Made by a program: the position numbers and the translations under genes
Assembly (NCBI RefSeq): GCF_004010195.1
Contig: NC_057725.1
Coordinates: 32,620,786-32,684,785 of the forward strand
DNA: 64,000 bases
Source: Chiloscyllium plagiosum
Lineage: Eukaryota
Direction of reading: 5' to 3'
Notes under the pieces: generated by a model
Told to the model about the DNA's origin: nothing
Databases searched by the model: none
Seen by the model: only the letters and a program-made list of their open reading frames with translations
Part shown: in pieces, positions 1-64,000 of the stretch
How the letters are laid out: each line of letters opens with the position of its first letter
Numbering within the stretch: position 1 is the stretch's first letter

Positions 1-255
1 TACACTTTCACAGTGCTCGTGGTCTGGTTCGATTCCAACCTCAGGCGTTTCTCTGTGTGGAGTTTGCATGTTCTCTCCAGGTCTGTGCGCATTTCATCCC
101 ACAGTTCAATGATGTGCAGATTAGGTGAATTGGCCAAGCTAATCTTCTCATTGTGTTCACTGATGTGTAGGTTAGACACATTATTGAGGGGTCAATATCG
201 GGGGGAGAAGAATGGGTCTGTGTAGGTTACTCTTCCAAGGACCTGTTTCCACACG
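1..255 (+). mobile_element. HE1-type tRNA-derived SINE, partial
   Basis: ggttcgattcc B-box, tgtgtggagtttgca core and aatgggtctg...ctgtttccac tail shared with other copies in the window. Confidence 0.7.
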
Positions 256-357
256 ACATGCATTCGATGAATGTGAACAGGACAATATCAAACGGAAAGA
301 ATAGTATGCACATAAGTATTTCATCAGTGGATATACAGTTCGACAGGGTTGTGCACA

Positions 358-1105
358 TATAGAACATAGTACATTACAGCGCAATACTGACCCTTCTGCC
401 CTCAATGTTGCGCCAACCTATGAAACCAGTCTGAAGCCCAACTAACCTACACTACTCCATTTTTCATCCATATGCCTATCCAATGACCACTTAAATGACC
501 TTAAAGTTGGCGAGTCAACTTCTGTTGCAGGCAGTGCGTTCCACACCCCGCTACTCTTTGAGAAATAAATGACCTCTGACATCTGACTTGTTTCCGCTCC
601 ATCTCAATTTAAAGCTACGTATCATCTTGTACACCTCTATCAAGTCACCCCTAAATCTTCTTTTCTCCAATGAAAACAGCCCCAAGTGCCTCAGCCTTTC
701 CTCACATGATCTTCCTACCTTACCAGGCAACATCCTGGTAAACCTCCTCTGCACCCGTTCCAGTGCCTCCACATCCTTCCTATAGTATGGCGACCAAAAC
801 TGCACACAATACTCCAGATGCGGCCGCACCAGAGTCTTATACAACTGCAACATGACCTCAGGACTCCGGAACTCAATTCCTCTACCAATAAAAGCCAGTA
901 CGCCATATGCCTTCTTCACCGCACTATTTACCTGGGTGGCAACTTTCAAAGATCTGTGTACATGGACACCAAGATCCCTCTGCTCATCCACACTACCAAG
1001 TATCCGACCATTAGCCCAGTAACCCATCTTTTTGTTACTCTTACCAAAGTGAATCACCTCACACTTAGCTAGATTGAACTCCATTTGCCACCTTTCTGCC
1101 CAGTG
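358..1105 (-). mobile_element. CR1 LINE 3' fragment
   Basis: ORF 551..1126: [48 protein letters not shown]. Confidence 0.9.
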
Positions 1106-3894
1106 GGCCAAAGGGCCTGTTTCCACACTGTAGGGAATCTAATCTTATCAAACGATGGATGTTTCAATACTTGCACCTTTAAGGGGCTGGTCAAACTGGA
1201 GAATCATTTATCGATGAACTTGACAAGTTTATCCAAAAACACAGGCGAAAGAAAGTTCTGGGTATTCAGGAAAATTTTTAAACAGAGAATCATATTCTCC
1301 TTTCATGTAAGAGCCGAGAAAATTATTTTCTTTGCCCAGTTGCTCAGAGGCACTGTCTGATATTGCAGCGAATTCTGAAGTTCCTCTTATCTCAGCTTTT
1401 CACTCAGAATGCTTTGTCAGAGCTCCAGGTGCACACTAGGAAGTGTTGACTGTTCTTCCAGTGAAACCAGCAGCGGAAGAGCTTTTGGCTGATTCATTGC
1501 AGCTCTTGAGTGAGTCTTTAAAAATGTGAATATAAACGTTACAGTCTTTCCAGCACTTCACTCATTTCTGCATCTGAGAATTGAAAATATGGCACAGGAA
1601 TCTCACGATATTGTTGACCTAATGCTGTAATTGAATGGTGATGCTCCTCAGCACTTCTTCAGCCGCACAATCTCACCTTCCTATAGTCTTTCAATGTCAG
1701 ATTTTCTCTTCAGTGGAAGGCATCATGAAAAAGATAAAAATTACTGATGTCTTGTCTAGCAGAAGTGGTACCCCTTGATGTGCACGTATCTGCCTTCGTC
1801 CTGAAGCAGCAGCCCGCTGTCCATCTGTTATTTCAGTGCAGTACATTTTGGGATATTGTTACTCATGCCAAGAGCACAGTTGTACGTCAACTTTCCTGTC
1901 ATTTTCCTCCACCACCATTTTAAGTGACTAGTCAATGGAACATTGGGAGAATTTGTTATCACTTGTATCTGTGAAGAACAATCTTTGGGAGGAAAAGGTG
2001 TGGGGGAAAATATATTCAGTCTTAATGGAATGCTTTTAGTTTCAGATTTCAGTTAATAATTTAATAGTACTTCTAATTAGATTCTGAAAATGTACTTTAT
2101 GGCAGTGTTGATGGGGCAGATGTAGTGATAGGGTTTGACAATTATGTGGGTAAAATAGACACTGATACTACTGTGACTGCAGTGATAATGTGCTGGTGTT
2201 TTAGACTGACATTGAACCCTATATTGTTCAGAGTCTCCCACACTGTAGCCTTAGCATCATTTACAATGTAACAAAAAACATAGATTAACAGTTATGAAAA
2301 CGTCTGGCCTGAGCTCGTACCAACACCCAAAGAACCTAGAAAAGGACATGATCACACAATTTTAATTCCTATTCTGCATTTTTTATTTTACTTTCATTTA
2401 TTGTCTCAGTGTTAAATGTAGCTCTGCCTGTGGATAAGAACATAAATGACTAAAATGGGGATGTGAACCTAAGTTTATATGATTATATGTTTGGCCTTGA
2501 TTTACTGGCACAATTGTTTCCTTGTCAAATGTTGGAGATTGGATGGTGCTTCATTCAATCTGATAATGCCTTGAGTACTTGAGTGGGGAGGTGTGGAAGC
2601 TAGTTCAGATCTGAATGGGACATCTGAAGCATGGTTCCCAATAGTCTCAGTAACATTGCCTAACCAGTCAATATAACTTGAACCTCGTTGCTATCATGCA
2701 ATAAATTACAACTTGTTAAGAACCACTACTGTCATCTTGTTAAGACTCACTAGTGATTGTTCCTCTACTGCCATAATTCCGAAAAAGGCCCTTAGACCCG
2801 ATCAGGTGAAGAGAAATAGTGGCAGAAACCTTCTATCCATAAACATCTCAACCTCATCTCCTTGTCGAGAATCACCAAATTTGCAGACAAGTTGTTTATT
2901 AAACAATGGGAGGCAGAATGTTTTGTGTTCAGTAGAAGTGAGGTATAGTGTTTTATTACCTGTTCCTACTCTTTGCAAAATGGGATTGGGCTTAAAACTG
3001 AATTTGCAGTAGAGGAAACCAAAACAAAGTGGACAGTAAGATTCTGGGAGCAATCTTACTGTCTGCTCCTTTCCAGTTACCTTACTGTCTGGATCCAGAG
3101 GTGTCTTCAGCATCTCAGACTCACGGGGGAGTCCCATGCTATCAAGACTGTCCTCCTGGGTTCCTAGCAGCTGGATGCCTGCTCTAGTTCCCTCTAGACG
3201 TAGGCCCCAGGTTGCACTTGCCTGTTCCTAATTCTCTGGCCACACTTCAGCCTTTACCATTTCCTCATGAATCTTGACCTGCAGCAGATGGTCCAGCCCA
3301 ACCCCCAGGATCATTTGGAGATCAGCACCTCAACCACCTTCACACACGCCACACCATTATGTAGCTGTTACTCCCATTGGTGGAACTCTCCCCCACTGGT
3401 GGATCTATGGATCCCAGGGGATCACATAGATAACTCTTCTCCATCAATATACTGGCTTCCCTTCCCCTGCCGCTTCCCAATGGCACTAGCTCTGCTCCCT
3501 CTGCATGCCATCCAGAAACTGCTCCATAGTCCCAAAGGGTCCTAAGCACATCCTAACCCCACATCATCCACTGCCACATGCTGACCTCATGGCTCCACCT
3601 CCAGTGAACTGCCCCACAGATGTTAGGGACACAGTCTGATGCCTCAACTATATAACTGACTCTGTATCAGTCTAAGAGCAAAGCACCAGAATTCAGAAAT
3701 AAAAAATAGAAAATGTTACAAACACTCAAAGTTTGGCTTCATTTCTTCTTCTTATATCTTGATTCATTTTGGGTTGAGCAGTTGTTGATGATTAATTTGC
3801 CTTTCACACTTCACCTCCTCTCAAATCACTTTATGTTTCTCGATTTAGAAAGACCACCTTTTGTCATTAACTCTCCAGTAGCCCAATACATAAC

Positions 3895-6135
3895 AAATCC
3901 CAATAGATAGTATAGTTCAGTCTGCAGTTGGAAAAGAGAAGGCAAAATGAAATGTAATGGTGTTACAGTTAAATAAAGGTAATTACAGGGCCATGAGAGA
4001 GGAACTGACAAAAATCAACTGGAAACAGAGCCCAGTGGGGAAGACAGTAGAGCAACAGTGGCAGGAGCTTCTGGGTGTAATAGAGGACACAGTACAGAGG
4101 TACATCCCAAAGAAAAGAAAGATTACCCAGGGCGGGGAGAATTAGACAACCATGGCTGATGAAGGAACTCAGGAAATGTATCGCAGAAAAAGAGAGAGCC
4201 TATAACGTGGCCAAGAGTACTGGGAAATCAGAAGATTGGGAAGAGTATAAAAACAAACAGAGGATAACAAAGAGAGAATTAAAGAAGGAGAGGACCAACT
4301 ATGAAGGTAAGCTAGTCAGTAACAATAGAAATGTTAGTACAAGTTTCTTTCAATATATAAGAAACAAAGAAAGACAAAAGTAGAGATTGGGCTGCTCCAA
4401 ATTGATGCAGGAAGGCTAGTGCTAGGAGATAAGGCAATAGCTGAAGAACTTAATACTTTGTGACAGTCTTCACAGTGGAAGACACGAGTAATATCCCAAC
4501 AATTAAGAAGAGTCAAGAGGAAAAGTTGAATATGGTGGCCGTTACAAAGGAGAAAGTACTTGAAAAGCTAAAAGGCCTAAAAATTGATAAATCTCCAGGC
4601 CCAGATGGGCTACATCCTAGAGTTCTGAAGGAGGTGGCTGAAGAAATAGTGGAGGCGTTGGTTGTAATCTTTCAAAAAATCACTGAAGTCAGGGAAAGTC
4701 TCAGATGATTGGAAAATGGCTGTTTGTAACCCCCTTGTTCAAGAAAGGATCAAGACAAAAGCTGGAAAATTATAGGCTGATTAGCCTAACCTCAGTTGTT
4801 GGTAAAATTCTAGAATCCATCATTAAGAATGAGATTTCTAAATTCTTGGAAGTGCAGGGTAGAATTAGAACAAGTCAGCATGGATTTAGTAAGGGGGGGG
4901 GGGTTGTGCCTGACAAACCTGTTAGAATTCTTTGAAGAGGTAACAAGCAGGTTAGACCATGGAAACTCAGTGGATGTTATCTACCTAGACTTCCAAAAGG
5001 CCTTTGATAAGGTGCCTCACAGGAGGCTGCTGAGTAAGGTGTTCGAGGTGAGCTACTGGCATGGATTGAGGATTGGCTGTCTGACAGAAGACAGAGAGTT
5101 AGGGTAAAAGGTTCTTTTTCAGAATGGTAGCTGGTGACAAGTGGTGTCCCACAGCTGTTCACTTTATATATTAATAATCTGGATGAAGAGACTGGGGCAT
5201 TCTGGCAAATTTTGCCAATGATACGAAGTTAGACGGACAGGCAGGTAGTACCGAGGTGGTGGGGAGGCTGCAGAAAGATTTAGACAGTTTAGGAGAATAG
5301 TCCAGGAAATGGATGATGAAATTCCAAATGAGCAAATGCAGGGTCTTGCACTTTGGAAAACAAATATAGGCATGGACTATTTTATAAACAGTGAGAACAT
5401 TCATAAAGCCAAAGTACAAAGGGATCTAGGAGTGCTAGTACAGGATTCCCTAAAGGTTCACTTGCAGGTTGAGTCCGTGGTTAAGAAAGCAAATGTAATG
5501 TTGTCATTTCAAGAGGGTTGAAATGTAAAAGCAGTGATGTGCTACTGAGACTTTATAAAGCTCTAGTTAGGCCCCATTTAGAATACTGTGCCCAAATCTG
5601 GGCCCCATACCTCAGGAAGGACATATTGGCACTGGAGCGTGTCCAGCGGAGATTCACATTGATGATCCCTGGAATGGTAGGCCTAACATACGATGAACGG
5701 CTGAGGATCCTGGGATTGTATTCATTCGAGTGTAGAAGGTTGTGGGGAGATCTAATAGAAACTTACAAGATAATGCATGGCTTAGAAAGGGTGGATGCTG
5801 CAAAATTGTTTCTGTCAGGCGGGGATACTAGGACCCGTGGCACGGCCTTAGAATTAGAGGGGGTCAGTTTAGAACAGAAATGAGGAGTCATTTCTTCAAC
5901 CAGAGAATGGTGGGCGTGTGGAATTTATTGCCACAGAGTACAGTGGAGGCCGGGACGTTTAATGTCTTCAAGGCAGAGATTGATAAATTCTTGATCTCGC
6001 AAGCAATTAAGGGATATGGGGAGAGTGCGAGTCAGTGGCGTTGAAATACCCATCAGCCATGATTGAATGGCAGAGTGGACCGGATGGGCCGCATGGCCTT
6101 ACTTCCACTCCTATTTCTTATGGTCTTATGGTCTT
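3895..6135 (+). mobile_element. CR1 LINE, 5'-truncated, degenerate RT
   Basis: [37 protein letters not shown]; 3' microsatellite tail tcttatggtcttatggtctt. Confidence 0.92.
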
Positions 6136-7009
6136 AAATATTCCCGTGTTCTCCCTACCTCCCCTGACTCCCCCTCTTCACCATCTCTGTATTTGCCATA
6201 ACCATCAGATTTCTAACCTTCCAAGTTTAACCAAAAACCTTCGATCTGTTGCTTAGGATTTGTGAATTAGGACTTGGGTTAGTTAGATTAAGGTTCAAGC
6301 TTAGTGGTTAGGATTGCAGCTGAGTTTAGAGGTTAAGGCATTATGTGATATTATAGACTTTAGAACTTTAATAACTGCCCACGGATTGAATGAATCAACA
6401 AACATGAACTGTTACATGTGGAAAGAGTCAACAATAATTCTGTCTGAAATAAACTATTAAAGACAAGGACAAACATGTACAGGAATTGAAAGCAATTAGC
6501 CACATCTGGGAGTGGAGGCTACATAGATAAAACTGCTTTGACACCTGCTTGAAAAATTGGATACTTTATGTCCACAAGGATAACTGATTGCCCTGCAGAA
6601 GAATTTAAGGAGTTAATCACAGGGAAGCTGTATTTTCAAACAGTCATTGCCAAATGTAAGAAGAAACAAAAAACTATTTTTGATAAGGAAGTCAGTTACA
6701 GATCTGCAGTAACTTAAATGAAGTGACTCTAAATAAATCATCAATATATAATTTCAGAAAACAAAGCCCGAAAACCTGTATAAGAATCAAACAGCAGAAC
6801 TTCAAAGAACAACACTGAACAAGGATCAAACCCTGGAGAGTCCCCCCAGCAACAGTTGGTTGAAGTTCTGGCCAGATTTCATCATTAATCGGATAATAGC
6901 TGAGTTGGTTTGCAGGCTTATACTTGAGGGGTCTAATATTTGGTTGTTACATGCAATAAAGTTTGAATTATTGTTTCAGTATGTGATTGTCTGTGAAATT
7001 TTATAATAT

Positions 7010-7325
7010 TAGGCAGCACAGTGGCTCAGTGGTCGGCACTGCTGCCTCACAGCGCCAGGGATGCAGGTTCGATTCCTGCTTTGGGCGACTGTCTGTGTGG
7101 AGCTTGCACGTTCTCCCTCTGTTTGTATGGGTTTCCTCCGAGTGCTCCGGTTTCCTCCCACAATCCAAAAATGTCCAGGTTAGGTGAATTGGCCATGCTA
7201 AATTGCCCATTGTGTTAGGTATATTAGTCAAGGGGGAATGGGTCTGGGTGGGATACTCTTCGGAGAGTCAGTGTGGACTTGTTGGGCCAGAGGACCAGTT
7301 TCCATACTGTAGGAAATCTAACTTA
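7010..7325 (+). mobile_element. HE1-type SINE
   Basis: A-box gtggctcagtgg, B-box ggttcgattcc, conserved core and aatcta tail. Confidence 0.85.
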
Positions 7326-7399
7326 AGTAGCTAAATTAAGAGTAGCTTTTGGTGATTTTACCCATAACAGCTAGATTTTTGAGGCTCAGGATTAGTGGG

Positions 7400-8095
7400 T
7401 CACCTTTTAAACAAATTAAGGGTCTCTATCTCCAACAGCAAACTGGGCAATGAATTCTAGATACTACCGCCCTCTGGCTGAAAATATTTTTCCTCATATC
7501 CCTTCTAATCCTTAAATTTATGCAGTTGTAAATTGACCTCTCCACTTGAGGAACTAAGTATTTTCTCTTTTTCGATGCCCTTCATCATTTTGTACCCTCA
7601 ATTAAATCACTCTTCAGCCTCCTCTGTTCTAAGGAAAACGCCTTCGACCTTTTCCATTCATTCTTCATAACTGCACTTTTCAAGTCCTGGTAACTCAACT
7701 AAACCATTGATGTCATCCTGAAGGGGACAACCATCTTCTTCACTATCAATCACATGACCAATTTTGTGTCATCTCCAAATTTCCCAATCCCACATCCCAC
7801 GTTGAAGTTCCTAACATTCATATAGGTAACAAACACCAATGGATCCAACCCTGAAACCCACAGGACACCACTGGAAATTGCCTTCAATTCACACCATCCA
7901 TTGACCATTACTCTTTGTTTGCATCCAACTCACTACGTTCCCATGGGCTTTTACTTTTTGAACCAATCTGCCACATGGGACTTTGTCAAATGCCTTACTC
8001 TAGTCATTTCGACAACATACCCTGCACTACCCTTATCAATCCCTGTTGTTACTTCCTCAAAGAATCAAGTTAAGTTGGTAAGACATGACCATCTC
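7400..8095 (-). mobile_element. Old degenerate CR1 fragment
   Basis: Reverse-strand remnants such as gggactttgtcaaatgcctt (KAFDKV) and gtgtcatctccaaattt (KFxDDT). Confidence 0.55.
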
Positions 8096-8101
8096 TTAAC
8101 A

Positions 8102-9592
8102 GGGCGAAAGTAAGGACTGCAGGTGCTGGAGATCAGAGTCAAAACGTGTGGTGCTGGAAAAGCACAGCTAGTCAGGCAGCAGCCGAGGAGCAGGAGAGTC
8201 GTTTCGAGCATAAGCTCTTCATCAGGAATGTGGGGGTGGATGGTCAGCAAAGGGGACTGAGAGATAAATTGGAAGGGGTGGAGCTGAGGGGAAGGTACCT
8301 GGGATTGCGATAGGTAGATGAGGTGGGAAGGAAGATGGGCGATGCCAAGTTGGAGGGTCAGATCTGGGTTAAAGTAGAGGGGAGGGGCGATGAGGAAACT
8401 GGTGAAATCGACATTGATCCCGTGAGGTTGGAGGGTCCCAAGGTGGAAGATAAGGCTTTCTTCCTCTAAGCGTTAGGTGGCTGGAATTTGGCAGTGGAGG
8501 AGGCACAGAACTTGCATGTCCTTGGCAATGTGGGAGGGGGAGTTGAAGTGTTCGGCCACAGGGCAGTGGGGTTGTTTAGTACGTGTGTCCCAGAGATATT
8601 CTCTGAAATGTTCCACAAGTTGGCAACTCCAGCTCATCGCCTCCACTTACCCCACCTCCATCCTTGAACCCACCCTTCCAATCGTAACAAGGACAGAACA
8701 CCCCTGGTCCTCACCTTCCACCCTACCAACCTCCTATGCCATTTCCGCCACCCACAAACAGACGCCACCATCAGAGATATAGTTCCCTCCCCACCCCTAT
8801 CTGCATTCCAGAGAGACTATTCCCTCCGCAACTCTCGTTAGGTCCATGCCCTCCAGCAACATGCCCCCCCCCAATCCTGGCATCTTCCCTTGCCACCACA
8901 AGAGGTGTAAAACTTGTGCCTCTCACGTCCATCCAAGGTCCCAAAGGATCCTTCCATATCTGGCAGAGATTTTCCTGCACCTCCACACACCACATCTATT
9001 GAGTCTGTTGCTCCCGATGTGGTCTCCTCTATACTGGGAAGACAGGACGCCAACTTGTGGAGCATTTCAGGGAACATCTCTGGGACACACGCACCAAACA
9101 ATTCCACTGCCATGACTGTAACTTCAATTTCCCCTCCCACTCCACTAAGGACATGCAAGTCTTGGGCCTCCTCCACTGCCAAATTCTAGCCACCTAACAC
9201 CTGGAGGAAGAATGCCTCATCTTCCACCTTGGGACCACCCAACCACAAGGGATCAATGTCAATTTCACCTGTTTCCTCATTTCCCCACCCCCCCACCTTA
9301 TCCAAGATCTAACCCTCCAACTTGGCACCACCCTGTTGAACTGTCCACTTGTCCATCTTCCTGCCCACCTACTCGCTCCACCCTCCACTCCAACCTATCA
9401 CCATTACTACCACCTTCATCTATCTATCGCATTACTGGCTACCTTCCCCCAGCCCCACCCCCCTCCTATTTATCTCTCAACCCCCTTGGGCCTCCCCATA
9501 TTCCTGATGAAGAGCTTATGCTCGAAACATAGACTCTCCTGCTCCTCAGATGCTCCCTGATCGACTGTGCTTTTCCAGCACCATACCTTTTG
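8102..9592. mobile_element. Penelope-like element with an inverted 3' segment (GIY-YIG region)
   Basis: Plus part 8625-9592 encodes FSCTSTHHIY..C..CGLLY.G.T remnants; 8102-8625 is the reverse complement of the same 3' region; ends in the cctgatgaagagcttatgctcgaaac motif. Confidence 0.75.
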
Positions 9593-9949
9593 ACAAGATC
9601 ATCTCTTCACACTTTAAAAATTTTTACAGGGTGTGATAAAGTTTCAATAAGATCATCACTCACTCTTCAAAACTCTCAAAAATACAGCCCCAATTTTCTC
9701 ATTCTCACCTCATTAAAGATTCCTGCCATCCAGTGATTAGTCTGATGAACGTTCATTGCACTCCCTCTATAATAAATATTTACTTCCTTAGATAAGCAGA
9801 CCAAACTCTTCACATACTACTGATGTGGTTTCTCTAAGTTAAAGCAATATATTGTTTCTTCTGTACGCAAATCCCATGCTCCCTTGTAATGAAGGCCAAC
9901 ATATCATTTGTCTTCCTTATGATGCAGCTTCATGCTAGCGTTTAGTCCC

Positions 9950-10125
9950 TCAGTTAGCTGGCTGGCTGGTTTGCAATGCAGTCTGATATTCCTGTAGTAG
10001 CTGAAGTCACCTTGAAGGCCTGTGTTCTCAACATTGTCTGAGACATGGTGACTCTCAGTTTTAACTTACCACTGGTGCCCCTCTCAAATGAGAGAGCAGC
10101 CTAGGGTCCTCTGGGACTGTAACAA
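9950..10125 (+). mobile_element. tRNA-like SINE of a second family (same family as 27880-28100)
   Basis: Shared ctcagtt..ctgg..tttgca, ttctcaac, ctcag.tt..aa..accac blocks. Confidence 0.5.
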
Positions 10126-10749
10126 CCTTCACATTACTTGTATTCCTAGGTCCCTTTGAACATGAACATTTGACAACCTCTCACCATTTAAAACATTTTC
10201 TGTTTTATTTCAACCAAACTGGATAACTTCACATTCAGTCACATTGTATTCCATAAACCATGTTCTTGCCCATTCACATAACCTATCCAAATCTGCTCGA
10301 AGCGTATTTACATCTTTCTCACAACTTACATTCACACCTACTGTTGTGGGTTTGGTTATGGATTCAGGATTAGGGCTATTGTTGGGTAATGTAAAGGCTA
10401 AGGTTTTTACATTCTCTCTTGGAATATGAGCACTGCTGGCAAGACCAGTGTTTGATGCTTAACCTTAACTGCATTCCAAGATGTGCCGGTTAGATGAATT
10501 GGCCATACTAAATTGTTGATAACGTCTATGGATGTGCAAGCTAGGTAGCTTAGCCATGGGAAATCCAAGGTTACAGGAATAGGGAAGGGGCTGGGTCTGG
10601 GCGGGATGCTCTTTAGAGGGATGGTGCGCATTTGATGGGCTGAATGGCCTCTTTTCGCACGACACGGATTCTATAAGGTGGAGAAGGTGCTGTTGGGCCA
10701 CCTTTTTGAGTCGCTACATAATTTGGGTAAGAGGATGCCCCAATTATGT

Positions 10750-11288
10750 TATAGAGTCATAGAGATGTACAGTACAGAACAGACCCTTAGGTTCAACTTG
10801 TCCATGCTGACCAGATATCCTAACCTAATCTATTTGCCATCACTTGGCCCATGTCTCTCTAAATCCTTCCTATTCATATACCTATCCAGATGCCTTTTAA
10901 ATATTGTTATCGTATCAGCCTCCACCATTTTCTCTGGCAGCTCATTCCATACACGCACCACCCTGAGTGAAAACTTTGTCCCTTAGGTCTCTTTCATATC
11001 TTTGCCCTCTCACCCTAACCCTATGCCCTCAAGTTCTGGACTCCTATTCCCCAGGGAAAAGATCTTGTCAATTTATCTTATCCATGCCCCTCATGATTTT
11101 ACAAACCTCTGTAAGGTCACCCCTCATCCTCCATTGGTCCATGGAAAACAGCCCCAACCTATTCAGCCTCTTCTTATAGCTCAAAACCCCCAAACCTGGC
11201 AACATCCTTGTAAATCATTTCTGAACCCTTTCAAGTTTCACAACATCCTTCTGATAGGGAGGAGACTAGAACTGCACGCAATATTTTA
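10750..11288 (-). mobile_element. CR1 3' end
   Basis: atagagtcatagagatgtacag tail; reverse complement of the 13560-14258 copy. Confidence 0.85.
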
Positions 11289-11339
11289 AGAAGCGAGTTC
11301 CAGGATCTTGATGAGGCAACAGTACATGAGCAACAATTT

Positions 11340-12385
11340 TTAAATTATTATTTCAAAATATACTTTATTCATAGAAATAGATCTTTGGTACTTGTACAAT
11401 TTGTCATGTCATTTGTAGATATGAATCATAGATATGCATGTCTTAACATTACAAAGAACAGATTGAATTAATCGAATTTACAGTTATCCTATTTACAGTT
11501 CCCTTTATTAACCATCCAGTCTCTTTTTATTTAGCTGTGGCTTCAGCGGAACCCACCTACTGAGTGGGTGCCCTGTTATATGATAGAAAATGAATCTACT
11601 TTCACCCCCAGTTTATGGGGTTACCGTTGTCCATTTGACTGTCCTGTCTCTGGGGAAGCTGTCTGCATCCCCATAGTGAGCACGAACTGCTGGACCCTCG
11701 CTGGGCTGAGGTAGCTATCCAGCTCCTCACTGGGGTCATTTACCCGCACTGGTGTCATTGAGCCAAGGTAAGGATCCGCACCGTCCAGTTCTGTGTCTGA
11801 CAATGGGACTGTCAGAGGATCACAGCTCTCAGTTGTCTGTAGTTGTGGGGCAGTGGGTACCCCCTGGTTCTCACTGGGTGGAGGGTGGACTTCGGGGGAT
11901 CCGTTGTTTCCTGGTTGGGAGGAAATGCCCTCCTCTTTATCTACGACGCTCTGTCTCTTCTTCTGGTGGTGATGACCTTCTTTGCGCCAGTCTTCCCCAT
12001 CTGAAGAGCTGGCCGTCCCTCCCTCATGCAGCTGTCTTTTCCCCCTTTGCTGGGAGGCTTTGGGGGCCTGGCAGGATTTTCTCTTCCTGTTTTTAACAGG
12101 TATCCACTCCTCTGCCTGCTCGATTATCTCCTCCTCCATTGCTTCCATCTGCCCAGCTAGAGCTAGGATCAGCTGCTGTGTCTCTCCGCTGGCTGCCGCC
12201 TCCTCCACTCCAGCCTGTTCTTCTTTCTGGGTGCCACCAGACTCCGTTTCCCTGCTGTCTGGGTGCACATTACTGGTCTTTGGGGGTCCATGGCTCACAT
12301 TGCCACCTCCAGCCATCTGTGCGTAATACTGTTTCACATCATCACATGTGCCCTGCAAGGGAACTTTTGCTGCCCTCACCCATCT
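11340..12385 (-). mobile_element. L1/Tx1-like element remnant: ORF1-like C-terminal region (252-aa ORF) followed closely by a 3' UTR and poly(A) signal
   Basis: Low-complexity basic/acidic ORF 11621..12379, then tgtaaat-rich UTR ending atgaataaagtatattttgaaa; no ORF2. Confidence 0.5.
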
Positions 12386-13559
12386 GAGTGGTAGAGGTGC
12401 TAGGTTTAAAAAGTGCTATTGAAGGAAGTGTGAGGAGTTGCTACAGCACATCTTGCTGCCATGTTTATCAGTGGTAGAGGGTATAAATGTTTAAGGCACT
12501 AAATGGGCTGGGTTGTTGTTGGAGCTGCACTGATCCAGACAAGTGGGGAGTGTTCCATCACACTCCTGACTTGCAGATGATGGCCAGGGTTGGGCAAGTC
12601 AGGAATGAACTACTTTCCTCAAAGTTCCCATCTTTGACTTGCTCTCGGAGTATCTATATTACTGTAGGATATCCACTAACAATCACAAATGTAACAAGGA
12701 GCTGTTCAGTTTGGTAGATTCAAAACTGCTGTGGTCACTTTACTGTTCTCTCCAAAATTGCCCCAAAAGATACTGCTCAATTTGCACAGTATTCTAATGC
12801 ACTTAAATCTTGAACATATTGTTGTTGAACACAGCTTCTTCTACTGTACATAATTCACTATGGGAGATGTTAAATGAATATGGAAAAAAGAAATGTTGTA
12901 GAAGAGTGTGAAATGGTTAATACTGGGGTGTGCCATAATCACCAACACCATCATGCTGTCCTCTGGCCTGGGTGAAGAAAGAACATCTTGAAAGAGTAAG
13001 GCCCCACATTCAGTTCCTCCTCAAAGCCTCTGTAACAATGTCTAACATATCAATGTAACCCATAACCAGTTGCCAACATGTTATCAAATACACATTGTTC
13101 AGTACATTAGCCTCTGCAACACTTCATCAATCAGGCAGGCTCCTATAGATCCAACACCTAAAGGGGATAGTGGTAACAACACTGACCACATGCTGAATAG
13201 CAAGCCTCAGGTAACAGCTGACCCCTGTCATATTAGATGTGGCTATTGAAGAGTTCCAACACAAACCTCAAACTGCTAAATTTTAAATGTCCTAAGGTCC
13301 AATAAAAACTTACTCGTACGTTCTGCCTCCATTTAAGAGCTTTATTTGGTAATACAAATGTGCCATCTAATGGATCTGCATGGTAACTACATGTTTAATT
13401 ATGAATATTTTCTAACAAATCTGTATAGAGATGTTATTGCACATCTCTGGGGCAGATGGCGCTTGAAGACAGGCTCTGGAGATAGGGACACCATAACAGC
13501 CCCCATTTTTGTATATGAAAAAAACCCGGAAACAAGATGAAGCTTGAACACAATTAATC

Positions 13560-14258
13560 AGGTTCATAGCTCCTTGAAAATGGAGTTGCAGTTAGATAGG
13601 ATAGTGAAGAAGGCGTTTGGTATGCTTTCCATTATTGGTCAGAGTATTGAGTACAGGAGTTGGGAGGTCATGTTACGGCTGTACAGGACATTGGTTAGGC
13701 CACTGTTGCAATATTGCGTGCAATTCTGTTCTCCTTCCTATTGGAAAGATGTTGTGAAACTTGAAAGTGTTCAGAAAAGATTTACAAGGATGTTGCCAGG
13801 GTTGGAGGAATTGAGCTATAGGGAGAGGCTGAACAGACTGAGGCCGTTTTCCCTGGAGCATCAGAGGCTGAGGGGTGACCTTATAGAGATTTACAAAATT
13901 ATGAGGGGCATGGATAGGGTAAATAGACAAAGACTTTTCTCTGGGGTCGGGGAGTCCAGAACTCGAGGGCATAGGTTTCGGGTGAGAGGGGATATAAAAG
14001 AGACCTAAGGGGCAATGTTTTTACACAGAGGGTGGTACGGATATGGAATGAGCTGCCAGAGGAAGTAGTGGAGGCTGGTACAATTGCAACATTTAAGAGG
14101 CATTTAGATGGGCATATGAATAGGAAGGGTTTGGAGGGATATGGGCTGGGTGCTGGCAGGTGGGATTAGATTGGGTTGGGATATCTAGTCAGCATGGACG
14201 AGTTGGACCGAGGGGTCTGTTTCCATGCTGTACATCTCTATGACTCTATGACTCTATC
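13560..14258 (+). mobile_element. CR1 3' fragment
   Basis: [24 protein letters not shown]; tail ctctatgactctatgactcta. Confidence 0.9.
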
Positions 14259-14459
14259 TCACAGCTGGTAATACAACAGTTATCATCCTCAGAGGTTGAA
14301 GATGTAAGCGAGATGAAGACGAGGTCTGGAAATGCTGCCGCTGACATAAGCAGCTAATAAATAGGAGCAGGAATAGACCACTGTGCCCTCAAGCCTGCTC
14401 TGCCATTCAACAAGAATATGGCTGATATACCTCAGGCCTCAATGGTTCTTTCATGCCAA

Positions 14460-15700
14460 ATCACAGAGTTATACAGCTGTACAGCATGGGAACAGATGCA
14501 TTAGTCTAACTCATCCATGCCGACCAGATATACTAAATTAATCTAGTCTAATTTGCCAGCATTTGGCCCATAACCCTCTAAATCCCTCCTATTCATATAC
14601 CCATTCAGATGTCTATTAAATGTTATAATTCTACCAGCCTGCACCACTTCCTCTGGCATCTCATTCCATACACACAACACCCTCTGTGTGAAAATGTTGC
14701 CCCTGAGGTCCCTTTAAATCTTTCCCCTTTCACCTTAAACCTTTAGTTTTGGATTCCCCCACACTGTCAAAAAGACCTTGTCTATTTACCCTATCCATGC
14801 CCCTCATGATTTCATAAACCTCTATAAGGTCACCCTTTAGCCTCTGACACGCCAGGGAAAACAGCCCCAGCCTATTCACCCTCTCCTTATTGCTTAAACC
14901 ATCCAATCGTGGCAACATTCCTGTAAATCTTTTCTGACCCCTTTCAAGTTTCACAACATCCTTCCAAATGCAGGGAAACTAGAATTGCACACAGTATTCC
15001 AAAAGTAGCCTAACCAATGTCCTGTACAGCCACAAGATGACCTCCCACCTTCTGTATGCAATGCTCTGACAATAAAGGAAAGCATACCAAATGCCTTCTT
15101 CACTATCCTGTCTACCCGCAGCTCCACTTTCAAGGAACTATGAATCCGTGATTCCATGGCCTCTTTGTTCAACAACACTCCCCTAGGACCTTACTATTAA
15201 ATGTATAGTCCTGCTCAGATTTACTTTTTCAAAATGCAGCACTTTACATTTAGTTAATTTAATCTCCAGCTGCCACTTTGGCCCATCTGATTAAGCTCCC
15301 ATTGTATTCTGAGGTAACCTTCTTCGCTGTTTACTACACTTCCACTTTTTGGTGTCATCTGCAAACTTACTAACTATATCTTTTACGTTCACATCCAAAT
15401 CATTTATATAAATGATGAAAAGCAGTGGACCCAGCACTGATCCTTATGGCACACCGCTGGTCACAGGTCTCCAGTCTGAAAAGCTACCTTCCACCACAAC
15501 CCTCTTCTACCTTCGAGCCAGTTCTGCATCCAAATGGCTGGTTCTCCCTGTATTCCATGAGATCTAACCTTGCTAACCAGTCTGGCATGAGGAATCTTGT
15601 CGAACGCCTTACTAAAGTCCATATAGATCACGTCTACTGCTCTGCCCTCATCAATCCTCTTTGCTACTTCTTCAAAAACCTCTACCAAGTTAGTGAGAGA
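14460..15700 (-). mobile_element. CR1 RT/3' fragment
   Basis: VDVIYMDFSKAFDKIPH, RLKGDLIEVY. Confidence 0.9.
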
Positions 15701-16644
15701 TTATTTTAATAACCCTCAACTCCTTGATGTTTCAAAAATCTATCCGTTTCCTCTTCAAGTATTTCATGATGTAGCTTCGACAATGTTCTAAGATAGAGAA
15801 TTCCAAACCTTCACTACCCTCTGGGTGAAAAAGTTCTTTTGCTTTTAAGTTTCCTGCAAGCTTGTCCCCTGTTTGAGATTCTCCAAGTAGATTCAAACGA
15901 ATATAGTGTGTGCATGAAGGCCCAACCATGCTGGTTTGACAATATTAGAAACAGGCTGGTTTAATGGCAGGAAACAGCACTTTGTAGAATTATCTCTATG
16001 ACCATATACAACTGTTTGAATGTATTGTAAACCTTCTACATTTACATCAGAATGCAGTTACATGGCAGCTATACGTGAAATTGATGCATTCTTGAATTAT
16101 CGCCCGAAAGCAGCTTTTAATGCCTTTGGAGTGACTAAAGTAAATCCTGGATTATACATCTAATTTTGCTTATCAATGTTTCCTATTGATGCAAAAGGTA
16201 TAAAGTCATAAAACAACGTCCATAGGTTCAAATGCTGAAACTCACTTTAAAGCATTTAAATGGTTTCACAACCTGACTTTTGATTCCAAACTCTGAATCT
16301 GCAATGCACAGCTAACTAATGCTTGTCTTGCAAAGCAAAATTCACTTTATGGTCTGGAGTAAATATAAGCAAATAATGTAATTGCAGGGGCAAATATCCA
16401 GGGATAAAAATGCAAAGAAATACTACTAATTTTCAATCCAGCCAACTCTCTTATAATTAACAACACCCTATAAATCTTTCCATTTTTAAGCATGCTGTAT
16501 GTTTTAATAGAATATTGAGTTGTTTAGTTTGGTTTAACTTAGATGTGAACACCTCAGTGAGGAATCCTGAATTAACCCCTTCAAAACTGCGCCACAAACT
16601 TCAGATTTGACAGAAATACCATCATCAAGCAAGATTAGGGCGCT

Positions 16645-19600
16645 AAGTTTTTTTAAATAAATATTTTTATTGAAAAGCTTGTTTAAATCTTTTACAAAAC
16701 ATTTATATATAAAGAAAAAATAATCAAAACAGAAAATCAAAGAACAAGGCCATAGCATTGTACCATTATTACTAAACAACCCACTATTCTACCAAACAAA
16801 CCTATCTACTTAACTAAAACTAAACTACAAACATATTGAATGAATACTAGTTTAAATTACATTCAAGCTACTTAAATTAGATAATGTCTCACTACTTTAT
16901 TCTGTCTTACCTATCGCACCTCCACTGAGGCTCCATCCCAGGGAGTACCCCCTACAGTACCCATATTTTTTCCTTCCGGTCTCCTCCCCCCGAGGCCCCA
17001 CAGGCGCCTATAAAGATTCCCACGGCCCTGACTACTATTGCCAACAAGTCCATTTCAATATAATTTTAAAAGGGCCACCATGTCCTATAAAACTTTTCCA
17101 TTTTGTGGTGCACCATATTTGTGAGGTAATCGTGAGGGAGATACTCCATCAGCAGCTTACGCCACCCCATTAGACCTGGTGGTTTTTCTGATGGCCAATT
17201 TAGTAAAATGTTCTTCCTCACACAATGGGCAAGGATATTACACAGTTTTTTCCCATGTTCCCCCAGAGAGGGCAAGTTTGGCAGCCCCAAAAGAAGAATT
17301 ACTGGATCCATGTTAATATCAATCCCCAGAATGTCTTTTAACTCCCTTACAATAGTACACCAATATCTTTGGATCTTGCAACGTGACCAATAGCAATGTG
17401 TGAGAGTACCTGTATTAATTTTACATTTGGGACATTCTGGTGACACTCCTCTCTTAAACTTAGCTAACCTTCCTGGTACCATATGAGTCCTGTGTAAGAT
17501 CTTCAATTGCATAGCCTGTGTTCTGTTACATACTTAAATTTTACTTGCGTTACCCCAGATATCTTCCTATATGTCCGGTGAAATGTCCTGTCCTAACTCT
17601 TGGTTCCACGTCTTACAGAGTCCTTCCATGTCCCCACAGCACGGCATGTCCCCAGAGTCCTTCCATGTCCCCACATCTGATTTATAACATTGCGCTAGGA
17701 GTGTGGTCTTCCTCTGTATATAGTCCCTTACCTGGAAGTATCGGAAAAGGTCCTTATTGGATAGTCCATATTTCTGACATCAGGACCTCTCCCTCGAACA
17801 AATTTCCCAAACATAGAAGCCTGCTCCTTAATCACATTGGGGAAGTCCAGATTTTCAAAACATTTCCCATTGTACTATGTTCACTCCCCTCTGTCCGATA
17901 TAGCTCTTCAAAGTATTCCCTAAACCTTGCATTGATCTTTTTGGAATCACGGGTAATCGTACCAGTCTTCTCCCTAACAGCAGTAATAGATTGAGAGGCT
18001 TATCTTCGAATTAAAACAGTCTTTGTTTGGCAAAGGAGATCTCTTTTTTTTTAGCCACTTGTGTGTGTATGTTGAGTTGAGGGCAGCCCAGAGAGCTGTG
18101 ACCTTCTGAAGTTTAACCAATGACAGTTTAGTATGTTTTCTCAGCTACCTTCAGTCAGGCCTCTAGCAACGCCTGCTGCTCCTCCCTCTTCCTTTTTCTA
18201 GTCGCCAAAAATGAAATAATCAGACCTCGCAAGTATGCCTTACTGGTCTCCCAAGGTATTGCCAGATTACTAGCCACACCTGAATTAATATCCCAAAAGG
18301 TCCTGAATTCCCTTGTAATATATTCAGTAAATTTACTATCCCCAAACAAAAATGAATCCATGTGCCAGTGACGTGCATTTGCTCTACTGCCCATGGCTTT
18401 AATATCCAAGTATATTGACGTATGATCTGAAACAGCTCATATTCCCTATTTTACATGCCAATATTCCATCCAGAACATCAGACGGCATAAAAATCATATC
18501 AATTCGCATATGACATTTGCGTAAGTTGGAATAGAATGTGAAATCTCTTCCGTTAGGGTTGAGGGTACCTCAACACATCCACTGATCCCAACTAATCACA
18601 CATGTCCACCAACCGTATAGACTGTGTGAGCGTACCTGACAGGCCTTTCGACACCCTGTCAATCTCTGGATCTATAAGGCGATTAAAATCTCTCCAATAA
18701 TCCTACGATGAACCCCAAGATTCATTAATTCAGCCATTGCATCAATTAGAAATTTAAGAAGGTGTGCCAATATACATTCAGAACACCATATTCTTCTCCA
18801 TGTATCAGGGCTTTCAAAATAATAAACCTTCCATGATCATCCTTAATCTGCTCCATTACTTAAAAAAGGAGGTTCCTTTTTATCAATATAGCTACCCTTC
18901 TACTCTTAGAACTGAAGGATGAAAAAAACACCTTGTCATAACCCCCCTGCTGTAGTTTCAAATGTTCCTTGTCAGTTAGGTGAGTCTCTTGCAGCAGGGC
19001 AATATCCACCCTTTCCTTCCTGACGCTCGACAAGACCCTTTTTCTTTTAACAGGAGAATGACTCCCTTTATATTCCAGGTGCACCACCTGAACAAATCAC
19101 TAGCCATGGTCATCTAGGACAGCCCGTGGTTTCCCAGGAGGAAGGAACTTATCTGAGGTGGGACGAATTACAAAGATATTAACTCTATGAAATCTAAGAA
19201 CTATTCTTATAGAAACAACTACATCTAAAAAAAAACATCTAACTGAAACAAATACCCAAATAATCCCCCATTCACTCGGGATCTTCTCCCCTACCTGTAG
19301 GGGGCACCCTTCCCAATCCCTATTACCATCTTAACTCCCTCTAGCTGAGGATGTGCCCTAGCCCCAGGCAATTCACAAATAATAAAGACTTGTTATTTAC
19401 AGTCTGAAACAGTGGATATCCATTCGCGACCCCCAACACCTCCCCACCCCTCACACGTCTTAGTCACAAATATAGTTACCCCAAATGCAAGATCAAACAG
19501 ACAGCATTAAAAAAATCCTAGATGTTACCCAGCCAACCGATATATAAAATAGTCCCAGTTTAACAAATTTACAACAAAATCATACATGTACAACCAATAA

Positions 19601-20650
19601 TCACAAAAAAAGGGAAGAGGGAAAGGGGGGTGGGGAAGGGAAATAGAAAGGGGGGTAATTCCGAAAAAATACCCCAAACCAATGTTAGCAATAATGCCTC
19701 CTCCCTTCCTGTCCCAACTCAGGTCCTTCATTTCAGAGATTTCACAAAGTCCTTCGCCTTTTCAGCAGAGTCAAAGTTATATACCGTCCACGCATAGGTG
19801 AGACATAACACGGCCGGGTACCTCATGGAGTATTGGATGTTTAAGTTCCTTAATTCTTTTTTAACATCAAATGTTCTTCTCCTCTTGACCAGGGCTCCTG
19901 AAAAATCTTGAAAAAAACATTATCTTTGAACCTTTATACATTAAGACTTGTGAGTTCTTTCCCAATCTTCTTGCTGATTCCACTATTAACTGTTTTTCTT
20001 TATAATACAGGAGCTGCACTAGGACCACACGTGGGCACTGTTCCAGCCCAGACCTGCGTGTTGTGATCTGGTGGGCCTGCTCCACACCTACCAGGCCTGA
20101 CTTCAACTCTAACTGCAGAAACTTCGGGAGCCATCCTCGCAGGATGCCAATGAGATCTTCGCCTTCTTCATGTTCTGGGAGGACCACGATCCATAAGGTT
20201 TTTCTTCTATTTTTGTTTTCTAGATTATCAACTTGATCCTGAAAGACTCTAATCTGGTCTTCCAGTGTTTGGATCCTTCCTTCCGAGACCTCAGCCAGAG
20301 TCTCTGATGCTGCGGTCCTTTCCTCCACAGCCTCCAGTCTTCGTTCCAGGAGCTGCATTTCCTGCTCATGCTTTTTTAGCGTGGCAGGCAGTGGCTCCAC
20401 TGTTACTTGAATCCACTATCAGAGTTTAGCGTTAGGGGAATGCCCTGTCTGCTGTCCTCCTTTAGGCCCCTTTCCTTTACCGGTCTTCATCTCCGGTGAT
20501 TTCAGCAGCTCAAAATAATCAACGAGTTTAAATTAATACTTTTTTCTCCTTGGGGTGTTTGAAAGGGTGGGGGTGGGTAAAGGTCCACTTTGCCCAGAGG
20601 CATAGCAGAGAGCCCATCCCAGCAGACCACTCAGACTGCTGCCATCTTGG
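16645..20650 (-). mobile_element. L1 LINE with 5'UTR, ORF1, endonuclease and C-terminus, but with the RT domain deleted
   Basis: ORF1 coiled coil plus DNLENKNRRKTL; ORF2 starts MASDLFRWCTWNIKGSHSP, LLQETHL; C-terminal CPKC...H..W.C; A-rich end at ~16645; the linker joins the C-terminal region at ~17820. Confidence 0.85.
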
Positions 20651-21719
20651 ATCAAGTTAGTTTATGAAGTACAAGCAAAACAACATCAAATAGCTGAAGA
20701 TTTATCAACTAATCAGCTGAAGATTCGGACCCCCGAGAGGGGCCTCTCGATTCTGTGATCGGTCAAATAAAAACTAGCAGCTCAGTCTCTTTTAGCAAGT
20801 TTTAACAATTTATTATGATGCTGGGCATAGATTGTCCAGCAACACAGAAGTTAAACTCCTTTGTGTACTCTGGAAGGGCTGTGCACAATCTTAAAACACA
20901 GACAACTTTTATAGGTTTCTTAACAAACAGAACAGCCTTAATTGCAAACTTAATCCAATAAAATGAAATGATATGACAAACAGACATAAAATTAAGCCAA
21001 TTATATTTCCTGGGAACTGACTTGTTTTGCGCTTCTTTATCTCCGGGACACCTGGTTTCCAAAGTCATGTCATATCTTACTTAGTTAATTCATACTATGA
21101 ACAGGGCATTGTTTGCTGATCTCTTTCAATTAGTTTAGGAATGCAGTTTTCAGCAGAGTTAGATGCCATTGCTCCTGGAAGCCATTTTGTTATGTTATTT
21201 TATGTTACTTGCATTGAGAAGCTATTTTGTAGTCAGTAAAAGCATGCATTAAATGGTTGCTCCTGACAACAGCCTAGATCCAGATTTTAGATCCTCACAA
21301 CCAGCTAGTAAAATAAATCAAAAGGTTGAACTACACATAGAGGGCATGAAGCTTAATGGCCAATCTGGCACTCAGCTTGCTGACAAGAAATCTTTCTGTT
21401 CACAAAATCAAAACACATTCAAATCTGGCTTCTTGACAGATATTCTGATCTAATTCAGCCAAAATTTCACAAAAATGGCAGATAGAAAAAGACAAAATAT
21501 CATTCTGAAATAGCAAAGGTAAAGACATTTTTAAATTATTAATTTAGAGTTAGCATCACTGGCGATGTAAATTATTACCCATCCCTAATTGCTATGAGTA
21601 TGGAGTCACATGTAACTAGACCAGAAAGGGATGGCAGATTTCCTTCCCTAAAGGACATTAGTGAATCGGCCGGGTTTTAACAACAATACATGTAATGATG
21701 GCTGCATTCTAGAAAATTT

Positions 21720-22480
21720 CTACTCTATAGGAAAATATCAAATGTAGCATTTCTAATCAAGAAAACAGGAAACTACAGAGCAGTTACATCTGTCTCATGG
21801 AAAATACTTAAATCTATTAACAGCATTTAGAAACTTTTCATCAGGCTGAGCCAAAATGGTTTTGTGAAAGCGAAATAATGTTTGGCCAATCTATTTATTA
21901 GAGTTCTTTGAGGAAGAAACAAGCATTTTGGACAAAGGGGAACCTGTGGACATGGTGTATTTGGATTTTCAAATGGTGTTTGATATGATTATACAAGGGT
22001 TATTATATTTAAAAAAAAGCTTTGTAGACTTGTAATATTTTAACAGGATGACTACGTAGCAGGAAACAGAGATAAATGGGTCACTTTTAGGTTGACAAGA
22101 TGCTTACAAGAATTCTAAAAAGAGTTAGTGATAGATAAAAGGGAGGAGGAAATAAATTGCAGATGGGTCATAATGTGGGAAAATCTAACTTATCCACTTT
22201 ACCAGGAAGAATGAACAAAGTAATATATTACTTATAGACCAGTCTATAGAACACTGTATGGGAACGAGGGTCTTGGGTGTCCTGGTAGATGAATCAATGT
22301 CAGATTACAAGTACAATGACTATCATTTATTGCAAGGCAAATGAAATATTCAGTTGTATGGTGCATTGGTAACATCACACCTGAAGTAGTGTGTAAATGT
22401 TTGGTCATTTTACTTTTGAGATGCATTGAGGTTCACCTGAGTGATTTCTGGGATTAATGGGTTAGCTGGGCTAATGGAGA
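21720..22480 (+). mobile_element. Highly degenerate CR1 RT fragment
   Basis: gtggacatggtgtatttggattttcaa (VDxVYLDFQ) remnant. Confidence 0.55.
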
Positions 22481-22507
22481 CAAATGGGCTTAGTCTTGCT
22501 CATGATT

Positions 22508-22810
22508 ACTTTTATTCATTAAAGCGATGTGGATATCAATGGCCAGTCCAGTACTTATTGCCCAGAGGGCAATTGAGAGGCAACCACATTGCTGTGGGTC
22601 TGGAGTAACATGTAGACCAGATAATGATGGTGGATTTCTTTCCCTAACGGACAATAATGAACCAGATGAGTTTTTCTGATAATCATCAACAGTTTTGTGA
22701 TCATCATTAGATTCTTAATTGCCAGTTTTGGGTTTTACTGAAATCAAACTCCACCATCTGCCATGGCAGGAGTTGAACCCAGGTCCTCTAGCTTAATAAT
22801 ATCACTAGGG
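22508..22810 (-). mobile_element. SINE with tRNA-like head and CR1-type 3' tail
   Basis: Head read as gacctgggttcaactcc on the minus strand; tail matches the 30120-30265 end (gggcaat...cacatc...aatgaataaaaa). Confidence 0.55.
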
Positions 22811-24195
22811 CATCATCTGTACCTATGCTTTTACATCCTGAAGCGACTTGTGCTTTAGTGTTGCAACATTATTTTAACTGTTAAACCAGTCAAGCTGATC
22901 AATTTAATCATAGTTTCATAACAGAACATGATCCACAATTATATACATTCATGTACATTTCTCATTAGATCTGCATAAGGTAGAAACAACCATGATTACA
23001 GGTTCTGCAAGTGAGGTCACATTTAACATCAATCTCTATTTTTGCTGGTTTGTCAGGCCACTTCAGAAGGCACCAACAGCACCAAGGGAGTCAGAGATCA
23101 AAGATTTTCTAAAAGTCTGAAATCCTTGGTGTTTTCCCAAAATGAGCAATCTAACATTAGATTGGAATCAAATAAATAAAAGATGGTTTCTGACAATCTA
23201 ACAGCTTCTGTGGAATGTTTTCTTCAGTGTGAGACAAATTATCAGTTTTTAAATTCAATTTCACAGTTTACAACTGAACATAGTATGTATAAAATTCCTG
23301 TTGAGTTGTGGTTTCACAGATGCTAATTAGTCTTTGTTTATTTCAATAAAAATATTCCATTCTTAATATGCACAATTCAAAGTGCAAGCACTCCATTTCA
23401 TGAAACAGAGTGTCCGTCAGTTAGATGCCTGTGTAGGGTAGAGAATCTGGAAAAATAAAATTGATATAGGTTAGCATTTTATACATATGTTTAAAAAAAT
23501 TGGACTAACTTTTCAAATTGAATAGTGACAAAATAGGATTCAGTGCTGCAATAATCAAGCTGTAAATAAAATAAATACAAGGGAAAGAAGAAATTATCCA
23601 CAAAATGTTATCCAAATTTTGTGACTATATTTAATAGTCACCTATTCAAAACATTATTTTCTTATTCAATCTTCCCTTAACAATTGATAGATGTTGGGAC
23701 ATTTTTTTAAAAATCTGACAGAGCAGCAAAGGACAAAGGGGTTATTAATGGTGGGGAGACAGAAAAAGGGATGTGCTCTTTCACACCTTAATTTACAGCC
23801 ATTTTATATCTTTTTCCACTATTAATAACTCTTTCTTCCACTCTGGGCCTTTGCCTCTGTCGAAAGTATATACCAGAACAATTTCCATCATCTTTCAGTT
23901 CTGAAGACATCATATCAGACTTACTAACATTAATTTTGTTTCTTCCTCCACAGATGCTGACAGACCTGCTGAGTTTCTCCAGCATTCTCTTGTCTTTGTT
24001 TCAGATTTCCAGTATCTGCAGTAAACTGCCTTAACAATACCAATGAAACCAGAGTTGCACATAGATTATAATATCCAAGTGCTTAGAAAAAGTAAACATT
24101 TCAGAAAACAGATCACTATTCTATTCGTATTTCTATTCTGTTTACTAAACCCTACTGCTCCCTGATGGCACACTACATCGGTTACAATAATTATA

Positions 24196-24895
24196 GGGAG
24201 AAAGTGAGGACTGCAGATGCTGGAGATCAGAGTCGAGGGTGTGATGCTGGAAAAGGGAGTTAAAGTTTCAGCCACAGGACAGTGGGGTGGTTTGTGTGGG
24301 TGGCCCAGAGATGTTCTCTGAAACAATCCGCAAGTTGGCATTCGGTCTCCCTAATATAGAGGAAACCACATCGGGTGGAACGGATACAGTAGACGACGTG
24401 TATGAAAGTGCAGGTAAATTTCTGTCGGATGTGGAAAGACATTCCTTCCCCTTTAACTCTCCCTTCCACTCCATCAAGGACATGCAAGTCCTGGGCCTCC
24501 TCCATTGCCAAACCCTAACCATCCGACGCCTGGAGGATGAACGCCTCATATTCCACCTGGGACCCTGCAATCACACGGGATCAATGTGGATTTCACCAGT
24601 TTCCTCATTTCTGTTCCCCCCGCCTTATCCCAGTCCCAAGACTCCACTCTCTTGACCTGTCCATCTTCCTTCCTACCTATCCACTCCACTCTCCTCTCCG
24701 ATCTAACACTTTCACCCCACCTTCATTTACCTATTACATTGCCAGCTACCTTCCCCACTCTCCCTCCCCCCCCCCCCCCCCCCAGGCCCACAAGCCTCAT
24801 TCCTGATGAAGGGCTTATGCCCACAACATTGATTCTCCTGCTCCTTGGATGCTGCCTGACCTGCTGTGCTTTTCCAGCACCACACTCTAGACTAC
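24196..24895. mobile_element. Penelope-like element with internal inversion
   Basis: Minus part: FTCTFIHVVYCIRSTRCGFLYIRET..QLADCFREHL (GIY-YIG); plus part carries the 3' terminus. Confidence 0.78.
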
Positions 24896-25269
24896 AATAA
24901 TTGCAGCTATGGCAGCTGGATAGATGGAGTCAGGATATAGATCTATCAAAATCTTATTGAATGATGGACAGCTCGTGGGATTTATTGGTATGCCCTTGCT
25001 CCTATCAATTCAACTAAGAAACTAGATTTAAACCTTTATTTCTGGGAGCAGGTTTCTTTGTCAGGTTCAGGATTCACTTGTTTAAAATGGTCTGTAAGAA
25101 AAAGTCACTCCCCATCAGTGCATCAGAAGATTTCTTTATTCTTTATATCCAGATTCAACTCTAGATGCCAATGAATTAGTCCAAGTAGAGAGACTTTGTA
25201 AGTTTTCATTTAACTTTTCCCTTTGTAAGTTTTCATTTAACTTTTCCCTTGACAATATCATGGCTATGC

Positions 25270-27700
25270 TAAAAGAGTACACTATGGAGATCTTGGGTAG
25301 TGAGGCATTATGGGTGGAGCTGAGAAATAAGAAGGGTGCAGTCACACTGTTGGGGCTGTATTACAGACCTCCCAACAGTGAGCATGAAGTAGAAGAACAA
25401 ATACGTAAACAGATTATGGAAAGATGTAGAGGCAATAAGGTATTGGTGTTGGGAGATTTTAATTTTCGCAATATTGACTGGGATACACTTAACGTCAGAG
25501 GTCTGGATTGGGTAGAATTTGTAAGAAGCATCCCGGAGAGTTTTCTAGAGCAGTATGTCAATAGTCCGACGAGGGAAGGGGCCATATTGGACCTGGTACT
25601 GGGTAACGAGCCAGGACAAGTGGTAGAAGTTACTGTGGGGGGATTTCTTTGGGAACAATGATCACAATTCTGTAAGTTTTAGAATACTCGTAGATAAAAA
25701 GAGAGTGGTCCTAAGGGAAGAATACTAAACTAGGCAAAGGCCGATTATATCAAAATTAGGCGGGAGCTCGGAAATGTGGATTGGACATAGCTATTTGAAG
25801 GGAAGTCCACATTTGAGATGTGGGAGGCTTTCAAGAATAGGTTAAAGATAGTGCAGGATAGACATGTCCCGTTGAAGGCAGAGGATAGGAAGGGCAAGAT
25901 TCATGAACCATGGATGACAGGAGAAATTGCACGACTCGCCAAGAGGAAAAGGGAAGCATCTAGGCAGCTAAGAACAAAATGGGCCCTGGAAGAAAATCGG
26001 AAGAGTAGGACAAGTCTTAAACGAGGAATTAAGCGGGCTAAAAGGGATCATGAAATAGCTTTAGCGAGCAGAATTAAGGAGAATCCCAAAGCATTTTATT
26101 CTTATATAAGAAGCAAATGGGTAACTAGAGAAAGGATTGGTGCAGTAAAGGATAATGAAGGAAGGCTTGTGCTGAACCTGAGAGAATGGGTGAGATTCTG
26201 AATGATTACTTTGCATCAATGTTCACTGAGGAGGGGAACATGATGAATGTTAAGATTAGAGGTAGAAATTTGATTAGTCTGGATCACGTTGACATAAGTA
26301 GGGAAGATGTGTTGGGTAGGCTGGAGGGTATTCAGGTGGACAAATCCCCAGGACCGGATGGGATCTATCCTAGGTTGCTGAGGGAGGGGAGAGAGGAAAT
26401 AGCTGGGGCCCTGACAGATATCTTTGTGGCACCCTTAAACACAGGTGAGGTGCCAGAGGACTGGAGGGTTGCTCATGTTGTCCCCCTGTACAAGAAAGAT
26501 AGTAGGGATATTCCGGGTCACTACAGACCAGTGAGCTTGATGTCGATGGTGGGAAAGTTGCTGGAGAGGGTACTGAGGGATAGGATCTATTTATATTTAG
26601 AAAAGAATGGGCTTATCAGTGATAGGCAACATGGTTTTGTATGGGGGAGATCGTGCCTTACCAACTTAATAGAGCTCTTCAAGGAAGTGACCAAGTTGAT
26701 AGATGAAGGAAGGGTTGTTAATGTCACGTACATGGACTTTAGTAAGGCATTTGATAAGGTTCCCCATGGTAGACTAATGAAGAAAGTGAAGTCAAAGGTG
26801 TGCAGGGTGTTCTAGCTAGGTGGATAATGAACTGGTTGAGCAGCAGGAGACAGAGTCGTAGTAGTTGAAGGGAGTTTCTCGAAATGGAGAAAGGTGACCA
26901 GTGGTGTTCCACAGGGGTCAGTGTTGGGGCCACTGTTGTTTGTAATATACATAAATGATCTGGAAGAGGGCATGTTGGTATGATCAGCAAGTTTGCAGAT
27001 GACACGAAGATTGGTGGAGTAGCAGAAAGCATAAGGGACTGTCAAAGAATACAGGAGAATATGGATAGACTGGAGAGTTGGGCGGAAAAGTGGCAGATGG
27101 AGTTCAATCCAGACAAANNNNNNNNTTGTACAAGACATTGGTTCGGCCACATTTAGAATACTGTGTACAGTTCTGGTCGCCACATCACCAAAAGGATGTG
27201 GACACTTTGGAGAGGGTGCAGAGAAGGTTTACGAGGATGTTGCCTGGTATGGAAGGTGCTAGCTATGAAGAAAGGTTGAGTAGGTTAGGTATATTTTCAT
27301 TAGAAAAAAGGAGAGTGGGAGGAACCTGATTGAGATTCATCATAGAATCATGAAGGGTATTGACAGGGTGGATAGAGACATGCTTTTTCCCAGGGTGAAG
27401 GATTCAATAATGAGAGGTCACGCTTTCAAGGTGAGAGGTGGAATGTTTAAGGGGGATACACGCGGCAAGTACTTCACACAGAGGCTGGTGGGCATTTGGA
27501 ACACGTTGCCAACAGAGGTGGTAGAGGCAGGTACGGTAGATTCATTTAAGATGCGTCTGGATAAATGCATGAGTAGGTGGGGAGCAGAGGGATACAGATG
27601 CTTATGAATTGACCGATAGGTTTAGACAGTACATTTGGATCGGCTCAGGCTTGGAGGGCAGAAGGGCCTGTTCCTGGGCTGTAAATGTTCTTTGTTCTTT
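25270..27700 (+). mobile_element. CR1 LINE (endonuclease end, RT and 3' UTR), interrupted by a short N gap at ~27118-27125
   Basis: LYYRPPNS, LGDFNF, PTREGAILDLVL, KSPGPDG, DFSKAFDKVPH, KFADDTK. Confidence 0.93.
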
Positions 27701-27879
27701 GCTCTTATTCAATATTCATCACCTAGTTATGTACTTAATTATAGAAAGTGGCATATAAATCACCACTTTTTGATAGGTTAGATTAGATTCTCTATAGGAA
27801 AGCTGGAAATACTTGGGGAGAAGCTTAGTCTGCCAATTTCATACATGTCACAACCAAAATATCTATTTATGCAATGTAT

Positions 27880-28100
27880 TAGGGAATTGGTTTAGCTCAG
27901 TTGGCTGGATTGTTGATTTGCAGAGCAGTGAGATGCTGACAGCATGAGGTCAATACTCCTTTACTGGTCTGAGGTTACCATGAAGAACTCTCCTTCTCAA
28001 CCTCTTCCCTGGCTTGAGGTCTGGTGGCCCTCAGGTTAAATCACCACCAGTTGCTTCTTTCTAATAAGACAACACCTCTATGGTCTGGTGAGACTATGAT
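27880..28100 (+). mobile_element. tRNA-like SINE, second family
   Basis: tagctcagttgg A-box; similar to 9950-10125. Confidence 0.55.
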
Positions 28101-28239
28101 GATACAGCAATAACTTACAAGACAAATCCTCTGATTCCTGGGTAATGGGCCAAAATATATGTAGAGTAAAAGGTAATCTTAAAACATATATTTCAAGTTC
28201 AGCTAAGGTCGTAAAAGTAGAAAATATGACAGCTCATCT

Positions 28240-28500
28240 ATTTTCATGAAGTTGATTGAGAAATAAGCATTGACCAGGTCACTTGGGCATAATGTCCCTG
28301 CTTTCTTTGAAATAGCGTTACGTAATTTATGAGGTCCCTCTGAAGGGGCAAGCACACCCTTGATTTAAAGTCACATCCAAAAGACGACACCTCTGACAGA
28401 TATAGCAATCGGCTTAAATTGTTGCACTTCAGTATGGGAGTGGGACTCAAAACAACACCTGCTGACTCAGATGAGAAACTGCTACCATCTCAGACATGGT
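28240..28500 (-). mobile_element. DeuSINE/SacSINE1-like old SINE
   Basis: Minus strand reads ctgagtcag...gagtcccactcc...tgtcagaggtgtcgtcttttggatgtgactttaaa...ctatttcaaagaaagcaggg, resembling the Deu core (from memory); a weaker copy lies at ~37560-37730. Confidence 0.6.
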
Positions 28501-29344
28501 GATAAAAGGGTTGGATAAAGAAACAGGAATTAGATTATAATAATCAAAATCTGCACTGCTCGAGTCAGTGGTTGAAGGAGCTACAGTATAAATAGCACCA
28601 ATATGTCAATTATTTTACACCCTAGAGTATTCCAGCTACTCTGTTGCAGTAATTAAAATTATTCCAAAAAGCCACCGAAAAGAACAAGCCTTTAGTGTAC
28701 TTTTGTTAGCAACTAAAATCATACCATGAAAGTGAGGATTTCTATGAGAAAAATAAATCTGATTTAATTGAATTGTTAATATCAAATCACAATCTCTTAA
28801 CATCTTGACGATTTAGGGACTCAATTTGAAAATACAGAGCAGAGTTTTCACCAGTACTGTTAAGTGCAGTTTATAACAACATGCTAATCAATGATAGCAC
28901 TTCTGACGGTTTGATATCCTCAGGTTGTACACTTTCTTTAAAAACTTTGTGCTACATTATTGGAGTTAAGTTTTAAGACATAAGAGAGTGCAACCCAGAG
29001 AAGGTTTGCATGTAAATCTCAAATAGTTTCCACAGAGCATAGGTAATACCATAACTCTGTCCTCAAACTCCAATTTTCTTTTAAAATGCATTTAATACCA
29101 GGGCATACAAATTGAACAAAATCTGTTTTTTATCTATTAATTATAGTATATTATTGTAATTTTTTTAATATATTGGATGAAGACCACAATGATAGAAACT
29201 CCTGTAAAACAAAGAATATCTCAATAAGCTAAGGCAACTTGACAGACAACATAGTTCTCTAGGTGGACTTATCATGTTCAATTGTTCAAAATTTGCTAGT
29301 ATTTAAAACAAATTATTAAGGAGCACTGAAAATGCAGAACATAC

Positions 29345-29652
29345 CTAAACCTGGAGAACGTACGTCTTCTCTACAATATCATTGGTTTTTGGATGCCGAA
29401 CTTCACAAGTGTATTCTGTTCTGCCTTCAACTACGTCAATTGGTAGCCTTGTAACTGTAGAGTAAAGTCCCTTCTCATCGATTTTGGGTATTTCAGTGTT
29501 TTTCTCATCCTTGTATTCTGTCCATCCCTTGCTCCAAATAACCAGTATATCCATGGGACAAAAATGCTCAATCTTGCAGCAAAGAATAGCTTTTTTTCCC
29601 TTTTTGGGATGAGGAGGTTGACACTCTATTTCTGATACTTCAGGAGTCATAG
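29345..29652 (-). CDS. Last coding exon: post-TM C1 domain 6 and stop codon
   Basis: Acceptor catttctcgtag|CT; [20 protein letters not shown], ends YVLQV-TAG. Confidence 0.87.
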
Positions 29653-32600
29653 CTACGAGAAATGCAGAAACAAAATGTAAGTTCTCAAAGATACCAACTG
29701 TAATCGGAGACAATTTAAATAAATTTATATTTAGGTTTCAAAGGCTTAAATGTTTTTTTCAGTAACTGCTCAAGTTAAGTGGTTATATTAAGTTCCAAAA
29801 AGTAATATAATGTGTTTACTATCAAAGTATTTAGAAAAGCTAGATCAAACTTGTACTTAGTAATTTCCACTGATCTGATAAAGCAAATGTTTCTCTCTTC
29901 AACCAACAGCCAATGTTATAATATTAACAACAGTGAGGGTGTTGCTGCTCACTGTTACACATAAAAATCAACAATTTCTTATGCCCACCCTTGTCTAATT
30001 AAACAGTGAAATCTGGAAAATACTGGTACCCCTCCACAGACTGCACTGGTGCAATCTCCGCTAATCTGCACATAAATCTGCTAAACTAATTGCCGACCAT
30101 TCTCACTTCCCTTAGGCCATCCTTGCCTTACCTGGATTGGCCCACATGTGACTCCAAACTCGCAGCAGTGTGGTTGACTCTTAATTGCCTTCTGGGCAAT
30201 TTTGGATGGGTAACAGATGCTGGCCTAGTCATCAACACCCACATCCAATGAATGAATAAAAAAAATTTGAACATGTCATCATTTTAATCAGGAGTCACTG
30301 AATTGGAATAATACACTAAGTGGTAATCACCACTCAACCTCCTAGCTGACATTAATAATTTTACAAGTTTGGAGTTTCATTTTCTCAAAATAAAATTAAT
30401 AGTGTAAATTACATTTTTAAAAGCATAGTTTTCCATCTTCACATATTTTATGTTAATCCTAGGTTTCTGCCTGAACCTTCATTTGTTTCTTGTATGATTT
30501 ATGTGAATTACATTTCCTTTTTTAAAAAGCTGGTGCTCTGCTGTCTGCATGCGCTGGTGATAATTCTTCAATCTGATCAGTTGAACAGCCTCCCTGTTAG
30601 TTGGCTGGCTCACAGATGCCATCAATTCCCTGTAGCCATTACCCATTTCTAACAAAATGCTGGAAGAAAAGTGATAATCCCTCAAAGCTTAAACATCAGA
30701 GCACAAGATCCACTCACCTTGGAGGGGAAGGTGAATATGTCGTGTAAATTTATCACCTTTGTCTTTGTCTTTATACTGAAGGAATAATTTTCTTTCAAAG
30801 TCTTCTGCAGTCACTAAAAATTTCAGACACGCATCTATCTTGTAGGCTTTGTCAGAGTTAAGTATAGGCTTTGTATTTGTGACTCCTTTTTTAATTAATT
30901 GATATTCTTTATACCAGTCCACTGTAACATTCCGATGGGAAATTCCAGAAACTGAACAAAACACTGATAGGTGCTGTCCATATGAAGGGTTCTCTGGCTC
31001 CATCCTGAACACTGAAATTTTGGGTGAGCCTATTAACAGAGAGAAAATGACACATTTAAAAGATCCACAAAGCCAAATTAAGTCACTCCTACCTGTCAAT
31101 AGGTTTTCTTTATTTTAATTTTTCAAATTATGGATACTGCTGACAAGGCTATCATTTGTTATTCACCTCTTTTAACCCTTAACTCATGATAAGCTGCACC
31201 ACGTAGGTTTCTAATGTGTTGTTAAGTAAGGAATTTAGGATTTTATCCAGTTGTAATGAAGGAATGGCTTTGAATATCTAAAGCAGGGTGATAGCTGACT
31301 GCAGTAAAAGAAGCGACAGTGGCTGTCTACGTACCCTCTTGTCATATCCTTCTACGTGGTGGGGATCACAGGGTTGGAAAGTTAGTTGAAGAGGCCTTGG
31401 CAACTTGTCACAGTGCTTCCTGTACATATACACATCATAACCAAGTACACCACTGATGAACCAGTTAACCAGTTAACAGCTGGATAGGGTGCCAGTCAAC
31501 TAGCATATCTTAGCTTAGTGTTAAGATGCTTCAGTTTTGCTACAGCATCACCAATACAGCCATGTGGACGGTATTCAACCACACAATGCTGACAGATACC
31601 TTCTAGGTGGTGAAGAAGCTTTGGGAAATCACTTGAGTAATCAACAGAACGTCCAGCCTTTGATCTGCTCCATTGGCTATGACATTTATGTGGCTGATCC
31701 TGTGTAGTTTTTGACCACTAGTGATTCCCTGATATTGATGGCATGGATTCAATGATTTGATTTGTTTTGATTTATTATTGTCACATGTACCAAGATATAG
31801 TACTGTATTTTGTGCTAAACAAACAAATCACACCTTACATTAGTAATCAGCGTAATTGAACAGAATGCAGAATATAGTGTTACAGCTACAGAGAATGTGC
31901 AGAGAAAGATCAACTTTGAGAGGTCTGTTGATTTATCTGATAACAGTAGGATACTCACTGTTCTTAAATCAGTTGGAATGTATTTTCAAACTTTTGTATC
32001 TTCTGCCCTATGGAAGGGAGTGGAAGAGAGTATAACCAGAGTGGGAAGGGTGTTTGATTATGTTGGCTGCTTTCCCGAGATAGCCGCACATGTAGTTGGA
32101 GTCAATGGAAGGAAAGCTAGTTTTCATGATGGACTGGGCTGCATTCACAACTTTCTAATTTTTATAGTCTTGGCACAGCAGTTGCCATACCAAGCTATGA
32201 TTCATCTGGATAGGATGCTTTCTATGGTGCATCTATAAAAATTGATAAGAGTCATTGTGGGCATGGTAAATTTCTTAGCCTTCTGAGGAAGTACAGGACA
32301 GGCATTGATGTGTTTTCTTGACTGTAGCGGCGACATGGTTGGCCAAGCAGATTGTTAGTGATATTTACTCCAAGGAACGTGACCCTCTTGACCACGTCCA
32401 TCTCAGCATCATTGAGAGGGGCATATCCTCCACTCCACTTCCTGAAGTTGAAGACCAGTTCTTTCATTTTGCTGATATTGAGGGAGAGATTGTTATCTTT
32501 ACACCATGTTCAAGTTCCTGTACTCTGTCTTGTTGTTTGAGATCCGATCCACTAGAGTAGTGTTATCAGCAAATTTGGAAGCGGAGTTAGAGCTGAATTT

Positions 32601-35600
32601 GGCAATGCAGCCACGAGGGTAGAAGGTATATAGTGAGGGGCTGAGAATGCAGCCTTGCGGGACATCGATATTGAGGATCATCATGGCGGAGGTGTTGTCG
32701 CCTATCCTTACTGATTGCGGTCTGTGGGTCAGGAAGTTGAGGATCCAGTCACAGAGCAGTTGTAGTGTCTTAGACCTCAGAGTTTGGAGAGGAGTTTTGT
32801 TGGAGTTATTGACTTTACCTCCAACTTCAACACATAAATAGTAGTCTGACATAGGTGTCCTTGTTACCTAAATATTCCAGGGATAAGTGTAGGGCTATGG
32901 AGATGGTCTCCACTGCAGACCTATTGTAACAGTAGACAAATTGTAGCGGATCAAGGTAATCTGGGAGGCTGGAGTTGATGTGTGTGGTAACTAACCTCTC
33001 AAAGTACTTCATAATGATGGATATCAGAGTGACTGGATGGTAGTCATAAGGCATTCTGCCTGATTTGTCTTTGGCATCAGGAAGATAGAGGACTTCTTGA
33101 GGCAGGTGGGAACCTTGTATCGTACTAAGGAGAGGGTAAAGGTTTCTGCAAAAATACTCCCTCCTGTTGGTCTGCACAGGATCGAGTGCTTGGCAGAGGG
33201 GTCCATCCGAGTAAGTTACTTTCTGTGGGTTCATCCTCAAGGAGGCTGATCTGAAGCCTAAGGCAGTGACTGTGGGCACATGTACACCAAATGTGAAGCA
33301 GTAAAAAGTAGATTAGATTAGATTAGATTACTTACAGTGTGGAAACAGGCCCTTCAGCCCAACAAGTCCACAACGACCCGCCGAAGCGCAACCCACCCAG
33401 ACCCATTCCCCTACGCCTAACGCCAAGGGCAATTTAACACGGCCAATTCACCTAACCTGCACATTTTTGGACTGTGGGAGGAAACCGGAGCACTCGGAGG
33501 AAACTCACGCAGACACGGGGAGAATGTGCAAACTCCACACAGTCAGTCGCTGAGGCGGGAACTGAACCCAGGTCTCTGGCGCTGTGAGGCAGCAGTGCTA
33601 ACCACTGTGCCACCGTGCCGCCCACGACATTGATTATCTGTTGTATGATTAGGATACTTAGAATCACAAAATCACTAGTGTGGAAGCAAGTCATTAAGTC
33701 CATACTGACTCTCCAAACAGCAGCCCACTCAGACCCACTCTCCTATTCTATCCCTGTAACCTTGCATTCTTCTGGCTAATCCACCTAGCTGCACATCCTT
33801 GGACACAATGGGCAATTTAGCATAGCCAATCTATTAAACTTACAGATCTTTGGACTGTGGGAGGAAACTGGAGCATCCACACAGACATGGGGAGAATATG
33901 CAAACTCCACACAGTTGCCATCGGTTGGAATCGAACCCGGGTCCCTGGTCCTGTGAGGCAGCAGTGCTAACCACTGAGCCATCATACCATCCATTTCACA
34001 ATATCATTAATCAAAAAAAAATTATTTGTGACAGATTCAGTTATTTTTATTCAGAACAAAGAAAGGGAAAGAAATGCATAATGGCACAGTTAAAATGTTT
34101 TTGCATATCAAATACAATTCAATTAACCTTTTCATAAGCAAGTTCCAATGGATTAGAAAACACCTTTGTTTATAAAGGGAAGGAAACATCTGTTGATATC
34201 TGTTACTGGGAATATGTAAGAATTTATTATAAAGGATGTGATATTTAAAATGTATAATATGATCAAGCAGAGTCCACATGGTTTCCTAAAGGGGAAAATC
34301 ATATCTGACATAGAATTACTGGATGAGTAACAAGCAGGAGAGAAAAAAGGGAAGTAATTGGTGTAATATATTTTTACTTTCAGAAGTTGTTTAATAATGT
34401 ACCACACCTACTGAATAAGGTTCAAGAAATAGCATGTTAGCATGGATAAAAGATTGGCTAACTAACAGAAGACAGAGTTGGATAAGAAGACATTTTCAGA
34501 ATGGCAACCTCTAACAGGGACCACAATTGATTAAAATGTATATGAATGTATATTAATGACTTGGATGAGGAAAATGTTTGTACCAAAGCCAACCTGGCAG
34601 ATCACACAAAAACAGGTGGGAAGGCAAGTGGTGAGGAAAAGACTCTGCAGGGGGATATAGACAGTTAAGCAAGTGGATACTAACTTGGTGGCTAGAATAT
34701 AATATAGGGAGATAAGAGGTTAGGCAGGAATGCAGGAGGGAGGAATAGAGGTGTTGAATATTATTTCAATGGAGAAAGACTGCAGAACATTACATAACAG
34801 AGGGATTAGCGAGTCCTCGTCCATGAATCACAAAAAGTTACCATCCAAGTTTGGGGGCAATACAGAAGGCAAATTGAATGTTTGCCTTTATTTCAAAGGG
34901 AATGGAATATGAAATATGAAGATTTTGCTAAAACTACACAGCATAAGTCTGACTGCTGCTGGAATACTGTGAACAGTTTTGTGCCCCTTATCTATAGAAA
35001 GATGTACTTGCATTAGAAGCAATCCAAAGAAGATTCACTATGCTGATATCCGGTATGGAGGGTCTATATTGAGAAGAGATGGAATAAATTGTATCTGCAA
35101 TTGTTAAAATATAGGATAATGAGAGGAGACGTTATTGAAACATTGAAGACTTGCATGGGACTTGATAGGGCAGATGCTGAAAGGCTATTTCACCTTGTGG
35201 GAGAGTCCAGCACCAAAGGGCATTGTCTCCAAACAAGAGATTGCAATTTAAACAGAGATGAGGAGGAATTTTGTCTGAGGGTAGTGAATTGGTGAAATTC
35301 TTTACCAGAAAGGGCTATTGAGACTTGATCATTAAGTATATTCAAGATGGAGTTAGACAGATTTTTAATCGGCAAGGAATTAAGGGTTATAGGGAAAACA
35401 CAGGAAAGTGGAGTTGTGAATTATCCAATCGATCTGATTCAATGATACAGCAGATACAATGGGCTGAATGGCCCATTTCTTCTTATGGTCTTATTTCATT
35501 TAATCAAATAGAATACTTTTATCTCACCTTTAAGACATAGCTGGAAACATTTCTTAATAGGTTTGGTTGAAGATTTTGAATGGCAAACTTCGATCCTATA

Positions 35601-38600
35601 TTCAACTTGATGATCATCTGTACTCGGAGTCAAAGTTACTGTGGTGACTTTGCTGTGCAGACCATCTTTACAGGAATTTTGCTCCACAATTTTCTCATAT
35701 TTGACGTTATTGTTAATTCTCACTTCGTTTCTGAACCATTCAACTTGAATATCCTCTGGATAATAGTCACTTATATTACAGGTTAAAATCAACTCCTTCC
35801 CTACTTCAGGGTTGGCAGAATTGCTTGTAATTTCAGATACTTGAGGATGGGATACTGAAATCAAGAGAAACATTAAGAAATACATTTTACTGGCTTTCAT
35901 TTCAGACCTCAGTACCAAAAATTATATAACAAACTATTTTGAACTTACTCAATTGCTGTATTTGGAAAACAACAAATATGCAGGCTGCTAATACTAATTA
36001 TTACATGTACATGCAAAAAAACTTCATATTTTATGTTAACTCAATTCTCTTGGCTAGTTTGTTGTGATAAAACCCCACAAAAATATTTCCTTCCCAAATA
36101 AAAGTCACATTTTAGCACCAGAACGGCTCAGCTTATAAAGAAACAATGTTCTAAAAGAGTATAAACTGAACTATCCCGAGAATAAATCACCAGAATACTG
36201 GCACCTCACCTGGAACTGGATTATACCAACACCCAACATTATACTTGGTTGCTATTCCAAAATGCTGTAGTTGAGTTTTACTTAATTTCAAACAATGGCT
36301 GTAGATACAATATAATGATTTTACTACTAATACATTCAGAACAGTCATCATTGAGCAAAAAAAAAGTGCTTGTCCATACTAAAATAGCATAAAATTTTTA
36401 AAAATCAAGATTTTTGTGCCTGGTCAAGCATTATTTCTTGAACATTACTTTGGGAAAAAAATGTACTTGGGCATCACTGGCCAGGCCAGCACTTCTTGCC
36501 CCTCTCTCAATTGCTCAAGAAGATAGTGGCGAGCTGCCTTCCTGAATCACTGCTTTCATTCTGCTGTACATGGTTCGACATCATCATTGATACTGTTGAG
36601 AAATTAGGCAGTGCACTTCTCCCTACCATTTCTGTGATGCCAGATCTACCGTTAGTTTGGCAATGTAACTAATCTTTCTTACACAATTTTGTCCCGTCAG
36701 CCCTTCTCTTTACTGAATTATTTTACATGCAGCTCTTCAATGCTTAAAATTTATTAAGGAGTGATATAGAGGACGTAATATCACAAAAATACACCACTAA
36801 CTAAATACACCAAAATGTTATTTCATTTTGATGACAATGATCTGATTTTAGGATAAGGTGAATAATGTAGCAATCAGTGTAACTTGTGTGTTAGCTGAAA
36901 TCCTCTCTTAATAACAGTTTTAACTGTGAAATGATGTTACAAAAATATTTACATAGTTACCCATTCTATATCACTAAAATGCATTTAAATTCCCATAACA
37001 TTATTCTGCAAACTAAAAACAGCTGACTGCTAAATTCAAGCATCCTGGCCAGGGAACAAGATTAATTTCAGTGAATACAGTGAAACCGATGTAGTTGATT
37101 TGTAAATAAAACAAATATTGCAGAAAGGATTTTAAATAAGAATAAACATACCTAAATGTTCAGGAATATATTCTGCAAATCTTGGATACATAAGGCTCTT
37201 GTGATCGACCTGGCATTTATATTTACACTGTAGGTCTGATAAGGTTGGAGTAATTATAAATGAACTGGTAACTTCGTGCAATCCATTCTCTGAATTTTGA
37301 ACAGTTTCAGGTGTTTGTGATTCCACTACATCATCATTTTTCAACCAATGGACAGTAATACTTTCAGGATAAAAGGAATGCACTTTGCAGGTTAGAGTCA
37401 ACGTTTCTCCAATTACAGGGTTCACAGGGTCACTTAAGATGGCATCAAGAGATGGGAAAGCTGGAAAATAAAATATTAGAACATTACCTCATTTATACAT
37501 TCACATATAGTTTCCCTGTTATGAAGAACTCTCATTTTCAGTGATCTCACTGTTCTACTTTAATGAATAACAGGATCTTTAACATCCATATAAAACCTGA
37601 TACGGAACCTCAGTTTAACATCCCAGCCAAAGATGATTCTCCAGCAGTGTCATACTCATTCCTTACTGAATAGAAAGGTCAGTCTGGAATGTGGCATGAA
37701 TCAAACACCTCAGCTACCAAGTGAACCAAGATATTGGAAGAGGAAATGACAAATACGTGTACATATTGGCATATGTAGAAAAAGGTTTCAAGGGCGATTA
37801 TTGATCATGCCATAAAAGTATCTTTAGGCAATTCACAATCTGGAGTCCAGCAGTAGGGGGTGGTATTGATGTTACAATAGATTACAGATCAGAATAGGAA
37901 AGGAAGAAAAAGAAGTCCCAACACTTTTTTCAACTAATTATTGTAATTTAGGAAATACAACAAGAGATTGATGACTGCAAGTTCTCACAAATATCAGTGC
38001 AATAATGCTTCAAACATACTTTTTATGTGATGTAGGTAAAACAAAACAAATCAGAACAAAATGAAAAAGAAATGGCATTGTGAAATCAAATGTAGAAAAC
38101 ACCACAGAAATAAACAAGAGGCCCCGTAGCAGCTGTTAAAAGAGAAGAGACAGTATTGTTTTAGTTATGGACTGTCAAGCCAAATGGGGCAGGTGTTTCC
38201 ACAACATCATTTTCTCCATTGAATCTGTGTCTCACTAACATTCTAAGATACAGAATCAATTACACACAGGATACCCCGGTGAGGATGCCATCTCTGAGAC
38301 AAAGAGCTTTCTTTATACAACAATCCTTCATTTTCTTACTATAACTACTCTCTACTAACAAAGGTAGCTTATAATGCATGGCTAGTTTTCCAGTAATTCA
38401 ATGGCTTTTGTGTGTGTTCGTAAGTTCATAAGATACAGGAGCAGAATTAGGCAATTTGGCCCATTGAGTCTACTCTGCTATTCCATCATTGCTGATATGC
38501 TTCTCATCTCTATTTTCCTGTTGTCTCTCTATAACCCTTCAACCCATTATCAATTAAAAATCTGTCTAACTCCTCCTTAAATTTACTCACTGTCCCAGCA

Positions 38601-41600
38601 CCCACCACACTTTGGGGTAGCAAATACCACAGATTCACAACCCTTTGGGAGAAGTAGTTTCTCCTCAACTCTGTTTACATTTGCTACCCCTTATCCTACA
38701 ACTATGCCCTCTCATCCAAGAATGCTCACAAGAAGAAAAAGCATCTGATCCACATCTATTTTATCTGTACCTTTCATCATCTTGAATACCTCAATTTGAT
38801 TTCTCTTTTTGTGTGTGAAGAAAGAAGATGCCTATGACTACAGAACTTGAATCAAAAAGTTAATCGAATGTGTTTGGTGGTCAGGAACTGATTCCAATTG
38901 CCACTCAGTTTGTCTCTCATTATCCACACTCAGAGCAGATTTGGTAGAGTGCTGTCCACTGTAATTAAGAGAGGGTGAAGCAAGAAAACTCTGGCTATTT
39001 GGTTGAATACATCCAGGCAGTGGCACAATACCAGCTGCACAAATATTAGCTTCTGTTTCTTCACAAATATTAGCTTCTATGATATTCTTCATATCAATGT
39101 GATACATACAAACATGAATTAGGAGCAGTAGACTAGTCAGCTTCACGAGACTGCTCAGCCACTTCTTTAGTTCACAGCTAAATCTGTTGTGGCCACAAGT
39201 CTACTTTTCCCCATCTCCTCACATCCTTTTTACTCCCTTGTTAGTCAAAACTCTGCCTGTCTAACCGTGCCATAAAAAATATTCAAGGACCCTGCCTCCA
39301 TTGTGGAAGAAAACTCCATATTCACGACCTCAAGAGAAAGAGGACAGAAGATGTCCCATCTTAAGTGAGACAAATAAATGAAAAGAAAATTGTGTTTTTG
39401 TGTTACCTGTTACGTCCAGTTGAACCTGTTCCTCTGCTGGACTGCTCAAGCCAATGTGTTCAACTTTACAGAAGTACTGACTTTTGTCTTCTTCTTGGAT
39501 TGTTGCATTAAAAAGCAGCATGCTGTAGACACTGCGAGTGTGGTCAGAATAATTAAATCCAGTCATATAATGGGAATATTTATCTGGATACATATTTTCT
39601 TCCTTTGCATTGTCTAAAAGCAGCAAAGGGATTTTCTCTCCACCCATTTCTTTATACCATGTGATCTTTAGAGGATGTGGCTTGAAAAAATTTATCGGAC
39701 AGGTTAGCGTCACAGAACTGTCATGCTGTACATTTGGTGGCTTAATTATGTGAGCCAACTTAGGAGGAACTGAAGAGGGAAAAAAACACATCAGTTTCAG
39801 TCATAGAGAACTTAAGATAAACATTATTCCTTCCTTTTTAAAAAAAAACATAAATCTTTCACCAAAACAAATGCAATCATAAACACTGTTGTGTCTGTTT
39901 ATCTTAATCCTTTCTAAAGTTTTCCAATTATTCAAGTAGTCTGCTCTCCATTCTAACCCCTGCTGGAGTTCTTGTTTGTCTTCAGTTGTACTAATTTGCA
40001 GTCATGCCAAAAATTCCATTCCAAATTCCAGAAACGTAAAACGTAACAGAAAGGTAAAGTCACCCAGGGCACAGTTAGGAACATAGGAACAGCAGGAAGC
40101 AATTCAGCCCCATAAGCTTACTCTGTTATCCAATTAAATTATGGCTCATTTTGAATCTTAATGCTATCTATTTCCTACAAGACCTATTATACCTCAAAAG
40201 TACTTTATCAGTTATAAAGTGCCTTACGTTCCTTAGATTATAGAGCTCATGATTTGGAGATGCCGGTGTTGGACTGGGGTGTACAAAGTTAAAAATCACA
40301 CAACACTAGGTTATAGTCCAACAGGTTTAATTGGAAGCACACTAGCTTTCGGAGCGTCGCTCCTTCATCAGGTGGTAGTGGGCCATCAGGCCACTACCAC
40401 CTGATGAAAGAGCGATGCTCCGAAAGCTAGTGTGCTTCCAATTAAACCTGTTGGACTATAACCTGGTGTTGTGTGATTTTTAACTTAGATTATAGAAGTT
40501 GCTTTGTAAAAATGCAAGTGTTTCTTTCAATACCCTTGCCCAGCTAAAAAAAATCAAACTCAATTTTGAATTGACCCAACCTCTCACAAACAAGGAACAA
40601 AAGTAGATAAGTCAGGCCTTTGAGTTTGCTCAGCCATTCAGTAAGATTATGGCTGACCCGATTTAAAACGTATCCCTGATCATTTTTCATCCCCAATGTA
40701 ATCAAGTATATAACTATCTCTACATGAAAAATATTTGAAGATTTCGTAACCACTGCCTTTTGAGGAAGGTAATTCCAAAGACTCTCAACCCTCAGAAGGG
40801 AATAAGAAGTTTCCTTGTATCTGTTTTAAGTGTGCAACCCCTTAATTTTAAACTATGACCCCTTGTTCAAGATTCTCCCACAAGAGCAAACATCTTTCTG
40901 ACATCCACCTGGTCAGGTTCCCTCAGAATCTCATAAGTTTCAATTAAGTCATTTCTGATTTTTCAATATCCTAGAGAATAGCCATTCCCATAAGGCAATC
41001 TGCTTACTCCAGGTAATCATCTAGTAATCCTTCCATGTACTGCTTCAACTATCAATATCCTTTCATGAGCACAGTGACCAGTACTGCATACATTACTCCA
41101 GAGAGCAGGACCTGTATAACTGAAGTAATACTTCAAACTCTTACATTTAATCCCCTCATAATAAAACATAACATTCTATTAGCTTTGCTGATTACTTGCT
41201 GTGCCTACATACTAATATTCTGTGATTCATGCACCTCAGAGCTCTGAACCTTTCACCATTTAAATATGCCAAAATGGACAATATCACACTTTCCCACATT
41301 TTACTCCATTTGCCAGATCTTTACCCAATCATATAACCTACTTATATCTCTTTGTAGACTTAGATCCTCTTCAGAGCTCACTTTCCTACATATCCTGGTG
41401 TCACCATCAATTTTAGTCATTATACCTTCAATCTCTTCATCAAAACAATTTATATAAATTGTAAAGAGTTAAAACTCCAGCACCTAGCTCGTTGTACACT
41501 ACTTGTGACATCCTGCTGGCCTAAAAAAGACCTATTCATTCCTACTCTCAGCTTCCTGAAAGCCATGTAATCTTCTATCCAAGTTAATGTTACCTCTCTA

Positions 41601-44600
41601 CATCATGACGTCTTATTTTCCACAATAGCCTTTGATTTTTTTTACCTTACCAAATGCCTTTTGTAAATCTCAATACAATATATCAACTGGTTCCCTTTTC
41701 TCTAAAGCGCAAGATACTTCCTCAAAAAAAATTCAATAAATTAGTTAAACATTATTTCCCTTTGACAAAATCATGTTGGCTCTGCATGATTATCCAAGTG
41801 ACTTTGTAACATCTTCCTTATGACAGATATTAAGCTAACTGAGCTGTAGTTTCATAGTTACTGCCGCTCTCCCTCCTTTTTTGAATAAAGGAGTTATATT
41901 GGTGGTTTTCTAATCTGAAGGAATCGTCCCTGAATCCAATATATTTTCAAAATTAAAACCAATGCATCAACCATCTCAAAATCCCTACAGTGTAGAAGCA
42001 GCCCACTATCGAGTTCACACCAACCCTCCGAACAGCATCCCACTCTGATCCACCCCATACTCTATTCCTGTATGCCTGCAATTCCTGTGGCTAATTCACC
42101 TCGCCTATACAACCCTGGATGCTACATGACAATTTAGGATGGCCAATTTAGCATAACCTGCATATCTTTAGACTGTAGGAGGAAACCAGAGCACCCGGAG
42201 GAAACCCACACAGACACAGAGAGAATGTGCAAACTCCACACAGTCATCCAAGGCAAGAATCAAAACAAGGTCCCTGGCACTGTGAGGCAGCAGGACTAAC
42301 CACCGAGCCACTATGCAACCCGAAATACTTTACTTTTAAAACCCTTAGGATGAAATCAATCAGAACCTGGGAACTTGTCAAGTCGCAGTTCCAAAAACTT
42401 ACTCAGTACTATCTTCTGGTATCTGAAATTTTCTGGAGTTCCTCTCTCCTTTTCAATTCCTTATTTACAGCTATTTCCAGAATCTTACTCTGTGATGATC
42501 AGCGATCAAAATACCCTGTTCAATTGCCTACCATCTCTTTATCCTCCGTTCCTAATTCCCCAGATGCATTTGCTATAGGACTAAAACTTATTTTGTTAAC
42601 TCTTTTTTTAAATATCTAAAAACAAAATCCTGTTTGTAATATTGGCTAGCTTTCTCTCATGCTAATTCTTCCCTCTGTAGTAAACATTTAGTAATTTATT
42701 GTTTTGAATAATCTTTCCAAACTGCTAGCTATCTTTGCAAAATTATAGGCCTTTGCTTCGAGTTTGATTTGATTTATTAATGTCACACTGTTTCGTATTT
42801 ATCTAGATAAATTCTATGCTACATACAAACAGCAGGACAATACACTATATTCTGCTTTCTGTTCTGATGAATACAATAGCCACAGAGAAGGTGCAGAGAA
42901 AGATCAACTCTAATATATGAGGAAGTCCGTTCACAAGTCTGATAACAAAGGGGAAGACGCTGTTCTTGAATCTGTTGGTACATGTTTTAAACTTTTGTAT
43001 CCTCTGCCTGATGGAAGAGGATGGAAGAGGTCTTTGATTATGTTAGCCGCTTTCCCAAGGCATTGACCTTTTTTGGTATCCATGGAAGGAAGATTTATCC
43101 CACGGAATTTTCCTTATTTGTTGAAAAGTACATATTGTTCAATCAGTATGTTATGGCATCAGTCAGACAGCTGGCTATTCTAAACCTGGACTATCCCCGT
43201 AAATGTTTACCATTGCACCTCAATGACCCTTAATGTAAATTATCAGTTCATTTTTGCTTTCATAGGCTCATAATTGCCCTCGTTTAAACTCTCCCTCAAA
43301 CTGAACACTAAACTCAATCATGTTCTGGCCACTGCTATCCAGTGGCACTTTCACTATGAGATCAATAGTTAATCCTAACCCATTGGTCAAAACCAGGTCT
43401 AGCATAGCCTGCAGTCTTAATGATGTCATAACATACCGATCGAAGAAATTGTCTCCAAAACATTAAGTGAATTCCTCCTTTAGACTATATTTTCTTATTT
43501 GATTTTTCAAGGTTGGTAAAAATCCCCTAGGATAATTCCTGTACTGTTTTGACAACATGCCTTTGGTTCTTCCTTGAAATCCTGTCCTACTGTGTGCTTA
43601 CTGTTAATGCACGTGGACACAATACCAACAAGTGACTTTGTACCTTTATCATTCCTCATCTCTACCCAGACCGTTTCTATATCCTGGTTTTCTGAATTTA
43701 GGTCACCTATTTCTATTGTGCTAGCATCATTTGTAACAGAGCCACTCCTTTCCTAGCTTCCTGTTCTTCCCAAACATCACGTGCCTTCAATATTCAACTG
43801 CCAATCTCGAGGAGTTACATTGGAAAACAGCCAATGTGAAGGAATCTTCATTGAATCCAATGAGTTTTTGAAAATTAAAATCAATGCATCAACCATCTCA
43901 CTACCTACTTTAGTGTTCAGGTCCCAATCTAGGTCATCAATGATCTCTTATGGCCATTAGATTGTACGTATTTATCTGAATTTGTACTACTATTTCATCT
44001 CTTTTGTTTCAAATGCGAACAGCTGTTTTGGGAAAGATGTAGAGAGATTTAAATTCCAGCCCTATTTTGCAAAATTCCAGGATCTCTTTCAGACAAAGGG
44101 ATGAAAGTTACATGCCAGCGATAGGAATACATTACAATATGATAGGATGGAGGAAGTAACAGGACAGAGAGACACAGAGCAACATTCAATTGAATCATTT
44201 ACCATGATGACAGTGGACATTGGAATTATGATCAATTTGAACATTAGGGTCCACACATTCTACCTCACAGAATTGTGTCTTTTGATCAATTCATTTAAAA
44301 AAAAAACTTACTTCCATCAACATGGAGTTTGATCTTTTTATAGATAGCTTCACTGTTGGATGGATGCATCACTTTACATGTGATTTCTGCTTCATTGTCC
44401 ACAAATATGTCAGGATGAATCTCGAGAATGCTGGAAATGCTGAAAGTTCCATCATTATTTTTCTGGATACTTCCTGCCCTGACTTTCCAAACATCATCAC
44501 CAGTTTCATTCCTTTTCTCAACCTTTTCCATTTTCCTGTCCTTGTTCAAAGCAAAGCTGAATATGTTGCTGTCTTGCCATTCATCAATCAACTTCATTTC

Positions 44601-47600
44601 AGCATCATTCAACCTCTTCAAATACCAGGCAATTGTAATAACACAAGGTTGAAATCCAGAAACTTGGCAAATAAGTTCTGCAGGTTCTTGATGTATAATT
44701 TGCACAGGTTTTTGAATATCTGACATGTTTGGTGCAACTAGGAATAAAAAAAAAGTTGCATTTTTCGAGGTGATCTTTTGCACTTCCTGAAAATTCTTAC
44801 CAACTTGCCTCGATTTATTGTTATTTGTTTTAATTCTCATGGTTAAGGTTCAGCAAGATTTGCCAAAAAACATCTTAAAAATTACAATACCGGTAGATCT
44901 GTTATGGAAATACTCAGTCAGAATGGGGACTTTTGAAATTAGTAAACATTAAGTAAACTGTGGTGTACACTAACACAGGGATGAATTGCATGCACACTTA
45001 GATTCACATAATGTGGTATGGGCGGCACGGTGGCTCAGTGGTTAGCACTGCTACCTCACAGCACCAGGGTCGATTCCAGCCTCGGATGACTGTCTGTGTG
45101 GAGTTTGCACATTCTCCCCGTGTCTGTGTGGATTTGCTCCGGTTTCCTCCCACAGTCCAAAGATGTGCAGTTCAGGTGAATTGGCCATGTTAAATTGCCC
45201 ATAGTGTTAGGTGCATTAATCAGAGGGAAATGGGTCTGGGTGGGTTACTCCTCGGAGGGTCGGTGTGGAGTTGTTGGGCCGAAGTGCTTGTTTCCACACC
45301 GTAGGGAATCTAATCTAATCAATGTTTGAATTAACTGGCTATTGGAGCGTGAAGTGGTTTTTGGAAAGTGAGCAATAGCATTTTTATGAAGAACACCAAG
45401 TGCATGCAAAACATCTTCTATGGTGATTTAAGAGTTTGCAGAAAGGTGGTGATACAGTAAACAGGTGGCCATAAAAATAAATAGGCAAAGTTCAAAATAG
45501 AATTTTAAGAAAAAGCAATTAAATGTTTTCTGAAAACATATGATTTCAACAGAGTCAAGGGCAACAATGATGCAGTTCAAAATAATATTTAAAGGTTTAC
45601 AGATGAGGAGGATAAAAGAGCAACAGGAAAGAGAACGAGAGAAGGAAATTAAATAATGGCACAGAAAAGAAACTGTAAAATAAAACACAGTTATTTGTTT
45701 TTAAAAATAAGAAAGCAAGACATGACAAAAATAATTATATATCTGCACTCCAAGCATGCAGAATGGTTTCACCATGTCAAAGGATCTGCAAATCAATTTG
45801 AAATTGTGCTTTCTATTTCTGGTAATAGAGCAAATGTGGACCACACTCTGGAACATAACTCACGTTACCAGAACAGCTCAGCAGCTATAGAGACCATTCA
45901 CAACAGCAGAAAAACAGCTATATTTTGGAATTAATTATTAAAGAGCTGAAAGCAAGATCCCCACTTTCTCTTTTAAAAAGCAGAATGATTGGTACTTTTG
46001 AGGTTTCTTTCCCCCTTTAAATGTTCAAGAATCCATTGACTGTAAACTCCAGAATGTATTGGGCAATTGTTATCAGCAACACCATACAAGATCAAAGATC
46101 AAAATATAGTAAAACAGTCCAAAGGTTAGGGTAGAGTAACAGAAGTACTCTACAGCAGCAAAGAAGTAGTTGGGTGAGGAGTTAATAAAGGTAAAACAAA
46201 TATACCAAGCAGAGCACTTCTGAAACTGTCTGATTTACAGAGCATTTCGTTTTTAGCTTGCATTTTGATTAAGCACTCTTTGCTGGCAGAGTAATCACTG
46301 CTATTTAACAACAACACATAATCTGAAAACAAAAAAAAATGAAACTATAGTAAGTTTGAGATTCATTGGCTAAATCTAGGGCTTTGCTGCAAAAGCACTT
46401 TCAATAGGTTTCCTCCCAACCCATAAACAACCTGTAATTTACTCCAGGTTTATCTCCTAAAGTGTCTGAAGTAGCACACAGAACTCAGAATGTGGCTTTA
46501 CCTTTATAATAAAATCGCATATAGAAATAAGTTCCTAGTCCAAGCACAAGAATAGAAGTAATGATGCTCCCAATGATGCTTCCGATTATTGAAGCTTTGG
46601 ACAAATGAATTTCAGCTTCTGCAAAAGAGAAGTTACATATTTCTTACACTCAACTGCTTTGATAGTCCCACTTGTGTAATACTGTACAATAAAGTATAAT
46701 AGTGAAATACTTAGCACAGTCCTGGGCAAACCAATTAATAAGGACAAATAATAGGTACTAGTTTTTACACTTGTACATGTCATTGCTTTTGATCCAGTTG
46801 TATTACTTGGAAAATAGGACATTTGTAATGGAAGTGCATTTACACAAGAGTCAATGTGGGGATCAATGTTACTCATAACTTGCATTTATTTAATGTCACT
46901 GGAACAAAATCTTGGTCTGCCCTTCCTAAAGGCTTTGTAGGTCCATGTACAACAAATGGACCGCAAGGGTTCCAGAAGGCAGCTGATCATAATTTTAAGG
47001 GCAACCAGGGATGGGCAATTTAAACAAAAACTGATACTTCAGGCTGAGGAATAAGAAACTTCATATCAAAATTTACAAATACTTAAGAAAAAGAGCAAGT
47101 TTAGTTGACACTATAAACAAAAGAACGGAACAGAACATTGTATCAGAAAACCTGCAGGGCAGATAGTTAAGTGACATCAAGAAATATAATGAAGTCAATA
47201 GAAAAATAAACAGAAGTGTCACCTGCAGTTTATTTTTTAAAGAGAGTAAAGGTATGAAGGAATTCAGGAAAACAGGTGAACACATCAATGACAGCAGCAA
47301 GGGAACAAAGCATTAAATGTGTCAGGTAAAATCATGGGATTGATTTTAGACTTGGTACATTTGTTAAATGTGTACAGAAACCTGGACAGGCTGTAGGTAG
47401 AGTGAATAGTTCTGGTAGCCTGGTATAAAAAAAAACATAGAAAGTGTAAAATATGTTCACAAGCATGGTATCAGAACTGAGACCACATCGATTGAAAAAA
47501 ATTTAACTGGTTGGGGCCTCCATTTTCAAAACAACCGGATCCTTACAATTGATCTTAAAGAGGTCTTTACAATTATAAGTGGTTTGGACAAGGTAGAAAT

Positions 47601-50600
47601 GGAACAATGTTTTCAATTACAGGAGGAATTAAGACGAAGGACCATAAGTACAAGGAAGTGACTAATAAATCCAATGAGAAAATAAAGAAAATTTCTTCAG
47701 TTAAGAAAATGGTTACAACGAAGAATTCACTACCACAGTAAGTGAGACAGATACCTTTGGTGATTTTAAAAAGGTAACTAGGTAAGTACACAAGAGAAAA
47801 CCCTAAGAAAGTATATACTTTTGAGGCTGAGATAAGGCAGATGACATGGGAGAAAACTAGTGTGGTTATAAATGGGGCGGCATGGTGGCTCAGTGGTTAG
47901 CACCAGGGACCCGGCTTCAATTCCCACCTCGGGTAACTGTCTGTGTGGAGTTTGCACATTCTCCCAGTGTTTGCATGGGTTTCCTTCGGCTGCTCCGGTT
48001 TACTCAATCCAAAGATGTGCAGGTCAGGTGAACTGGCCATACTAAATTGCCAAGTCAGGGCTAAACATAGGGTAGGGGAATGGGTCTGGGTGCCTTACTC
48101 CTCGGAGGGTCGGTGTGGATTTGTTGGGCCGAAGGGCCTATTTCCATACTGTAGGAAATCTAATCTAATCATAAATGCTAATAGTATTGTTGGGCCGTAT
48201 GGCTTCATTCAATGTGCACCCAATTTCATTTTAAATTTTAAACGTGGAGTCATAGACCTACACAGGCCATTTGGCCCAAATTGGTCCATGCCAACCAAAA
48301 TGTCCATCCATGCTAACCCCATTTCCCTGCACTTGGACCATATCCTTCTAATCCTTTCCTATCCATGTATTTGTCCAAATGCTTTTTAAGTGTTGTTAAT
48401 GTTCCACTGAGCCACTTCCACTGCAGCTCATTTCATATGCATACTATCTTTTGTAAAAGAAAGTTGCTCCTCAGTTTCCCTTTAATTTTTTCCTCTCTAG
48501 CCTTAAACTGATGCCCTCTTGTCCTCAATTCCCCAAACTTGGGAAAAAGGCTTGAGTGCATTCACCCTATCCATGCCTCTCATGATCTTATACACCTCTA
48601 CAAGATGCCCCCTCAGTCTCTTATGCTCTAAAGAAAAAAAGTCCTAGCTTGTCCAACCTCGCCCTCTAACTCAGACCATTGAGTCCAGACATCATCCTTG
48701 TAAACTTCTTCTGTGCTCTTTCCAGTTTAATAACATCCTTCCTATAACAAAGTGACCAAAACAGAACACAATATTCCAAGTGTGGCCTCACCAAGGTTCT
48801 GTACAACTGCAACATAACTTCCCAACGTCTATGCTCAGTACCCTGACTGAGGAAGGCCAGTGTGCCAAAAGCCGTCTTCACTGCCTTGTCTACCTGTGAC
48901 TCCAATTTCAGAGAGCTGTGAACCTGAACTCCAAGATCTCTCTGTTCCACTATATTCCTTAAGGCCCTACCATTGACTTTCCAAAATGCAAGACCTCACA
49001 CTTATCAATGTTAAACTCAGTTTGCCATTTCTCGGCCCACTTCCCCAGCTGATCAAGGTCCTGCTGCAATTTCTGAGAACATTCCTTGCTGTCCATGATA
49101 CTGCCTATTTTAGTGTCATCAGCAAACTTACTAACCTAGACTTCTATATTCTCATCCAAATCATTGATATAGATAACAAACAGCAATTGGCCCAGTACCG
49201 ACCCCTGAGGCACTACTCTAGTCATAGGCCTTCAGTCCGACAAGTATCCTTCCACCATTACCCTTTGTTTCCTACCATCAAGCCAATTTTGTATCCAATT
49301 TTCCAACTCACCCGAATTCCACTGCGATCTAACCTTCCATGTGGAACCTTATCAAAGGCCTGACTAAAATCCGTACATACAACATCCACTACCTTGCCCT
49401 CGTCGACCTTCCTGGTCACTTTGTCAAATAACTCTAACAAATTTGTCAGGCACAATCTCCCACACACAAAGCCACACTGACTACTCCTAATCAAACCCTG
49501 TCTTTCCAAATGCATGCACATCTTATCCAGCAAAAATCTTCTCGAGTAACTTACCCACCACACACCTTCATTAAAATTTATTACAATGCATGGGAACAAT
49601 GGTCATAGGCTAATTTTCCACAAAAAATGTTTGTTAATGCAATAAATAGAAAATTAAAATCCGTTAAACAAACTACAATTAAACTTGTCCCAAGAATCCT
49701 GAAAAGTTGTCGAGTCACATGTAAGGCAAAAATATGTATTTAGTATAGAATCGGTGTCTAATGTTCGCCGAGCTGGAAATTTTTGTTGCAAACGTTTCGT
49801 CCCCTGGCTAGGTGACATCCTCAGTGCTTGGGAGCCTCCTGAGAAGTGCTTCTGTGGTGTTTCCTCCGGCATTTATAATGGCCTGTCCCTGCCGCTTCCG
49901 GTTGTCAGTTTCTGCTGTCCGCTGTAGTGGCCAGTATATTGGGTCCAGGTCGATGTGTTTGTTGATGGAGTTTGTGGATGAGTGCCATGCTTCTAGGAAT
50001 TCCCTGGCTGTTCTTTGTTTGGCTTGCCCTATAATGGTAGTGTTGTCCCAGTCAAATTCATGTTGCTTGTCGTCTGCGTGAGTGGCTACGAGGGATACCT
50101 GGTCAGGGACCGAAACGTTTGCAACAAAAACTTCCAGCCCGGCGAACAAAACCACAGCAGAAGATGAGTAAATGTTTGGAGATGCAGGAGGAGCTTACAT
50201 TGACAGGGTGGGTGATAGTGACGGGAGGATGTTACATTGTTAATGAGTCTGTCCTCGTTCCATTGTCTTTCTCTTAGGCATCTGTTGATGAAATTGCGCG
50301 GGTATCCGTTTTTGGCGAATACCTTGTACAGGTGTTCCCCTTTCTCTTTTTGCAGTTCTGGTGTGCTGCAGTGTGTTGCATTCCTCGAAGCATGGCACTC
50401 ATTCACAAACTCCATCAACAAACACATCGACCTGGACCCAATATACCGGCCACTACAGCGGACAGCTGAAACTGACAACCGGAAGCGGCAGGGGCAGGCC
50501 ACTATAAATGTCGGAGGAAACACCACAGAAGCGCATCACAGGAGGCTCCCAAGCACTGAGGATGACACCTAGACAGGAGCTACAAATCTTCACCCAAACT

Positions 50601-53600
50601 TTGAATAGGTGTCTAACTCAATAGATGGAACACAAGTAACAAAGACTGTCTCCAGTTGCATTCCTGCAAGCCAAACTGCACGCAAGTCAGAACACAATGC
50701 ACGTCAACTGAAAGCAGCTGTTTGTTATAGGAAGTGTTCATATGTCAGGTTTTTAAAATTATAATCAAGTGTCAGATGGCACTTCTAAATATGAGCTTTC
50801 TAAGTCAGGGAATACCTGTACTTAAAAATGAACATTTGAAAAACATTGACATATGCAAAAATTCAGTTATTACTCGCAATACACATGTAATCTAATTCAG
50901 TCACATTTATATAGAAGTTAATCGAGTATTATATCAAGTTGAAATGCTTTGTAAAAATAAATTTTAAGAACACAAGTTAAAATTTCACTAGCCTGCCCGT
51001 ATCAAACAAATCCATTCCAAAAGTGTCATCTTTGATTGTGTCCCCAAGAAATTATAACTGCAGTTCTTTGGTTAATATTAAAATGCTTTTCAATATGAAT
51101 TTAACCAAAATGCTATAGACTTAGTATTTAATAAAGAAAAGCTAAATTTATTGCAACTCACCTTTCAAAGTCACCAAAGCTTCCACCTGGTGTGGTTTTG
51201 TAAAAGACTTGTGAGAGACACGGCACGTGAAAGTGCTGCCAATATCTTCTACTCCAGGCTGTAATCTAACTTCAGTGGTTATGTTGCATGTTCCATCAGG
51301 GTTTTTGACTGGCGGGGCAGTGCAAATATCAGTCAACACGTTTGGCTTTCCTTCTGCTGGCGTTGTCTGCAGCCATTCCGTATTGCTTTCGCAAGGATAA
51401 TACCCACTTAACTGACAACCCAAGGCCATCTCTCCACCTGTTCCAACTTCCACAACTTTTTCTGAAGTCACGATTACTGTAGGCCGGGCTACCAAAATAA
51501 GGAGGTATGTTAGTCTCAACAATAACTGCATGTGTACTTCAAAAGTAATGCATTGATTGGATCTATGCAAGGTAAATAAATAGCAGAGCCATTATTAAAT
51601 AAATATATCTCAATTAACAATCATCAGTAAAGAGAACAGTGCCAGAAAATTGGAGTCGAGAATGTGGTGCTGGAAAAGCACAGGAGGTCAGGCAGTAGCC
51701 AAGGAGCAGAAGAATCGATGTTTCAGGCTTGTGCGCTTCATCAGGAAGGGCTTATGCCCAAAATATGGATTCTCCTGCTCCTCAGATTTTGCCTGACCTG
51801 CTGTGCTTTTCCAGCACCACACTGTCGACTCTACTCCAGCATCTGCAGTCCTCACTTTCTCCCAGAGAACTGGAGGACAATTAATATGATTTTCATTTTA
51901 GAAAGGAAGTTGCATAGGTGACTGAGTAGATAATAGAATAGAACACATAAATATAGGGGTTAGGACAGACAAATGGTGGGAAGTGACATTCCTCAAAGAT
52001 TGGTGCTGGGATCATTGTTGTTTATGATTTAAATTAGCAATTTGTAGTTCTGGTTCCAGAATATAATTTTGAAATTAAAAAAAAAACACAGTGCAAACAA
52101 CAGAAAATGAAGGACCTGTCTAAAAAATATGATGTTAATGAACTTGCACCCAAATTAACACATTGGAAATGAATTCAGATGAGCATGAAATTGCATTTTA
52201 ATAAGAACATAGAGCCCTGATATTGGCGAGATAAAGTCAAAGTGGGATAGTGGAGAAAGAAAGTAATCAAGACAACAAGACCACAGAATATAATTTTGAA
52301 ATTTAAAAAAAACACAGTGCAAACAACAGAAAATGAAGGACATGTCTAAAAAATATGATGTTAATGAACTTGCACCCAAATTAACACATTGGAAATGGAT
52401 TCAGATGAGCATGAAATTGCATTTTAATAAGAACATAGAGCCCTGATATTGGCGAGATAAAGTCAAAGTGGGATAGTGGAGAAAGAAAGTAATCAAGACA
52501 ACAAGACCAAATCTCAAGCACTGAGATGCATTTCTAGAAATTTTGAATTGTAAAAGTATTTAATTTCCATATTAATCTGACATGATCTAATTTCAAGTAA
52601 TGTGTCCATTTCTGGTTTCCACATTATAAAAACAGATTTGTTCACAAGGATAATACTGCAACTGAGAAGTTATAACCACTAGGAAAGACCTAACAAACCT
52701 TTGTTCTCCCCTAGAAATGTGAAGGCTGAGTGTGATGTGATAAGGGTCAACATAACAAAATGTTGCACGTGGTATTGTTCAAGGTCATCATTCAGATGAG
52801 ACAATAAACCAATCCAAGTCAATGGGTTATTTCAAAGACATGCAATGGGACTTAGGTACTGTATGGCTTGTTGAAAAATTAAGAAAACTTGTTATTAATT
52901 CTAACCATTCTACTAGCTGTGGTGTGTCAGAAGGAACAGATAATCCTGGCATGCAAGTGAAAGTGAAGAAAAATTTCTCAAAGCCCCTTCACCTCTGCTA
53001 GGATGAAGCTGCTAAAATGCTTTTCAAACTTTAATTTTAATGCTATATTCTTAATCACAGATTGTATTGTTATCTTCACTGAAATACTTTATTTCCCCAA
53101 AACTCAAGTACTTTATTGAATCTGCTACTTTTATTTCATTTGGTAAATGCCAATTTACAGGGCATCATGCAAATAAACTTGCAATACATGATTGACAATT
53201 GACAGTGCAGATAGCAACTTTTAACTATATACATTTTAAATATATTAAACTGATAGCATTGTACAGGCATCCCCCGCTATCAGAAAATAAAGCATTCCCA
53301 GGAAACCTTTCATAAGCCAAAAATGGCAAAAAGATGCATGATTTATATGGGAAACATTTTGCTGTTTTTTGTAAAAGCGAAAATCCTCTTTGGATTCGCA
53401 AAAAACAGGTACTAGTGTAGGTCATTTGTAAAAGTGAAGTGGTGTAAAGCAAATATTTGAAAAGCAGACGATACCTGTATTGTATTGGAATGTAGAATGA
53501 CTTACAACAAACAAATCTTCTTACCTAAAACCTCAAGTGTTACCGTCTTAGCGGCTTTATCATTTGGTGGAATATAAATTTCACATTGGTACTGTCCAGC

Positions 53601-53878
53601 ATGTTTATTAACAACATCTTTGAGCAACAGGGACATGTTTCCACGTATAATGGAGCTGGTCAGTAGCTCAGCTTCTTTCCATTTCTCAGTTATTATGCCA
53701 GAAGTGTAGACAAATGCATTTGATTTTTTGGTGTCACTAGTGAAAGACCATAAAATGCCCAAGTTCTGTGGAGTCAGTTCGGACCCAGTGAATTCAGCAA
53801 TTTCACAATTCAGAAGACCATTTTCATTATACATCACTTCAACGAAACTTGGACTGTCTTTTAACTTCAACTTGCTTT
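29345..53878 (-). CDS. Multi-exon B7-H6/NCR3LG1-like IgSF membrane protein: V-C1-TM-(C1)x6, ~947 aa excluding the unlocated leader exon. Exons 53525-53878, 51162-51488, 46502-46618, 44312-44737, 39407-39769, 37152-37460, 35528-35854, 30718-31029, 29345-29652
   Basis: Nine open exons, each with a polypyrimidine-AG acceptor, joined through GT donors in phase 1 into one frame ending at TAG 29345-29347. The V and first C1 recall human B7-H6 motifs (GxxSLxL, AGxYxCE, TVxLEV, SGxYP, KNxDGTxNxT, ED-G-xxxCxVxH); this comparison is from memory, not a database search. Confidence 0.85.
30718..31029 (-). CDS. Exon: post-TM C1-like domain 5 (degenerate, no F-strand Cys)
   Basis: Acceptor tctctctgttaatag|GC, donor G|gtgag; [14 protein letters not shown] strand reads KLFLQYKD. 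Confidence 0.85.
31755..33280 (-). mobile_element. Rex1/Babar-type LINE, degenerate
   Basis: [57 protein letters not shown]; (tcaaa)n-like tail; another 3' end at ~42760-43065. Confidence 0.8.
33310..33625 (-). mobile_element. HE1-type SINE
   Basis: (agatt)n tail and full head gggcggcacggtggcacagtggttagc on the minus strand. Confidence 0.88.
33660..33990 (-). mobile_element. HE1-type SINE
   Basis: Same head and core as the adjacent copy. Confidence 0.8.
34140..35495 (+). mobile_element. Degenerate CR1, ending ~30 nt from an exon donor
   Basis: RGDVIET remnant; tail tcttatggtcttat. Confidence 0.7.
35528..35854 (-). CDS. Exon: post-TM C1 domain 4 (F-strand Cys replaced)
   Basis: Acceptor cttgatttcag|TA, donor G|gtgag; [21 protein letters not shown] in place of YxCxVxH. 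Confidence 0.87.
37152..37460 (-). CDS. Exon: post-TM C1 domain 3
   Basis: Acceptor tattttccag|CT, donor G|gtatg; [20 protein letters not shown]. Confidence 0.88.
38420..38810 (-). mobile_element. CR1 3' end
   Basis: cataagatacaggagcagaattaggc tail. Confidence 0.65.
39407..39769 (-). CDS. Exon: post-TM C1 domain 2
   Basis: Acceptor tttccctcttcag|TT, donor G|gtaac; [21 protein letters not shown]. Confidence 0.88.
40246..40485. repeat. Near-perfect fold-back (~100-bp arms) made of Penelope-like terminal sequence
   Basis: aagttaaaaatcacacaac...ccttcatcaggtggtagtg is mirrored by cactaccacctgatgaa...gttgtgtgatttttaactt. Confidence 0.85.
40570..41985 (-). mobile_element. Degenerate CR1
   Basis: Reverse 3' tail and RT remnants (accttaccaaatgcctt). 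Confidence 0.6.
41985..42320 (-). mobile_element. HE1-type SINE
   Basis: gtgcaaactccacacag core and head. Confidence 0.8.
44312..44737 (-). CDS. Exon: post-TM C1 domain 1 with a long internal insertion
   Basis: Acceptor tttttattcctag|TT, donor A|gtaagt; [28 protein letters not shown]. Confidence 0.88.
45020..45320 (+). mobile_element. HE1-type SINE
   Basis: Complete head, core and (aatct)n tail. Confidence 0.88.
46206..46322 (-). CDS. Candidate extra juxtamembrane exon ([39 protein letters not shown]), or an alternative terminal exon running to the stop at 46150
   Basis: Strong acceptor (ttttttttgttttcag|AT) 180 nt downstream of the TM donor, in phase 1 and open; the donor G|gtatat is weak. 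Confidence 0.35.
46502..46618 (-). CDS. Exon: transmembrane segment [39 protein letters not shown]
   Basis: Acceptor cttctcttttgcag|AA, donor G|gtaaag; 117 nt, phase 1-1, no stop; ~23 uncharged residues followed by aromatic and basic residues (YFYMRFYYK). Absent from the ORF track. Confidence 0.85.
47873..48170 (+). mobile_element. HE1-type SINE
   Basis: Complete head, core and (aatct)n tail. Confidence 0.85.
48245..49530 (-). mobile_element. CR1 RT/3' fragment
   Basis: [27 protein letters not shown]. Confidence 0.88.
49755..50600. mobile_element. Penelope-like element (second family) with multiple inversions
   Basis: [28 protein letters not shown]...[11 protein letters not shown] on the minus strand, with LEAWHS...LDPIY repeated on the plus strand; [15 protein letters not shown]. 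Confidence 0.8.
51162..51488 (-). CDS. Exon: extracellular Ig C1 domain (ARPTV...[10 protein letters not shown]...W...[11 protein letters not shown]...FTCRVSH...VTLK)
   Basis: Acceptor ttattttggtag|CC, donor G|gtgag; CxxSGYYP and FxCxVxH C1 signatures. Confidence 0.9.
51640..51862. repeat. Short fold-back of a Penelope-like terminus
   Basis: gtgctggaaaagcacagg...cttcatcagg / ...ctgtgcttttccagcaccacac; a similar unit lies at 57540-57775. Confidence 0.7.
52057..52508 (+). repeat. Direct tandem duplication, ~227-bp unit x2
   Basis: 52057-52282 and 52284-52508 are nearly identical. Confidence 0.9.
53264..53477. mobile_element. Tigger/pogo-like MITE
   Basis: TA-flanked imperfect TIRs CAGGCATCCCCCGCT / AGCAGACGATACCTG. 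Confidence 0.55.
53525..53878 (-). CDS. Exon: Ig V-type domain ([11 protein letters not shown]...LLNCEIAEF...LGILWSF...[11 protein letters not shown]...AGQYQCEIY...TVTLEVL)
   Basis: Acceptor ttttaattttcag|AA, donor G|gtaag; B-strand Cys, C-strand Trp, AGxYxC motif; G strand included in the exon, so it is a germline-joined V. Confidence 0.9.
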
Positions 53879-54202
53879 CTGAAAATTAAAAAGAACATAA
53901 GACTATTTTGTTAGTGTCCATCAAACAAAACTTTCTAAAATGCATTTGATTTACAAAGAACAAACAGCATAAAAATAACCATTTAGGTTAAACAGCTTGA
54001 CGGTAACTCCTCCTATGCTTCAGTGAACACCACAAGTAGAATCCCTTATTCTTTTCTCCCTCATTTGCTTATTTAACTATTCCAATGTTCTCCTCATTAG
54101 TCTCCCACCTTGCACCCTGCTTAAACTCCAACATATTCCAAATTTTGCTGCCCATGGCCCAGCTCACACCTAGCTGGCTTACCCTTTATTTAACTTAACC
54201 TG

Positions 54203-54420
54203 ATTTGGAGGAGCTGGTGTTGGCCTAGCGTGCACAAAGTTAAAAAACACAGAACACCAGGTTATAGTCCAACAGGCTTATTTGGAAGCACTAGCTTTCC
54301 GATCACTGCTCCTTCATCAGGTGGTTGTCAACGACCTGATGAAGGAGCAGTGATCCGAAAGCTAATGCTTCCAAATAAACCTGTTAGACTATAACCTGGT
54401 GTTCTATGATTTTTAACGTT
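54203..54420. repeat. Fold-back element, same family as 40246-40485
   Basis: Mirrored ggttatagtccaacagg...ccttcatcagg arms; a single arm also lies at ~57875-57970. Confidence 0.82.
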
Positions 54421-54659
54421 TAATTTAACCTGTGTGCTTAGTCCAACAAGATCTCAACTTCAAAACTTTCATTGGTTTGTGTTTTAAATGTCTCTGACCA
54501 TTAATGAATAAAAAGTCCCAATTGTGGGATGGGGAAGAGAAGTTGATGTTGAGTAACACTAGTATATTCTCAGCAGATTTGTTTCCTCCTTTTTTCCCTA
54601 CTAAAAGTGAGTCCTTGGTATTGAAGCCTCGCAGTCAAGATGTCCTTTAATTAATTTAT

Positions 54660-56262
54660 TATTTATGGACAAGATGAAATCCGTGACCCAGCAGTGTAAA
54701 AGTCCAATTATTTTGAATACAGTGACAGCCTGGAAGATAATGAGGCAAGAAGAGGGCAATTGATCTAAGACTTCGCTATTTACCCGGTTGGTGGGAGCCG
54801 AAGGATTTAAACTTGGGGCAATGGACTCCAGCTTTAAGGCATGGGAGAATAAGGGAAACTTCTGTCTGGGAGATTTATTCGAGGGGGAGGTCCTGATGTC
54901 ATTTAGTCAGAAATATGGATTGACTAATAGGGACCTTTTCCGATATTTCCAGATTAGGGATTACGTACAGAGGAAAACCATGCTCCTGGTCCAGTGTTAC
55001 AAATCAGACTTAGAGAAAAGAGTACTTCAATGTACGGGTGCTCTTTCACTCAGTACTTTATATCATTTACAGAAAGGCCATGCCCTGGGGAACATGGAAG
55101 GACTTTGTAAGACGTGGAATTGAGAGTTAGGAGAGGATATTTCATTGGAGGTATGGGAAGACATCTGGGGGAATGTAAGGAAAATCTCAGTATGTAACAG
55201 AGCGCAGGCCATGCAATCGGAGATCTTACACAGGGCTCATATGGCGCCAGACAGGTTAGCTAAGTTCAAGAGAGGAGTATCACCAGGGTGCCCCAAATGT
55301 AAAATTAGTATCGGCACTCTCACACACTGCTATTGGTCATGTTGCAAGATCTAGACATACTGGAGTTCTATAGTAAGGGATCTAAAGGACACCCTGGGGA
55401 TTAAAATTAATGTGGATCCGGTAATTCTTCTTTTGAGCTTGCCAAATGTGTCCTTTCTGGGGGAACATGGGAAGAGATTGTATAATATTCTTACCCATTG
55501 TGCGAGGAAAAACATTCTACTGAATTGGACGTCGGAAAAACCACCAAGTCTTACGGGGTGGCAGAGGCTGGTGATGGAGCATCTCCCCAAAGACTACCTC
55601 ACAAATATGGTGCACCACTAAACGGAACAGATTTACAAGACATGGTGACCCTTTTTAAAATTATATTGACGCTGACGTATCAGCAATATTAATTAGGGCC
55701 GTGGGAATCGGTACAGGAACATTCTACTGAATTGGACGTCGGAAAAATCACCAAGTCTTACGGGGTGGCAGAGACTGGTGATGGAGCATCTCCCCAAAGA
55801 CTACCTCACAAATATGGTGCACCGCTAAACGGAACAGATTTACAAGACATGGTGACCCTTTTTAAAATTATATTGACGCTGACGTATCAGCAATATTAAT
55901 TAGGGCCGTGGGAATCGGTACAGGTGCCCATGGGGCCCCAGGAGGAGGGAACTGGGGAAAAAGAATACAGATACTGTAGATGGTGCTCCCAGGGATGGGA
56001 GTCTCAGTGTGATAAGTGAGATAGAATAGTGAGATATTATTTAATTTACATTATTTGAATTTAGTTTAAGTTAGTATTTATTTAATATATTGGTAGTTTC
56101 ATTTAAGTTAAGTAGTCTTCTGGTAGAATAGTAGGTCATTCATTAACAATAGTACTGTGTTATGGCTTTGTTGTACTGCCTTTTTTTCTGTTTTAATTTT
56201 TTTGTACATAAATGTCATGTAAAAGATTTAAAAAGGTTTTCAATAAAAAAATTATAAAAAAC
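54660..56262 (+). mobile_element. L1 3' fragment (same family as 16645-20650) containing a 207-bp tandem duplication (55511-55717 / 55718-55924)
   Basis: DLFRYFQIRDY, CPKCK...HCYWSC, aataaaaaaattataaaaa end. Confidence 0.88.
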
Positions 56263-57225
56263 AGGTGAGTCCTTGCTTAGATTTATTTCTCCATATTATC
56301 TGCATTATGGTACTTCACCGTTCAAATAGTCCTTATATAACTGCAAACCTTGAAGTGGAAATCGAAGTGTTGTAAGGAATGTGCTAGTAATCAACCAGAC
56401 TACTCCATGAGTCTCACTGTCATCATAAATGATTAGATTCAAATCACCAAACTGGCCAATTGTTTCCCTTTTAGTACTGCTATTCAGACTTCCACCAAGT
56501 TTCCTTAATGAGCTTAAAAATAGTACATTTATTATAAAACAAAACTAATTTCTAAAAACAAGTGGCAAAGCTTGCTTACAATTAGGCTTTTAATCAGAGT
56601 TAGAACTAAGTCCCCTTTCTACAAATACAAAGACACTCATCCAACCCAAAGGATAACACAACTCTGCAGAAATATTTTAACAAGGCAAAGGACAAACAAA
56701 CCATCCTTATTGGCCAATGATCTGCAAAACAGTCTTCCAACTTTTCATGTACTTCATAATGTTGGATAAGGCTGAAGATAACAGGAACAGACAGGAACTG
56801 ATAAGAGACCTAAAAATGTGAATGACTCATGTGTTATGTGAATGACTCGGCATAATTCTGATCAGGTCCACTGAGAGTTATAAGTGCAGGAAATCAGGAA
56901 CTGCTGTCTCTACCAGACAAAACATACATTTGGACAAAACATTTGGGATTGCTCACATGCATGGATAAGTCCAAATACGACATGCATTTTCAGGATTGAT
57001 CACATGTAAGCATAATTCCAAATAAGGCACACATTTGGCACAAAGACTTGTGTATAAACAGCCTGAAGAAATCCCTTTGTTTATCAACACTGCGAAGACT
57101 AACATTGTGCAAGATGGTATCCTATATCAGGAGGAATGGTGAAGATGTTCAGCCTGGCCAGCTGCAAACTCTACTGGGTAAAAATGTTATGGTCATGAAA
57201 GACAATGATTGAGATCTCTCTGGTA

Positions 57226-57442
57226 CAGTCAGTTCTGCTATCACGCAGTAGTTCTGTCCTTGTGCAATCCTGTGTTTTAAAAAAATTAGGTAATAGCAGC
57301 ACCATTTATACTAATAGAGCTGGAACTGCTTTAGAATCAATACACACTTCAAACTTTGCACTTTAGAAACAGTGCCCCAATTCATCAATAGTGTTATAGC
57401 AAATTCGTGTTAACGAAATGTACGTTATAGCAATATGACCTG
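57226..57442. mobile_element. Tigger/pogo-like MITE
   Basis: TA-flanked imperfect TIRs CAGTCAGTTCTGCTATCACG / CGTTATAGCAATATGACCTG. Confidence 0.55.
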
Positions 57443-59535
57443 TAGTTAAAAGTGTGTTATTCAAATACGTACCTAGTAAATGAATTGTATTTAATTGATA
57501 ACGTAGTCCCAACAGCCAAGCATGATTCTCTTTTCAGGGAGGAGAAAGTGATGACTGCAGATGCTGGAGATCAGAGTCGAAGATGGTTGTGCTTTTCCAG
57601 CACCACATGTCAGGCAGCATCCACGGAGTAGGAGAGTCAACATTTTGAGCATGAGCCCTTCATCGGGAGCCCTTCCTGATGAAAAGCTTATGCTCGAAAC
57701 ATCGATTCTCCTGCTCCTCAGATGCTGCCTGATACAGTGTGCTGGAAAAGCACAACCATCGACCCTGATTCTCTCTTCACCCAACATGTAATACACCATC
57801 AACACTGACAATAAAGGTCAATTCCAACTCTGTTAATTCCCTGTGACAATGCCAAAAGTACTGTCCTATTGTTAAAAGTTAAAAATCACACTACACCAGG
57901 TTATAGTCCAACAGGTTTATTTGGAAGCACTAGCTTTCAGAGCACTGCTCCTTCATCAGATGGTTGTGGGTCATATCCTATTGTCACACTTCGAGTTAAG
58001 TTAATGGTGCAAACAGAGGTGTACCCCAAAACCTTCCAGGTCTGCATGACTCACTTCAATTAGTGGAGGTTTCAGCTCCCTAGAAAGGGGGGGTGTCAGG
58101 TTACGGTCTGGTTGGTGCAAGTAATCTGGGAATGGTATAGTTTGGTATGAGACAGTCAAGTATGGAGTCAGTGTAATAGCCATTCAGGAGTCAGACTATC
58201 TTTTCCTGGATAACTATTTTACTCAATTTCATTTGGAACCATCTGAACTGGTCCAATTTTTATGGAAATTTTCAGAAGGTTCCAGGTACATTCCAGAGAA
58301 ACATTCAATTACTTGGGCAATTCTTTCAGAGACTACTCTCACTATTGTCACAAAGCTGGACCCTTTTTTCTAAAAGCTGTTCCTTTTCTCAACGATACTG
58401 TGTCCTTGATTTTTTTCAGAGGAGTCATAAAACTGTCCTGGTTCTAATTAGAATGGTTTTGTACAGAGATTAAAGGGTATTGAGAGGCCTTTTTGTTTAT
58501 ATGTAAACAGATGAGACTTCAGGCTGAAGTGGTCATGTTCTAGAAGTGACCTGTATACTAAAAGGGAAGTGGTCAGCTCTCTAGCTGAGCAGTTCAGTTC
58601 AGAATTTGTTAGGAGTTCAAAGGTGAGCTGTGTGGAAACTCTCTCTCTCTCTGTCTCTTTCTGCCCTTCTAACTTCAACCTGTAAGCAGCTGTTCCAGTT
58701 TTTTTTTAACTGTGTTTTAAGGTGGTTTACCTACTGTGAGAATGTGTATAGGGCATAAGCAGGCAGGGAACAAGTTAAGTTCTGAGTTTAGTAAAAAAAA
58801 AGAGTGTTCAGCTGAGAATGACTCAGATCAAATAAGTTACGGTTAACAATGGGGTGCTGGAGGCAAGGGTAATGGGTTAACAAGGTGGAAAATCATTCAT
58901 TATGTAGACCCATTTAATAAAATGAGGTAGCATTCAGTATGTAACATTAGTTAATAAGGTGAAAAGTATCTACTGTATGAATCCAGTTAACAAGGTTAAG
59001 AACATTCAGTGTATAACAGTAAAGGACTTGATCTCTGCTATTGATACTCATTGATTGTAATGGTCACCCAATTAATATGTATGTTGCCTTATCTGGATGC
59101 TCCTCCCTGTAAAATGACTGTATAGTTCATCGAGAAACTGCTGTTCCAGAGAAGACCTTGAACTCATGTCTCTGTGCACATGGGCGATTGTTTTCTCTCT
59201 CTCCCTCCCTCCAGGGCCGGGGATAAAGGTGAAGGAGATAAAACAATACAGTGTTGCTAAGCATTTTGCTTTGACTGAGGGGGTGAAACGGGATGACTAT
59301 ATTGGCATAGTCGGCAGGATCCAAATGGATAGTTATGGTCAGATGGTGTCAGCAGCCACCTGGAACATCGATGTCTCAAGACAATGGGCCCACAAGGTAA
59401 GATTACAAACCTTGGTCCCTCTTGATATTCCTGTGTGCTGGAGACAATATCCTCACTCAATCACTCACTTTTCTACAGATTCCCCACATGGTAATTAGTT
59501 CAGTTGAAAGATACTGTTTCGCAAGCGCAGTGGCA

Positions 59536-60030
59536 GACAGAGGTTCAAGTCCTCTGCGCTGCATTGGGGGGAGTGGGGTATAATTGAGGTTCAAGCCTCT
59601 CAGGAGGGGGGGGGGAACGGGGGAGTATATTTGAGGTTAGAGTCCTCTGCATGGTACTGGGGTCCCAGTCCCCACAGGTGAGTTTGGTTGAAGTCTGAGT
59701 TTTCTGCGCAGTACTGGGGCTAGAGTCCCCTGAAGTGGGTTTGATTGAGGCTCGGGTCTACTGCACAGTACTAGGGTTAGAATTCCCTGGGGTGGGTTTA
59801 ATTGAGATTTGAGTCCTCTGCGTGTTACTGGGGTTCGAGCCCCCTGGGGTGGGTTTGATTGAGGTTCGTGTCCTGTGCGTGGACTAGGGTTCAAGTCCAC
59901 TGGGTGGGTTGATTTGAGGTTCAAGTCGTCCGCACTGTGCTGAGGTTCAAGCTTATGGTGTTTAAGTTTCGAGCTCTCTGTGTTTGGGATTCAAGTTGTC
60001 TGTGTTTAATTGGGGTTCGAGCCCCCATAA
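59536..60030 (+). repeat. Tandem array, 57-bp period (units start 59633, 59690, 59747, 59804, 59861) with degenerate flanking units
   Basis: Consensus gaggtt.gagtcctctgcg.agtactggggtt.gag.cccctggggtgggtttgatt. Confidence 0.85.
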
Positions 60031-61179
60031 GGAGTAAAGTGAGAAAAGGGTTAAAGGCCCCTAGTGATGATATTTAAGGCTCTGCAAGTCTTTATTCTGG
60101 GGGAAGAGAGTGGCTTGGACTGCGGTGCCATGTGGTCTGCTGTCAGGGTTTTCTCTTTTTACAAGAGTAATTTCAGTGAGAGGATGCAAAAACAAAAACA
60201 AGAAACGCTAAAATTAAAGGTTGCTCTAATACTTGGGTTGAAAAAGGAAAGTTTCAATGTAGCTTGTGCCATGCTGAGAGTGCTTGATGTTTAAAAGTTT
60301 TGGTTTGTTAAAATACTGTTTTAGAAAATCCTTTTAAGTAACTGTTTTGCCATGTTTGAATCAGGATCTCAACTCAATGTGTTTTGCAGGCTGTGTCATG
60401 GGACAGACTTTGTTTTCACATTGAAATTGTTCAACATTATGCCCTTTTTAAAATTATCAAACTTGTAACCTTAAAACAAATTGATTGAGTGTCTTGAGCC
60501 CCTGATTTGTTTGAAATTCTACAATGCCTGTTTAAAAAGAAACAGTTGGGTCAGTGGTCATGCTTTAGCCAGATGAGAGTATTATATTAAAATACCTTTG
60601 TTGCTGTGTTTTTAATGCAGTGTTCACAAAACGAACAGTGCATTTTCAGTTTGATGTTTTGTTAAGATTTTAGAGAATATCAGAACTTGAGGTAGAGTTG
60701 TTTCAGTTTTGTTAATTATTGTTAAGACTTCATTGGCCTCCTTCATATTGCAATTCAAAAATGTTGATCTCTACCAAAGTTGCCACTGTAATTCCGACTG
60801 TGTTTTATTTGGGAAGTCTCATTTGGAGAAAATATTTTAATATGTTCTGCATTTGTTTCGCATGATAATGGGAGATTTAAATCTGAACTGAAACTGCCTC
60901 TTAAATGGCTAGAACACAGGAAACACTTTACTTGACAGCTTTCACATTAGCCAAGAATTAATTTGTTAAAGGAAAATAATTTTTGAATAACCTGAATTGG
61001 GTCCCCCTTGGGTTTGATTTTAGGGCCATTGATTATTGTTTATGATTGAACTGTTGAGGCAGTACAATTTAGAAGTTTATGAATTGTAAAAAACTTGATA
61101 ATGTCATAAATAGTGAACAGAGTAACAGACTTCAAGGGGACTGAGAATGTTGGAATAAACAGACATAATTTAGTGTAGT

Positions 61180-62200
61180 TGGAATTTTTTGAAGAGGTAA
61201 CAAGTAGGTTAGACCAGGGAAACCCAGTGGATGTGGTCTATCTAGACTTTCAAAAGGCCTTTGATAAGGTGCCACACGGGAGGCTGCTGAGCAAGATGAN
61301 NNNNNNNNNNNNNNNNNNNNNNNNNNNNNNNNNNNNNNNNNNNNNNNNNNNNNNNNNNNNNNNNNNNNNNNNNNNNNNNNNNNNNNNNNNNNNNNNNNNN
61401 NNNNNNNNNNNNNNNNNNNNNNNNNNNNNNNNNNNNNNNNNNNNNNNNNNNNNNNNNNNNNNNNNNNNNNNNNNNNNNNNNNNNNNNNNNNNNNNNNNNN
61501 NNNNNNNNNNNNNNNNNNNNNNNNNNNNNNNNNNNNNNNNNNNNNNNNNNNNNNNNNNNNNNNNNNNNNNNNNNNNNNNNNNNNNNNNNNNNNNNNNNNN
61601 NNNNNNNNNNNNNNNNNNNNNNNNNNNNNNNNNNNNNNNNNNNNNNNNNNNNNNNNNNNNNNNNNNNNNNNNNNNNNNNNNNNNNNNNNNNNNNNNNNNN
61701 NNNNNNNNNNNNNNNNNNNNNNNNNNNNNNNNNNNNNNNNNNNNNNNNNNNNNNNNNNNNNNNNNNNNNNNNNNNNNNNNNNNNNNNNNNNNNNNNNNNN
61801 NNNNNNNNNNNNNNNNNNNNNNNNNNNNNNNNNNNNNNNNNNNNNNNNNNNNNNNNNNNNNNNNNNNNNNNNNNNNNNNNNNNNNNNNNNNNNNNNNNNN
61901 NNNNNNNNNNNNNNNNNNNNNNNNNNNNNNNNNNNNNNNNNNNNNNNNNNNNNNNNNNNNNNNNNNNNNNNNNNNNNNNNNNAAAACACATTTATAGCAA
62001 CTCAACTCATTTCTACAACTCAATGAAGTCCAGTTGAAGGCCGAGATTGATAGATTCTTGTTGTCTCTGAGGAATTAAGGGCTACGGGGAGAACGCTGGT
62101 AAGTGGAGCTGAAATGCGCATCAGCCATGATTGAATGGCGGAGTGGACTCGATGGGCCGAATGGCCTTACTTCCACTCCTATGTCTTATGGTCTATGGTA
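61180..62200 (+). mobile_element. CR1 spanning the ~680-nt assembly gap (61300-61982)
   Basis: VDVVYLDFQKAFDKVPH before the gap; CR1 3' UTR and tcttatggtctatgg tail after it. Confidence 0.8.
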
Positions 62201-62376
62201 GTTAAATGTATATCTGTCTTCATACTGATAACCACTTTGGCAAGGAGGAAATGCAAAGATATTTTCAGCAGCTGACATGGTCTTTGGAGTTTCTCCATTC
62301 ATGGGTAAAGCACACCTTCGGACCACCACTCACCCCTCCACAACCTGATCCAATGGATTAAATCAGCTCCCCAGTC

Positions 62377-62697
62377 ATGAGCATAAAAAGTAAAGAAGCT
62401 AACAACAGTGAAGAGGAGGTCTGTATGCTTTTTGTCAGTGGTCTTCCTATGGATATTAAACCACATGAGCTCTACCTTCACTTTCAATCATTTAAGGGAT
62501 ATGAAGGTTCACTGATCAAGCTAACATCACAACAGCCAGTTGGCTTTGTTACATTTCACAGCTGCACGGGAGCAGAAGCAGCCAAGAATGCTGCAATTAC
62601 CTAGCAGGCTGCTGCTGCAGCACTGTACACTCAGATGTGCTGGTATCCTCTATCTGAAGCATCTCCACAAGGATGGAAGTCTTGTCAGTTTTGTTAA
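62377..62697 (+). pseudogene. RBPMS2: Processed, internally deleted RBPMS2-like retrocopy
   Basis: [49 protein letters not shown]...GAEAAKNA matches the RBPMS/RBPMS2 RRM with no introns. It jumps in another frame to the family C-terminus AAAAALYTQMCWYPLSEASPQGWKSCQFC*. It carries substitutions at conserved residues and a premature stop at 62602-62604. Confidence 0.85.
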
Positions 62698-63619
62698 GTA
62701 TCTGACTGCCCTTATCCAAGAATTCAGATTTCTCCATGAAGTGGTGTGCAAGGACAGACTGAATTTTGTTTTCAGGTTAGACTTTATTGAAGGAGATTTT
62801 GGAGAACTGGCTCACTTCCACTCGACTTGGAGGGGATGGAGTGGTCACTAAGGACTGTGGGTTTAAGACCTTTCATGGGGAATTTTTTTCCATGTGGGCG
62901 GATTCTTCAAACTTTATTTTACTGTATAGACTAGTAATTTTTGTTGTTATAATCATTTCATGTTGTGTATCAATAACTTGCTTTAGTACTGGCAGTAAGA
63001 TTCTTATGAAAGCCGGTAGTGTCATCTAGGTGGTTATCATGGAATGATAAAAAGGGAGGAATGTAATGTTAAAAGATTAAATGGGAATATCTCTCTGGAC
63101 ACTAATGTAAAATTAAAGGGTTTATCTGCACTGTCTTTGGGTGGGCACGACAATCATGAAAGAATACAGATGACCATCCATTGTAATTTACACATTATGT
63201 AGACAGTCATTTGCTATTAGTCCCCCTTGCTATTGTCAAGTTAAACCATAATTCAGTCTCTTCCATCTAGAAATGCTTTTTGGCCAGAAGTATGTCGCAC
63301 CCACATTGGCTTGAGGAATCACTGAGTCAAGAAATCATCTGCATAACGATTCCCCAGGATTAGGGCATTAGCATTTACATTATCTTGGAAGATGCTCTCA
63401 CCCTGCCATTGTACCTGGGGTAACATCTGACTGTGAGTTAACTGGGGTTGTCTTGAGTGGCATGTAACTGTGGGGGAGTGGCCAGAGCATCTGTAGGCAT
63501 GGCTAACTGACCTGTATAATGGGAATGTGTTTTCTTTGTTCAGGGCATCATTTTTGACTCAACCTCGCACACCTGTGAGAGGGATCAAAGGGGGTACTGT
63601 GCTTAATAAATTTGGTTGC

Positions 63620-64000
63620 TTGTTCACAGAAGTTGGTATGTTGCAGTTGCATCAAATCTGTAAGAATCTCAGGAAAAAGAACTTAAGACAAGGATGTAGT
63701 TAAATTTTGCCAGACATGTCATATATGTCAGCTATTCGGAAAACCACAGGCTGTAATAAAACCTGCACCTTTAATACCTATTCCAGCATTTGAGGAACCT
63801 TTCACAAGAGTCTTGATTGATTGCATAGGCCCCCTACCTCAATAAATACTTATTCTCACTTTTTGTTTAATAATAATGCCGACTAAATTTCCAGAGGCAA
63901 TCCCATTATGCAATATCACAGGAAAAAGGGCTGTCGAAGAATTACTTAAATTTTTTACTCAGTACGGATTAACAGTAGAGGTCAACTCAGATCAAGGATC
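63620..64000 (+). mobile_element. Gypsy-type LTR retrotransposon integrase fragment, degenerate, continuing past the window end
   Basis: Translates as DVVKFCQTCHICQLFGKPQAVIKPAPLIPIPAFEEPFTRVLIDCIGPLP...TKFPEAIPLCNITGKRAVEELLKFFTQYGLTVEVNSDQGS (CxxC of the zinc finger and the D,D of the DDE core). Confidence 0.85.

Follow-up and report, generated by a model that had tools for sequence, protein, structure and literature searches.

A shark gene with a B7-H6-like ectodomain, one internal transmembrane segment and a predicted cytosolic array of six C1-set domains

B7-H6 (NCR3LG1), a clinically studied NK ligand, combines a V-set plus C1-set ectodomain with one transmembrane (TM) segment, and the human protein has a short, non-Ig cytoplasmic tail. 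SIRPs (V-C1-C1-TM) have short signaling tails (ITIM) or a charged TM and carry no Ig domains past the TM. Butyrophilins, with B7-related V-C ectodomains and one TM, have a folded cytosolic B30.2 domain that passes information across the membrane. Strings of Ig-fold domains act as rods and docking sites in the reducing cytosol in titin, obscurin, and filamin; those domains are I-set or filamin-type and belong to proteins without a signal peptide. The C1-set, the module of Ig, TCR, and MHC kin, is to our knowledge so far known only outside the cell. UrIg2 is described as having a VJ-type V domain, a split leader, 9 to 11 C domains, and a TM at the C-terminal end, which places its whole array outside the cell (PMC12227049). 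Here, we describe a gene whose V-C1-TM-C1x6 layout is explained by no described immune receptor design, and of which no published account was found in the literature covered.

The window (the whole stretch of 64,000 nt that we analyzed, from Chiloscyllium plagiosum) contains a minus-strand gene of nine exons: one V, one C1 (C1a), one TM, and six further C1 exons (C2 to C7), all with open frames. Their translations match P0193, a 973-aa "uncharacterized protein" of Chiloscyllium punctatum, colinearly at 92.1 to 99.1% identity, so that the layout is not due to chance. The features are listed in order of transcription, with identities given relative to P0193.

53525..53878, minus strand: V-set Ig exon, 354 nt, phase 1-1; Pfam V-set E 4.4e-08; 98.3%, from residue 28
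51162..51488, minus strand: C1a, first C1-set exon, membrane-proximal in the ectodomain, 327 nt, phase 1-1; Pfam C1-set E 4.6e-07; 99.1%
46502..46618, minus strand: connecting-peptide and TM exon, 117 nt, phase 1-1, symmetric; 92.1%, residues 255 onward
44312..44737, minus strand: C2, first post-TM C1-set exon, 426 nt; Pfam C1-set E 7.5e-10, in two stretches; 96.5%
39407..39769, minus strand: C3, Ig exon, 363 nt; Pfam C1-set E 1.7e-07, V-set E 1.6e-06; 97.5%
37152..37460, minus strand: C4, typical C1-set exon, 309 nt; Pfam C1-set E 5.5e-14; 97.1%
35528..35854, minus strand: C5, C1-set exon without the canonical F-strand Cys, 327 nt; Pfam C1-set E 4.5e-12
30718..31029, minus strand: C6, C1-set exon without a conserved Cys pair, 312 nt; Pfam C1-set E 9.8e-11; 96.1%
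29345..29652, minus strand: C7, last C1-set exon; Pfam C1-set E 6.3e-10; in-frame TAG, the protein ending directly past the G strand
29091..29169, minus strand: two ATTAAA polyadenylation-like hexamers, 176 and 249 nt past the stop; motif scan, consensus match only

All nine exons are phase 1 in and out, and each is bounded by a pyrimidine-rich AG acceptor and a GT donor. The first-pass annotation had proposed nine phase-1 exons in one intact frame; this proved correct, with canonical splice sites at the coordinates it gave, and the two junctions that it singled out, 51162->46618 and 46502->44737, coincide exactly with exon ends. Seven exons score 30.5 to 52.7 bits against Pfam C1-set (PF07654), all above the curated cut-off of 21 bits, and an HMM of these seven, scanned in six frames over the whole 64,000-nt window, recovered only the same seven (E 1e-33 to 1e-37), the next best match having an E of 1.3. 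C2 carries a long insert predicted to be disordered (P0193 residues 350–374, pLDDT <50); C3 scores between C1-set and V-set, its solved-chain matches being the V and C parts of light chains; and C6 aligns to the Pfam C1-set profile at positions 2 to 66 only. By Kyte-Doolittle hydropathy (19-mer), the TM exon reaches 2.23 and is the sole exon above 1.8, with the other eight at or below 1.43, in agreement with the earlier claim that the only hydrophobic segment follows the second Ig domain and that there is no second TM. Small residues recur in it at a repeated spacing ([10 protein letters not shown]), with MRFYYK next. That six C1-type domains then run to a stop likewise holds: C7 ends in TAG, and the stop is conserved directly past the last domain. 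Inspection by eye of the ~1.4 kb downstream of C7 revealed no TM-like exon, and no leader exon was found upstream of V within the window. We conclude that the window holds all coding exons of an intact gene except the leader and that this gene is the counterpart of the 973-aa C. punctatum protein.

As in B7-H6, the ectodomain has one V-set and one C1-set domain (for the latter, C1-set at E 4.6e-07 ranks ahead of C2-set_2 at E 6.3e-05), and a single TM (exon 46618-46502) follows directly past the C1 domain. B7-H6 is the best non-antibody solved chain for C1a (E 3.9e-11) and matches the V exon over its full length (query residues 16–116, E 0.002); for the V exon, partial matches to JAML (the best, E 1.8e-05) and to CEACAM score better. 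At the level of sequence, these matches support the B7-H6-like ectodomain put forward by the first-pass annotation, with NKp30 binding putative. NCBI labels the relatives from alligator, Bombina, and Discoglossus NCR3LG1, which is a label alone. Past the membrane the two differ, human B7-H6 having its short, non-Ig tail and the window gene six C1-set domains. C4 most resembles the third (C1-set) domain of the SIRP family, its best solved chains being the third domains of SIRP-gamma (E 2.6e-16) and SIRP-alpha (E 5.5e-16), and in the protein atlas the tail lies nearest a cluster of SHPS1 fragments; SIRPs, however, have short tails or a charged TM in place of a post-TM Ig array. In functional terms, butyrophilins are the closest parallel to a B7-like molecule whose tail is structured; the tail domain there is B30.2/SPRY and here is Ig. 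The tail domains are best described by Pfam as C1-set, in contrast to the I-set or filamin-type domains of titin, obscurin, and filamin.

Twelve other named cartilaginous fishes carry orthologues. With one ORF from a Logan contig, they make up the 13 aligned orthologues (890 to 974 aa; a chimaera is among them), which, like P0193, match P0002 at 53 to 70% identity. The C1a-TM-C2 stretch is covered 100% by 11 relatives. Exactly one internal TM, preceded by at least one C1 domain and followed by at least three, is found in 75 of the 150 best library hits. Named members of this one-internal-TM family range from sharks to alligators, some of them labeled NCR3LG1, and database entries for full-length orthologues exist in sharks, rays, a chimaera, bichirs, coelacanth, lungfish, amphibians, and alligators; no teleost, bird, or mammal member appeared among the 30 clusters that could be named. 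In frog relatives, as many as 13 C1 domains come after a V-C1-C1-TM front (P0001). The window gene agrees with the V-C1-TM-C1 array family in domain order, in its one internal TM, in the lack of a terminal TM, and in ending past the last Ig domain. Judged by these sequence features, it is a member of an old vertebrate family of uncharacterized database proteins, of which P0193 and the orthologues are examples, much as the first-pass annotation had guessed.

Purifying selection on the tail, also suggested earlier, is borne out by column conservation over the 13 orthologues, which is 0.65 to 0.75 in the tail domains versus 0.73 in V; the TM exon stands at 0.742, and 7 of its 39 columns do not vary. 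C2, C3, C4, and C7 retain the canonical cysteines of the B and F strands (13/13 in seven columns and 12/13 in one). In C5, the F-strand Cys is missing from the canonical column in all 13 orthologues, and C6 has no conserved canonical Cys pair across them; C5 and C7 hold extra conserved cysteines. Family-wide, both cysteines are kept in 216 of 357 tail domains (60.5%) versus 97.5% of control domains, a figure that largely reflects two domain types without a Cys pair and no general decay. All six tail domains are modeled as confident beta sandwiches (10-residue block mean pLDDT mostly 80–94).

Could predictors have merged a conventional V-C1-TM gene with a separate downstream C1 array, be it another gene or a graveyard of exons? 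In favor of this, the introns are long and filled with repeats, and reading through the TM exon donor adds five codons before a stop, which would allow a short-tailed form. Yet P0198, a continuous 949-aa ORF on a 3,886-nt Logan contig, spans both parts: the TM leads directly into C2, and the frame continues as far as the shared C-terminus. An ORF of this length on such a contig must be spliced RNA, and the join of TM and array is thus present in a relative's RNA. The V-C1-TM-C1x6 order is identical in P0193, the 12 cartilaginous-fish orthologues, and this ORF, in keeping with the single gene proposed earlier, and the same aligned end residue closes 13 of 13 orthologues. In addition, every junction is in phase 1, C2 is not preceded by a start codon with a signal peptide (the ORF into C2 begins hydrophilic), and neither AATAAA nor ATTAAA occurs in the scanned part of the intron past the TM exon. 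We regard two merged genes as very improbable and close to refuted by the continuous ORF and the shared order and C-terminus. The elephant-shark entry V9K7L7 (P0154), presumably derived from cDNA, has the TM, and several of its residues differ from the genome models; exon C2 is present in 16 sequencing runs, none of them on record as RNA. Even less credible is an array of unconstrained pseudo-exons, the relic of a decaying gene. C6, with no Cys pair and a partial Pfam match, and C5, without its canonical F-strand Cys, would fit such decay, but these peculiarities are common to the 13 orthologues including the chimaera and hence are old and maintained. Nine open frames, 96 to 99% identity to the sister-species protein, conservation equal to that of the V domain, and confidently modeled domains also speak against a relic, and for practical purposes the P0193 identity, the orthologue conservation, and the shared C5 and C6 features refute it.

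The side of the membrane on which the tail lies is a closer question. We infer that the six C1 domains are cytosolic from the signal peptide, which is present in orthologues, the single TM, the flanking charge, and the distribution of sequons. In the 75 one-internal-TM proteins, net charge over the 15 residues flanking the TM is –0.47 N-terminally and +2.64 C-terminally, and the C-terminal flank is the more positive one in 65 of them (positive-inside). Sequons exceed the shuffled expectation before the TM (226/129.6 = 1.74) and are near chance after it (321/287.5 = 1.12), versus 250/148.9 = 1.68 in 14 control arrays with a terminal TM, which are truly extracellular. Sequon density is higher before than after the TM in 65 of the 75 proteins, a comparison whose p-value is overstated because the proteins are related. 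Sites kept in at least 10 of 13 orthologues number 2 of 9 before the TM versus 1 of 21 after it; the window gene alone has 2 and 6 sequons, respectively, at about equal density on either side. A lumenal or extracellular tail would arise if the TM exon were an often-skipped cassette, with a secreted V plus seven C1 domains as the main product, or if the TM failed to stop translocation. The 117-nt TM exon is symmetric (phase 1-1, a multiple of three), and the 34-residue TM segment of Bombina RefSeq isoform X1 is precisely what X2 lacks, so that a fully secreted form is possible. The conserved Cys pairs in four of the six tail domains, along with the further conserved cysteines, resemble those of disulfide-bonded lumenal domains and count against the cytosol, as does the moderate hydrophobicity of the TM (just 2.23); 10 of 13 orthologues share the one retained tail sequon, which lies in C3, and non-rearranging multi-C1 molecules outside the cell exist in elasmobranchs, namely UrIg and UrIg2 (PMC12227049). 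Against this, the TM segment is found in P0193, every orthologue model examined, the Logan RNA contig, and V9K7L7, and only 1 of 11 isoform pairs compared differs at the TM. The conservation of the TM exon with positive charge next to it, the near-chance tail sequons, and the lower retention of cysteines than in control domains also argue against a lumenal tail, which we consider unlikely. We place the probability at about 0.6 that the gene encodes a type I membrane protein with a B7-H6-like ectodomain and a cytosolic rod of six C1 domains, its topology and scaffold role being predicted. Of the B7-H6-like receptor with a cytoplasmic C1 array in the first-pass annotation, the gene, the ectodomain, and the single TM are upheld, and the cytosolic placement stays a prediction.

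For the type I protein with a cytosolic tail, we propose that the signal peptide would bring the B7-H6-like V-C1 ectodomain across the ER membrane, that the one hydrophobic helix would halt transfer, and that the remaining ~680 residues, with their six C1-set domains, would stay in the cytosol as a folded rod. The tail may serve as an intracellular oligomerizing or docking scaffold for a ligand read outside by an NKp30-type receptor. We give roughly even odds to a broader model, in which a C1-set rod of six to thirteen domains works in the cytosol on B7-H6-like and SIRP-like receptors and couples NK-type recognition outside to an intracellular partner. The family would then be as old as the jawed vertebrates themselves and would have been kept from chimaeras to crocodilians (unseen in teleosts, birds, and mammals among the 30 nameable clusters), with the symmetric TM exon permitting a switch to a secreted eight-domain form.

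If the tail is cytosolic, the family would be a large and old exception to the rule that places IgSF domains of the C1-set outside the cell or in the lumen, and B7-H6 would trace back to molecules whose inner half was very different. If instead the tail is secreted by exon skipping, the product would be a germline, non-rearranging, antibody-like chain with a membrane/secreted switch in the middle of the gene, which would likewise be unusual. In both cases, dozens of "uncharacterized protein" entries would gain a common description.

Among the sharks' own molecules, UrIg and UrIg2 share with the window gene a germline V followed by a run of C1-set domains in phase-1 exons. The V exon ends in ...[11 protein letters not shown] and lacks a G-x-G, the J motif, whereas the V of UrIg2 is described with a J-like end. 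The TM and cytoplasmic exons of UrIg2 follow all C domains, whereas here the TM follows the first C1 and nothing lies past the last domain. UrIg2 (PDB 9dmx) ranks with the top solved chains for two tail domains, C4 (E 2.3e-11) and C7 (E 6.2e-12), the best chain for C7 being an IgA1 heavy chain (E 1.2e-12).

We placed each boundary of the nine exons on the minus strand, from 53878 to 29345 (in 5′ to 3′ order V, C1a, TM, C2, C3, C4, C5, C6, and C7, with V and C1a making up the ectodomain and the six C1-set domains C2 to C7 the tail). All nine exons have a pyrimidine-rich tract and AG ahead of them and GT behind, all are phase 1 on entry and exit, and the last, C7, carries an in-frame TAG stop at 29347-29345. 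In Pfam, the V exon is a V-set domain and seven exons are C1-set domains, with C6 matching the C1-set profile only over its initial two thirds and the V-set score of C3 nearly equal to its C1-set score. Among the nine, only the TM exon contains a hydrophobic 19-mer (Kyte-Doolittle 2.23 vs ≤1.43 elsewhere):

46618-46502, minus strand: TM exon, 117 nt, encoding 38 residues (letters not shown)

The boundaries, phases, Pfam domains, and single hydrophobic segment thus agree with the first-pass annotation, which had described a B7-H6-like receptor with six C1-type domains behind its only transmembrane segment and whose exon coordinates and junctions were correct. If the donor of the TM exon (46502) were left unused, five more codons (GKATF) would follow before a stop, and the product would be a conventional short-tailed V-C1-TM protein; the scanned part of the intron downstream of the TM exon contains no AATAAA or ATTAAA.

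A motif scan found two copies of ATTAAA 176 and 249 nt downstream of the stop, so that C7 looks like the true last exon, and an HMM trained on the seven C1 exons identified no additional C1 exons on either strand of the window. We rejected a terminal TM downstream of C7: The approximately 1.4 kb read there offered a single acceptor-like site and just 11 hydrophobic codons. All 13 aligned orthologues have a common last residue. As for a leader exon, neither a scan upstream of the V exon for an ATG, hydrophobic stretch, and phase-1 donor nor a tblastn search of the window with the N-terminal 32 residues of P0193 (a 973-aa Chiloscyllium punctatum protein) gave anything convincing. Two runs of Ns are present, 61300-61982 and 27118-27125, and this exon may lie inside or past the larger of them, or past the window end.

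Proteins of this design are already in public databases, without description. Exon C4 gave 1010 matches at E ≤ 0.001 among 1.84 billion representative proteins, the second best being an "uncharacterized protein" of 969 aa from Pristiophorus japonicus (P0002) with the order V-C1-TM-C1x6. Searching with P0002 returned 13 more proteins (P0189-P0201; 890-974 aa, 53-70% identity), 12 of them from named cartilaginous fishes, each again an "uncharacterized protein," and one an ORF from Logan. A homologous-protein search with exon C2 alone, to which we give little weight, found no match inside its length band, and the protein atlas held only generic C1-set and SIRP-fragment clusters. We translated, searched, and compared the window exons individually and used P0193 as the whole-protein stand-in for searches and folding. 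P0193 matches all nine exons colinearly (from V to C7, 98.3, 99.1, 92.1, 96.5, 97.5, 97.1, 97.2, 96.1, and 99.0% identity), and the window therefore holds the same gene; the N-terminus of P0193 is a 27-residue leader that resembles a signal peptide. Across the 13 aligned orthologues, from which the partial P0201 and the window sequence were left out, column conservation was 0.65-0.75 for the six tail domains vs 0.73 for the V domain, with C2 the lowest of the tail (0.645). The reading of the array as a decaying pseudogene relic is rejected on its sister-species identity of 96-99% and a tail conserved equally to the V domain.

Indirect evidence that the ectodomain, TM, and array are joined in a single transcript, at least in relatives, is strong. 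P0198, the Logan protein, is an ORF of 949 aa whose contig measures just 3,886 nt. Since the gene here extends over more than 24 kb, that contig must represent spliced RNA, and P0198 continues from C1a through TM and C2 as far as the shared C-terminus. In an elephant shark protein, V9K7L7 (P0154, UniProt), the TM likewise separates C1 from the array, and several residues are unlike those of genome-derived models; this entry probably derives from cDNA. When residues 200-460 of P0193 were used as query, 11 of the 11 relatives returned span the whole stretch. Exon C2 itself is present in 16 sequencing runs, none of the 16 recorded as RNA. Because the P0198 ORF is continuous across TM and array, we reject the reading of two merged genes.

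To define the family, we annotated the 150 best matches with the C1 HMM and a hydrophobicity scan. Half of these (75) had a single internal TM, preceded by one or more C1 domains and followed by three or more, 14 had a terminal TM only, 34 had no TM at the threshold used, and 27 fell outside these classes. The 30 clusters looked up by name represent sharks, rays, a chimaera, bichirs, coelacanth, lungfish, frogs, salamanders, a caecilian, and alligators, and several of them carry the label "natural cytotoxicity triggering receptor 3 ligand 1"; this sample of 30 includes no teleost, bird, or mammal. One class of frog proteins (P0001, P0004, P0022, P0032, and P0039) has a SIRP-like front (V-C1-C1, with two C1 matches), a TM near residue 330, and 7-13 C1 domains behind it, with P0001, from Dendropsophus, reaching 2158 aa.

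By standard rules, a cleaved signal peptide and one stop-transfer helix with no second hydrophobic segment place the 680-residue tail in the cytosol. We compiled topology statistics on the 75 internal-TM proteins, taking as controls the 14 terminal-TM array ectodomains, which are certainly extracellular. Net charge over the 15 residues on each side of the TM was +2.64 after vs −0.47 before, and 65 of 75 proteins were more positively charged on the C side. N-x-S/T sequons were enriched ahead of the TM (226 observed vs 129.6 expected from shuffling, ratio 1.74), as they were in the control ectodomains (250 vs 148.9, ratio 1.68), and stood at a ratio of 1.12 behind it (321 vs 287.5). Sequon density was greater ahead of the TM in 65 of 75 (medians 1.30 vs 0.58 per 100 residues), a comparison whose significance is overstated because the proteins are kin. 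Both ectodomain sequons are kept, each in 11 of 13 orthologues, while 1 of 21 tail sites is kept in at least 10 of the 13. Judged from these sequences, the tail behaves like protein without selection for glycosylation. We conclude that the gene product is probably a type I membrane protein whose B7-H6-like face is extracellular and whose six C1 domains form a rod inside the cell, a reading to which we assign a probability of roughly 0.6.

The main competing explanation, which we consider unlikely, is that the tail of the principal functional product is lumenal or secreted, either because the TM exon is skipped or because stop-transfer fails. That exon is symmetric and the TM only moderately hydrophobic, and in Bombina bombina, isoform X2 of NCR3LG1 (P0020) lacks exactly the 34-residue TM segment of X1 (P0169); of the 11 isoform pairs compared, however, no other included a model with the TM skipped. 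An alligator isoform X2 was ruled out as a second case, since it differs solely at the N-terminus. The window's own protein has nearly equal sequon densities on the two sides (2 in 225 residues before the TM, 6 in 675 after). C2, C3, C4, and C7 retain the canonical cysteine pair (in 13 of 13 orthologues for seven columns and 12 of 13 for one), and C5 and C7 have additional well-kept cysteines. Conserved pairs of this kind would be expected if the Ig domains were oxidised and lumenal, although cysteines in a buried position may also persist for packing.

Among domains spanning 80 or more HMM positions, both canonical cysteines were present in 216 of 357 tail domains vs 79 of 81 control domains. 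This family-wide drop is largely due to old losses in two domain types, C5-like and C6-like. In C5 (35854-35528) and C6 (31029-30718), the canonical disulfide is absent from 13 of 13 cartilaginous-fish orthologues, and the alignment identifies its loss as old and domain-specific; general decay is ruled out as the cause, the loss being limited to the two types. An odd cysteine count did not discriminate as a marker of a reducing compartment (46.7% of pre-TM and 45.1% of post-TM domains, with controls at 23.5%).

AlphaFold2 modelling of P0193 with a 22-row alignment (mean pLDDT 82.0, pTM 0.41) predicts a confident beta sandwich for each of the six tail domains, even the two that lack a disulfide; at this low pTM the relative positions of the domains are uninformative. 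Low confidence was restricted to the leader, residues 255-275 by the TM, and a long insert in C2 (residues 350-374, pLDDT <50) that is the sole part of the tail modelled as disordered. A helix was modelled at residues 277-289. For the type I protein with a cytosolic rod, the small-residue spacing repeats in the TM, together with the pairing habit of C1 domains, suggest self-association, in which case the rod would gather the ligand into clusters or serve as a docking site for cytosolic partners.

Compared with solved structures, the V exon matches B7-H6 from end to end (E 0.002); its matches to JAML and CEACAM score better but are partial. B7-H6 is also the best non-antibody match of C1a (E 3.9e-11). 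The nearest matches of C4 are the third domains of SIRP-gamma and SIRP-alpha, those of C7 are an IgA heavy chain and UrIg2, and C3 matches light chains in both their V and C parts. The retrieved text of PMC12227049 describes UrIg2 as a non-rearranging shark molecule of VJ plus 9-11 C1 domains with its TM at the end. It is the nearest multi-C1 design described in the texts retrieved, and membership of UrIg/UrIg2 is ruled out because the window gene differs in V type and TM position. In the passages retrieved, B7H6 appears only in passing or in reference lists. Among the full texts searched, none describes a B7-type molecule that carries Ig domains after its TM, though an earlier report may exist.

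The introns and flanks contain fragments of reverse-transcriptase-like ORFs on both strands (32252-33279 and 48666-50526, and in the flanks 551-1126, 13544-14008, and 25260-26815), which by eye are taken to be decayed LINE copies. On the plus strand, a 75-aa ORF at 62377-62604 contains an RNA recognition motif (Pfam RRM_1, E 5.2e-08); it resembles RBPMS, as judged by eye, and may be a retrocopy or belong to a neighbouring gene as one of its exons.
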